Shown: positions 1-64,000 of the stretch, piece by piece
How positions within the stretch are numbered: position 1 is the first letter of the stretch
Layout of the letters: every line of letters begins with the position of its first letter
DNA from: Schmidtea nova
Lineage: Eukaryota
Length of the DNA: 64,000 bases
Assembly: GCA_044892505.1 (NCBI GenBank)
Contig: CM097883.1
Coordinates: forward strand, 421,600,001 to 421,664,000
Direction: 5' to 3'
The notes under the pieces: generated by a model
The model's database searches: none
What the model was told of the DNA's origin: nothing
The model's input: only the letters and a program-made list of their open reading frames with translations
Translations under genes and position numbers: made by a program

Positions 1-10900: not shown

Positions 10901-11588
10901 TTTCTTCCAAATAAACGATACTTTCCACTTCAAAATTTCCTTTGTTATTTGTATGAATTCCGGATTTTCTTTCTACATTGGCTCCTTGCTGGGTGCGTTA
11001 TCAATTTTGTTTTTTTATTCTTGTTTCCAATACAATATTTTCCCGATTGCTGGCTCCTTAATTTTCCATGAAAAAAGTTTTTTGATTTCCCACCATATTT
11101 GACCATTTTCATCTATTATTTCTACTGCCCCTCTGATAACATGGATATGGTATTCTTCTTTATTTGATATTTTTAATTCATTTGTTATTAGGAATTTTGA
11201 TCTTCTGTTGATGTTGAATAATTGGACTTTCATTTTCTGTCATTCAACCTTAGTTAATTTGGGATTTGTAAGTTGTTGGTCATCTGGAATTTCTTTTAGC
11301 CGGCGTGATTTCTCATCATCTTCAGATAACTGTCGTACGTTCCTCTGGCCCGTTGTAGCTGTTACATTTTTACTAAATGTTTATAATTTAGTCTCCTCAT
11401 AATCGATCCAAGGTATCGGAATCTCGGATTGATTCGTAGGCTCTTTCAGTTTTTGAATTTCATAGATGATGACAGATATGACAAATATTATTATAATGAT
11501 AATTGTTATAAACAATGTTACACATAGAATTACTTGGATTGGACACCTTGAAGTGAGCGGTTGTGATTCGAGTTGATTGATTTAATTT

Positions 11589-12491
11589 CTATGGGTAGCT
11601 GTCCAACTCAAGATATGATACCTGAACAAATTTGTCCTCTACCAATGTTAATTGCCAAAAATTAGAGTATTTGGCTCGCCGATAATATTTTATTTTTATT
11701 ATCACTATTTTAGAATTCGATTTTGATCGTAGTTGTCGGAAAGATAAGATCTGTGAATCATTTTGGTTCTCTAATATTCCTTGTATTTTCCCACAATAGT
11801 ATATAACAGCTCCTTGATTGGGGTACGTTTGACGGGCAACATTTATCGACTGGTTATACACATAAAAGATAACTCTGTTTGTCTCATTAATCAAGTTTAT
11901 CATGTGTTGACTGGAATGGATTAGAACCCACTGATTGATACTGCCAGTTCCGTTTTCATAAAACGATTTTTCAAAATATTGTATTTGAATGTTATACATC
12001 TAAAATAATTTTAAATTAACATAAATTATAAATGATTTTCTGATGTTCAGTGTATCGATAGCATAATTTTGAAAGACTGTTTTTACTTGCTGGGATTCAT
12101 GAGATTTCCAATGTTCTTTAATTCCATGGATTACTGGTTCAATTGATACACAGTTCTGTAGCATTTTTGTCCATACATTGACACGTAATAGATCATGGAC
12201 TTTCGCAAGGTCATCTTTAAAGTTGAATTGTGTTATTAACCAAGGGTATTTATAATTCATTGATAATTCACGAGTGACATGGATATTCTTGTTATAGTTT
12301 AATTTTACTGGGAGTTCGAAATAGTTCAGCAGATTGTTTATCTCTATTTCTTCCGTTGCCTCGCAATAATAGATCCATACTATTTGGGTACATGTTGAAT
12401 ACACATCGATTTTTTCTAATAATGAGACTTTCTTCATTGCATATGTTGGGAATGTTCGTACTGATTTTGTATAAAAAACATTGATCATCAT
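11589..12491 (-). pseudogene. Unknown ~300-codon accessory ORF downstream of a Gypsy integrase tail, split by one in-frame stop
   Basis: ORFs 12000-12491 and 11589-11999 are in the same frame and separated only by a TAG. No family recognised. Confidence 0.5.
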
Positions 12492-12593
12492 ACACTGTTG
12501 TAAGCAACAACGTTTTACTCAGGTAATTTAATTGAGTGGAGTTTTTTTGTTAATTTTTCTTTAATTAATTTTTCTTTTTCGCCGTTAATTGGT

Positions 12594-12740
12594 TTTGGCC
12601 TCAAGGGGTACCGTTCTTCCAGCGGAACTTTCTTACATCGATTCACATGAATGACAATCGTTCCCGCTTTTTATTGTTTTGTGGACGCAATTTTAAATTT
12701 GTTTCTGTTGCATCACAAACTAAATAAGGTCCTTTAAATG
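12594..12740 (-). pseudogene. Gypsy integrase C-terminal GPY/F domain fragment
   Basis: FKGPYLVCDATETNLKLRPQNNKK, then after a frameshift TIVIHVNRCKKVP. Confidence 0.8.
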
Positions 12741-12743
12741 GTC

Positions 12744-12915
12744 ACCTTCCACATTTGACCATGAAGACTCCACTTTCCAGCACCGAGAACGAAACTTTTC
12801 CATTCGCTCTGTCATAACTTTCCTTTTCCATTTCTGCGACGCAAGATGTTAGATGACACATGCTCCGATTCATTTTGGTCAGTTGGATGATCATTTTATC
12901 TATTTTGCTTACAAT
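12744..12915 (-). pseudogene. Partial copy of coiled-coil ORF family A
   Basis: KIDKMIIQLTKMNRSMCHLTSCVAEMEKE..MTERMEKFRSRCWKVESSWSNVEG matches the ORFs at 36356 and 58203. Confidence 0.8.
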
Positions 12916-12999
12916 TTACTCAAGAAAACATATACGATTAAATAATAATTTTCAATTTCAACTCCTATCCTCATGAATATTTATATTTATCAATTAAAA

Positions 13000-13900
13000 A
13001 AAATTGTTCGGCATCATCACAATTCGGGGATCTAAATCTTGTTGGGTTGGCATAAACATAAATATAGCAGCACATTAAGGAAAAAATAGAAATAATCAAA
13101 TAAATAATTCAGAAAGAGAAACGATAAAAGAAAACATCAAAGAATAGTTAAACAATGATAATTAAAAAGGAAAACGATTAAAACAAAATAAAACAAACAA
13201 AACCGAAGAAAACACGAAAATGAGGAAAAAACCAATAAAAAAAGAATTAATCAAATTAATAAATCAAATAAGAAATAAGAAAAAAGAAAATAATTGTTAA
13301 AAAACAAGAAATAAATAAAAATATATAAACCAGTTTTGTATAGCCAATAAAAGGCTTGAACGATTCTAATTGGCTGCTTGAGCGCCAAAATTAGTATAAA
13401 AAGGCGCTAAAGTCAATATCAGGAGCATTTATTGAGAGCAATTTTTTAAGCATTTATTTTTAAGCAATATTTTTCCTTCATAAGCAGTATTTTTCTTGTA
13501 AGAGCATTTTTCTTGAGCATATTTTTGCACAAATTTCCATAACTACTTTACGAATCGTTTACTTGGAACAACAGTCGGAGGACGAATCTTTACTATAAAA
13601 ATCGTAAATCAGAACAGGACAGTAAGTATTTTGTGTTGCTTCAAATAAATATTTCATTATAAATTATCGTATTATGCTTTTCTTTAATTGTCATTAAAAA
13701 CTCATGATAGTAGGAAGTGGCCTTAGAGTCTGGACGGCCCTAATGGTTGACGGCTTCCCAGTAATTACGCCCTCCACTTTGAGCCTTCGAGCGTGGGATG
13801 GATGAAGGGACTACCGTGTGGCAAGATAGGAATATTTTGCAGAGCGTTGTTGACATCCGAATGCGGTGTTACGAGCAGAACCCAATTAAATCCAAGAATA
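13000..13900 (+). repeat. LTR-like promoter module with probable short intron
   Basis: A-rich tract, CCAAT (13344), ATTGG, TATAAAA (~13395), donor GTAAGT (13622) and candidate AG acceptor (~13713). About 100 bp downstream is homologous to 25790-25890. Confidence 0.55.
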
Positions 13901-13979
13901 TATAGTGTTGGGATAGTACAAAAATAAAATAAGACACAAATTAGATAATTAATTAGGGAACGACAAAAGTTAACGGGAG

Positions 13980-14425
13980 ACATTAAAATAATAATAAAAG
14001 ATTAAGAAATAACCAGTACACAAAAGAATTCAATTAAAACAAGAAATAAAATGGAAAAATCGATAAAAAATGACAAAAATATGAAATTAAGCAAAAATTA
14101 GAGAAATAACAAGATTCAAAAAAATAAAATGGAAGTAATAAAAAAATTAACAAATTAAACAAATAATAAAATAATATTGAAAATTGAGTCATTTGACCAA
14201 TAAAATGTTAGCTTGATTCTGATTAGCTACCTGAGCGCTGAATTTAGTATATAAGGAAGCACTCAGGTTAGTCCCACAATGTCATTTTCCTACCTAAAAA
14301 GGTCATTTTTCACACCTAAAAGGTCGAAATTATCATAACAACTCTATTTTCAATTTCCACAACACTCGGAAGACAATAACTTTTTTTAATCAAACTTTGG
14401 ATCCCGAACAGAACAAGTTGTAAGT
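13980..14425 (+). repeat. Second adjacent LTR-like promoter module
   Basis: CCAAT (~14197), TATATAA (~14248) and GTAAGT (~14420). The A-rich part aligns with 28480-28630. Confidence 0.55.
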
Positions 14426-15399
14426 ATTTGTTGTAAACTATAATAAATATTTTTCAAGACAAAATTCCGTTTGTTGAATTATTATGATTTGAATATAGAT
14501 CATGCGAGGGTCGTGACAATCAGGGAGGATTGGTCAGCCCTCCGGGGATCTCCATCTTCGTTTTGTGCCCACGGGAATGGGGCGAAGATGGATGTCTCCG
14601 TATAAGACTTTTTTTTTATAGATTTGGGTGACAGGGTGAATGGCGGAACCGAGCGGCGCAGATTCCTAGCGAAGTTGATTTTTAGTGAACGCCAAAAGTA
14701 AGCGCATTTAGAAAGGTTTCATAAAAATGAGCAACTCATGCTGTCGAGCGCGCTTCATACCAGTTGATTTTTTCATTTCTGCCACACCGATTTGGTGCTA
14801 GAATTTTTGAGACGAGGTCTCCCTCGACCCTGTAGAAAGTTTTCTTTAAAACCACGGAAGGGATATAGCAGCTTAATTGCCGTCAATACTAATCCAACCA
14901 GTTTGAGCACCGAGGAAAGCGAGACTAGATGCAATTAGATTCCAAACTACAAAACAATCCCTCGAGTCGAAAGTATATTAATAGAACAGTTATTCATTTT
15001 ATCGCGTCAGTTATTACCGACCACCCTCATTCCCACCGAAATTTAGGGATATCAACCGCAGATTACCACACAGCAAGATTATCATACCCACGATTTCGAC
15101 AAAAATATAGTGACTCATTCAATGATCATCGACAAAATCTCAAGTGAGAGAATCCAGTTGTAGGAAAGCAATATGCATGTCGGGGAGAGAATTGAAGTGG
15201 CTGTTGAGAAAATTATCAAGTAGCGAGCTTAGAAATTTCGTGAATCGACGTGAATAAGTGATTCGTATATATACAAATTTGAAACACACACACATCGACC
15301 AATCAGAAACATGCACACATATATTTTAAATTACAACTTTTAAATTTCAAATACCACAACATAAAATATTCATAAAATACCTAAGTTTTTTCAAATAAG

Positions 15400-16609
15400 T
15401 TATGTTAATATGTTAATATCAAAATAATTTCCTTCTGCACTGACACAATTTTTCCAACGAATAACGAGGTTTTTGAAGGCGTTTTTGAAGAATTCTGGAG
15501 ACTTTTCTACCAGAAAACTCTCCTCGGCTGCTCTCAAATCATGTTTGTTGGCAAACACTTGGCCCCGCAGATGCTTCTTAAGATAGTTAAACATGAAAAA
15601 TTCGGAGGGAGCCAAATCGGGGCTGTATGGTGGATGGGGAAGCAAATTGAGCCCGAAACGCTCAATTTTGGTCATGGAAACGCTGCTGGTGTGGATTAGA
15701 GCATTATCGTGTAAAAAATAGAGATCACACACTCTGCTCTTGCGTCGTGCCTTCCTTGCTTCCTGCACTATGTTGGAATAGTAAGAACTATTGATCTTCA
15801 CGCCGGATTCAGCAAAATCAGTCAGAATAATGCCATTGGCGTCCCAAAACGCCGTTAGCATGAGAGCCTTTCGGTGGCAAGTTGAGGACCGCATTTTCAG
15901 TGAGCTGCTTTCTCCTGGCAGTTTTCATTCTTGAGACTCTCTTTTAGATTCGGGGACATAAAGGGACAACGGTGTCTCGTCCATAGTGATGATAATATCG
16001 ATGAAACGGTCTCCAACATTGGTCATGATCTGCAGATTCTCCAAGAAGCATTCCAAGTGTCGTTGTCGCATTTCCACCGTTAAGAAGCGTGGCACAAAAC
16101 GGGAACATAGTTTTCGAATAACACTTTCAGTGAGGAGAGTATGCACAGTGCCTTTGCTCATATTTAGAAGGGTTATGAGCTCTCTCGTCGTTATTTTTCT
16201 CTCGTTTTGCACGATTGTCTGCAGCTTTTGCGTTATTTTTTCATCAATTTCTGAGGGTCTTCCAGATCTTTCTTCGTCCACCACGGAGGTTCTAGCACTC
16301 TGAAAGTAAATGAACTAACGATAAATTGTTGCTGTGGATGGGCACTCTTGTTGGTAAACAGCTTAAAGTTCAGAAAGAACCTCTTCTCTATTTATTCCTT
16401 TCAGAAAGAGAAAGCGATTAACGCTACGGTATTGAATAGTTTCCAGAGGCATTTTTCGAATGTTCGCAAAAATATACTTAAACAATAATGGATTATTAAA
16501 ACAAAATACATTTTCTTTACCTATATATGTTGAAGTTTAAATATGTCTGTATCAATTTTTTACTATTGTTATTTCTATATTAGTCTCACGACTTATTGGT
16601 CGCACCACG
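15400..16609 (-). mobile_element. Mariner (DD34D-type) element with a full-length but inactivated transposase
   Basis: Motifs VDEERSGRPS, RKLCSRFVPRFLT, ITMDET, LHDNA and HPPYSPDLAPSEF (third D is E). At least three nonsense codons between 16452 and 15400. 5' TIR TA|CGTGGTGCGACCAATAAGT ends at 16609; 3' TIR not found. Confidence 0.95.
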
Positions 16610-16789
16610 TAAATAATAATAATTAATAAAATAATGTTAATTAATAAAACTTTTAAATAATTTTAATAAAATTGTAAAAATAAAATTAATAATAATGTAA
16701 ATAATGTTAATTAATAAAATAGTATGAAGTTATAAAATATTAAATTTAAAAGTAAATTAATAATAATTCTAAAAAGAGGGGTAAATTGA

Positions 16790-17140
16790 ACGTGTGTTGA
16801 AATTTTTTAAATTTTAAAGGATTTTGGATTTTTTAAAAATTTTTAAGTTTTTGAAAATTTTTGTATTTTTGAAAAAATTTTAATTTTAAAAGTTTGACCT
16901 TAAAAATTTTGAATTTGACCTTTATTTTACCTAATTATTTGACCTTAAGTTGACCTCATAATTTGTCCTTAAATTGACCTTGAAAATAAAAAAATTAATT
17001 TTTATGACTCATCGCTTGTGTGTGTGTAAAAAAATTAGGGGGGGTTCGCAAAAGAAAAATTTAAGGGGGGAGTTCGCAAAAAAAGTACCCCGGGGGGTCT
17101 ACTTGATTTTGATTGGATATGACTCATCGATTACGTATTT
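16790..17140 (+). repeat. Dispersed repeat with TTGACCTT units and G-runs
   Basis: Homologous to ~47600-47920 (GGGGGTCTA..GACTCATCGAT.ACG). Possibly a transposon terminus. Confidence 0.4.
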
Positions 17141-17164
17141 GTTCCAGAGTGCACACATCTGTCT

Positions 17165-17508
17165 ACTGAGGAGCATAAGACATCATTCATGGAGAAAGCC
17201 CATTCAGTTTGGATCGAGATAGCCCGGGCATAATTACTTGCCATGGTAGTAAATCATGGCCGATTGATGACGACCGGGACTACCTCGATGATTTACCAAA
17301 CTTTTTCGTGAAATCGCCTACCGAGATCCCAGGGCGATTCAAGATTTTCTATGTGGGGACGATTCCCGCCGAGGAGTTCTGGAGCCTCAGGCGATTTGTA
17401 CTAGGCCATGCTCCAGCAGAAGGAACATCAGATACGCCATTCAGCCCATCGAATACTCGCGAGATGGAGTTCGATGAGGACTGTATTGAATTTATTGATC
17501 TTTGTTGA
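17165..17508 (+). pseudogene. Unknown ORF family B1, copy 1
   Basis: DSPGIITCHGSKSWP..DDLPNFFVKSPTEIPGRFKIFYVGTIPAEEFWSLRRFVLG aligns with 20215-20560 (DSPDEIIWHGSQEWP..EDLPKYFVETPIDVPGRFQIYYSGSIP*DDFWSLK*FVFG). Confidence 0.7.
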
Positions 17509-17789
17509 ACATTAATCTAGTGATCTAATTTGTCGCAGTTAGAAAATATTATTAAATTGTTGTTCGTCTCAGTTCTAGTTTTGTGTTTTATTTAAATTAA
17601 CTTAATTATTTCTAAAAAGTTGTGGTTTTTATATCATGGTTTTTATATCTTTAAATGGGATGAGCAAGTAAACGCCCAACCTGAGTACAGTGAGGGAAAA
17701 GAGCAAGGTAGAGAAAGTCTCGATTTATGAAGGAAATAGCTAACGTAAACCACAAATGGTACTATCCTATTTTTCTTAAGGAAAATCGT

Positions 17790-18200
17790 GACATCGAAGC
17801 AAGAGGTAATTGTGAGATTAAAGCGACGCATAATCGAGCTGGAAGAGAGTTATTTCACAACTTCAGATATGAAAAGAGTACAAGAAAAATTGCAGCGAGC
17901 GCAAAGAACGATAGAAGACCAGCGAGTCGAGTAAGAAGCCATTCGAATCGAAATAAAAAATTGTCTCCGCGTGGTTATGGAAGATTTTGTAGCCGTACAG
18001 TTACAAGACCTGATTAGGCCTAAAACTCGAAAAATGGTTTCCCGAATTATTCGACGAAGAAAGTAAAACAGGAGCAACGAAAGAGTCCAAGAAGCCAAAA
18101 CCGAGAAATCGCCGAAAATCTCATGCACCGAGACGCCGACAGCTAAAACAAAATCTTGCCGACGAGAGGAATTAATCGACATCCAATACTATCCTGAGAA
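17790..18200 (+). pseudogene. Coiled-coil ORF family B2, degenerate copy
   Basis: KQEVIVRLKRRIIELEESYFTTSDMKRVQEKLQRAQRTIEDQRVE* aligns with ORF 20913-21350. Confidence 0.7.
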
Positions 18201-18445
18201 CGACCGAGGCGAGAAGTTGATGTGACGGATTATAAAAAATGTTTTCGTTTGTGTATTAATCAAATATATGTAATAATTAATCTTGTGAAATAGTTTTATT
18301 GTTTTGAGGGGCTATTAATAATAAAATGAGCGAAAGATAAAGTTGGATTGTTGAACCAATAATAGAAGGAGAAGAACATGCCAGAGTATTAAGTTCACCT
18401 TAAAGAAGAGACATGCGACTGGGTGAGGAGCTAGCGTGAATAATA

Positions 18446-18568
18446 CCTTCTATCGGTCAGTTAGAACCCAAACGATGCGACAAGTCAGGAGTAGTTCTTG
18501 TGAAGGAGCTCACCTGCTGACTTGCGATCGGCTATTTTGCACATTTCCAACGTGAAGTATTAGGGTAA
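18446..18568 (+). ncRNA. Candidate structured RNA motif, copy 1
   Basis: Hairpin CAAGTCAG-GAG-T-AGTTCTT[GTGA]AGGAGCT-CAC-CTG-CTGACTTG within the CCTTCTATCGG..GGGTAA frame. Confidence 0.55.
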
Positions 18569-20214
18569 TTAACGGGTGCATAGACAGTATGACTTGTATG
18601 CGTATTGTAACTCTAGAAAGATGAGTGAGTGTAGGTTTGAATGGTTGTAGACTTAAGTAGGAAGGGAAGATCAAAATAAAGTAAATAGATCAAAGTTTAA
18701 GTTTGAATATACAATACACCAAAATAGTTAACAAGTGTCGAATAAGATATTGTCAGTGCATTCTTACGTAATCAACGATAAATTTTCCATAATCCTAGGA
18801 AACAGCTTGCATTTTCGTCAGCCTGTTGGAAATCTCATTAACCGTTGTAAAATTTGGCGTACAACCACAGTATATTTTTATTAAACCCGAAACACTAGAA
18901 ATGGAAACCAGTTTATGCGACTAGTAAAATACTTGTTTGATTAAATGACATTTTAGAGAAATTACGAGGGAGCTGGTAACTGCGAAAATTCAAGTAATAA
19001 TTCGGCTGAAAATCGACTAAATTTATGAGAGGGAAAATCCGATTTAAAGTATAACATAATCGATATATCTCGAGTAAATTAATGTAAATTAAAATAAAAT
19101 AACCGATACAACTTGACAAAAAAATATTGTACATCAAGAGTAATGAAGCGAACAGAGCATAAATCAAATAATTAATATCCGATATGGAATTAAATCTTGA
19201 CTATCCATCTCATGTTCATGGAATTTCTAGTAGTTACCGATTTCCCACAGAGAGATAGCGTGCAGAGACGACGAGAGTTTTGACTTCACAGTATTCAAGT
19301 ACCAGCTGGACGGTAGCATATGAAATCCGCAGTTAACAGTTAACGAGACGAACACCGGGAAAATACAGAGTAGGATAAAACTGATAATAAATTAATGCAG
19401 TCAGAGTTATCTGGAGAGTAGAGAATGCGGGTTTACGATGGAAAACGATGTAGACAGCAATTAACTAAAATTACCTAATAGGTTAGATGAGTAAGATACG
19501 ACCAATTAATGGATTCACTAATGGATTTTCCATTAGGAGGAATTTTTTTTTTCTAATGTACATTGACCGTGATGAAGAAGTGAAGAGGGAGGATGTTGTC
19601 TAATTTGTTAAACTAAATTGATGGGTAATGCCTAATGGACTGTTTGAATTATCGCGATAAATAATTTTCGATGATTTTTCCCTAATGAGTAAATGAAATT
19701 AATTGATTAAACTATTATGCACCCAAATCGAGAAACCTACCCGATATAATAATGATTGCGAATCCGCCATCACGGGAACAAGGAGCGTATCCCTAAATTA
19801 ATAAATAAATCTCAAAACAAAGGCCCAACCAATCTCCAAAAGTAATGAATAAATAGTAGTCAAAAACATAACAAGGGAAATGAATTGATCATTGACGTAA
19901 GAGTATAAGATGAAAAGCGTAAGCGAGAGTGATGACTATCGATCTAATAAAAGTATAGGTACGATTAATCATGGGGAAACAAAAGACACCAATTTTATTT
20001 TTCCTATTAACTAGTGGGGAAAGCCACGAACTGAGAGAATAGTAAATGTAACGGCAGGGGACTTATGAAATTGATCTGTATCTATTCTTTAACGTAACTG
20101 CTTTAGATCTATTATGAACAATACCTGCATCCGAATAAAAGGAGCGAGAGGATAGTCCGCCCCTACCATCCAAAAGACGATAAATCAGAAATCCTACAAT
20201 AACCACCTGATAGT

Positions 20215-20560
20215 GGCGATGCCACTCAAGGCTATACCCAGAGAATTAGCTAGCGAAATTGTCAAGGAGCACCGAGATACATTTCAGAGAACCGGGTTTA
20301 GTCTATTCCAGGACAGCCCCGATGAAATAATTTGGCACGGAAGCCAAGAGTGGCCTAATGATGTGAACCGCCAATAGCCAGAGGATCTACCCAAGTATTT
20401 CGTGGAGACGCCCATCGATGTTCCTGGGCGTTTCCAAATATATTACAGTGGCTCTATACCATAAGACGATTTTTGGAGTCTTAAATGATTTGTGTTCGGC
20501 CCTGCTCCTACAGAAATCCCTTTAGCCCCTCGGATGTCAGTGAGGCCAGTTAGAAGTTGA
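20215..20560 (+). pseudogene. Unknown ORF family B1, copy 2
   Basis: Homologous to 17165-17508, with several in-frame stops. Confidence 0.7.
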
Positions 20561-20912
20561 AGAACTTGTCGCGTATCTAAACTGAATCGTCTAAATTAAA
20601 TGTCGTAGATGTTTTTTTTTAAAAATGTCATCAGTTGTTCTTTTGTATTCATTTTAATTAAATGTTTTATTGATGTAGGAAAAGGTGTTTAGTGCAATCC
20701 ATTTAATAGGATATTATAGCATAGTAATCTATTCATGAGAGGTAGTATAAAGGGGCTGGTGATTAGGTATGTTAAGACGACGTATGAAGTTATAAATCGC
20801 TTATTTTATTACGCATTGAAAATGTGTGGGATTAGGACACGATTAAGTTACCTGTTTTGACTGAATTGGGCTAAAATCATTTGAAATTTTAGTTAAATCC
20901 GAAAGGAAGTAA

Positions 20913-21350
20913 ATGACGACGGAGAAGGATGTCATCGGATGGTTAAAGCGGAGAATTCTAGATCTAGAGAGTAGCTATTTCGCACCAGCCGAAATGAAAG
21001 CAACAAGAGAGAAATTAGCACGCGCTGTCAGAGTCATTGAAGACCAAAAAATCGAACTGAAGGCTGTCAAGATTGAATTGAACAACTGCAGAAAATTGAT
21101 CAGGCAAAAATTTATATCTGACAACCTAAGGGACTTGATTAGGCCACTGACGTTGTCAAATTGGTTCTCCGCACTAAACCATCCGGAGGAGAGCGTCAGC
21201 AATACGACTGAAGGTTCAAATGGAATATCCAGGAAAAGACGGAAAACGCGTGCACAGAGACTTCATCTCGCGAAACAGCGTCTCGAAGAGGAACAGAAGA
21301 AGTCGTCGACTGACTCAAATATAACCACCATTGAAAGTGAAAAAAACTAA
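20913..21350 (+). CDS. Intact 145-aa coiled-coil protein with basic tail (family B2)
   Basis: Heptad-like N-terminal half, C-terminal RKRRKTRAQR, and a degenerate paralogue at 17790. Confidence 0.65.
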   Translation: MTTEKDVIGWLKRRILDLESSYFAPAEMKATREKLARAVRVIEDQKIELKAVKIELNNCRKLIRQKFISDNLRDLIRPLTLSNWFSALNHPEESVSNTTEGSNGISRKRRKTRAQRLHLAKQRLEEEQKKSSTDSNITTIESEKN

Positions 21351-21559
21351 ATAAACTTGTCGTAATTGTATCATGGACTTTAATTATATGTATTGTATAA
21401 ATGTCTCTGTTGTTTTGTATTAATGATAACAATGTATAATAACTTAAAATATTAATCGAAAGTATTTTTCCGCCGAAGTGAATGGGTTTTACATAGCGTA
21501 TTGACAAAGGACACCCGAATTAGAGACCAGCGCAAGGGTGAGAGTAGGGAATAACATGA

Positions 21560-21679
21560 CCTTCTATCGGTCCAGTAGAACCCGTAGAGTGACAAATCGA
21601 GAGTAGTTCTTGTAAAGGAGCTCACCTGTCGATTTGCAGTCGGCTGTCATGCACAGTATCAACGTAAATAATAGGGTAT
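21560..21679 (+). ncRNA. Candidate structured RNA motif, copy 2
   Basis: CAAATCGA-GAG-T-AGTTCTT[GTAA]AGGAGCT-CAC-CTG-TCGATTTG, with compensatory changes relative to copy 1. Confidence 0.55.
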
Positions 21680-23454
21680 TTATGGATGCATCAGCAGTAA
21701 GATTTTTATGTGCGTGTTGTGCCTCTACAGCGAATGGTGACTGAGAGGAAAGATAAACATTTGTAAGTTTTGACGACAACACAACCAACAATCTCAAAGA
21801 AAAGCATGTATTTTCGGGAAATTTTAATCGCTATTATTTTGGCCTAAATAACTATTATTTTCATGATGTTTCAAATTTTTGAATTTTTAAAGTTAAAAAT
21901 TTAATTAAAAGTTTATTTAACTCCTATACCTAGTGCCTATCTTGCCCTATAAAATATATTTAATTTTTTGGTGAATTCTTAACATTTGTAATTTTGAAAC
22001 ATTTACCGAGGCCCTGGCAACGGCAACGGTTGTTACAGAAAAATTTAACATTTCTGAACCCTTATTTTAAACATTATATTATGGGTTAAAACGTTGACAC
22101 ACTCACATTATTTAATCAAATAAATTAATAAAATCTATATGGTACATTTTCCATACGTAAATCCAATATTACTTAAATTCTATTGGGTAAGTTATTTTAT
22201 AGGAAATTTTATGTTATAATCATTAATTGATTTTGTTTAAGGTAAATTTAGACGAAAATTCAAAGATTTCGGGAACTTTTCTAACTTGCCCGTATCTTGC
22301 TAATTTTATTTTCTTTATGGTTTTATTATTTCTATTTAAAAGATAAGTTGAATGTCCTTATTAAGACGTATGACAATTCGATTCACTTTTCTGTAATTTA
22401 AATTGGAAAAATATTTCGATGGGATGATTTTATTTCAGTCAATTTAGTTTACAATCAATTTGTTTCCTAATTTTCCAACTAGATATTTAATTCGACTGTA
22501 GTTCTTTTCACTCCATCACTGGGAATTCTGGCAATCACAATCTTACGCTACAATTTAAAACATTTTTGTCAGCCTCCCAGCACTTCTGGCTTCTTTTACG
22601 AATGGAATTTAACTTGTGCTTGTGAGAGGGCACTTCGGAAACTCGAAATCCGGAAACACTGTTCCATACGAAGAAAACTCCTGGTAAACTTATCCCTTCG
22701 CAATGCATTTGGCCCTTCAATAATCCTGTGATATGTAATATCTGAAGAAAACTTTTTCTTTTTGTTATGATTTAGAACTTGATGATATATAATACATTTC
22801 TATGGATTTTACTTGTTGATGCAGAGTCAAAAATAAATTTTTCTTATAGATGAATCGAGACATTGGTGAAAAATGGTAGTGATGACTTGTGAGTGAAAAT
22901 AGTACATTGATGAAAAATTTTGATGAGGTTTTCGATGTTATTATATGAGGTGCGTCGGGGTGAATCGGGGTGGTTATAAGGTAACAGGTAGGGTAAACCT
23001 TTAATGGATTCTCATGGCGGAAACATTTGATGTTAACAAGTGAAACGGTTAACGAATGATAAGTATAAATAAATGGTTCTTGTGCAGATTTTCCTGGGTG
23101 TAGCATGCTGTTGATGGGTGTGGTTAATGAATGAGGTGAAATAATTTGTATGGATGTATGGAGAAATAAATTCTCATGTGTGATGTATTGGATGTGGATG
23201 TAGATTGTTGACTGAACTGGTCAAATTAATTGTGAACAGGGGTGTTGTTCGATGCAAATAAATTATGTTAATGGATGTTGTGAGTTGAAATGAGTTTGTG
23301 ATATGGAATGTTGTAGTTGCAAATTATTGATTTAAACCAAATTCAGTTTTTGCCCAACACTTAGGATGGATAAATTTTTTAAATTCTAAAATAGGTGTAA
23401 AAATTAAGTTGTAACCTTTATAGTAAATCTAATTTTGGACCCTAAATTTAGACA

Positions 23455-25080
23455 ATGTTTGAAAAGATCAAGAAGCAAAAATTTAAACGAAAATTTATTT
23501 CACTCGAAGAAAAAATTGGAATTTTAGATGGTAAAAATTGCGGAGTAAAGCCTACATTGATTGAAAAATCATTAAATTTAAACAAAGCTACTATTCGAAT
23601 TGTATTGAAAAATCAAAACGAAATTATGTTGCCTTCGATTGTTCGCAGGGTGCGAAACGTTTATCGCGCAAACGATATATAAATATCGTAAAAATGGAAC
23701 ATGCTCATATAATATGGATAGAAAATTGTTTAAATAAACAAATCCATTTGAGCAAGTATTATTGAACAAAAAGCGCGCAGAACTTACACACATTTAAAGA
23801 AAGATGAGCTTTCTTCTAAAGAACAACCAAATCTATCATTTTTGGCAAGTAAAGGATGATTTGAAAATTTTAAAAAAGATCTTTGCGAATGTAAAATTTT
23901 AAGGAGAATAAGCTTCAGCAGATGTAGAGACTTCCCAAAAATTTATATTGGAAATACCACGAATTATTGAGAAGGAAGAATATTCAGTAGATCAAATTTT
24001 CAACGCTGATGAGACAGATTTGTATTGGAAGAGAATGACGTCTCAAACTTTTGTTTCAAAAAATGAGAAGCAAGCACCAGGTAAAAATCGTGTTATCCTT
24101 CACATGTGTAGTAACCTATCGTGAAATTTTGTAGTAAAATCAATGATAATAAATCATTCCAGGAATCCCAGAGAATTGAAAAACGTTGATAAGTCTCATC
24201 TACCAGTCTTCTGAATGTTTTTAAAGAAAAAAAATTTTGAGCTTTAAAGTTTTATTGTTCATTGATAATGCAAGTAGACATAGTAGAGAGTTGAATCATC
24301 CTAACGTAAAAATTGTGTTTTTTCCTCCAAAGTGTACGTCATTGATCCAACAATTATATCAAGGAATCATTGCAACATCCAAGGCATGCTACATAGGACA
24401 AGCATTCCAAAATATTTTCGAAAGACTGGAAAACGACGAAAAATGTAACGCTTACTCAAGCTTGGAACAAGTTTCCTATTTTAGATTGTGTTGCAATTAT
24501 AGTTTTGGCTTGCAAGAAATTAAATCAGTCTACACTTTATGCGTGTTGGAAACCCCAAATGATTCAGAGAGGAAACTGTGTCTCAATTGAGGAAGCAGAA
24601 TTTAACAGAATAATATAGGTTGCTTCTAATTTAGAAGGGGACGGATTTTCAGATATGAACATTGATGATGTTCGGGAACTATTTGAAGAACAAACTTTGA
24701 ATGAGGAAGAACTAATTGAAATAATAAATACATCCACTTTCAATTACGCAAATGATTCCGAAAACATTTGTAATATTAAAACGGTTCCTCATTTAAATTG
24801 AATTGATCTGCAAGAAAGAATAGTTTTAGCTAAAAAATTAGAAATTTTTTCGTTGAAAAAGATCCTTCAGTAATACGTAGCAGAAAATTTAAAAGAGAAT
24901 TGGAAAGTTCTTTAGCTCCTTATAGAAAAATTCTGAAGAATTGCAAGATTCAAATAGGCATGTACCTGCAACTACGTCAGATAACTTTTGTAATTATGGA
25001 GAAATTATCAGTGAAGAGGAGTTCAACCAACCTTGAGAAAAAAGAGAAGAGCTGCAATTTTTGTTGAGTGATGATGAAAA
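23455..25080 (+). pseudogene. Tigger/pogo-type transposase remnant
   Basis: CENP-B-like N-terminus KRKFISLEEKIGIL, ASKG*FENFKK, FNADETDLYWKRM and KVLLFIDNASRH..VKIVFFPPKCTSLIQ. Many stops and frameshifts; TIRs not found. Confidence 0.9.
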
Positions 25081-25149
25081 TTAATTTTGTTATCGTAATA
25101 AGCTGTTTTTATTTGTTTTATAATAATTATAGTTATTATTTTTTGAATA

Positions 25150-25900
25150 TATTTTTGGTTTTATTCTTGGGTTAGCAAAATCGATAGAGCGACAATTAAT
25201 CCAAATTGAATAAGGGAAATAATAAAAATAATTTAAGAAATAAAATTAGAAGGTTGAATAATAAAAAATTAGAAACATCTGAAATCTCAATGAATTATGG
25301 AAATAAAAATAAGTAGGAATGAAAAGTAAAACGAATATAAATGAGAAAACCCTTAAATTGATAGGAAATCTAGGAAAAAGGAAACAAAAATGAGGCTGAT
25401 TTATAAAACATAAATCATAAAAATTAATTAAACCATAAAGAAATAATTATTGGAAAATAGATTTACATTAAAAAAAATAATCGACAGACCAATAAAAATG
25501 TAGACCCGTTTTGATTGGCTGATTGAGTGCAAAAATTAATATATATAAAGGCCGCTCAATCAGTCATGCCATTTTTTGTAAGAGTGAATTTTAGCATTTG
25601 TTAGTAGTACACATTCCAGCAACTCTCAGTTTATTAATTCAGCGACATTTCTTATTATCATCGTTATTTTTTTCGAAAGAATAAAGTTGTAAGCAATTTG
25701 GTATTATTTTTAATTAATGTATTAATTTATAAAAATCTTGTTCTGGTTTTTATTATTTTCAATTTTGTCTAAATTTTATGATTAGGGTATATTGCCTTGA
25801 GAGTTGGGACGGTCTAAAAAGTCGCCGGCTTTTCGATAGTTCGACATTCAGTTTCGCGCCTCGAGCATGGGATGGACGGTGAAACTATTGAACGACAGAA
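25150..25900 (+). repeat. LTR-like promoter module with probable short intron
   Basis: CCAAT (~25489), ATTGG, TATATAAA (~25542), donor GTAAGC (~25689) and acceptor ATTAG (~25785). The downstream block is homologous to 13717-13815. Confidence 0.55.
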
Positions 25901-27336
25901 CAGAAAAATTATATCATCATTGGGCAGTGAATGTTGGAATACTGCGGCGCCAGTAGTTGCCCTATACATTAACTTTTTACCAAGAATACTTAACAAAATA
26001 AGCCACTAGTGTCAGCAATTCTACTGTACAATAATCGTTAAAATATTGTCTAAAATATTAATAAAAATAATTCACCGTATCAGCGGTTTTTCATTTTTAC
26101 TGATCAGATAGAAATACCAATACCTATCCCAGTAGGACTCAGAAATAGCGTATTACGAATATGAAAAGTCATCACAACTGATAGAAAACTTTTATCGTCG
26201 TTGAGATTAATCCCATTTCCATAAAGTTACGATAATCAAATTATATCCAGAGAAAGATGAAATCTTGTCGATAACTCAGTGGCGAATGACGTAAAATTTC
26301 TAGTATACGATAGATTAAATTACTGCGGATAAGTGATATGGGAAACAAAATTTCAGAAATCGATTTCTTTCGTGCGAGTGAAAGCAGCTGGAATTATCGT
26401 TATTAGGATAAATGAAATTCCTGTCTCAGACTAGACGAGTAGAGAGAACCAAATTCATTAGCTGAGAATAAAATTTCCTTCTAAACACCAGTCGGTGGTT
26501 CTACAGTGAGGGAAATAAGGTTATCCAAAATCACTTAGTCCCGCTAATGGATGATGCCGGGTCGAGTGAGTAATGGGGAAGTCCACTCCAACTCCGCTAA
26601 TGCATTTTCCATTAGTGAGAACTTATTGAACCCATCAAAATTTAAATTGATTGCCAGAGACGCATTGTGGAAAATAATCATTAGAAATAAACTTCATTTT
26701 AATTGAAATTATGGAAATACCCACATTAGAGAACGCCGATTTATAATAACAATATTAATTACCACCATAAAATTAAATTAAAAACTCCGTAATTAAATTC
26801 AAGGGTGAATAGAATAATCGTTGGAAAGCTTGTTGAAGTATAATAACGGTAAATGTGGGACAACATTAGAAATATTTTTGGCATAATATTCATAAAAATT
26901 TAAAATAAACCATAGTAGGAGTAAAGAGGATAGTTTGAAAATCGGATAATGAGTGAATTAAAGTGAAAATTACAGGAGTCATAAATTTAAACTTATTGTT
27001 ATTTTGTTAGATGTTCAATAACCATAGAACCAATCGCACATGTAATTAAACATTTTCAGATTGGCAAACTCGAGGCGTCTTTTGGAAATAATATTCTATT
27101 CTTGTTTCTACTCACATTATTTTGGAAATTTTTGGTTACGATTCGTTGCTATAGTATATTTATTGGGACATTTTGTCTTTCGATGATGTGAATAAATTTA
27201 TTAAATTGTTCTGCATTTTGGTTTTGATACTAAACATTGATATAATTCATATAGTATGTTGCTCGTCAATGCTTTAGAGAATTTCAATTATTGCCCGGTT
27301 ACCGTAGCAGGTATTGATATAATAATTACAAAAGAC

Positions 27337-27340
<4 letters not shown>

Positions 27341-27402
<62 letters not shown>
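27341..27402. repeat. (TA)n microsatellite, about 31 units
   Basis: Directly visible. Confidence 0.98.
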
Positions 27403-27404
<2 letters not shown>

Positions 27405-28810
27405 GTATATATTAGGTGTATTATAATTTTAATAAGACTCGATTTTAGGCTGCAGTGCTTCGTAGGTAGTTTTCGGTAATTGATCTAAAAATCTCTATAA
27501 GCTTTTAGTATATAAAAATGAAATAGATATATTAAGTAGGGTCTTTTTATAAAAATTATCAGGTTTTACAAATAATAAGCCACACACATTGTTTTTTCTA
27601 AGAGTATATGGTGTTGTTGTTTGTCAGTAAGATAATTATGGTTATAGGATGGTATGTCTGTAAATTTGTAGATTATGTGTATCTTTAAGTTAAATGGATA
27701 ATTCTCGATGTGGCAATTTGGTTGTAAATGACGTGGCTAATTGAGGGGTATTTCAGGATTCTTATGTGTGATGCATTGGTTGTGGGTGTAGATTGCCAAA
27801 TAAATGGATTAAATGAATTTGTGAGTATGGATGATGTTACATAATGTAACTAAATTATGGTAATGGGTGTTATGCTATACAAGTATTTAAATTGTGAGAT
27901 GAGATGTAGTGGTTGCAAGTTTATACGCTGACATATTTTTATAAATTTATTATGAATTTTCATTGTGGTGCTTGTATTTAGGAGATGATATTGAATAAAA
28001 TAGGTAATTCAACGATATATGAGATTGGGTGAGTTCCTGAGTGGATTCTCTGGATGTGCTATGCTGATTGGTGTTATTTTTGAAATGATGTCTGGTGTGG
28101 TGTTAAGTATAAGATAGTGTTAATGAATGATATTGATGTAATATAACGCAAAAAAGGTTTTAATGGATTATTTTGAGTTTTTATGTGGGGTGATTTATGA
28201 GATGATTTTCTGAAATAACAATTTGATTTTAACATTTATAAAATTTTATAAATAACTAAATTCAGTATTTTATGGATTTACATAATGATCAAATTTTTAA
28301 TTTCTAATTTTTCTATGCAATATAGGAAATATTTAAATTCTAATTTTTACAATATTGTTCGGCTAGTACATACCTAGGATAAGTGCAAATGGAACAAATA
28401 AAGAATACAAATAAATAAATAAAGGATAATTAAAATAGAAAAATTAGGAATAAATAATAGAAGGCATAAAACAAATAAAACTAGTAACCGTTAAAAATAT
28501 AGAATTAAAACAAAAAATAAAATGAGAAAAATCGATCAAAAATGAAGAAAGTATAAAATTAAGCAGAAATTAGGAAAATAACAAGAATCAAGTAAATAAA
28601 ATGAAATTTATAAAGAAATAATAAAATAATAAGTTATTAAATAATAAGAGTTAATCAAAGAGTTAATCATAGAGTTAATCCGAGAGTTGGAAAATTAAAC
28701 ATTCTTGATCGCCCGACACTAATTTTACGTATGTGAGTAGTTTTAAATTTTTTTCTTAGCGTTTATTGAAAAACTTTTGTTAAAATTTTATTATATTGTG
28801 AATTTTTACA

Positions 28811-29640
28811 TTACACACACAGGCACCCCAACTGTCCCAACATAAATCGGTGACTCTCTCGGGCTCTACAGTATATCTTTTAAGCGACAAGCATTTACGA
28901 ACAAACATTGAATAAACAACCTACGTTAAATAACAAACATTTATCAGCCAACTTTAAAGAACTAAATATAATAAATATAAAAAACCCAAACACCCAACAA
29001 CAACATTGAATACACCCATACTCAAGAAAACATCAATTATTACTTCAACCCAAATGCAGACACAGATAGTGCAAACTCAATAAATTTAGTCCTCAATCCC
29101 AAGGCAAATATCCCAAACTTTTTCACAGACGAGAATGGGACGCCACAGAAATGGCTAGAATTTGCAAAATTAACGTTAAGCCTATCAGGCATAAAATCAT
29201 CTAAAACCGTCTGCTCACACATAATCGCCGCTCTCCCCAGCAACATACTAAATGAGAAAGCAGATCGAATAGGCGATATTTCTATAGACGACAACCCTTT
29301 CCAAAACCTATACAAATACGTTAATAAACAGAAATAAAGTCAACAGGCGGGAACTTCTTGAATCTTGACTTAAAGATATTCAACTGGGCAACGATAAACC
29401 GTCTGAATTCCTAAGAAGCCTAAAAACAAAACTTGAATATCTTCAGCACAAGATAACAAGTACAGGTTCAAAAGAATTCATTAAAGACCTGTTTATGCGT
29501 GCAATGCCCCAGAAATACGACGTATTTTAGCTGTCAGCAATTGCACAGACCTGAAAACCCTGGAAAACAGCCGACAAAATTAATGATGAAATATATCCAC
29601 AAATATGTAGGACATAAAAAAAATAGAATCCACAACATCA
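28811..29640 (+). mobile_element. gag: CsRn1-like Gypsy fragment: LTR core plus degenerate gag, PBS missing
   Basis: LTR core at 28822-28866. NIPNFFTDENGTPQKWLEFAKLTLSLSGI..QLGNDKPSEFLRSLK is homologous to 41093. No TGGTGTCAGAAG in this copy. Confidence 0.8.
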
Positions 29641-29646
29641 AAAAAT

Positions 29647-30400
29647 TTGTTTGCCAATATTAATAAAGAAATGGAAGAAAACCAGAAAATAAACAGTTCA
29701 AACCCAGAAAATTATTTATCGGAAGAAGGAAAAGAAGTAGTAAAAATCAATATGCAGTCGAATGAAAATGGGAAACCAGCAACTAGCCATTTCGGAGAAA
29801 AGTTTCATGGAGAACCATTCAATGGTGAAGTGAATAGATTGTGGGTGTTTCTGAAAGAACTTTAAATATATATATATATCGATTTACCGTTGGTCAAATG
29901 AAGCTATACGAGAACGAATGCCGTTATATTTGAGAGGAAGTGCACAAGATGCGTATATAGAAGCCAAAAAAGATAATGAAAAATTAAAATCATGGAATGA
30001 AATTATGGAATTTTTAATGAAAAACTTTGGAGTGGCCGAGGGAGAGAATCGGAAGATGTTAGATTTTCTCCATAGGAAACAGAAATACGAGGAATTGAAT
30101 GCGGGATTCGCATGCGAAATAAGACGTATGGCAAGGGAAGTTTTCGGTGAGGAGAAAGTGAAAGACGAAATATTAGTAGGAGTATTCCTGAGTGGACCTT
30201 AGTGTGAACCTTAGATGTCAAACATCAAAGACATTAAAAGAGTCATTAACTATGGCAAATCGATGCGAAATGTACATGGAACAACCAGTAAAAGTTGCAA
30301 AACAACCAACAGAATCAAAAATGATGACAAAAGATACAGTCACCAAAGAAATTCACGATAAAGATGTGAAGTATGTAAAAAATGGGGACACGTGAACAAT
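29647..30400 (+). pseudogene. gag: Gypsy Gag capsid region, frameshifted
   Basis: EPFNGEVNRLWVFLKEL..YRWSNEAIRERMPLYLRGSAQDAY..RKQKYEE..FACEIRRMAREVF. Shares the PLYLxGxAxDA motif with Gag 6036-7352. Confidence 0.85.
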
Positions 30401-31462
30401 GAGTGCTACCGAAAGAAAACATGTCGAATTTGTGGGAAAAAGGGTCATATTAAAAATCAATGCAGGAAAAAGGGGGAAAAGTATCATGTAAACAACAATA
30501 ACGAGAATGATAGTGATAGTGAGAGATATCATTGCTTTAAATGTAAGCAACTGGGACATATTGCGAAAAGTTGTCCAAAGCTAAAAGGACTCAATGCAGC
30601 TCCAACAAAAGAAATCCACATGATGAGAGAATTGACATTATTCAAGAAACTGATAAACCAGATAATAGTGAATAGTTCACAAGAGCCAAAGATCAACGTG
30701 TCACAGACTAAGGGTCCTAAAACGTCAAGATTTAATGAAAGTCAAGTGAAACAACAAGTTCAGTGGCGAAGGCCTCAAATAAAAGAAGCACAAGAAATGG
30801 ATGAAAAACGGAAAAATAGAGAAAACAACACCGGACAAATTAATATGATGAAAATGAATGACGAAGAAAAGTCAACCAAGCAAGGAATAGCTCATTACAA
30901 GAAAGAACTCCAAAAGAATATCGAGGGAAGAGTAACCGAAATGATAACCGAATTATCAGATGTTGAAATCGACATAAAAGAAAAAGAATTTGAAATTTCA
31001 ATAAAAACAATGGAGGAAGAAGAAAAGAAGTTTGTCAAGAAATACAATCAAAAAAGAAGAGAAATAAGAAGCGATGATGATACCCTCAACATAGACGAGA
31101 AGTTGGATGAATCTGCACAAATTAAATTAGAAGTGTCACAAAGATTGATAATCATTATTATAGAAGAAGTGACGAAAATGAATGAGAAATCGGAAGAAAA
31201 GAAGAAACCAACCAAGTCCGAAAGATCAGAACAAACAGAGACATTAGAGACCGAACAACTAATCAGTTGTCTAAGCAATGGTGTGGAAAATCAATGTGAG
31301 ACAACAACTGAACTACTAAGATGGGTTATCAAAAATAGTGCAAATATATCAAAAATGAGATTGATAGTGAAAGAGATCGAGAAATGCAGACGTTTATGCC
31401 CTTGGTATTCAACACAATTCGATGCCATTATGAGAAAATGGAGAACTAGAAAAAACAAGTGA
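30392..31462 (+). pseudogene. Gag C-terminal region with CCHC zinc knuckles and long coiled coil
   Basis: CRICGKKGHIKNQC and CFKCKQLGHIAKSC, followed by E/K-rich heptad sequence. Confidence 0.85.
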
Positions 31463-31789
31463 TGATCCGCAGACGTGTCGATTGAAGATACAGTTTCCGA
31501 ATCTGGAAAAGATGGAGATGGATGTATTATTAACAACAAAGATCAAAGAGATAAAAGAGAGATTACCATTCGAATTACCATTTCACTTGAAATACGATAA
31601 AGAACCGCTTGATGATGACATAGAAATCGGTATAACACCGATACAAATCCGAACAAGTAATACGTTAACTGTTGATAAAGTTGCAGGGAGCGAGTGGATC
31701 AGAAAAATGAAGAACGAAGATAATCCAAAAACAACAACAATTGCAATGATGAAAACTCCAGCTGGAAAAACACTATTATTTAATTAAAC

Positions 31790-32105
31790 ACTTTTATTTA
31801 ATGGCGTAAAAATAGACGCAATGATAGATACTGGCGAAAATATATCAGCAATAGATATGAATATGATACCAGAAATATTATGGTCATGCATTGAAAAAAC
31901 ATCAATGGACGTGATAACATGCAGCAAAGAATCTGTTAATATCGTTGGAAAGATATGGACTGATATCGAATACGAAGATGTAAAAATATCTACTTATTTT
32001 ACAGTAATAAAAAATTGGGTGCGTCATGCATTATTGGAACAGATTTAATACCAAAACTGTTAAAAGGAGCTATAATCGATTTGGATACGATGAAGCTGAA
32101 ATATA
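31790..32105 (+). pseudogene. Retropepsin-type aspartic protease, frameshifted
   Basis: GVKIDAMIDTGENISAID..VNIVGKIWTDIEYEDVKISTYFTVIK, then in a shifted frame CIIGTDLI. Confidence 0.9.
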
Positions 32106-32497
32106 AAATCGAAGGGAGTTGTGCAAGAGAAACAACAATAGAACAATCAAACCAAGAAATGACCCAAAAAGGACAAGTTTGTATGTTCCGAGAGAATGCA
32201 AATGACGACTGGCTACATCGTATATTAACCACATCCAGGAAAACAAATCAACCAACAACAATCTCTGTACAACCTAAGATAGCTGGTGTTATAAATATGG
32301 AGCACCGTAAAAAGATGGAGTTAATCATTGAAATTACCAAAGAAATCACGCCAGAATCGTCGAAAAACAAAGATATATTCGAATTATTAGGTGTAAACCT
32401 AATGGTCGAGGAATATGCTAAAGGAAATGAAACGACCGGAGTAATGATCACCATAAAAGAAAGATTACCAATATTATTCACAATCACCAGCTTCAAG

Positions 32498-32885
32498 GAT
32501 GAGATACCGTTGTATCACGCGATAAAAAGCGGAAATGAAAAAAGAATGTTTGAAATAATAAAACTTATGGAGAAATGTAAACAGCATACCAACACGAAAA
32601 ACTGGAAAGATCAAAAACCCTTAATGATAGCAATTGAAAAAGGTGAATCCGAGAAATTCATAGCAAAACTAATGAGAACTGGATCAAGTTTTAAAGAAAG
32701 AGATGATAAAAATGAAACGGTGTTATCATATGCAGTGCGAGCAAATAACCATCAAATAATCAAATATATTATGTCAAATGCCACAGAAGAAGATATTGAA
32801 GTACTCATTTCAGATCCAAATCCACTAGTAAACGCAGTGAATAAAGATTCAGACGAAACAACTGCCAAAATGATTAAATGGTTAC
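32498..32885 (+). pseudogene. Three to four ankyrin repeats in frame after the protease
   Basis: EIPLYHAIKSGN.., QKPLMIAIEKGESEKFIAKLMRTGSSFKERDDKN, ETVLSYAVRANNHQIIKYIM, PNPLVNAVNKD. Confidence 0.85.
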
Positions 32886-33492
32886 ATCCAGTTACGCACG
32901 AAGGAGTGATAAATGTCAATGACAGATTCGAAGATGGTGAAAATATAATAATGAAAAGAACCATGAAAAGAAAATGGATAAAACGATTAAAGCATTGCTG
33001 CAAAGACCTGATTTCAGATTTACAAACAACAAAAAAGAAAAAGAAAGAATTGGATCTAAAAGACATGAATTATATCAGCAAGTTATCATATGGAAAGAAA
33101 ATATAAAAGAAAGCAAAATTCACCGAAGCTGGAACAATGCCAAAGATGAAATAACCAAGAGAGAAAATATAAAAGCCGAAGCAGATGAAATAGCCAAAAG
33201 ATATGAGGAAATAATAAAATTAATAAATGTCGAGGACGACATTTTAAACAGAACCTAGGGTGGTTCTGATGATCACAACAAGCCTGATGATGAAGATGAA
33301 GAGAATAATAACAACAAAGTAAAGAAAGATGACAATGAAAATTCTAACAGAAACAATGACAAAGATGAGAAAGATGATGGAAAAAGCATTAACGATGAAA
33401 ATGGGAACGAAAGTGATGAACATAGACAAGAAACTTCAAATTATGAGAAACGAACAGTATGTCTACATAAAACTCGAATAAAAGATATAATA

Positions 33493-33825
33493 TTGCTGAT
33501 ATTGATGCAGTCAGCATTGAAAGGAACGGAAGCTGATGACAAAAGAAAACCAGTACAAATATTAATACAAGGAGCAGATAATGAAGAAGCATGTTGGAGT
33601 CACGTCAAATTGCAAACAAAGGGAGATAATCTAGTCAAATGTCAACGAGCAGAAGGAGAACTCCGAATAAATGGATTAAAGCGAGATACAAAATACAAAA
33701 TCTGTGTCTACAAAAAGAAAACAGCACAAAAAACGTTTAGAACAGTCGTATGTCAGATAGTAGCACATAATGGTTCAAAAGTCACCCAAGAAAACGTAAG
33801 TCATATTAACCGACGAGCCAGATGA
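33493..33825 (+). pseudogene. Possible fibronectin type III-like domain
   Basis: GELRINGLKRDTKYKICVY resembles the FN3 E-F strand motif (LxGLxPxTxYxVxV). Confidence 0.5.
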
Positions 33826-34717
33826 GAGCATCAGAGTGTCGTCAAAACGCAAGTTGCCGGAGTAACAAGTGGAAGAAACAGTGTAAATAGTGCATAAAAT
33901 TATATTGTATTGTAAAAGTATAAAATATTTTTGTGTGTAATAAAAATTTAAAAAATCAAAAAAAAATGAATACCTCAAAAACAGGGGAAAACAAATGATA
34001 ACATTGTGTAATTATTAGCAGAAATGAATCCGAAAAACGAGAATCAAACCTATCAAACATCAGTTCCGACGTTCAATGAAACATCAAATCAAATTCCATT
34101 TCCAGAAGATACAAGTGTGCAAGAAAGAGAAGGGTCACTGCAAACCCCATTAATTGAAAACGAAACGCAAAATCCAACAATTGACGATAGAAATCTGATA
34201 TATCAAGTTGAAATTCCACTATTTGATGAAACAATGAACCCAATACAAACGACATTCGTATTAAATCAACAATCAACAAATAGCCAGACTCAATCAACAT
34301 CAACTCCGATAATCTATCAATAGACAATGACGCAAGAGTTATCATGGAAAACGCAATGTGAATTATTAAGTAGAATGTTGAATCAAGCTTATGCACAATG
34401 GAGAAATGAACAAGCCTTGTTAACCGAAAGTGTAAACAGAAATTTATTATATCTAGCAAAAATAGAAGAACAACAGCAATTGATAATCAAAAAAGATCAG
34501 AGGTACGAATGGTTAACAAGAAACGCAGAGTAGCAAACAAATGAAATAAGAAGATTAAATGAAACGCGAGAAGAATTCAGAGCATGGTATAATTGGTTAG
34601 ACAATTTTCCAGAACACCGACAAATTAATCAAGCAATTAACCCAAACCCTCCAATCGTCATCAACAAATGCAAAAAACTCAAGAAACTTAAGACATATCT
34701 ATCGAGTCCATTATAAC

Positions 34718-35119
34718 TTGTATCAGCAGATCTCCGAAGCAGAAAACCAAATCGTAAAACATCTGGAAAAGGATCATCGAGAAAACCTTATACTTGTGAA
34801 CAAAATTTACGACCGTATAAATGAGAAGCCAAAAACTGAGAACAACCAAAACAATGACAATTGTAAAATATCCCTTTTATCATCTGAACCAATCCTGGAT
34901 ATTTCTCTGATGATCCTTGATATTGCTTTGATAATTGCAATCGGTGGTGTGATATGGCGAGGCCTAATTGATAGACAATTGATAATCAGTCAAAACAAAA
35001 TAACCTCTGAACAATCCGAAGGTAAAGATGATAGTGAACAACCAATAAATGCAATTTCAAACAATGAATCAACCAAATCACCCCAGTCGAAGATCCAACC
35101 AACTCAGTCCAAAAGTTAA
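34718..35119 (+). CDS. Small single-pass membrane protein-like accessory ORF
   Basis: Hydrophobic stretch ILDISLMILDIALIIAIGGVIW followed by R. The start is a TTG in the ORF track, so it may be the tail of a longer broken ORF. Confidence 0.5.
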   Translation: MYQQISEAENQIVKHLEKDHRENLILVNKIYDRINEKPKTENNQNNDNCKISLLSSEPILDISLMILDIALIIAIGGVIWRGLIDRQLIISQNKITSEQSEGKDDSEQPINAISNNESTKSPQSKIQPTQSKS

Positions 35120-35449
35120 AATTATAAACTTTATAAACTTGATAAACCTTGATCAGGGTCGCTGTAGACTCATATCGAACTTTGACTATGCCGCTGCAGG
35201 CACATACTTTATTTTACATTACATATTTTAGTTGTTTTTTTTTGCATGCGAGTCAATGTAGACTCATATTGATGTATATGTATTAACTTTTTATTATTTT
35301 TTATTACTTTTTATTTTTACTGTCGCGAACAGCATGATCACGACCAAGTAGCTCGTGTATAATGTACAACCTTTTGACCTTTAATTAGTCTTGATTCTTA
35401 ACCCCTCTGAGGAATTGCGGGACGCAATTTTGCGGGCCCCCGAGTGTTT

Positions 35450-36050
35450 TATGTTGGTCAAAAACTGATATTTGTTTAAATAGCGCGATATTATAATATT
35501 TAGAGAGCGCGCGAGGAAGTAGATTTGAAATTCTATGAACCCAAAACACCAAATACAACCTAGTAGCAGTAGAACACATGAAATAGTTGATTACAACACC
35601 TTGAAGAATTGAAACGAACAAAATAAGTGTATACCTGAAAAACACCTGTATAGTGTGAGAACATCAATTGTGTAATAGAATAGCACACTGGAAAAAATAA
35701 ACATCTTTTCGGGAGGAAATTTTCAAATTTTAGTATAGAAATTCAAAAAATATGAAAGAAAATTGTTTTAGTTTGAAATTGCGATAAATTAATTAAATTA
35801 GGAAAAACTTTGATTTTAAAATGCAATTTTAGATCAAAAATAAATTATTTAGGAGTTATTTAAAATTTTATGCAAAAATAATAATCCAATTTTCCGTAAA
35901 ATTATTGATATTAATTTCCAAGAATCGAAAAAAATCTTTCTAGAACAATTTGTTTTAATACACCACTGAAAATAATAGGCGAAAACAACTATATATAAAC
36001 CGCCATCAAAATGGATTTCTTCAGAATTTGCAACTACCAACTTGGTGAAA
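35450..36050 (+). repeat. Dispersed non-coding repeat, second copy at ~46600-47200
   Basis: Shared blocks TCAAAAACTGATA.TTGTTT, AGAGAGCGCGC, AAATTCTATGA.C.AAAACACCAA and TTCTAGAACAATTTGTTTTA. Confidence 0.8.
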
Positions 36051-36355
36051 TATCAGGAGGCTAATCTCTGTTTAAAAATTTTTAATACGATCATAGAATC
36101 AATCCCTAATTTTTAAGAATCAGGAAACGGACTCTGCTTGTCGCAAGTAGAAACATCAATAATCAATCTATCTAAGAAAGATCCCACAAATTTTCTGCCA
36201 GAAGCCTCGAAGGATCCAATAAAAATCAGCCGATATTTATTTAATACAGGCGGACCCTGCACGAAAATTTACTAAGTATCAATTCTGAGAAGGGAGACAG
36301 TTCAAGGAGATCTTTTGCCAAACAGAGAATATACGTTGTTAACTCCAATAAAACA

Positions 36356-36931
36356 ATGGAAGCAAAAATGGAAGCAAAAATGGACCAGGTACTGGAACAG
36401 CTGGCCGGAATCCACCGAAATATACGCCATCTAACTGCCTGCGTATTCGAGATGGAGGAGGAGAAGCTGTTGTACGCCGAGCTCCGAGGAACGACGGAGC
36501 GAATGGAGAAATTCCGTTCTCGGTGCTGAAAGGTGGAGTCCACTTGGACGAATGTGGATGGCACCGAGAAGATGCGGAAACAAATCCGGCTATTACAGGG
36601 TCAAGCGGCCAAGGATGTGCTCCAACTGCGGGACGTAAAAGTGCAATTAAGGCAACGAGACGCCGAAGTAGCGTAATTGCAAATCGACGCCGGTATCGTG
36701 GCATCGGTTTTTCCAAAGAGTGAATGTGCGAGCTTATAATTGTTCCCCGCTCGGGCAAACGGGAATGTTCAGCCTCAAGAAGCAGCGGTCAAACTTCCAA
36801 TCGATCGGCCGAAGAAATGGCGTCCAAGTAAAGGAGTTCGGGCCCGTAGAAAGCGGCGCCAAGAAGCTCGACTCCTCGGACAGCTACGAAAACTTTCCGT
36901 GGAAACAATCGATTTATCAATTGGAGAGTGA
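36356..36931 (+). pseudogene. Coiled-coil ORF family A (191 codons, three in-frame stops)
   Basis: MEAKMEAKMDQVLEQL..TERMEKFRSRC*KVESTWTNVDGTEKMRKQIRLL..KGVRARRKRRQEARLL. Confidence 0.8.
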
Positions 36932-37297
36932 TAATTTGGACTAATGATACATTCAATGTATATATATGTGCACTTTTATTTTCGTTATGTACATAGTATG
37001 TGTTTTGTTGTTTGTTAATTATATGTATTTTACTCTAATAATTTATTGAAATGAATACGATAATTGATGACATGGTTTGCTTGAGAATATTAAATGAAAA
37101 ATCAACGAATTACGAAAATAATAGAATCCATAAAAACATTTATACCCATTACGTTCAATCGAACCGTTCAATGATAAGTGGTCATCAACTTTTGAAATCA
37201 ATTACGGCGATCTGAATTTGCCTTCTTGTATTAATCGTAGTAGATCCCCGCATTAGATCAATGGTTAATGTTAAAAAGGGACAAAACGGGCATTAAA

Positions 37298-37423
37298 CCT
37301 TCTATCGGTAGCCCTTGTACCCAGGAGTTATTCGGTCAATCATAGTTTCGAATTTTTCGACGCTCACTGATTGCGAATACCCACCCATTTGTTGCATTAC
37401 CAACGTTACATTGTGACGGGCAA
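37298..37423 (+). ncRNA. Candidate structured RNA motif, copy 3
   Basis: TATTCG-GT-CAATCA-T-AGT-T-TCGA[ATTTT]TCGA-C-GCT-CAC-TGATTG-CGAATA. Confidence 0.55.
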
Positions 37424-38736
37424 CAAGATGGTTAATCTAATATTTTGTATGTTGAATTGTTGATGTAAGCCATAGCAATGTCAATGTTATATTGACGATC
37501 AACAACCCACCAATCTTAACACTTCTAACCATAAGGATTTTGGCACCGCGATGTAAAGATAGCTTCGGTCTTCTTAATGAATTCATTAGCACGATATTTA
37601 CTTTAGAAACTTAAAACATGTAATAAGAAAATACTCGAGTGCTTTTCTATGTTTTTATGATATATTACATTTTATTTTTAAGTATAAATAGAACACAATA
37701 ATATTGTACACGTATAATAATGTTTTTATAAATCAAAAATATGAAAGAATGCCAAATGCAAATGAATCAGAATAAATAAGAAAAAATAGAGTTAATTTAA
37801 AGCGAATATTACCATGAGTAGACTTGTCAATAAACAACATGAAATTTATAAATTCATAAAAGTAATATTGATGGACTTCGCACATATCACCCCGATGCAA
37901 TGCATACTCTTGCTAACCGCGTAGAGCCCCTTGGAGATGTTAATTTATTAGCAAGTGAAGGCATGAATTGTTATTGAATGAACTAAAAGATTTAAAAACT
38001 GAAATTAGTTCCAAATATTTAAATGCTTCAGTAATTCGAATTCGTGAACGACAAGTTAGATTGATATCCTTTTTCCTATATTTGTAAAATTCAGAAAACT
38101 TTTCAAAGAAATTTAATGTACTGCAATGAGTTTTAAAAATCAATATAACTGTTATGAAAAAAATATTGTTAAGAATATATCCAAATTCTTGTATGGAAAG
38201 GAAAAACGATTCAAATGATCAATATATCGGAAACGCTGATACTAACAATCGGGAAAATGCTCTAAAAGAAACCATGGAAAAATCAAATTTTATAAGTTTC
38301 TTGAGAAATCAAAAGAAATAATATATCTAGGGCGAATTTTCCATATCGAAAGGGAACCTATTATAGGTTGTAATTTTATTAGTTTGTGTTATTTAATGGG
38401 TATATTGTTGTGTACTGGGAAATTACTGAAGGGCCCAAAAGAGTCTCCCAGAACTTATTGTGGGGACGTTAATGTTGTACAATTCTATTGTTTTGATTAC
38501 GATTATTATTAGTATTGTCATTTTTATTAATGATATTATCTTTATTGTTGTTATTATTAATATTGTCACCGCTTAGATAATTGCCGACACCGGGAATCCC
38601 CCTTTTTATTATTGTGTATATGACGGCAATGATATCTTGAAATAATAATAAAGTCAAATAAAAATTTAAATTATGAAAATTAAAAAGAAGTCAATAGCCC
38701 TTGGCAATAATGAAATAAATGAATAATAGAAATTAA

Positions 38737-39981
38737 GGATCAGGGAAAAAATGCCATATGGCATTTTTTTCCCTGTTGACACATAATTTAATAAAATTAA
38801 TAAAATTAATAAAATATACTAAATTAATAAAATTAATTAAAGAAACTAATTTAATAAACTTATATAATTATACTTTATAAAATTGAAATAATATACCATA
38901 TAAAATGACTACTGAAGAAATTGAAGAATCGCTTTTTACAATGACAGATAAGGAACTGAATGATTATTTGTTTGCACAAGGACTACTCGTGCGTGAAAGG
39001 CGTTGTGTTGGATCGTGTAACTATCCAATGAAATATGAAAGTTGCGACAACTACGTAGATTCATATGCTTGGCGATGTTACTCCAAAGACTGTAATAAGA
39101 GATACAATCGCGTCTCTATACGGGACGGGTCCTTCTTTGATGATATTGGAAAGGATATTAGGAAAGTTATTAGGGTGATTTTAAAATGGTGTACAAACGT
39201 TTCTCAAGCGTCTACCTTGCAGTCTGTTTCGGTTTCAAAACCAACATACCGCAAGATAATTTCAACAATAATAATAAGAATGAGAGAAGACAACGAAAGA
39301 GCACCAAAGTTAGGAGGACCCGGAAACATTGTTCAAATAGATTAAACAATGTTAAATTATAAGTGCAAAAGTCATCGTGGGAGATCTCCTACAAATAGAA
39401 CGGACGCCTTGTGTATTGTTGAGTGTGCACCACAAATAACAAAGGTGTGGGCTGAGATAATTCCAAACAAACAAGCTAACACCCTAATGCCAATAATCTG
39501 TGAACACGTCATCGGTGGATCTATCATTCACACAGATGAACACCGTTCATAAAATTCACTAGTAAAAAATGGCTTTTCCCATCGTTCAGTTTGTCATAAA
39601 TATATGTTTGTCAACCACGAAAATGATGTTCATACTCAACATGTTGAGTCGTTCAATAATTGCATTAAAAACGAAATTAAGAAAAGAAAAGGCGTGTTAA
39701 CAAACAAGATAGCTGATTTTCTTACTGAATTTATATGGAGATTGAACAATAAAGATAACCTGATACAAGCTGTAATGAATTTAATTAAAATCGAATAAAA
39801 ATTATTTTATATTTTTGTTATATTTTCAAACATGTACTCTTTTTAGGTTAATAATATTTAATTAATAATTGTTTTAATAAATATTATTTTTCTAGTTTTA
39901 ATTATTAATTTATTTTTAATTCTTAAATTTCTGGCATTTTTTTCCCTGTATACGTTTTTGGCTTCTTATTTTCGCTGATCC
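38737..39981 (+). mobile_element. Merlin (IS1595/ISXO2-like) DNA transposon, 1245 bp, inserted in the LTR
   Basis: TIRs GGATCAG(G/C)GAAAA and 8-bp TSD GAAATTAA/GAAATAAA. Transposase 38905-39798 is in one frame with two nonsense codons (QID*TM, HTDEHRS*, QHVESF). Confidence 0.95.
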
Positions 39982-41092
39982 GAAATAAACAAATATTAAG
40001 AAGACGAAAAATAACCATAGAAAATGGAGAATTGATTTTTTCATATAAAAATTAAAATGAGATTTTATGCCTAAAGAAGATTACACTAAATATTAATTAA
40101 GCAAACGAATTTATGAACCAAGATTTCCAACCGATAACACAAGAAGTCATTAAAGGAAGAATAATTGGGAAATTCTGGAAGTATTTAGACTATATAAGTG
40201 TTTACGTGAGAACCGATTAACATTTACTGTTTATTTGTGTTTTATAGATAATGAATTTTATAAAAATTATTTATTCTAGTTTAGTTGTTAGTTTGTTGTA
40301 AGCACACACCTACAAGCACTTACACAAATATATAAGCACACACCCCGACTGTCCATTGGTAGCAGAGCGTGGTTCCCTTCGGGGGGCCACGCACGGCGGG
40401 TAAGCTTCTTGATTGCTTATATCGGTCACAGCGCCGCATTATATTCTAAAATGTTTAAAATTTTAAAATTAATAATAAATTTAATGGGGGGATTTAGCGC
40501 TGTAATGGGCCCCAGCGACCATCCCCTTCCCTTAAGCTCAGTTGGGTCTGAGAATGAAAATTGGTCACCTGAAAGTAACTTGAAAGATGTTATTAAGCTT
40601 GATAGTAGCGGTATTGATACATCAAGCATTCTCTTTATTGAAAGACTTAATGATACTCTTGATAATCCCACAAAACTTACATGGGGTTATGATAGCGATG
40701 AAAAGCAAACTTTACATAAAGAATTTAATAAAACTAAAAGTAAAAAAAGTGACTCTCTCGGGCTCTTCAAGATCTTCCTGATATAAAGCAATAGTTTACA
40801 AACAATCATTTAATATCAAACTGTCACAAACGTTCACAAACAAACATAAAATAAACCTCCATAAACATAATAACTGGTGTCAGAAGCAAAGAAACACAAC
40901 ACACTCGACGAAATTTTTTTTTCAAATCACCTTTTCCTTTTAGAATAGTTATTATAGAACTATAAAGGAAGGTGAGATCTTTTGACCGAACACAGAAGGT
41001 CATATTCTTTTAATAAACTCTATTTTAATTACAAAATAAGCAAAGGATAAAACAAGAAAATAAACAATTTTAACAGCATAAAAACTAACACT

Positions 41093-42900
41093 ATGAATAA
41101 CCCCATCCCAAACTTTTTTATGAATGAAAATGGCTCTATTCACGCATGGTTGAAAGTAGCCAATCTGACATTATCCTTAAGTGGAATAACCTCACCAAAA
41201 CTGATATGCTCGAAAATTTTAACGGCAATTCCAAGTCATATCCGCATTGAATTAGCCGATCAAATAGATGAAATTTTCAATAACAACAACCCTTTTGAAA
41301 AACTATGCGGCATATTAGCAAATAGGGATGAAAAAAATAGAAAACAAGTACAAGAAACTTTCCCAAATAACAGGTAAATAAATAATACCCAAAATAATAT
41401 CACAAAACCCCAAAAACAGAATTTGGAGTACGTCGAAGCAAAAATAGCAAACTTTGACTTAAATGAGCGAAGTACAGTGCAAAAGCCAGAAACTAAAAAT
41501 AACGAAACAGAAAATAAAATGCTGACAGGCATGGTCGATAAAATAAATGCAGGAACTTACCCCAGCATTAATAGTACTCATGACTACAAAAACAAAATAC
41601 TTAACCATGAACAAGAGGAGGAAGAAAACGAAAGAACAGAATTTACCGAAACAAACAAAATTTTTAGTAATTTAATAAGTCAACTAGACAAAATAGCAAC
41701 TGAAAACAAAAGGTTCAAATTAGAACTAAATGAAATTAAAGAAAAGAACTTAAAACCAAATTACTGTCCAAATCAAACAGCGTATAAGCTCAATAGGCCA
41801 AAACCAAACTCAGGAAATCAACACCAAAACTTTTACAACTATGAAAACAAAGAATATGGAAATAGACAAAAATTCTGGAAACCAGAAACCAGATTATCAA
41901 ACCAAGAATGGTGTTACTTCCATAGCAAATTTGGAGAAAAGGCATTCAAATGCACAAAACCATGCAGATACAACGAAAAAAACGCAGAAAAATTGAAAAG
42001 TTTACCAGCAGTTGCTCCTACATTTGGCGAAACAAGTAAAGAAAAACTGAAAACGTTAGCAGTAGTAGCACCTACATTCGACAATAAACATACAACTTTT
42101 TTAGTATGTTCAAATAAAATAGAATTCCTAGTGGACACAGGTTCAGTGATATCGCTTTTACCTCATATTTCGTACAAAAATACAAAAAATCAAAGCAAAC
42201 TACTAACGGCAGCCAATGGATCTAACATAAAAACTTTTGGTGAACAAGATATAACCCGAACAATAAACAACAAAACTTACAAGTGGACATTCACGATAGC
42301 CGAATAACAACAAGCAATAATAGGAGCAGATTTCCTATCAAAATACAATTTTCTGGTCGACTGCAAAAACAAAAGACTTATAGAAAATTCACACACAACA
42401 AATATACAACACGTCATGATATGTGAAACCAAGCCGAAGATGGACATAGGCGTTGTTTCAATAAAAAATGAAAATAAAGTTTTTTTCCAACAAAACAAAA
42501 CAACCCCAGAAATAAACACACTACTGGAGAAAGCCGACAAACTTATCACACCAGCAACTTTCGACGAGAAAGCAAACATAAAAAACAACAAACAAATAAA
42601 TAAACAAATAACAACTAAAACAGTGAGAACATCGAAAACAAATTAAAAGGAATATTAAAAAAGAGACAAAGCTCAGAGAACAATGACAAAATAATACTAA
42701 CAACCGATTACTTACTAATAAAGAAGCCATACACAAAGGTTCCGAAGACAAATACGAAGGCCCATTCAAAATACTCGAAATCAACAAAAACGTGGCCACA
42801 ATAATAAAAAACAACAACAAAATAAGAATAAATATACGCAGAACGAAGCCATACCACCACAATCAACAACTTCCATGCAACCCTTCACACAACGAAACCC
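41093..42900 (+). pseudogene. gag-protease fused to an integrase C-terminal remnant
   Basis: ORFs 41093-41377 and 41423-42307, then IIGADFLSKYNFLVDCKNKRL, then after about 42530 the GPF integrase tail. Confidence 0.85.
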
Positions 42901-45900
42901 AAACAAAGAAAAAGCATATAACATTCAACAGTAGAAACGCAATAAAAGAATTCGACAAAAACGCGATAATCACCCCCATACAAAATGCTTTACAGCCAAT
43001 GCCTCAAACAACACAATCCTACATAGCATGCAAACATATGATCTTTGTATATTTTTATATTTTTAGCGTGAGTTGTCAAAGACAATACATAAACATATAA
43101 CACAACACATAAATTGAAATATGTATATAGAACACGTTTGAATTTTTGTAAATAGTGTAACCTCCGGTTTTAAAGGGGGAAGTTGTGCTAATGTTGTACA
43201 TTATTGTACATTATTATTAGTATTGTCATTTTTATTATTGTTATTATCTTTATTTTTGCTATTATTAATATTGTCACCGCTTAGATAATTGCGGACACCG
43301 GGAACCCCCCTTTTTATTATTGCGTATATGACGGCAATTATGCCTTGAAATAATAATAAAGTCAAATAAAAATTTAAATTATGAAAATTAAAAAGAAATC
43401 AATAGCCCTTGGGAATAATGAAATAAATGAATAATAGAAATTAACAAATATTAAGAAGACGAAAAATAACCATAGAAAATGGAGAATTGATTTTTTCATA
43501 TAAAAATTAAAATGAGATTTTATGCCTAAAGAAGATAACAATAAATATTAATTAAGCAAACGAACAAAACTAATTAGTTTACAAATTTTATTTAATAAAA
43601 AAACAAATCAACGATTACTCACGGTACTTGAATTTGTTGGATTTACATGTTCGGATTAATTTCTAGAAAGATTGTTTCAGTAGTTAATTTTCAGTCTTCT
43701 TGAATTTCCTTAGTATTTCTTGATGGTTCGTCTGTTTTAATTATCTTTTATAGAAGACTTGAAATATATTTGATAGGAATATGATGAGCTTATTAAACTG
43801 ATTGCTGAATTGAATGAAAACTATTTCTTTAGTATTTCTTTTTGAAATAGAAATAACAAAAATATCCGTAAAAATTAAATTAATATTTTTGGATTGATTT
43901 TTTATAATTAAATTAATATTTTTGGATTGATTTTTTATAATTTTTTATGATTTTTTTTAATTTCATGTACAATAAATATAAAAATTAACCACAGGGGAAG
44001 ATTAAAACCATACAAATTTTGAACATTACAGAACCAATAAAAGAGTAAGGAATTTTAATTTATTTTTGAGTGACCTAAAATCAAGTTTAATAGCCAGTGG
44101 AATAATTTTATTTATTTCAGGGAATATCGTTTCTAAAATAAGAACGAGATTAAGTCACCATTCAGTGAACAGTTTTTTGAAATCATATTTCCTGAAAAAT
44201 ATTAAAAATTTATAATTTTTACGGAACAGTCTCAGTAGTAGTAAAAAGGCCGTTGGGAAACGTATATAAATGAAGGTACTGGGTTCTACAAAGAAAATCG
44301 AAAATGCTAGGGGAAATGGGAATAGGGGACGAGAAAAGACGAAATGAAAATAATCACAGAATTAACATATAACGGAATCTAATATCATTTATTCGGCATA
44401 GTAAATAAAAAGGAACTTGTGAGTTATATATTAAAACGATTAATACTTTTATTTTCATTAATAAATTTTAATTGAATTTTTTTTAAATCTGATTAGTTTT
44501 CAAAATTATTTACAAAGTTTTTATAAATAGTTCTTACCGACATATAAAATTTTTTGGATAACATGAAACGTAATACTCATTACAATATGAGATTTTATAC
44601 AAATTGCATTAACAAATATATCTTATGTAAATAATTTAGTTGTATTATATGAAAATAAGGATCATGAATTTGCAATATTTCAATTTCTTAAATATTCAAT
44701 AAAAATATTAATTATCTATAATTTAGATAACCATCAGTGAGAAATTTAGGAATAAATTGTATTAAAATTTAGACGTTGATGTAACTTTTAAAAATATAAA
44801 TAACAAATTTCCGTGGGTTAAAAATGTCCCTGTAATTTTTATATCGACAAATAATTCCTACATGTATAAATAAAATAGTCGTACTTGTAAAATATGGCAT
44901 CTGGCAGATTTGCATTAGCAACTGAAATATTGCACCAAAATGACTATCAAATGTTCCACGGAAAATCATTCTTTGATTTACACTAAATATCATGGTTCTT
45001 AAAACTCAAATTGAAATAATTATCCTAAAAATATTTGAAGACAGATAGATTGTATATAAAAGCAAAATTTGCAGTTTAAAAATAATCATTCCATTGTTGT
45101 ATATAAAATTTAAGGTTAATGTTACCAAATTCGTAATGAAAATAAAAACGATAAACTTTTGAAATTATATACTTAAAAGACTTAATTATTTAAACAATTT
45201 GATTTTTAATTTAAATATCTAAAATTAAAAAAAATATATATATATAAATATATATAAATATTTACATATTTAGTTTTTATATTAACATTTATAAAACAAA
45301 TCTATGTTTATTTTAATAAAATGAAATATCTTTTAACTGAATTCTTGGAAATTTAAAATAAAATTAAAATTAATAACAATAATTTTGACTTAAGAATAAA
45401 ATTTAATCTTCAAATTCATATCTTTTATAATTACTTTATTATATGTGATGGGTTGTTGATGGGTGTATGACCTTGGATTTTATGGTAACGGGTGTTAAGC
45501 AGTCATCAGATAAAATTTTCCTTGACTCCTGTATTGTAATACTGCAAGATATACCTGTGAACGCGGGACTGACAAGCCCATGGTAATACTGTATATTTGT
45601 TTTCGAAAGTAACTTCGGCAGTGAATGCGATTATCTCACTTTGAGTCCAAAACTGCCAGATAATTACTCGTGTAGATAGAAGTGTTTGGCTAACAGAATT
45701 CTAATTTTTGATTGTTTTATTGCGTGGAAAATACACACAACGCAATATATAAATTAAAAATTCCCGAAACAGCAAATTATTCAAAGTATGAACTGGGTAC
45801 ATGATAATCAATAAACATGATTTATTAAAATAATAGAACGCAAGAGATCGAAAACACAACACAGTAGGCACACAAATCACATTTTAAAAGTCGATCAGGA

Positions 45901-48449
45901 TAGGGGTATCGATAGAAAAGAGACATCTCTAAAGAGTGCACACAATATGATAGCAGGTTGAATTTTTCATAAAAAGGACAATATAAAAGTAAAATGGAAA
46001 GATCATTGCTAGCATAAAAAATATGAAAACGATGATCGAAGAAAAAATTGTGAAATATAAAGAGAATAATTTATTAAAAATTAGTAAAAATCCATATTGA
46101 AATATCATTAAAATAATAGAGATAGAACGAAAATTGTATTTTGAATAAATTGGACTGTTTTATTCGAATAACTTATGCGCACAGAATTGTACCATGATGA
46201 ATGCATATGAAATTTCAATGAATTAATAGAAAATAATATAAAAATTAACTTTTTCGAGAGAAAAAATGATTCGTTTTAGCGAGTAAGCAATAATCTGTAA
46301 AAGGTTTTTAATTAATTTACGTTGTGTACAGAGTATGCGGGAGTAACATTGAAAAACAATATAAATAAGGCGCTGAAAATTATTATTTCAACTTCTAACT
46401 TCATACTTGTTAGCCAATTTATTTTCATTTTTGCGCAAATTTTCAGTTAATTATATTGTTTTGATACTATTGAGTGATATTATCATAAACGATATTTTTT
46501 GAAAAAGATTTTTATTGTGTTCATTTTCAATATACTTTTCAATAGTGTACTCCTATATTTTTCTCAATTATACCGAATCACAGTCTAGTATTTACACCCA
46601 CTTGTTGTTCAAAAACTGATAATTGTTTGAATGAAGCGGTAACATAGCATGTAGAGAGCGCGCAAGAACTAAATATAAAATTCTATGAGCTAAAACACCA
46701 AGTAAAACATAATAATCACAAAACACCGAAATAATCAAATAAAACACGTATAAAAATTAAAATGAACAAATGCGCATAGAATATACAAGTAAAAAACACA
46801 TATATAACATAAAAACATCAATTATGGAATAAAATTACAAATTAAGAAAAATTAACATATTTTTAGAAGGAGAATTTCGATTTTTATCTTGTAAATTCAT
46901 AAAATATGAAAGAAAATTGGTTTAGATAAAAATTTAGTAAATTAAACTAAATTATAAAAAAACTTTAATTCAAAAGTAAAATTTTGGATTAAAATAAATT
47001 ATTTAAAGTTTTATAAAATTTTATGCAAAAATAACTAATTTGATTTTGCGTAAAATTATAAAAGTTAATTTTGGAAAATTCGAAAATTCCTTCTAGAACA
47101 ATTTGTTTTACTATATCAATGAAAACAACACACAGAACATCATATATATATACCGCCTTCAAAATAGAATTCGCCAGGATTTGCTAAAGAATTTAATGGT
47201 TAAATTACCGACTCTTGCAGACAACTTAAGAATTTTCCACTGGTTATTGAAATTACAGAGATCTAACAAGATTTGAAATCTGCCAAGCCGAATTTAAGGA
47301 TATGGTGAAGGTCATATCCCTTTTAAATTATGAAAAATGACAGGCAATATTTTGAGTATCTACCTAGACTAATTGCAAGAACACAAAACAGCCCCAAAAT
47401 TTCATCAACAATTGCAAAACACATTTTCATGATACCTTTCAAACTCTCGAATATAAAAATGACAAAATTGGTTCATCAATATTACAATCCAAGGATATAA
47501 AGTCCATTCCAAAGATGTTATGACACCGATTTCGAGAATAGATGGTACCAGGTTAGCGTAGATTTCCGTAGATTAGTATAGAGTTATATTTTAATAATTA
47601 TTGATAATCGAGTTTTGACTTTTTTAAAGTTTTTGTGGTTTTGAATTTTTGAAAATGTTTGTACTTTTGGAATTTTTTAAAAAGTATTTTAAATTTTTAA
47701 ATTATTTAAAAGATTTGTCTTAAAAAAATTTAAGTTTTACCTAAAATGATCTTGACCTTTAACCTTAAAATAAAATTTTAGTATTACGGTATCGGTTATG
47801 TCAACGAATATTTAATAACAAACTATTTGATAACGTCATCAATGGCATAATAATTTTTATCTGGGGGTCTAAAAAATAGATGACTTGCTCCATTCACATT
47901 GGCCGACTCATCGATGACGACTTTTTGTTTATTGTATAGTTCACATAACTAGCTACTATCTGTTAGTTTTTTAAATTCCGTATATAAATGATATTCAAAA
48001 TAAACAAAAATGAATTAAATTTAAAATAAGTTTAATTAATTTAATACGATTATTTAATAATAAAAAACAATGTTAACATATTCTTTTTTGGAACCTGTTA
48101 CATTTAAGTAATGCATTTACAATATCCAAGTAAGAAAAATTGACGATATCGATATAAGAAATATATCAGAAATTTTGCTGATAATCAATAAAGAAATTCA
48201 ATCTAACGAAAATTTTACTTATATGAATTGCAATAAAGATTGCAATTTAGAAAATCTTGATGATATACAAAATAAAGGATTTAAAGAATCTAATGATATT
48301 GTGAAATCAGTTTGGAAGATAATAGATACAAACATTTGTGATTAAATAAAAAATTATTTTTCGTATTCTGTCCTTATTTTTTTAATTATTTGTGTGTGTA
48401 GATTATTTTAAAAAAATATTGAACTGTTAAAAGTTTTATTATCAAGTAA

Positions 48450-48680
48450 TAAATTGATATCTTTAAGATTGTTTCTTTTTTTTGATATTGATGGAAACTC
48501 TGTCAAGTCATGCTTCCAGTTACAAATTGGAAGAAAAAGAGAAAAAATGGTCATAAGGCCAAAACTTATTGTGGAACTGCGAACTTTATGGTTCCGGAAA
48601 TTATTATCAGAGAGTTATATTCATAAACCTATGACCTCTGGTCTCTTGGTGCTGCAGTAGTTGACATGTTGATAGGTTCG
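48450..48680 (+). pseudogene. Degenerate Ser/Thr kinase fragment (AGC-like subdomains VIII-IX)
   Basis: KTYCGTANFMVPEIIIRELYS*TYDLWSLGAAVVDMLIG at 48561-48677. Upstream LFFDIDGNSVK loosely resembles subdomains VIb-VII. Confidence 0.7.
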
Positions 48681-49909
48681 ATTATTATTGAAATAATGAT
48701 TGTTCATACGCACAGAAAAATAAGAATTTTGAGACAGATATTCTTTTCGAAAAATTGGGTTTTAATTAATAAATATATCTAATTCTAATAATTATGTATA
48801 TCTAGGACCAAGTTTTCTTTTATAGTCAGATAAATAAAAACTCTTGACATATATTGAATATAAAATATTCAACAACAAAATCGGATTTCCAAAAATTTGA
48901 TTTCAACTGCCGCTGAGTATTGAGACAATGCACAATTAACCTATAATCACTTCATTACAATATCAAATACTCGGCTACTCGTGCCTAAACAAATTTTTTA
49001 AAATAGGAGTAAGATAATGGAAGTGACTTGGTTCCCTGCCAAGAAAATAGCAAAAGCATAGTGCCAAATCCAATCCCTAACCTGACAGTTTGACGAGAGC
49101 GAAATCAAAAACGAGTCCCAAAAATCGTGATCAAGGAGCAGGCTAGATGAGAGTGCGATGAGACTGAATTTAGGTAATCGATTTATTGAAATATTCCAAT
49201 CATCTCGCAGTGAGTTTATTACATGAACGCCAGTGTAATCAGACGAAATCGACCAAGTAAAATCTAAAGAGCGCACATGAAACTCCAAAGAAGAGCTCGA
49301 TTAACTTGGTCAAATCAGACATTCCGTGCCACATGGTCTACAACTCTAATGTGATTAATGGAAAGAATGACGATGTGTTGGGTTTTAATTAAATCAGATA
49401 ATAATCTTCGGTGTCTGACTCATTGTGTTCAAAAAAATTAATAACTAATAACACTTCCAACGTATATTTGTTTTAAATTAATACAATCTTTTTACAATTC
49501 ACAGCAATAATACAGCGTTCCAATTATTCAATCGAGCTCAGCAATGAGATGTCTTGAACTTGTGCACTTTATAACAATAATCACATTGTATATTAGATTC
49601 CCCTGGATTGAACTCTTTTTTTAACAAGTTAGTTATCTCTCGATTCAGCTTTTTCTAAATTTCTTTACTCCTTTTCTCTAGTCTTTTTAATTGGTCGCTT
49701 TGCTAATCGCTTTGCTAATTGCTTTACTTTCCTATTCCTTCTAACTATAATACCTTTAAACTAATCTCGGTTTCTTCTCCCTAACCGAGGCAAAAGACCG
49801 ATTGTTTTCAATTTTGAGTTTCCTCACAATAAAACAAAGGTACAAAGAACAAAGAACAAATAATTAAATATTAGAAGAGTGGGATTCTTTTCCAAATACA
49901 TTTAATACA

Positions 49910-50350
49910 ATGAAAAAACTGGCAAACGCTCTTTTAACAATGTTTGATTCAACAGACGTATGCGAAACTTTATTTTCATCAATGAAATTTATAAAATCCA
50001 CACAAAGAAATAAATTTGGTAATGAAATGACTGCCGCATGTTTAAAAGTAATGGATTCTGAGTATGAACCAAATATACAATTATTAAAAAAGAAACAACA
50101 ACAAGTTTCGCATTAAATATGTATATATAAATATATGTATAATTTTTATTATATTGAATTTGTTTTATTTTTTAATTATAAAATAATAATCATACGAATG
50201 TGTTCAAATATATATATAATTAATATATAATAAAATCATATTATATGTACATGAATTTTTGTTAAATTTTTAATAACTAAAATAATACTTGATATTTTGA
50301 AAAAACAAAATCAATTGTGATCACCTTGTCAAAAATGTTCGCCATCGCTG
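49910..50350 (+). mobile_element. 3' end of a hAT (Buster/Charlie, GTF2IRD2-like) element
   Basis: MFDSTDVCETLFSSMKFIKSTQRNK..KKQQQVSH* dimerisation-domain end, and terminal GTTCGCCATCGCTG ending at 50350. Confidence 0.85.
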
Positions 50351-50879
50351 TTGTATCATATTGTTTTTTGTATTGTTTCATTTTTCATTAGATGTAAGCT
50401 CTGATTACAGTGTCATGCTTTAGGTATATCATTTTAGTGTAGGTCGTGTGTATCATTCACAGAGATTAACCATTTAGGTACGGGTCACACCAATAAGCGT
50501 GTTTGCGTAACTTCTGTGACAGCCGAGTAGCATCATTAAGATTTTTGATGAATTTACTAATTTTAATAGTTAAATAACGCTCACTGCATCTGCAACTATG
50601 CGTTGTTTATTTATGTTAGAGTTTGGTCTTATCAGTTGTTTATAGTATGGGAAGATATTTTACATTTATTTGTGTCACGTCTATTACTAACTTAGAATTA
50701 TGAAAGTTCTAAACTATAATTTTATGGATTGCAAAAAAAACATTTTTTTGTTGAAAATAAATTTTATTAGCCTCGTCGCTTCATCGATTTCATTCTGAAT
50801 TCTATATTTTTGGAAGTCAATCGTTACCGTTATTTTTATACTATAGATACACCATCAACTTCTTACGATTTTCCCACAT

Positions 50880-51571
50880 CAAAACGTCCGCGCTATGACG
50901 ATTCAGACGGTGACGACGATGAGGAAGAATTGTTGACTGAAATAGAGAGTAGTGATAGTGACAATTGATGAAGACGATGAAGAAACAGTGGTTGGTAGTT
51001 TTACTTGGCGCAATGCGAACAATTTTACACCTACAACTTACAATTTTTTGAAGTTTTTTGATGATGATATTATGCAAGTTATTGTAAATGAAACAAATAA
51101 CTACCAGAATTATTGTGCACTTAATGAAAATAAAAAATAAAAGAGACGAATCGACACAACCACGAGCGAATTCTATATTTTCTTCACTTTAGCGATGCTG
51201 ACGCCTCATATAAATAAACATACAATAAAGGAATACTGCTCAAAAGATGAATGATACAAACTGAATTGTTTATGAAATATATGATCAGAGATCGATTCAT
51301 TCAATTGCTTCGATTCTTACACTTCATTGAAAATGCGAATCTAATACAAAATGACAAATTATAAAAAATATGATTCATGCTTGAGAATCTTACAACAAAT
51401 TTTTCAACATTTTTTATCCGTTTCAAAAATTAGTTATTGATGAGTCGTTATTATTATTCAAAGGCAGACTTCACTTCAAGCAATATATTCCCTCAAAAAG
51501 ACATCGATTTGGAGTAAAATCTTTTGTATTGTGTGATTGTGAAACAGGAAGGGTATTGGATTTATTGTTGT
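50880..51571 (+). pseudogene. piggyBac transposase, part 1
   Basis: Acidic N-terminus, FLKFFDDDIMQVIVNETNNY, RDRFIQLLRFLHF and VIDESLLLFKGRLHFKQYIPSKRHRFGVK. Candidate left end TTAA|CCATTTAGGTACGGG at 50466-50484. Confidence 0.9.
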
Positions 51572-52580
51572 TGGTAACGCCCGCTTTGTAAAACATTTAA
51601 AAAATAATTAAATAAAAATTAAATAGTTAATAGCGGAGCTTGATTGGGGTGAGAGATGGTGGGGCGAGCCTGGAAGTCATAAGCCGTTAAACGGTCTTAT
51701 CGAAATCTATATAAATTTTATATGATATGGCCTGTGCATCACAAGCAAGTAGTTTTCTTGGTAATAAAGTAAAAAATGGTACTCATGTTGACTTTGCTGA
51801 TGGCTGTATATGTCGCGTTGATAAAAAAATGTAAATATAATGAATATTCAAGTGCAAATTCACCATCAGAATCTAATGAACATATTAATGATTCTTGTTC
51901 CGCAAATAATATATGAAACAAGTCGATAAAAATTCAAAGAATAAAATCGAGGCAAATCGCATCGCGTCTGTGTGCGCGGCAGTGATTTTTGTGTGGTATT
52001 CGGTATGTGCACACAGACGCGAGAATGTTGGATTGACTTTGGATTTTTAAAAAAAGTATAAATGAATCGATAGAATTTTGGAACTATATAAAATCTTTCC
52101 AGTTGTTGTTTGACTGCTCTAGTTTTTGGAGTATTCTGGTGAGAATTTTTAAAAACTGCTTATTGTTTATTGGAATTAAAAAGCATGTGGACAGTTTTCG
52201 TTTATCTGTGCTATTTGTATTAGATTTGTGATTTTCTGAATAAAATTATAATGGTTTTAAAATAAGTTCGGTGAATTTTCCGTTTTTAATTCGACTGAGT
52301 TCGAGTTTTCACGATGCGAGCAATTTGTATTTGGTATTGGAATTCATGCACAGCGGCGAGCTATTTACATTGTTGAGAAGTCATTTGTGTTTTCTAGAAA
52401 GCACTGTTCGGTTCTATGTTGGTCAAATCGTGTTGGCGTTGGAATATTTACATTGTCTTAATGTTGCCGCTAAGTTTCTGAAATTGGAAAATCACAGAAA
52501 ATCTTGGAATCCGATAATCGTATTAATTCTTTCGTTTCTCAAAATCATGCAAATCAATCGTAACTGGCTTGGGTCGACCA
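51572..52580. mobile_element. 1009-bp TG..CA insertion (solo-LTR-like) with 5-bp TSD
   Basis: GTTGT|TGGTAACG...GTCGACCA|GTTGT. Removing it restores piggyBac LDLLLYTG. Confidence 0.75.
52271..52465 (+). pseudogene. PKA catalytic subunit-like kinase fragment (subdomains IV-VIa)
   Basis: VNFPFLIRLSSSFHDASNLYLVLEFMHSGELFTLLR..RFYVGQIVLALEYLHCLN versus PKA [54 protein letters not shown]. Confidence 0.85.
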
Positions 52581-52585
52581 GTTGT

Positions 52586-53030
52586 ACACGGGTGTTACAA
52601 CAAACATAGTGCGTGACAATTTATTTGGTTTTAGTGATAGTGAGGTAAAATCTTTCACATATATTATATACCAACAATTGGTATTCAAGTCCAAATTTAG
52701 TCGAGTATTTGGACGTAAAAAAAAGTTTCCTCAAAAAGTGAGACGTGTAACTTTTGATTTGAAAAATAGCAACAAAATGTTAGCGATTTGATGAAAAGAG
52801 AAGCGTGACGTTTATATGTTGACAAATATTCACGATAGAAAATTAATATCTACACAAAATAATCGAAGAAAAAACGTAATGAAACCGGACTTTTTTGCCG
52901 ATTACATTCAAAATATGTGGATATCAGATAAAGCAGATATGCAGATAACTACTATTGAATGTGAACGGAAATTCATCAAGTGGTATAAAAATTTATTTTT
53001 CAAATTGTAGATTTAACTTTTGTTGAGGAT
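52586..53030 (+). pseudogene. piggyBac transposase, part 2
   Basis: YTG..MLAI**KEKRDVYMLTNIHD..KPDFFADYIQNMWISDKADMQ..RKFIKWYKNLFFKL. Confidence 0.85.
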
Positions 53031-53882
53031 CCGAAAATCTCAACTTGATGTTTCTTATATAAATAAAAACAAAACTGGTTCTTTGAAATTTTATTTAAGT
53101 TATAACAATTACAAATTTGATAAAAATAACATCAAAAAATATAATGATTTTTATTTATTTTATATGTATGTGTATGTGTATGTGAGTGCTTGCAGTTTCC
53201 TGAGCTCGAATGTGCAAATTCTGTATGCTCGAATTTAAGTTAAAAATATCGTTTACCGAATTTGTAATTCTTCTTAAAATATAAGATTTTATGAGTGTTT
53301 AGACTGAAAAATCAGTCTGGTTATATTTTAAATTTTTGTTGATACTCCATTTTGAGTGTCAACACACTATATATTTTTTAAAAATCTTTTGCACAAAATG
53401 TGCATTGTTTATTTTTGAGCACTTAGTGCTTTTTTTTCTGACACTAAGTGCCCTTTATTTATTCAAAAACAACGAGCTTTCTTTTAATTTTACGTTAAAA
53501 ATATTGACACTGCCCTAGAAAATATTTCACATAACAAAATTAATTATAATAAAATAACTCAAATCTTTTGTAAAATAATTACTGAAAGAAATTTCAATTT
53601 CTAATCACAATCACCTTTAACTACAAATTAGAACATTTTGTTTTTCACATTCATTAAAAACATTGACATTTTCACCGAAAATTCAAGACCTTGCTAACAT
53701 AATTATCAAAATAAATCACTATTAATATCGCAGAATATTTTATAAAAATTTGTCCAAAAATAGAAATAGAATCGAATTACGTTGAATACATACCACCTAC
53801 ACAAATTTGATATTGTAAATTGTTTATTGATAAAAATTTATTGCAATTTATATCGAATGAATTTTTAAAACGAAAATGATTT

Positions 53883-55083
53883 GTTATAAGTATACAATAG
53901 GGGGGCCACTTTTTTTTTAATTAAATTAAATAAATTTAAATATATAAATATAAATATAATCAATTAAATTTTAAAATATATCATAAGCCATGAATTTACA
54001 ACAAATATATGAACTTTCGCGTGACACACTGTCTTTAATAAGACATTTCCAAAGAGTAGGTTTGCTACGAGCCGATCCCACCTGCTCAAACTGCGGACGC
54101 AATATGAAACTTGTAAAAGATTCAAAAGTAGTAAATGAATATATATTTGTTTGTCGTAGTCGGTCACACGTAAATCCGCATCGCAACAAACAAACAATTA
54201 CAACCGGGAGTTTTTTTTGTAATTCCAAATTACATATTCGTGATCTTTTCCTACTAATGTATTTTTGGGGCGCGGAATGCTCTGTTAAACAAGTTCAGCT
54301 TTTTACTAATATTTCAAAAAAAACTATCATTCAATGGTACCAGTATTTTAGAGATATTGCCAGTTGGAAGTTGGTTTCTCAGCCTTTACTATTTGGTGGA
54401 GTTGATCATATCGTGCAAGCGGATGAATCGAAATTTATGAATTTGATGCATAATCGCGGAGAACCGAGAGGGAATGCACGCAGTGGTTGGGTTTTCGGAA
54501 TTATAGACTGTACTACGAAGAATGTACACTTCGAGTTCGTTTATAATAGGACTCAACAAGAAATATTTCCAATTTTTTCGCGTGTTGTACTCCCGGGAAC
54601 GACTATTTGGACTGATGAATTCTCTACTTATACTGGTGGTCCCAGACGAGATCCAAATGCCCCTACACCTTTAGCTAAATTGGGACCGTATGTACACCAG
54701 TGGGTGAATCACTCGGAACACTTCATTGATCCCGTTACCGGCGTTAACACCAACGGAATAGAAGGTTCGTGGGCGTTGTGTAAACGAAAATTTAAGTATA
54801 TGTTTGGGACACGATGTAGCTTCATTCCTTCGTACCTCGACGAATTCATGTGGAGAAGAAGGTTTTGTCAAAATGAGCGAGCGTTTGATATATTGATTGA
54901 TCAAATAAGACAACGATATGATTTAAGTGTTGTGTAACGTTAACTTAAATAAAAACTGACTTAATAGTCTTCCCTATATATAAGTATTTTATTATACTCT
55001 TTATTAAATTAATAATTTATTATAATTTAAAATTTATTTAATTTAATTAAAAAAAAGTGGCCCCCCTATTGTATACTTATACC
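53883..55083 (+). mobile_element. Complete Merlin DNA transposon, 1201 bp
   Basis: About 55-bp TIRs (G.TATAAGTATACAATAGGGGGGCCAC..) and a perfect 8-bp TSD AATGATTT at 53875-53882 and 55084-55091. Confidence 0.97.
53990..54937 (+). CDS. Intact Merlin/ISXO2-like DDE transposase, 315 aa
   Basis: N-terminal Cys motif CSNC..C, VQADESKF, TIWTDEF, VNHSEHFIDPVTGVNTNGIEGSW and YLDEFMWRRRF. Confidence 0.97.
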   Translation: MNLQQIYELSRDTLSLIRHFQRVGLLRADPTCSNCGRNMKLVKDSKVVNEYIFVCRSRSHVNPHRNKQTITTGSFFCNSKLHIRDLFLLMYFWGAECSVKQVQLFTNISKKTIIQWYQYFRDIASWKLVSQPLLFGGVDHIVQADESKFMNLMHNRGEPRGNARSGWVFGIIDCTTKNVHFEFVYNRTQQEIFPIFSRVVLPGTTIWTDEFSTYTGGPRRDPNAPTPLAKLGPYVHQWVNHSEHFIDPVTGVNTNGIEGSWALCKRKFKYMFGTRCSFIPSYLDEFMWRRRFCQNERAFDILIDQIRQRYDLSVV

Positions 55084-56019
55084 AATGATTTTTGAAAAAC
55101 ATTAATCTTGAATTGTGCTTGTTGAAGAATTCTATTTCAAGATATAAACATGGAAGGAGAGTAGGTAGATCACCAAAGCAAAATAATTATCATCGAGATT
55201 TTTGTAATTTAGTTATAAAATTGTAAATAACAAACTATCTGAGTTTTGATAATTTGAACTCTTCGTCTTCTTTCACTTCTTTGACTAACAATGGACCTAT
55301 TTGTTTTACTTTTTCACTGGGTCAATTTCATTTTTCACGAATTCCACTATTTCATTTACATATTCTGAATTCAAACTCTTTGAGATTTGGGGCAAACTAT
55401 CGTTTCTTTCCAATATTCTACGTTTATGCTAACCATTACATAATAAAACCAGAAAAATTTCAAATATCGAATGATGAAATTATTTGATTTTTAATTTATC
55501 AATATTTTTGAAAATAATTAATATTAACAATAATAACAACAATGAAGATAATAATAATAGTAATAACAACAATAATAATAGCAACAATGAAAATGTTTGT
55601 TCCCTTTAACCAAAAGTACAAATAAATAACCGATCAGATAAAGATGAGATGAATTGTTATATAAATCACAAAAACTGAATGAATTTGTCACATAAAATTG
55701 TCAAAAGATCAAATATATTGTTGTCTAAATCATAAGGCTGAATCAACAGATAAAATAGATTATTGTCCGCATCACAAGGTTGAATGGATTTGTCACACAG
55801 TAGAATTGTCGAACGATACAGTAGATTGTTATCTGAATCCCATCTTTTCTTCGGGAGAGATATTGTTGGTTGATGTATCAATATGTATATTTAACCTATA
55901 TCTAGTTGTACCTATGCTATAGTCTTCATCTAACTCAAATGTTTCTACCATTTTCACTGTCTCTAACACTTTACTAAATTGTTACAATTTATATTTGGTA
56001 GAAACTGGAAATAATTCAC

Positions 56020-56322
56020 TAGCAATGAAAGACTTCGTGAGAAATATTATTCGACAGATGATTATCACCATGGCGTATTGATAGCAATGTGACCTGGAAG
56101 GCAAAGTGATGACATTTCTGACCTATTAGCCGCCACAAATTTCATGGAACGACATTCTCCAACTGCCAAATGGTAGAGAGGGCAAAGGACTTTTCATGTA
56201 TGTGCAAATACGAAACTTCGCGAAAAAAGCGCTTAACTGTAACAACTTGGTGTCTGGAATGCAAGATGCCTCTTTGTTTAGAGGAGTGGTACAAGAATTA
56301 TCATTCCAAGATGATATATTGA
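56020..56322 (+). pseudogene. piggyBac transposase, part 3 (C-terminal Cys-rich domain)
   Basis: FHVCANTKLREKKRLTVTTWCLECKMPLCLEEWYKNYH. Confidence 0.8.
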
Positions 56323-56454
56323 ATTTTTAGTTGAAAGGGTTGCAACTTTCATTGCAGATACCTCTAAAACAAAATTAAACAAGAAGAAATATTCAATACA
56401 CATTTATTTAAAAAATATCTTCTTTTCTGAGTTTTCCAATTTTTTTGCGTTTAT

Positions 56455-56713
56455 AAATTTCTTGCGTTTTGGATTTCAAATCTATTATAAATTTCTTGCG
56501 TTTGGGATTTCAAATCAATTATAAATTTCTTGAGTTTTGAATTTCAAATTTATTGTAAATTGCTTGCGTTTGGATTTCAAATTTATCGTAAATTGCTTGA
56601 GTTTGAATTTCAAATCTATTGTAAATTGCTTGCGTTTGGATTTCAAATTTATCGTAAATTGCTTGCGTTTGGATTTCAAATTTATTGTAAAATGCTTGCG
56701 TTTTAATTTCAAA
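56455..56713. repeat. Minisatellite, about 8 copies of a 33-34-bp unit
   Basis: Unit approximately AAATTGCTTGCGTTTGGATTTCAAATTTATCGT, just 3' of the piggyBac ORF. Confidence 0.95.
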
Positions 56714-57057
56714 TCGGATATTTCTTTTTCTTCTTTTAAACAAACTTTTTTTTAAAAATCTATCTTTTTATTTAATTTAGTTATGTAAATATAATATATT
56801 GAATTAGTTAAAATGTAAATAAATATATATGACGGAGGCACTACATTAGTAATTTTTAGTTTCATTTTGTTTTTTATATTCTGGAATATTTTAATAGATA
56901 TAAATATTATTCACTTTTGTAATTTTTAAATTGTTTATAAACTTAACTGTCAAAATTTGTCAAAAATGTACTGTCAAAAACTGTTAAAATATAAGAATGT
57001 TTAGACTTAATATTTACATTAAAACTCATTTTATTTTTTATTTTTGTTTCCTTACTT

Positions 57058-57606
57058 CAGTGGTTCTCAAAGTGTGTTCTGCGGAACACTGGTGTTCCAG
57101 CGATCACTTTCAAGTGTTCCGTGAAAAAATCAAATGTACAATTCAATTAAAAATTGTTCGCAAATACAAATCAATTCAAATGCGAGTAGCGTTATCATTT
57201 ATTCGTTCCAATATCGATGAGATCTGTTAAGATCGTCAAGCTCATGTATCGCATTAAGTTTGATATTTTTTCAAAGTATTGTAATTTTAATTGTGTTTTC
57301 AATAAATATATTTGCATCAATCATTATTGGTACGTATTTCATTTATATACATATTTTTTCTAAAAGTAGCACTTTGAAACAGGGGGTTGCCAATTACACG
57401 CTGCAACATGATTCCATTTCCTTTTTTGTTCTATAATAATGGAAAGTTTTTGCGAACATTATTCTATTTTTTATTGCTCTTTTGATTTTAAAAAGGTTAA
57501 CTACTCGCGCCCCCTGTTTTAAAGTTTATGTTGTATTTTAGATGTTCCGCCTTAAAATGTATCAGGGTTTTGTGTTCCCCGACTTCAAAAAGTTTGAGAA
57601 CCACTG
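57058..57606. mobile_element. Non-autonomous hAT (Charlie-like) MITE, 549 bp
   Basis: TIR CAGTGGTTCTCAAA at both ends and a perfect 8-bp TSD CCTTACTT. Confidence 0.95.
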
Positions 57607-58202
57607 CCTTACTTCACTTCTTTTATCTACTTTTTGCATTTCTAAATATAGTAATAATATATCATATAATTACTTAAAATTCTAAATTAAAGATCAACAA
57701 TCATTTTTAATTTCTAAATTTATCTTTAATTTGGAATCATCCTGTGACAGTAACACAAATCTTTAGCTTAAAGATTTAAAGATATTTTTCATAAATTTCT
57801 TTTTGATAATGTGAAATTAATTGTAAAATTCCATGTATTTTAGCCGTTGCTAAGACCTCGGTGATAATTTAAAAATTTTAAAGTTAAATTTTTACCAAAA
57901 TTTTAATACAATTTTATAGGGTGAGGAGAACGATTTAGGTCGATAAAATATGTATTAAAATCTAAATTGATTAAAACTTTAAGCTGAAATTAAGCAGTTC
58001 AAAATCAAGTAAACAATAGCCGTTTGGATTCGAAATTGCTAGCAATTGAATTTCCCAGAAATACATGTTTTTTAGAGAAAAACTTTAGCCCCGAGTTGAA
58101 TAGGGATTAGCTGGATTGTTTGGAGATTGATAAGTTTGAATTAGTGCATGGAAACGTGTTTGATAATAAATTATCATTTATGCTTTATTTTATAAATCAG
58201 AA

Positions 58203-58745
58203 ATGGAAGCCAAAATGGATTTGATGATGAAACAGATGACGGAGATGAACAGAAGTCTTAGGCGATTATCGATTCGCCTTGCAGAAATGGAAGAGGAGAT
58301 GAAACTCCTCTGTAACTCCGGACCATGACGGAACGCATGGAGAAGTTTCGCTCTTAGTGCCGAAAGATTGAAGCTACGTGGACGAACGTGGACGGCACTA
58401 AGAAGTTAAGAAAGCAAATAAAGTTGCTGCACGAGCAGGCAGCTGAAGATATATTCCAGACGCGGGCGTTAAAATTAAAGATAAGAAATCGCGACGCCGA
58501 GATCGCGCAATTAAAGGTGGATACCGGCATTGTGTCGGCAATGCAGCCGACTGTTTCGGAACTGTTTCCAGTGCGGGTAGATGAACAAACAATCACAATA
58601 AACCCAATGGAATCACAGTCGACGATCGCTTAAAGAAATGGCGACTCATCAAAGGAGTCCGCGCCCGTCGGAAACGGCGACAAATGGCTCGACTACTGTG
58701 ACAACTTTGTAAAGTCTCGGTGGAGACTATCGACTTATCAATCAC
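58203..58745 (+). pseudogene. Coiled-coil ORF family A, second full copy
   Basis: MEAKMDLMMKQM..TERMEKFRS*CRKIEATWTNVDGTKKLRKQIKLL..KGVRARRKRRQMARLL..VSVETIDLSI, with frameshifts. Confidence 0.8.
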
Positions 58746-59085
58746 TAAGATTGTGATTATTACTGTAAATTACTGTATATCTTTATGTTTTAATTATACG
58801 CATTGTATTAGCTTAGTTTATTTGAAAGTATGAATGGATTGATTGCCTGATACTGAAGTTTGATTGAAACAATAACGAGAGAAAATTCGTAAATGACTGG
58901 AACCTCCGTCTAACAATGAGCCAATTTCTCTAAAATTTCCTTTAAATTATTTGTCTTAGTAAGGACATAATATAGATTATGAGGTAAATTATCGTGACGT
59001 GATTATTCATTTAAACTGTCGCTTGAAACTTTAACGAATATTTATAAAATAATTGTTGAATAAGGGACTCAAAATTGGCAATAAT

Positions 59086-59225
59086 CCTTCTATCGGTAGC
59101 CCTTGAACCCACTGTGATGTTCAGTCAATCATAGTTTCGATTTTTCGACGCTCATTGTTGTATTACCACGATTTGTTGCATTACCACCATTTGTTGCATT
59201 ACCAACTTCACATTGTGACGGGCAA
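59086..59225 (+). ncRNA. Candidate structured RNA motif, copy 4 (partly decayed, short internal duplication)
   Basis: CAATCA-T-AGT-T-TCGA[TTTT]TCGA-C-GCT-CAT. Confidence 0.45.
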
Positions 59226-59424
59226 CAAAATGATTAAGCTAATGTTCTATGTGTTGAGTTGTTGATGGGATTCATAACAACGTCAAGGTCATATTGACAG
59301 TCAACAATCCACCAAAATTAGAGAATTTAGGATATTTTGTAAATTATCATTCGAAGGATAACAATCAAATTTAACAATGGTTAGATAGGGACCGAACACC
59401 GAAAATACTAAAAACGAGCACATA

Positions 59425-59551
59425 TCTTCTGTCGATAGCCCGTGAACCCGAAGAAATTACTCGAGCAATTATAGTTCTGGAAACAGCGCTCACTTTTTGT
59501 AAGTATTTTTCCCCATTAGTTACAGTGCCAACGTTGCATTGCGACAGGTAA
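59425..59551 (+). ncRNA. Candidate structured RNA motif, copy 5
   Basis: T-AGT-T-CTG[GAAA]CAG-C-GCT-CAC. The 5' TCTGTCG pairs with the 3' CGACAGG. Confidence 0.5.
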
Positions 59552-60572
59552 CTACTGGCTAAATCAACAATATTTGGTCACCATAAAATTAAATCCTGCT
59601 TTGGTACCAACAAGTCTTCTTGTAGGCTAATCAGTAGGCATCCATTACATTCAAGTTTTTGTTACACTTGTAAATCCAGACATAAACATTTTATAAATTT
59701 CTGTTTAGTCAAAATATTATATAAAGTATTTGTCTTAGTTTTGTTTTGAATTTAATAATTAATCCTATCTAACACGATCAACCAACAATACATTATAATT
59801 ACATATATTATAATTAAATATATTTCGGTTATATTTATAATAATTTCACTATTTATATTTCTTGAGTCAGATCAACTACTAAGATCAACTTTCACCTACT
59901 TTTCTGATCTTAAAAAGTGTATAATACGAAATAATATACGAAAGGCAGTGGACAAAAATATTGTTTTTGTGGAGATCTTTAGAAAATGTTTTTTTAATTA
60001 AAATAATTTTTAATTTTTAATTAAATAATCTTATTCTATTGTTCGGTTCGTATCAGTGGTTACGAAGAACACAGATTAACTAATTTGCTAATTAATAACT
60101 TTAATTGATTATCGGACTCCAAACGATAATCCGCTTATTTAATTATAAATAGAATACATGTGTTGTGTTGCGTGTAAAGAAAATAAGAAATAATTTGTTA
60201 TAAGATTTATTAATATAATACAATGTACAATAATAAAAATGTAATAGCACAATGGCTGCAAATATTTCTAAGAAAGATAATCGGTTATTCAAACCGTCCT
60301 CAGAGTTTAAGAAAACGAAAGCTGGACCTAAATGGCTCACAGCTCCGACTAAGGGATTGGACAAGAAGATGAGGGATTCCCGGTAGTTTACGCGATAGTA
60401 ATAACCTAGAATTGGTTATTACCTTTTCCTAAAGATTTTCCCTTCTGATTAGTTTATTAGATTTTCCTGAAGGAACAAAATAGTAAATAATACTATTGTC
60501 CCGTAATCGCACAAAATATTATAAAATTAAAATTTACCAAATAAATAACTCCAAAGATTTTTGCACATGACC

Positions 60573-60604
<32 letters not shown>

Positions 60605-61397
60605 CTATATTTATGTATTAATAATTACTATTTATAATTTATTTTATTTAATAATTACTATATTTATTAATTATCTATTAATAGTATTTGATTGCTCCTA
60701 TAAACTATTTATAATATGTAATTATTTTTTATATTCTATTTATAGTAATTATTATTTACTATTACTATTTATCTATTTATTTATAGTATTTCTAAATTAC
60801 TAATAATATTTATTTAACATATTAACCTATTTTAATAAAAATTTATACAAAACCCGAGATCCCTTGATCTCGAACCCTAACACTATTATGTTAAATATAA
60901 TATTTTTGATATGAATGTAGCACATCGCCATAACGGTTGCAATACATATTATTACATCAAAATTTGTTTCCATATTTTTCCAACAATAGATAAAACTGAC
61001 ATTTTTTACTCTTACTCAACATAAAATGTTGATGAAATATTGTTTTGTACAAAGACTTTGATCGGAAAAAAGCGATTATTGATGATTTAAAATATTGGCA
61101 ATGGAATTTAAATTATAAATTAGCAACAAAGTTTACAATGTTGCTTTCTATGTCGCTATTGTGCATGAACAACAAAGGTATTAATTACAACAAAAACTAA
61201 TTAATTTTTGGTTGAGATATTATCGAAAAGACAAAAATTTATTCGTGCATGTAACAAATAATTAAAGTAAACTTGTGGGAATAGACTGAACCATTATTGC
61301 GGCACATCGCTTTGTTTCAATAATATTTAGTATTGTGGATTTCAGCCAGAGGATATTTGTAATATACGATATTTATTATGTATAAAAGAAATTTGAA

Positions 61398-61475
61398 GAG
61401 CCCTGTCGAGTCTCCTGTAAAAGAATTGACTCGGGACATCTGGGGTGTGTTCTATGTTCGTTTGTGTGCGTGTTT
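61398..61475 (-). mobile_element. Remnant of the CsRn1-like LTR core
   Basis: Reverse complement CACACCCCAGATGTCCCGAGTC..GACTCGACAGGGCTC. Confidence 0.6.
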
Positions 61476-61577
61476 ATTTTAATGTAATAAATTAACAAAA
61501 TACGAACAAATGTAATAACAATTTATATTTTGCTTAAAAACAACAAAAAGTGTAACACGATACTCACTAAATAGGAT

Positions 61578-61635
61578 CAGGGGCGTAACAAGGCATTATT
61601 GCGCCCTGTGCGGTTCATATATCTGGCGCCCCCAC
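61578..61635 (+). mobile_element. Probable hAT-type terminal sequence
   Basis: CAGGGGCGTAACAAGG..GCGCCC..TGGCGCCCC resembles common hAT termini. Partner end not found. Confidence 0.4.
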
Positions 61636-62174
61636 CCAGCACATGAATTCAAAACAAGCCTACTATAAAAAGTCTTTAATATAATGTTCATGTTACGATT
61701 GTTAACTATATAATATTTATTCATCTCCAGCTATTATACTAGGTAGTAATGTTCTTAAAATTATGTTGCTAATTGAAAAAAATGACGGAAACCTATTTTG
61801 TGAACTAAAATTAACTTTTACAAAATGAAACTTATTTTAATCATCAGCTAGCTTGTAAAGAAATGGAGTTATAAGATTTTATAAATAATATTATATATTA
61901 TATAATATATTATATAACCAGAATATTCAAACCTATTTCGACATCGCCATTTGACATCAGGGCTGATTGTTAGCTTCATTTCGTAGCCGTTCGAATCGAA
62001 ATGAAGGAGGAATCGAAGGCAGGAGACTATAAACTTACAGGAAAACAATCGCAGTAGCTTCAGTACGCAGCAGTTCGAAGAGATTCATAGAAAATGTGAA
62101 ATTATGAAACTTGTAAAATTGGTCCCGGATAACCCTATAGTACTAATATTTTTGACCAACTGCGGAGATTGTTT

Positions 62175-62515
62175 CTGAATGCAATAGAGGTGATGTTGTT
62201 TTCATTCCACGAATAGACTTGGCATCGAGTGATATAAAGCTTCCATTCATTATCAAACGACGTCTATTCCCCATAATTCCTGCGTACGCAATGACGATCA
62301 ACAAATCCCAGGGTCAAACCTTTGATTACATAGGGATTCACTTCAAAGAGCCAGTTTTTTCACATGGCCAGTTGTATGTCACTCTAACAAAATGTAGGAA
62401 TCCTCAAAACAATACAAACCATTACACTCAGAACATTGTTTATAAAGAAATTTTTCAAATTAGTACAATTTTTAAAAAATAAAACTGCCCCGTCTTAGGA
62501 CGGGTAAACCTCTAG
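62175..62515 (+). mobile_element. Helitron 3' end with PIF1-type helicase C-terminal fragment
   Basis: GDVVFIPRIDL..KRRLFPIIPAYAMTINKSQGQT..FSHGQLYV..NIVYKEI. Hairpin CCCGTC-TTAG-GACGGG (62489-62504) and terminal CTAG (62512-62515) followed by T. Confidence 0.95.
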
Positions 62516-62723
62516 TAATAGAAATAAAATAGACAAATAATAAAATAATTTTTTACATTTTGCATAAATAAATTATACTTATGACTTGCAAAAATAAAAT
62601 AATATTTTCAAAGAAAATAAGTGAAATGAAAATCTCTTCATACAATTTTATTAAACCAATTGTGTACAAACGTTTTGTGGATGATACTTTTTTTTGGTTT
62701 TCGAAAGTCGAGAACATGTAAAG

Positions 62724-63443
62724 CAGTGGGGTAGCTAGACATTTTGGGGCCCACCTACAAATCTTTTCTAATTAAATAAAATATACAAAGAAAAACTTAT
62801 GTGTATTTGATTTTATTTTTTAAAAAGTTAAATAGTTTATTTGTCTTGCCTTTGATTTTGCGAATGTATTTATTAAGTCTTTAAGGTCCATTTTGGAAGC
62901 ATCTGTGTATTCGATAGATAGTAGTGCTATTTGATGCAATCTGCTTTGTCCGATTGAATTCCTCTGGTAGTTTTATTTTTTTAATTTGTTGAAAGTCCTT
63001 TCCACACTCGCAACTGTTACCGGTAAGGTAAAAATTAAAAGCAATGCCACATATAAATCAGATAAGTCACTTTCCATAATATTATATCTTGTTGTTAGAA
63101 CATCTGCAAATTCTTTAATTGTCATGTTTTCTTTCAAATCGTCTTTTAGTAAGTTAGCGGCTTGTATTAACTGAATTGACAAGTTATTGGGAAATACTTC
63201 TGAATATTCTTTTGACATATTATCTCAAGCTATCTTCATTTCCTGTTCAGACATAAATAAAATATTTCTAGGTTGAAAAAATGCAAAATCTTTAGTTATG
63301 AAGTGTTTTTCAATTTGGACAATTATTTTGTCTAAGGTATAATAAAACATATTTACTCTAAATCTTTTCTCTAGATCAGGACTTTTTAAACTTTTTTCAT
63401 TCACGACCCCATCTATGATTGTGGATTGTTTTGGTGACCCCAT
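62724..63443 (-). mobile_element. hAT transposase 3' fragment with terminal repeat
   Basis: FRVNMFYYTLDKIIVQIEKHF..LYVALLLIFTLPVTVASVERTFNKLK dimerisation domain. Terminus CAGTGGGGTAGCTAG at 62724. Confidence 0.9.
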
Positions 63444-63639
63444 ATAAATATAAAATATAGATATATAAATATTTTATGATGATTTATTGATTAGGTTTAG
63501 AATTTGTTTAGAAACATATAAAAGTATAAAATTAAAAGTTGAACAAAAATTTGTTAAATTGTATTTATTATAGTTTTGGTAATAAAACTTTTAAATTTTA
63601 TTTTAAATTCGTGTATTTAAATATTTTACATTTAAATCT

Positions 63640-63704
63640 CGCGACCCCAGGATTTTGATAAGCGACACCGTTTGGGGTCGCGTCCCATAGTTTAAGAATC
63701 CCTG
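63640..63704 (+). mobile_element. 3' terminus of another hAT/Charlie-type element
   Basis: GGGGTCGCGTCCCATAGTTTAAGAATCCCTG is a typical Charlie-type end. Confidence 0.65.
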
Positions 63705-64000
63705 CTCTAGATTATTCTGAAGATAATTCGTCAAAATGACGCTTTACTAGGCGTTGCAATTTGACTGGTAAAATTTATATCAATTTTCCAATTTTTTTCC
63801 TAACTCTTCACTTTCCTTTTCGAATTTTTTGAAAGAATTTGTAAATATTTTTATTTTAAGTGTTAAAGTTTCTAATAGAGAGGCTGCTTCACTTAAATCA
63901 ATGTTTTTTTGTTGCAACGTTTTAGAAACGAAATTTATTTCACTCATAATTTGAATAAAAATACTGTAATAAATACCAATTCAAAATTTCCCATTTTTTT

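What the first reader, a model, noticed from the sequence alone, without database searches (positions are those of the whole stretch)
18446..59551. Five copies of a covarying ~130-nt hairpin motif downstream of coiled-coil ORFs: candidate new structured RNA
Seen: copies at 18446-18568, 21560-21679, 37298-37423, 59086-59225 and 59425-59551, all on +. They lie a few hundred nt after a family A or B2 coiled-coil ORF (copies 4 and 5 in tandem after one ORF), although A and B2 show no clear sequence similarity. All keep CTTCTRTCG..ACCC..T-AGT-[stem-loop]-GCT-CAY..CAACKT..GGYAA. The stems change sequence while keeping pairing: CAAGTCAG/CTGACTTG, CAAATCGA/TCGATTTG and CAATCA/TGATTG. The apical loops are GTGA, GTAA, GAAA (all GNRA) or U-rich, and the U/CAC internal loop is nearly invariant. 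A closing stem (TCTATC or TCTGTC with GAYRG) also appears to covary. G-U pairs and GNRA loops work only on +, pointing to sense-strand RNA. Inference: a cis-acting element (packaging, 3' processing, protein binding) or an unclassified ribozyme. The hammerhead core CUGANGA is not present.
Basis: partly seen in the sequence, partly recalled or inferred. Interest (0 to 1): 0.85.

Follow-up and report, generated by a model that had tools for sequence, protein, structure and literature searches.

The report
Conserved RNA module ending orphan repeats
Five copies of a roughly 150-200-nt, two-hairpin RNA-like module sit at the 3' end of small decayed repeat units that encode coiled-coil proteins; it is most likely a cis-acting 3' tail of a lineage-specific mobile element and matches no family in Rfam.

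Summary
A covariance model finds exactly five copies, all on the + strand, and nothing else in the window. The module is larger than reported. Across 36 modelled pairs, 85% of cells pair (35-40% when partners are slid), and 21 pairs change on both sides.

The copies are the last 200-270 nt of dispersed, pseudogenised repeat units (A about 1.4 kb, B about 1.15 kb). Each unit carries a helical, arginine-rich ORF. The ORFs show purifying selection with saturated synonymous sites, yet the module is the best-conserved part (78% identity) and the only part shared by A and B.

Rfam, Pfam, PDB, 15 billion proteins, and viral, metagenome and prokaryote DNA gave no relative.

Best reading (about 0.5): a sense-strand 3'-tail RNA recognised by a copying or packaging protein, as in LINE/SINE shared tails. 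No reverse transcriptase partner, target duplication or poly(A) was seen. A new ribozyme is not excluded (about 0.1).

The parts
18401..18629 (+). Module copy c1 (family A): upstream box, core and tail. The core (model R2 match) is 18444-18598, with the 5' block at 18446-18457, ACCC at 18466-18469, H2 at 18478-18526 (inner hairpin 18493-18510, CAC bulge 18511-18513) and H3 at 18532-18587.
21516..21745 (+). Module copy c2 (family A). The core is 21558-21708, with the 5' block at 21560-21571, H2 at 21590-21638 (inner hairpin 21605-21622, CAC 21623-21625) and H3 at 21644-21697.
37263..37518 (+). Module copy c3 (family B), the best-preserved copy. The core is 37296-37442, with the 5' block at 37298-37309, ACCC at 37319-37322, H2 at 37329-37379 (inner hairpin 37344-37364, CAC 37365-37367) and H3 at 37385-37431 (inner helix 37404-37418). 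A further terminal hairpin has arms at 37450-37464 and 37498-37512.
   Evidence: (I11)
59048..59320 (+). Module copy c4 (family B), decayed. The core is 59084-59244. H2 at 59118-59181 is disrupted by an internal duplication. H3 at 59187-59233 is intact.
59380..59578 (+). Module copy c5, a solo module with no ORF of its own, lying about 60 nt after the end of unit B2. The core is 59423-59570, with H2 at 59458-59505 (two U.U mismatches) and H3 at 59513-59559.
17203..18629 (+). Repeat unit A1: two coding blocks separated by a poorly conserved stretch, then a spacer and module c1. It is colinear with A2 at 58% identity.
20297..21745 (+). Repeat unit A2: the same layout as A1, ending in module c2.
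36356..37518 (+). Repeat unit B1: an ORF of about 190 codons, a spacer and module c3. It is colinear with B2 at 64% identity.
58168..59320 (+). Repeat unit B2: ORF, spacer and module c4. Its 5' limit is shared with fragment B3.
12745..12951 (-). B3: a fragment of the 5' part of a B unit in the opposite orientation. It shows that the family is dispersed rather than only tandem.
17203..18211 (+). A1 coding region, broken: at least two premature stops in the second block.
20297..21350 (+). A2 coding region, broken: three premature stops in the first block, and the two blocks lie in different frames. The second block is an intact 145-codon ORF (20913-21350), predicted all-helical with a long helix and a helical arginine-rich segment.
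36356..36931 (+). B1 coding region, broken: three premature stops and no frame change.
58203..58749 (+). B2 coding region, broken: at least two premature stops and two frame changes.

Best explanation
The motif is the 3'-terminal cis-acting RNA module of a lineage-specific family of small mobile elements, most likely retroposons.

Each unit would be transcribed in the sense of its ORF, so the module forms the end of the 3' UTR. It folds into two long irregular hairpins (H2 and H3), preceded by a highly conserved, largely single-stranded 5' block. The stems only need to pair, so their sequences drift and covary. The nucleotides that stay invariant are the internal loops (U/CAC next to A-U, G-C, U.G in H2; A.U.CCAA opposite G/GG in H3) and the 5' block. 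These would be the surface read by a protein.

That protein could be a reverse transcriptase supplied by an autonomous partner, as in stringent LINE/SINE pairs that share a 3' tail. It could also be the unit's own helical, arginine-rich protein. Recognition of the tail would select the RNA for copying from its 3' end.

Shown here: the copies, their conservation, the covariation, the strand, the position at the unit ends, the dispersal and decay of the units, and past selection on the ORFs. Inferred: transcription, protein binding and retroposition.
For: 1. There are exactly five copies, all significant, and model R2 (built from the B copies only) recovers the A copies.
2. Structure: 84.6% of 175 cells pair, against 35-40% with slid partners. 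21 of 36 pairs change on both sides, against 2-6. No shuffle in 500 reaches the observed values (H2 alone). In the inner part of H3, four consecutive pairs differ on both sides between A and B.
3. Sense strand: 15 G.U pairs on + against 7 on -, an invariant U.G pair, and GNRA loops only on +. No open frame is shared by the copies.
4. Position: unit homology runs colinearly through ORF, spacer and module, and stops 30-80 nt after H3.
5. The module is the best-conserved segment: 78% identity, against 60-65% for the ORF, 55% for the spacer and 51% for random pairs. In the ORFs, synonymous sites are saturated (pS 0.76-0.89) while pN is 0.09-0.30, and only in the sense frame. Neutral DNA of this age would not be alignable.
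6. Mobile-element character: there are two A units, two B units, a B fragment on the opposite strand and a solo module. All lie among other transposon debris, and all ORFs carry stops of all three kinds.
7. The 5' ends vary while the 3' end is common: c5 is module only, and A2 reaches further 5' than A1.
8. A and B proteins are not alignable yet share the module. This is the pattern of shared LINE/SINE tails (PMC1636434, PMC4176376).
Against: - No reverse transcriptase or endonuclease ORF with this tail occurs in the window (Pfam).
- No poly(A), 3' microsatellite or target-site duplication was recognised at the unit ends.
- B3 lacks its 3' part, which simple 5' truncation does not predict.
- The A units have a poorly conserved stretch between two coding blocks that could be an intron, which is unusual for a retroposon.
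- All five modules are on one strand, as in a tandem gene cluster.
- Only about three independent lineages support the covariation, and the alignment used for counting was fitted to the model.
- No relative was found outside the window, so nothing could be tested on independent data.
Confidence: 0.5

Rival explanations
1. The module is a new self-cleaving or otherwise catalytic RNA that forms the transcript's 3' end, or releases unit-length RNA.
For: The module is large and complex. 37 columns are invariant, 22 of them outside helices, and they cluster in internal loops and a 5' single-stranded block, as in ribozyme cores. Two modules lie in tandem (c4 and c5). Conservation has a sharp 5' edge at the CCTTC block. 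The layout of a small helical, arginine-rich ORF followed by a structured RNA resembles delta-like agents.
Against: No hit to any Rfam ribozyme model, even at E <= 10 with lax filters. A hand threading onto the HDV-like double pseudoknot found candidates for P1, P3 and P4 but no P2. The apical loops are not conserved. The solo copy c5 extends about 40 nt upstream of the block, so it does not begin at a would-be cleavage site. The prior for a new ribozyme class is low.
Confidence: 0.12
2. The units are members of a clustered host gene family, now partly pseudogenes. The module is a shared 3'-UTR regulatory element (for localisation, stability or translation), much as the histone 3' stem-loop is shared by unrelated histone genes.
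For: All four units and all five modules are on the + strand within 42 kb. The ORFs show long-term purifying selection. The A units may contain an intron.
Against: Every copy carries premature stops of all three kinds. There is an opposite-strand fragment and a solo module. The units are embedded in transposon debris. The flanks between units are not homologous, so this is not a segmental duplication. The proteins have no homologue in about 15 billion proteins.
Confidence: 0.12
3. The conservation acts on DNA. The hairpins would be a recombination site, a transposase binding site or a single-strand DNA origin at the end of a DNA transposon.
For: The module is at the unit end, and its inverted repeats could also form in DNA. 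The minus strand still pairs in 140 of 175 cells.
Against: The hairpins are irregular, with conserved bulges and 15 G.U (G.T) pairs, one of them invariant. No terminal inverted repeat matches it at the other unit end. No transposase, Rep/helicase, tyrosine recombinase or RuvC nuclease ORF lies in the units. The ORF is a short helical protein.
Confidence: 0.06
4. The module is an independent small non-coding RNA gene, for example a Pol III transcript, that happens to lie downstream of the ORFs.
For: A conserved box lies about 35-45 nt upstream of the core. The size of about 150 nt is typical of small RNAs.
Against: It is always colinear with the ORF-bearing unit. A T-run after H3 is present in only some copies. 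No tRNA-like gene was found by ARAGORN. No snRNA or other Rfam match. All copies show decay.
Confidence: 0.05

Closest known systems
Shared 3' tails of stringent-type LINEs and their partner SINEs (eel UnaL2/UnaSINE1, zebrafish ZfL2; PMC1636434, PMC4176376)
   Same: A conserved structured RNA at the very 3' end of the unit, shared by elements that are otherwise unrelated. It is a stem with a functionally important internal loop, the stems are free to covary, and copies have a common 3' end.
   Different: Here both carriers encode a small helical, arginine-rich protein, and no partner encoding a reverse transcriptase has been seen. The module is much larger, with two long hairpins and a conserved 5' block, against a tail of about 60 nt. 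No terminal short repeats or poly(A) were found.
R2 retrotransposon 3' UTR RNA bound by the R2 protein for target-primed reverse transcription (PMC11194090)
   Same: A multi-helix 3' UTR fold of a few hundred nt, recognised by structure and by a few key nucleotides, on the sense strand at the element's end.
   Different: R2 is site-specific in rDNA and encodes its own reverse transcriptase. Neither holds here. Rfam's retroelement families did not match.
ORF1-only 'half-LINE' elements such as mammalian HAL1 (from my own knowledge, not tested)
   Same: Small non-autonomous units that keep a coiled-coil, nucleic-acid-binding ORF1-like gene and the parental 3' end.
   Different: There is no detectable similarity to the L1 ORF1 family or any other Pfam family, and no parent LINE has been identified.
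Ribozymes carried by retroelements: hammerheads in Penelope-like elements (PMC4209133) and HDV-like ribozymes in L1Tc, R2 and others (PMC3185411)
   Same: A conserved structured RNA carried by a mobile element, sometimes in tandem copies.
   Different: Those ribozymes lie at the 5' end or in terminal repeats, and they match Rfam models. This module lies at the 3' end and matches none.
Delta-like agents (small coiled-coil, basic antigen ORF followed by a ribozyme)
   Same: An ORF of about 190 codons with an N-terminal helical part and an arginine-rich part, followed on the same strand by a structured RNA, in a unit of 1.15-1.4 kb.
   Different: There is no rod-like self-complementarity, no match to the delta antigen family and no HDV ribozyme match. 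The copies are genomic DNA repeats.

Membership tests
LINE/SINE-type shared 3' tail (reverse transcriptase recognition RNA) | Lies at the extreme 3' end of the repeated unit | tested here: met
   Unit homology ends 30-80 nt after H3 in both A and B.
LINE/SINE-type shared 3' tail (reverse transcriptase recognition RNA) | Stem-loop or loops with covarying stems and conserved loop or internal-loop nucleotides | tested here: met
LINE/SINE-type shared 3' tail (reverse transcriptase recognition RNA) | The same tail is carried by an autonomous element that encodes a reverse transcriptase | tested here: inconclusive
   No reverse transcriptase ORF was found in 64 kb. The rest of the genome was not available.
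LINE/SINE-type shared 3' tail (reverse transcriptase recognition RNA) | Ragged 5' truncations, target-site duplications, and a 3' poly(A) or short repeats | tested here: inconclusive
   The 5' ends vary (c5 is a solo module). No duplication or poly(A) was seen at these old, fuzzy borders.
LINE/SINE-type shared 3' tail (reverse transcriptase recognition RNA) | Binding by the partner protein | not testable with these tools
   -
Known small self-cleaving ribozymes (hammerhead, HDV-like, twister, twister-sister, pistol, hatchet, hairpin, VS, hovlinc) | Match to the family's covariance model | tested here: not met
   The gathering-threshold scan of the window and E <= 10 scans over c1-c5 gave no ribozyme family.
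Known small self-cleaving ribozymes (hammerhead, HDV-like, twister, twister-sister, pistol, hatchet, hairpin, VS, hovlinc) | HDV-like nested double pseudoknot (P1, P1.1, P2, P3, P4) | tested here: inconclusive
   A hand threading found candidates for P1, P3 and P4 but no conserved P2. No formal pseudoknot search was run.
Known small self-cleaving ribozymes (hammerhead, HDV-like, twister, twister-sister, pistol, hatchet, hairpin, VS, hovlinc) | Site-specific self-cleavage | not testable with these tools
   -
Delta-like agents | Rod-like genome-wide self-complementarity | tested here: not met
   Only short AT-rich chance inverted repeats were found.
Delta-like agents | Delta-antigen homology | tested here: not met
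   Pfam scans at E <= 0.01 and E <= 5 gave nothing, and PDB gave nothing.
Pol III small RNA gene or tRNA-derived SINE | tRNA-like head or internal boxes, and a T-run terminator | tested here: not met
   ARAGORN found nothing. T-runs after H3 occur in only some copies.
Guide RNAs at transposon ends (omega RNA of TnpB/Fanzor) | An adjacent RuvC-type nuclease ORF | tested here: not met
   The adjacent ORFs are short, helical and match no Pfam family.

The most novel reading that the evidence does not exclude
The module is a new class of catalytic RNA, either self-cleaving or 3'-end-forming, carried by a previously undescribed type of small protein-coding retroposon. Its invariant internal loops and 5' block would form the active core.
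Probability: 0.1. Interest if true: 0.85.

Novelty: new variant of a known kind. Interest (0 to 1): 0.45.

Why it matters
If the best reading holds, this is a new RNA family with unusually clear covariation. It would be the recognition tail of an undescribed group of very small, protein-coding, non-autonomous mobile elements. Two unrelated coding bodies have kept or acquired the same 3' tail.

That extends the LINE/SINE shared-tail principle to units of 1.1-1.4 kb that carry an ORF1-like gene. It also gives a handle (a covariance model) for finding their autonomous partner and for annotating this repeat class in an AT-rich eukaryotic genome whose repeats have no database relatives.

If the module instead proves catalytic, it would be a new ribozyme class.

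Tried and rejected
- Rfam: the gathering-threshold scan of the whole window, and E <= 10 scans over all five copies, gave nothing meaningful.
- Coding explanation: no frame on either strand is open in all copies, and indels of 1-2 nt occur inside conserved blocks.
- Variant genetic code: the in-frame stops are of all three kinds, so they are real breaks.
- Delta-like agent: no rod-like complementarity and no antigen or ribozyme match.
A 5' hairpin (H1) between the 5' block and the segment after ACCC is possible in every copy, but in different registers, with P about 0.25 per copy. I left it as unproven.
- An automated search for helices conserved across copies on the MAFFT alignment was too noisy to use.
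- Searches for relatives all failed:
  - A DNA pattern in viral, metagenome and prokaryote collections gave only chance hits, which the model rejected.
  - Protein searches with A and B ORF pieces gave nothing.
  - A full HMMER scan of 1.84 billion representatives gave only spurious hits to internally repetitive proteins.
  - Exact look-ups of window proteins failed.
- The organism could not be identified. The best relative of an intact Merlin-type transposase is only 60% identical.
- A literature search for the 5' block sequence found only unrelated primers.
- Structure prediction of the 145-aa ORF gave only helices. No fold search was run, because the model's pTM of 0.37 is too low.

Full report
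**Context**

The window is AT-rich (about 30% GC), has no tRNA genes and has very few long ORFs. Several stretches are masked with N and were left alone.

The ORFs that can be named are fragments of transposons:
- a mariner/Tc1-type transposase and its HTH domain (15400-16284, minus strand);
- a pogo/Tigger DDE_1 domain (24237-24590);
- retrotransposon gag and zinc-knuckle ORFs (29918-31462);
- an intact IS1595/Merlin-type transposase (53990-54937);
- one protein-kinase exon (52271-52609).

This is repeat-rich DNA of a eukaryote, probably an invertebrate animal. The species could not be identified. The closest relative of the intact Merlin transposase in about 5.8 billion protein clusters is 60% identical, and exact look-ups of window proteins found nothing.

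**Check of the observation**

The five copies are at the stated places on the + strand. Model R1, built from four copies, was scored at every position of both strands. It finds these five (E = 3e-24 to 2e-11), and the next hit has E = 0.34.

**Anatomy of the module**

From 5' to 3' the module has these parts:
- A conserved G-rich box about 35-45 nt upstream of the core.
- A 12-nt block, CCTTCTATCGGT, which has two changes in copy 5.
- A short variable stretch, then GAACCC.
- H2, a long irregular hairpin of about 50 nt.
  - Its outer helices differ in sequence between copies.
  - Its inner part keeps A-U, G-C and U.G pairs next to a one-by-three internal loop (U opposite CAC).
  - It is capped by GTGA, GTAA, GAAA or a U-rich loop.
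- A short linker.
  - An outer helix of 8-11 pairs encloses an eight-nucleotide internal loop ending in CAA.
  - An inner helix begins with the conserved CGT. It is short with an ATT loop in family B and longer in family A.
  - One or two G lie opposite the internal loop.
- A tail of 30-80 nt. In family B the tail holds another hairpin (arms 37450-37464 and 37498-37512).

Coordinates for each copy are given under parts.

**Test of the structure**

To avoid fitting the A copies, I built model R2 from the three B-type copies alone, with H2 and H3 as its structure. It recovers both A copies (E = 6e-8 and 1.5e-5) and aligns their H3 as deduced by hand.

On that alignment of 36 pairs:

| Measure | Observed | Partners slid 1-3 columns |
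|---|---|---|
| Cells forming a standard pair | 84.6% | 35-40% |
| Pairs with a change on both sides | 21 | 2-6 |

No shuffle in 500 reaches the observed pairing or covariation score. H2 alone gives 89% pairing and 7 of 13 doubly changed pairs. In the inner part of the H3 outer helix, four consecutive pairs differ on both sides between A and B.

Caveats: there are only five sequences in about three lineages, and the alignment was fitted to the model. Thermodynamic z-scores are modest (-2.3 to -2.5 for copies 1-3). They are absent for the decayed copies 4 and 5.

A 5' hairpin (H1) is possible in each copy, but in shifting registers and at chance-like odds.

**Strand and coding**

The + strand pairs in 148 of 175 cells with 15 G.U pairs. 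The - strand would pair in 140 cells with 7. One U.G pair is invariant, and the GNRA loops exist only on +. No reading frame on either strand is open in all copies. The structure therefore belongs to the strand that also carries the upstream ORFs.

**What the module belongs to**

Sensitive self-comparison shows that the copies end larger repeat units:
- A1 (17203-18629) is colinear with A2 (20297-21745) at 58% identity.
- B1 (36356-37518) is colinear with B2 (58168-59320) at 64% identity.
- A fragment of the 5' part of a B unit lies on the opposite strand at 12745-12951.
- Copy 5 is a solo module that starts about 40 nt before the core and ends soon after H3.

Homology stops 30-80 nt after H3, and the flanks are unrelated. 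The module is therefore the 3' end of the unit.

**The ORFs**

- The B units encode about 190 codons: a helical N-terminal part and an arginine-rich C-terminal part.
- The A units have two coding blocks separated by 360-390 poorly conserved nucleotides. This stretch could be an intron or a gap between two ORFs.
- The intact 145-codon block of A2 is predicted all-helical. It has one 42-residue helix and a helical arginine-rich segment (mean pLDDT 71).
- A and B proteins are not alignable.
- Neither has a Pfam, PDB or database relative.

All the coding regions are broken:
- A1 has at least two premature stops.
- A2 has three premature stops, and its two blocks lie in different frames.
- B1 has three premature stops.
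- B2 has at least two premature stops and two frame changes.

The stops are of all three kinds, which rules out a variant genetic code.

**Selection**

Between A1 and A2, and between B1 and B2, the sense frame shows saturated synonymous differences (pS 0.76-0.89). Non-synonymous differences are only 0.09-0.30. The other frames show no such contrast. The copies therefore come from lineages that diverged for a long time while the protein was in use, and they decayed only recently.

Against that background the module is the best-conserved segment. It is 78% identical over all columns, against 60-65% for the ORFs, about 55% for the spacers and 51 +/- 3% for random pairs. It is also the only part shared between A and B. 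That degree of conservation at saturated neutral distance means selection on the nucleotide sequence and its fold.

**Interpretation**

The pattern has four elements:
- dispersed, decayed units in both orientations;
- a solo 3' fragment;
- variable 5' ends with a common 3' end;
- two unrelated coding bodies sharing one 3' structured tail.

This is the pattern of retroposons whose RNA is recognised at its 3' end. In stringent-type LINEs the element's protein recognises a stem-loop in the 3' tail, and partner SINEs share that tail (PMC1636434, PMC4176376). R2 uses a larger 3' UTR fold (PMC11194090).

I therefore read the module as a sense-strand recognition or packaging RNA. It would be bound by a partner reverse transcriptase, by the unit's own arginine-rich protein, or by both.

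What is missing is serious. There is no reverse transcriptase partner in the window, no target duplication or poly(A), and no independent sequences. I put this reading at about 0.5.

Four rivals remain open, with confidences given under rival explanations:
- a new ribozyme;
- a 3'-UTR element of a clustered host gene family;
- a DNA-level site;
- a separate small-RNA gene.

A delta-like origin was considered because of the ORF type and unit size. It was rejected because there is no rod-like complementarity and no family match.

**Search for relatives**

A pattern built from the 5' block, ACCC and TAGTT was scanned in the viral, metagenome and prokaryote collections. All hits were chance matches that lack the hairpins and score 6-23 bits, against 120-170 bits for true copies. 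With the collections at hand, the module is known only from this window.

2. Scripts printed frame translations of the unit regions as they stand. Stop symbols are visible in place in that output. Searches ran before I had recognised the units as mobile-element-like; searches ran after I had begun to suspect it.

A test of the element's mobility was left out and is named under referred steps.

Noticed in passing
window 53873-55092: An apparently intact Merlin/IS1595-type DNA transposon. It has a 315-aa transposase ORF (53990-54937, PF12762) flanked by inverted repeats of about 90 nt (53873-53963 and 55000-55092, 88% identical). The closest database relative of the transposase is only 60% identical.
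   Followed up: partly
window 38502-43564: LTR-like direct repeats. 43210-43564 matches 38502-38736 plus 39982-40109 at 95-98% identity. The left copy is split by an insertion of about 1.2 kb that carries a 146-aa ORF (38905-39345). The repeats flank an ORF containing a retroviral-protease-like motif (recognised by eye in the translation; Pfam found nothing) at 41423-42307.
   Followed up: no
window 56451-56748: A tandem array of a 33-34-nt unit, with about 8-9 copies at 85-95% identity.
   Followed up: no
window 7744-8767 and 9934-10901: Large inverted repeat arms (72-83% identity) that flank a region containing masked N runs (8989-9468). This may be a foldback-type element. The masked stretches were not examined.
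   Followed up: no
window 1-476 and 40866-41282; also 29110-29310: A repeat family shared, in inverted orientation, between the start of the window and the gag region of the LTR-like element (85-91% identity). A more distant protein-level copy lies near 29.1 kb.
   Followed up: no
window 11583-11674 (+): A weak match to the module model (E = 0.69). It resembles the 5' block and the CCAAYGT region but lacks H2. It may be a sixth, heavily decayed copy or a chance match.
   Followed up: partly
window 35452-36031 and 46603-47184: Another dispersed repeat (75% identity, about 580 nt), with protein-level similarity in one frame. One copy lies just upstream of unit B1.
   Followed up: no
window 15400-16303 (-) and 24237-24590 (+): Decayed DNA transposons: a mariner/Tc1-type transposase with its HTH domain, and a pogo/Tigger DDE_1 fragment.
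   Followed up: partly
window 52271-52609 (+): An ORF piece that matches the protein kinase domain (PF00069, E = 2e-14), probably an exon of a host gene.
   Followed up: no
window 17908-17916: Inside the A1 coding region, a 9-nt stretch is perfectly complementary to the module's 5' block. The equivalent site in A2 is only partly complementary, so this is probably chance.
   Followed up: partly

Follow-up and report, generated by a model that had tools for sequence, protein, structure and literature searches.

Domain order of the element in the window

What is an ankyrin-repeat domain doing directly behind the protease of a Gypsy-like retroelement, and where has the rest of pol gone? The question is posed by a locus on the forward strand of a 64,000-nucleotide stretch of Schmidtea nova DNA (the window), where Pfam and translation bear out the order of Gag, zinc knuckles, protease (PR) and ankyrin repeats (ANK) given in an initial annotation. 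The residue numbers below are those of the polyprotein of an autonomous element found in the same genome, here called the helper. The Gag N-terminus and capsid domain (29611..30202) is broken over two frames and corresponds to helper residues 56-245, with 38-68% identity by tblastn; on the window frames the Pfam match to Retrotrans_gag (E 0.0012 at 29855-30199) lies below the cut-off. Behind it come three CCHC zinc knuckles of a nucleocapsid (30362..30580), seen in translation and matched by zf-CCHC (E 6.5e-8), a coiled-coil region (30581..31252) that matches the helper up to residue ~671, and a helical segment with a SUMO/ubiquitin-like domain (31229..31715; residues 1423-1585, 42-64%), the SUMO-like assignment being weak (Rad60-SLD, E 0.038, from an unbroken copy).

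The aspartic protease (31701..32110; residues 2731-2865, 55-61%) has its DTG at 31827-31835 and is broken by one stop and one frameshift, with a Pfam aspartyl protease match of E 0.006-0.07. A junction at 32105..32240 keeps the last residues from behind the integrase (IN) and a motif, QVCMF here and QICML in the helper, that is a putative protease site. The ankyrin-repeat domain and its helical tail follow (32290..33255; residues ~3940-4280, 43%), with a frameshift near 32965 and Ank_2 matches in three stretches (E 2.1e-16, 31964-33103), and the C-terminal half of the protease shares one open frame with the repeats. An N/D-rich linker (33259..33460), also present in the helper, leads to a short hydrophobic signal-like stretch, which does not pass the hydropathy threshold, and to one FN3-like domain (33461..33798) assigned from a structure model.

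The FN3-like domain, claimed from the outset, has moderate support. The predicted structure of 33535-33798 (pLDDT 67) has fibronectin-III domains as its top four fold matches (Z 8.3-7.8), but Pfam gives no FN3 match in the window and Foldseek no match to the model at E<=0.001; in another copy fn3 is matched at E 0.0098. Natural copies free of breaks encode PR, ANK, linker and FN3 together in a single ORF of 1,053 aa.

Further downstream lie a broken Q/T-rich and coiled-coil accessory ORF (34012..34615; ~215 aa in other copies) and the C-terminal portion of the final accessory ORF (34613..35119), of a signal-coiled coil-TM type that measures 270 aa in other copies; the membrane-spanning ORF reported earlier is thus found, its TM segment lying near 34892-34942 with a hydropathy of 2.6. 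By comparison with copy F, ~6.9 kb is missing after 34615, comprising TRAF, IAP, two coiled-coil ORFs and one signal-CC-TM ORF. A 3' untranslated region (35120..35451), 88-90% identical over its last 300 nt to the helper and other pol-less copies, and a 3' LTR with TG...CA ends (35452..37512), an old 2.06-kb variant, had been overlooked. This LTR, the only one left, is 87.5% identical to the helper LTR over its last 240 nt and about 64% over its first 620 nt. The element belongs to a large pol-less family, of which it is a 5'-truncated and decayed copy; the decay was recognised at the start from the stops and frameshifts that are indeed present.

Origin from an autonomous Burro-type element

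The parentage of these modules is made clear by the helper, an autonomous Burro-type Gypsy element of 27-30 kb with a 4-bp target-site duplication in three of four copies. Its 4,993-aa polyprotein contains Gag, three knuckles, MATH, env, PR, reverse transcriptase (RT), RNaseH, IN, ANK, linker, FN3-like repeats and TM, where the env between Gag and PR is PF24664 (E 6e-70) and the FN3-like repeats of the tail number four, beside a TM anchor. Its dUTPase-like and BCL2-like regions gave no Pfam match, and these labels rest on a review description and on position. Burro, or GYPSM1, denotes giant planarian Gypsy LTR retrotransposons (Jurka 2007; Grohme et al. 2018; PMC6431247 section 7) with a described polyprotein of 4,873-5,140 aa (PMC6431247), and the helper, matched by description, fits this architecture in its length and in the place of its env. 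A Bcl-2 family search turned up another autonomous family (3,068-aa ORF, 13.5 kb, without ankyrin), which is not the parent, and a dUTPase family search one locus only.

The window copy is colinear with the helper polyprotein at 33-68% amino-acid identity, with three blocks absent: residues ~670-1422, including MATH; residues ~1585-2730, with the env fusion glycoprotein and, by position, the BCL2-like region; and residues ~2865-3883, with RT, RNaseH and IN. The initial annotation saw no YxDD or integrase motif between 29.6 and 35.4 kb, and tblastn with the helper polyprotein finds none of these three enzymes in the window. The proposal that pol had been replaced by captured ankyrin and FN3 cargo does not hold, the ANK-linker-FN3 of the window being the tail that stands behind the integrase in the helper (38% over 614 columns, E 3e-120): RT, RNaseH and IN have been lost, and the protease therefore abuts its native ANK-FN3 tail. 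On this evidence the pol-less family is evidently derived from a Burro-type giant Gypsy retrotransposon by in-frame deletion of modules, and the divergence of its coding remnants from the helper (dS 1.3-1.6) makes it old. A mere deletion derivative, with other copies carrying a normal pol, had been named as the outcome that would undo the idea of a separate lineage; since ANK, linker and FN3 are native behind IN, that description applies to the origin of the family, but the relatives examined carry no normal pol.

Copies of the pol-less family

The PR-ANK junction marks a family. As uncurated first-look candidates it has 1,168 copies, against 274 for the matching junction of the helper, a ratio of about 4:1, and all 40 scored matches of the junction search span it, which upholds a non-autonomous lineage over a chance fusion or misassembly. 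Eight full copies with paired LTRs measure 23-28 kb, with LTRs of 3.6-5.4 kb that end in TG..CA. These integrated recently: the LTR pairs are 99.8-100% identical and a 4-bp target-site duplication is present in seven of the eight. None of the eight contains pol. None of the open frames that hold the 150 best protease matches exceeds 1,080 aa; PR directly precedes ANK at 17 of 20 BIR-anchored loci, with pol at none; and among 20 further gag-bearing relatives PR is present in eight, with ANK next in all eight and helper-type pol in none. Between 66% and 100% the gag search returned no autonomous family, only 22 pol-less or truncated matches, followed by a family at 65-66%. The family has also lost the env that the helper possesses, and capsid and knuckles are also missing from a young subfamily, such that the epithet 'capsid-forming' is apt for older copies like that of the window but not for the young ones.

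The cis signals remain close to those of the helper, with 93-96% identity in the LTR, 90% in the leader and 97% in the 3' untranslated region (copy D, which did not align, being left out of the last comparison) and the same primer-site region. Within one young copy the contrast is sharp: copy B is 96% identical to the helper over the first 620 nt of the LTR, but 73% in PR and 66% in ANK, whereas against older pol-less copies it is 80-82% in the LTR and 94-97% in PR/ANK. Helper-like LTRs on old coding remnants point to LTR swapping with the helper as the likely source of the LTRs of young copies. Copy D has a helper-like FN3 array (71-72%, versus about 45% elsewhere).

Accessory ORFs

Full copies possess ORFs that the helper lacks, namely TRAF, BIR-RING IAP, neurexin-like LamG-EGF-TM, coiled-coil and TM ORFs, the roles of which are read from domain names only. 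TRAF-MATH (E 7e-22) and BIR (E 2.5e-15) are separate downstream ORFs; both are deleted from the window copy, where the added downstream cargo is mostly gone. BIR candidates number 1,295, and 17 of 20 sampled belong to the pol-less family. The LamG ORF, present in full copies and not in the window, was judged against neurexin/CASPR/Crumbs-like membrane proteins with a LamG-EGF-LamG ectodomain; it has a feature score of 0.95 to LamG+EGF clusters (Atlas), a profile match to neurexin-1alpha that spans about 75 positions (E 7e-8), a TM segment, weak Pfam matches and a predicted structure with pLDDT 38. A host-paralogue search for it was swamped by element copies (103 scored of 408), homologue searches for it and for longer forms of ORF1 gave no match, and a representative-sequence search gave five unnamed relatives. 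The element also occurs in four sets of contigs of unknown kind from one study, some with transposase adapter ends, where no GT-AG joint was among the 15 of 30 joints listed.

Purifying selection

Are these ORFs more than remnants? Variants common to several of 57 copies (N 301, S 306) give a pN/pS of 0.24 with an excess at third positions (164/123/324), against a neutral baseline of 0.5-0.8 and controls of 0.77 and 1.02 in shifted frames and 0.46-0.63 in the non-coding leader; the copies were drawn by best-score searches, with a bias to intact ones, and singletons give 0.4-0.6. Within ORF1 the shared values are 0.11 for ANK and 0.18 for PR, and the 36 young copies alone, which are at least 95% alike and for which the nearest autonomous relative found is 65-75% alike, give 0.25 overall and 0.09 for ANK. 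Stops are absent among 423 variants common to at least three copies versus 45 among 841 singletons, and DTG is invariant in all 53-54 copies with sequence there. The cargo ORFs follow suit (TRAF 0.20, IAP 0.20, LamG 0.26, CC527 0.06, TM275 0.09). No clear constraint is seen in signal+FN3 (0.49, p=0.86) or the last TM ORF (0.54, p=0.12, 9 copies), nor any above singletons in the junction segment (0.51, p=1.0). PR, ANK and most accessory ORFs are thus constrained at the amino-acid level and, with PR, ANK and cell-survival-like genes under purifying selection, the family likely contributes proteins rather than being a mere passenger.

It is plausible that, as first suggested, the protease of the element itself releases ANK: every copy with sequence at that place retains DTG, and the IN/ANK motif is retained, although 13 of 54 copies have Y or F in place of its Cys; the protease-site motifs were chosen after viewing the sequence, on Gypsy cleavage patterns.

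A proposed partnership and its alternatives

How, then, might such copies be propagated? Probably the pol-less family is copied by RT, integrase and capsid borrowed from the helper of the same genome, and in return would contribute the protease, ankyrin and accessory proteins that it encodes. In this scheme pol-less RNA would be co-packaged in helper particles, where template switching would renew LTR, primer site and leader. Once translated, the CC-SUMO-PR-ANK-FN3 protein would be processed at the retained boundary motifs by the protease it contains, which would set ANK loose in the cytoplasm and uncover the signal-like stretch ahead of FN3. Selection would act at the level of the element: TRAF, IAP, RING and ANK may keep the transcribing cell alive or damp stress or immune signalling, LamG-EGF and other TM proteins may be placed on the cell or particle surface, and copies with working genes would leave more insertions. 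A fuller division of labour, in which capsid, envelope, RT and integrase come from the helper and its more numerous partner provides self-processed ankyrin, TRAF, IAP and neurexin-like surface proteins that protect or favour the stem cells where the two are replicated, is put forward tentatively.

The same trans-mobilisation would serve a defective-interfering element, in which PR, ANK and the coiled coils act on helper particles, in assembly, processing or RNA capture, and not on host survival. The numerical excess over the helper suits this reading, as do the facts that the helper-derived PR and ANK are the most constrained parts of ORF1 and that ORF1 is retained in copies differing in TRAF, IAP and LamG content; it is nevertheless unlikely, given that the TRAF, IAP and neurexin-like ORFs, which the helper lacks, are of a host-pathway kind and are likewise constrained. 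That the ORFs are inert, their constraint stemming from recombination with extinct autonomous sisters or from open-frame selection that stabilises the RNA, is improbable: recombination is evident in the LTR swap and the FN3 array of copy D, but the constraint bears on the amino-acid sequence (ANK 0.09-0.11), holds within the 36 young copies and extends to cargo ORFs without a helper counterpart, and in the gag search no autonomous family lay between 66% and 100%. There is only a slim chance that the constraint reflects use of some copies by the host in the role of TRAF/IAP-like genes; an expansion of planarian TRAF/MATH transcripts, with good expression, has been reported (PMC6109357), but the constrained variants are common to many recent insertions, as in a transposing lineage, and old single copies such as that of the window decay. 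Capture of a host gene of ANKFN1/FANK1 type in place of pol can practically be dismissed, for although ankyrin repeats and FN3-like domains occur together directly behind PR, as they do together in those host proteins, the autonomous element has the same ANK-linker-FN3 behind its integrase and IN-region end residues survive at the junction, and with the modules traced to a retroelement polyprotein such an origin is not needed.

Relation to known elements and significance

As a rule, a non-autonomous LTR element is a pure parasite or retains nothing beyond Gag. RT, IN and env are gone from the pol-less family, as is Gag from its young copies, yet protease, ankyrin domain and several genes of apoptosis, signalling and adhesion type persist in it under purifying selection. 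Paired autonomous and non-autonomous LTR elements are described in plants, as RLG_Cereba and RLG_Quinta (PMC11302176) and, with LTR swapping, in soybean (Du et al. 2010). In common with Quinta, the soybean pair and LARDs, the planarian family is an old pol-less lineage, mobilised by a helper (as we infer from sequence), with shared cis signals, a retained ORF and LTR exchange. Quinta keeps Gag, whereas the young planarian subfamily is without it but has a protease, an ankyrin domain and as many as nine accessory ORFs, in animal elements of 23-28 kb. Replication-defective acutely transforming retroviruses depend on a helper, have lost replicative genes and carry signalling- or survival-type genes. 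The pol-less family resembles them in its loss of replicative genes, its survival-type genes and its presumed helper dependence; it differs in being endogenous and passed on vertically, in its stability over long divergence and in carrying multiple genes.

With Burro itself the family shares Gag with three CCHC knuckles, the SUMO-like domain, protease and ankyrin in one polyprotein, multi-kb LTRs and an association with MATH/TRAF and BIR modules. It differs in lacking RT, RNaseH, IN, env and the in-polyprotein MATH, with young copies also lacking Gag, and in having TRAF and BIR-RING as separate downstream ORFs, while the neurexin-like LamG-EGF-TM and other TM ORFs and the FN3-like tail go unmentioned in the review text on Burro (PMC6431247). 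That 2019 review leaves open the purpose of the Burro accessory domains, of which the pol-less family is a natural test because they are selected there without the enzymes. About a thousand intronless TRAF- and IAP-like ORFs could also be mistaken for host gene-family expansions. If the division of labour is true, the pol-less element would resemble a stable endogenous counterpart of the defective transforming retroviruses, and the TRAF/MATH expansion reported in planarians would in part be encoded by the element.

Domains and ends of the window copy

On the plus strand the window copy comprises a gag-like frame (29855-30199; Pfam, E 0.0012), three zinc knuckles (Pfam, E 6.5e-8), a coiled-coil stretch and an aspartic protease (PR; DTG at 31827-31835), the C-terminal half of which shares one frame with the ankyrin repeats (ANK; three Ank_2 stretches, Pfam, E 2.1e-16), followed by an N/D linker, an FN3-like domain, a broken Q/T-rich ORF, an ORF with a transmembrane (TM) segment, and the 3' UTR and 3' LTR (35452-37512) that form the element's end. 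The gag, knuckles, coiled coil, protease, ankyrin, linker and TM ORF of the initial annotation were all recovered by six-frame listing and Pfam. Its FN3-like motif is moderately supported: the structure predicted from an 11-sequence alignment (pLDDT 67) has fibronectin-III domains as best structural matches (Z 8.3, 8.0, 7.9 and 7.8), and Foldseek gave this model no significant E-value. The copy lacks a 5' LTR, a piece of an unrelated Gypsy gag lying upstream; it retains Gag, is without LamG and, relative to another pol-less copy (F), lacks ~6.9 kb after 34615.

Other elements lie nearby. Fragments belonging to an unrelated Gypsy family, whose gag is DUF7041-like, occur at 28981-29530, 41051-42307 and 1-441, one adjoining the truncated 5' end. 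Within the 3' LTR, a GC-richer (44%) stretch with short ORFs (36100-36950), a 69-nt piece of which recurs inverted at 12745-12813, may represent either inserted sequence or an old variant of the LTR. The start and end of more Burro-type LTR sequence, which resembles that of the element at 74-78%, are found at 46603-47184 and 59036-59315, and a broken IS1595/Merlin-type transposase (Pfam DDE_Tnp_IS1595, E 4e-6) at 38887-39798.

A pol-less family

Is the PR-ANK junction peculiar to this locus? A DNA query (31700-33100) against the same genome gave 2,428 first-look candidates, and all 40 scored matches (39 besides the window) span the junction at 87-91%, so it is not unique. Paired LTRs, which the initial annotation had proposed to seek genome-wide, are present in eight pol-less copies of the fetched regions (99.8-100% identical, total length 23-28 kb), seven with a 4-bp target duplication. 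Young copies have a single open 1,053-aa frame (ORF1) of coiled coil, SUMO-like domain, PR, ANK, linker and FN3, from which capsid and knuckles are gone, the ORF1 start joining straight to the coiled coil. The fullest order runs LTR, primer site, RING ORF, tandem repeat, Gag-knuckles, coiled coil-SUMO-PR-ANK-FN3, LamG-EGF-TM, Q/T ORF, TRAF, BIR-RING IAP, CC527, CC177 (coiled-coil ORFs), two signal-coiled coil-TM ORFs and LTR, where Gag-knuckles, LamG-EGF-TM and TRAF plus IAP vary between copies. The tandem repeat has a 21-nt unit in one pol-less copy (L036:2830-3420) and a longer one in the helper described below.

The autonomous parent and the origin of the junction

The 150 listed matches (of 151; 4,352 candidates) of a gag protein search divide into 22 at 72-100%, none in an open frame longer than 936 aa, and 128 at 65-66%, of which many occupy frames of ~4,993 aa. 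When fetched, four elements of the second group measured 26-30 kb, with LTR pairs 99.8-100% identical. The Pfam order of one such helper is Retrotrans_gag, zf-CCHC, MATH, viral fusion glycoprotein, protease, RT, RNaseH, integrase (IN) and Ank_2, behind which stand four FN3-like repeats and then TM. This agrees with the Burro/GYPSM1 architecture of PMC6431247 (section 7), in which ankyrin, SUMO-like, MATH, BIR and BCL2 modules are named, with an env between Gag and PR; the match by itself makes a planarian the likely host. BURRO1 of S. mediterranea is reported to be transcribed and PIWI-silenced. A second autonomous family (G000:C3:59830898-59844457, L072-L073; 13.5 kb, 1.1-kb LTRs, many intact copies) has a 3,068-aa ORF with Bcl-2-like, env-like, PR-RT-RH-IN, one FN3-like domain and TM, without ankyrin.

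By tblastn the helper polyprotein is colinear with the window apart from three gaps (aa ~670-1422, ~1585-2730 and ~2865-3883), the third of which removes RT, RNaseH and IN. Since residues just behind IN remain, ANK-linker-FN3 is native rather than captured at the junction; in an unbroken copy it matches the helper at 38% over 614 columns (E 3e-120). The proposed replacement of pol by ANK/FN3 cargo thus falls, this segment being the helper's own tail behind integrase, and by origin, though only by origin, the deletion-derivative alternative of the initial annotation holds, the family having arisen from a known giant retrotransposon by loss of parts. The original observation is confirmed and its interpretation supported in part.

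That the lineage is non-autonomous, as first suggested, holds: among 20 BIR-anchored loci, PR stands directly before ANK in 17 and pol occurs in none, and helper-type pol is absent from 20 further gag-bearing relatives. PR is present in eight of the latter, always with ANK next; ten end after Gag or coiled coil, two have larger deletions, and three carry unrelated RT/IN pieces at 28-37%. Of 6,656 protease-match candidates, the best 150 all sit in frames no longer than 1,080 aa. The best-scoring candidates of these protease, BIR-anchored and gag searches thus include no pol-bearing sister, although a rare one is possible. With equal-length junction queries the pol-less form had 1,168 candidates and the helper PR-end 274, a rough ratio of 4:1.

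Old core, fresh cis signals

Between a young pol-less copy and the helper, SUMO, PR and ANK differ at dS 1.25-1.59 (51-68% aa identity), whereas the RING ORF is 96% identical (dS 0.11), the first 620 nt of the LTR 96% and the last 300 nt of the 3' UTR 97%. This young copy and older pol-less copies, conversely, are just 80-82% alike in the LTR and 94-97% in PR plus ANK. Such discordance would be expected if LTR and leader had been exchanged with co-packaged helper RNA; swapping of LTRs between partner elements of this kind is known from soybean (Du et al. 2010, cited in PMC6894440). Pol-less copy D, with an FN3 array and TM 71-72% identical to the helper and ANK at ~45% (L044:7449-9855), has likely regained the full tail by recombination.

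In helper and pol-less copies (G000:C1:8015511-8015580, L112; L035:8850-8930) a primer-site-like sequence, which we take to resemble the 3' end of tRNA-Pro, begins 10 nt past the LTR's final CA. Ahead of the 3' LTR, in place of a clear purine tract, stands a short run of AT that roughly complements this spacer; spacer and AT run suggest unusual end processing.

Selection and cargo

Variants in 57 copies, sampled in favour of intact ones, were classed column by column, the counts being alleles rather than events on a tree. Shared ORF1 variants comprise 301 non-synonymous, 306 synonymous and 4 stops (pN/pS 0.24; ANK 0.11, PR 0.18), and 36 young copies alone give 0.25 (ANK 0.09), against 0.77 and 1.02 in shifted frames, 0.46-0.63 in the non-coding leader and 0.62, with 45 stops, for singletons. 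The DTG motif is unchanged in every one of the 53-54 copies that cover it. Accessory ORFs are likewise low: Q/T 0.16 (38 copies), TRAF 0.20 (24), IAP 0.20 (23), LamG 0.26 (22), CC527 0.06 (14), CC177 0.07 (15) and TM275 0.09 (15). The junction segment (0.51), signal plus FN3 (0.49) and the last TM ORF (0.54, 9 copies) show no clear constraint.

By Pfam a 492-aa ORF carries RING, TRAF zinc finger and MATH, and the IAP ORF carries BIR and RING; a 484-aa ORF is LamG-EGF-like by language-model features (0.95) and by a 6-sequence profile matching neurexin-1alpha (E 7e-8), its predicted structure being poor. None of the three was found in four helper copies at a 50% cut, and they may have been captured from the host or have come from an older Burro lineage. 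TRAF/MATH transcripts are reported as expanded in S. mediterranea (PMC6109357).

A satellite lineage

Recent integration without RT or IN, together with helper-like cis signals, leads us to infer with high confidence, from sequence comparison, that the helper mobilises the pol-less family in trans. Short motifs of the I-[CAN]-x-M/L type recur at helper boundaries (before and after PR, RH-IN, IN-ANK and before the FN3 signal), three with counterparts in the pol-less ORF; their reading as protease sites, chosen after the fact, draws on Gypsy protease cleavage patterns. The retained, putatively active protease would free ANK and FN3 at these candidate sites, and keeping it active makes sense if they must be freed. 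Selection on the TRAF, IAP, RING and ANK proteins might reflect protection of the transcribing cell, the favoured reading and the least certain step; that ORF products instead interfere with the helper ranks below it. No published account of Burro families without pol turned up in the literature search, though Grohme et al. 2018, its supplements or the Repbase report may mention such derivatives. A deletion derivative by origin, the family is nonetheless an old, active, selected and gene-rich satellite lineage.
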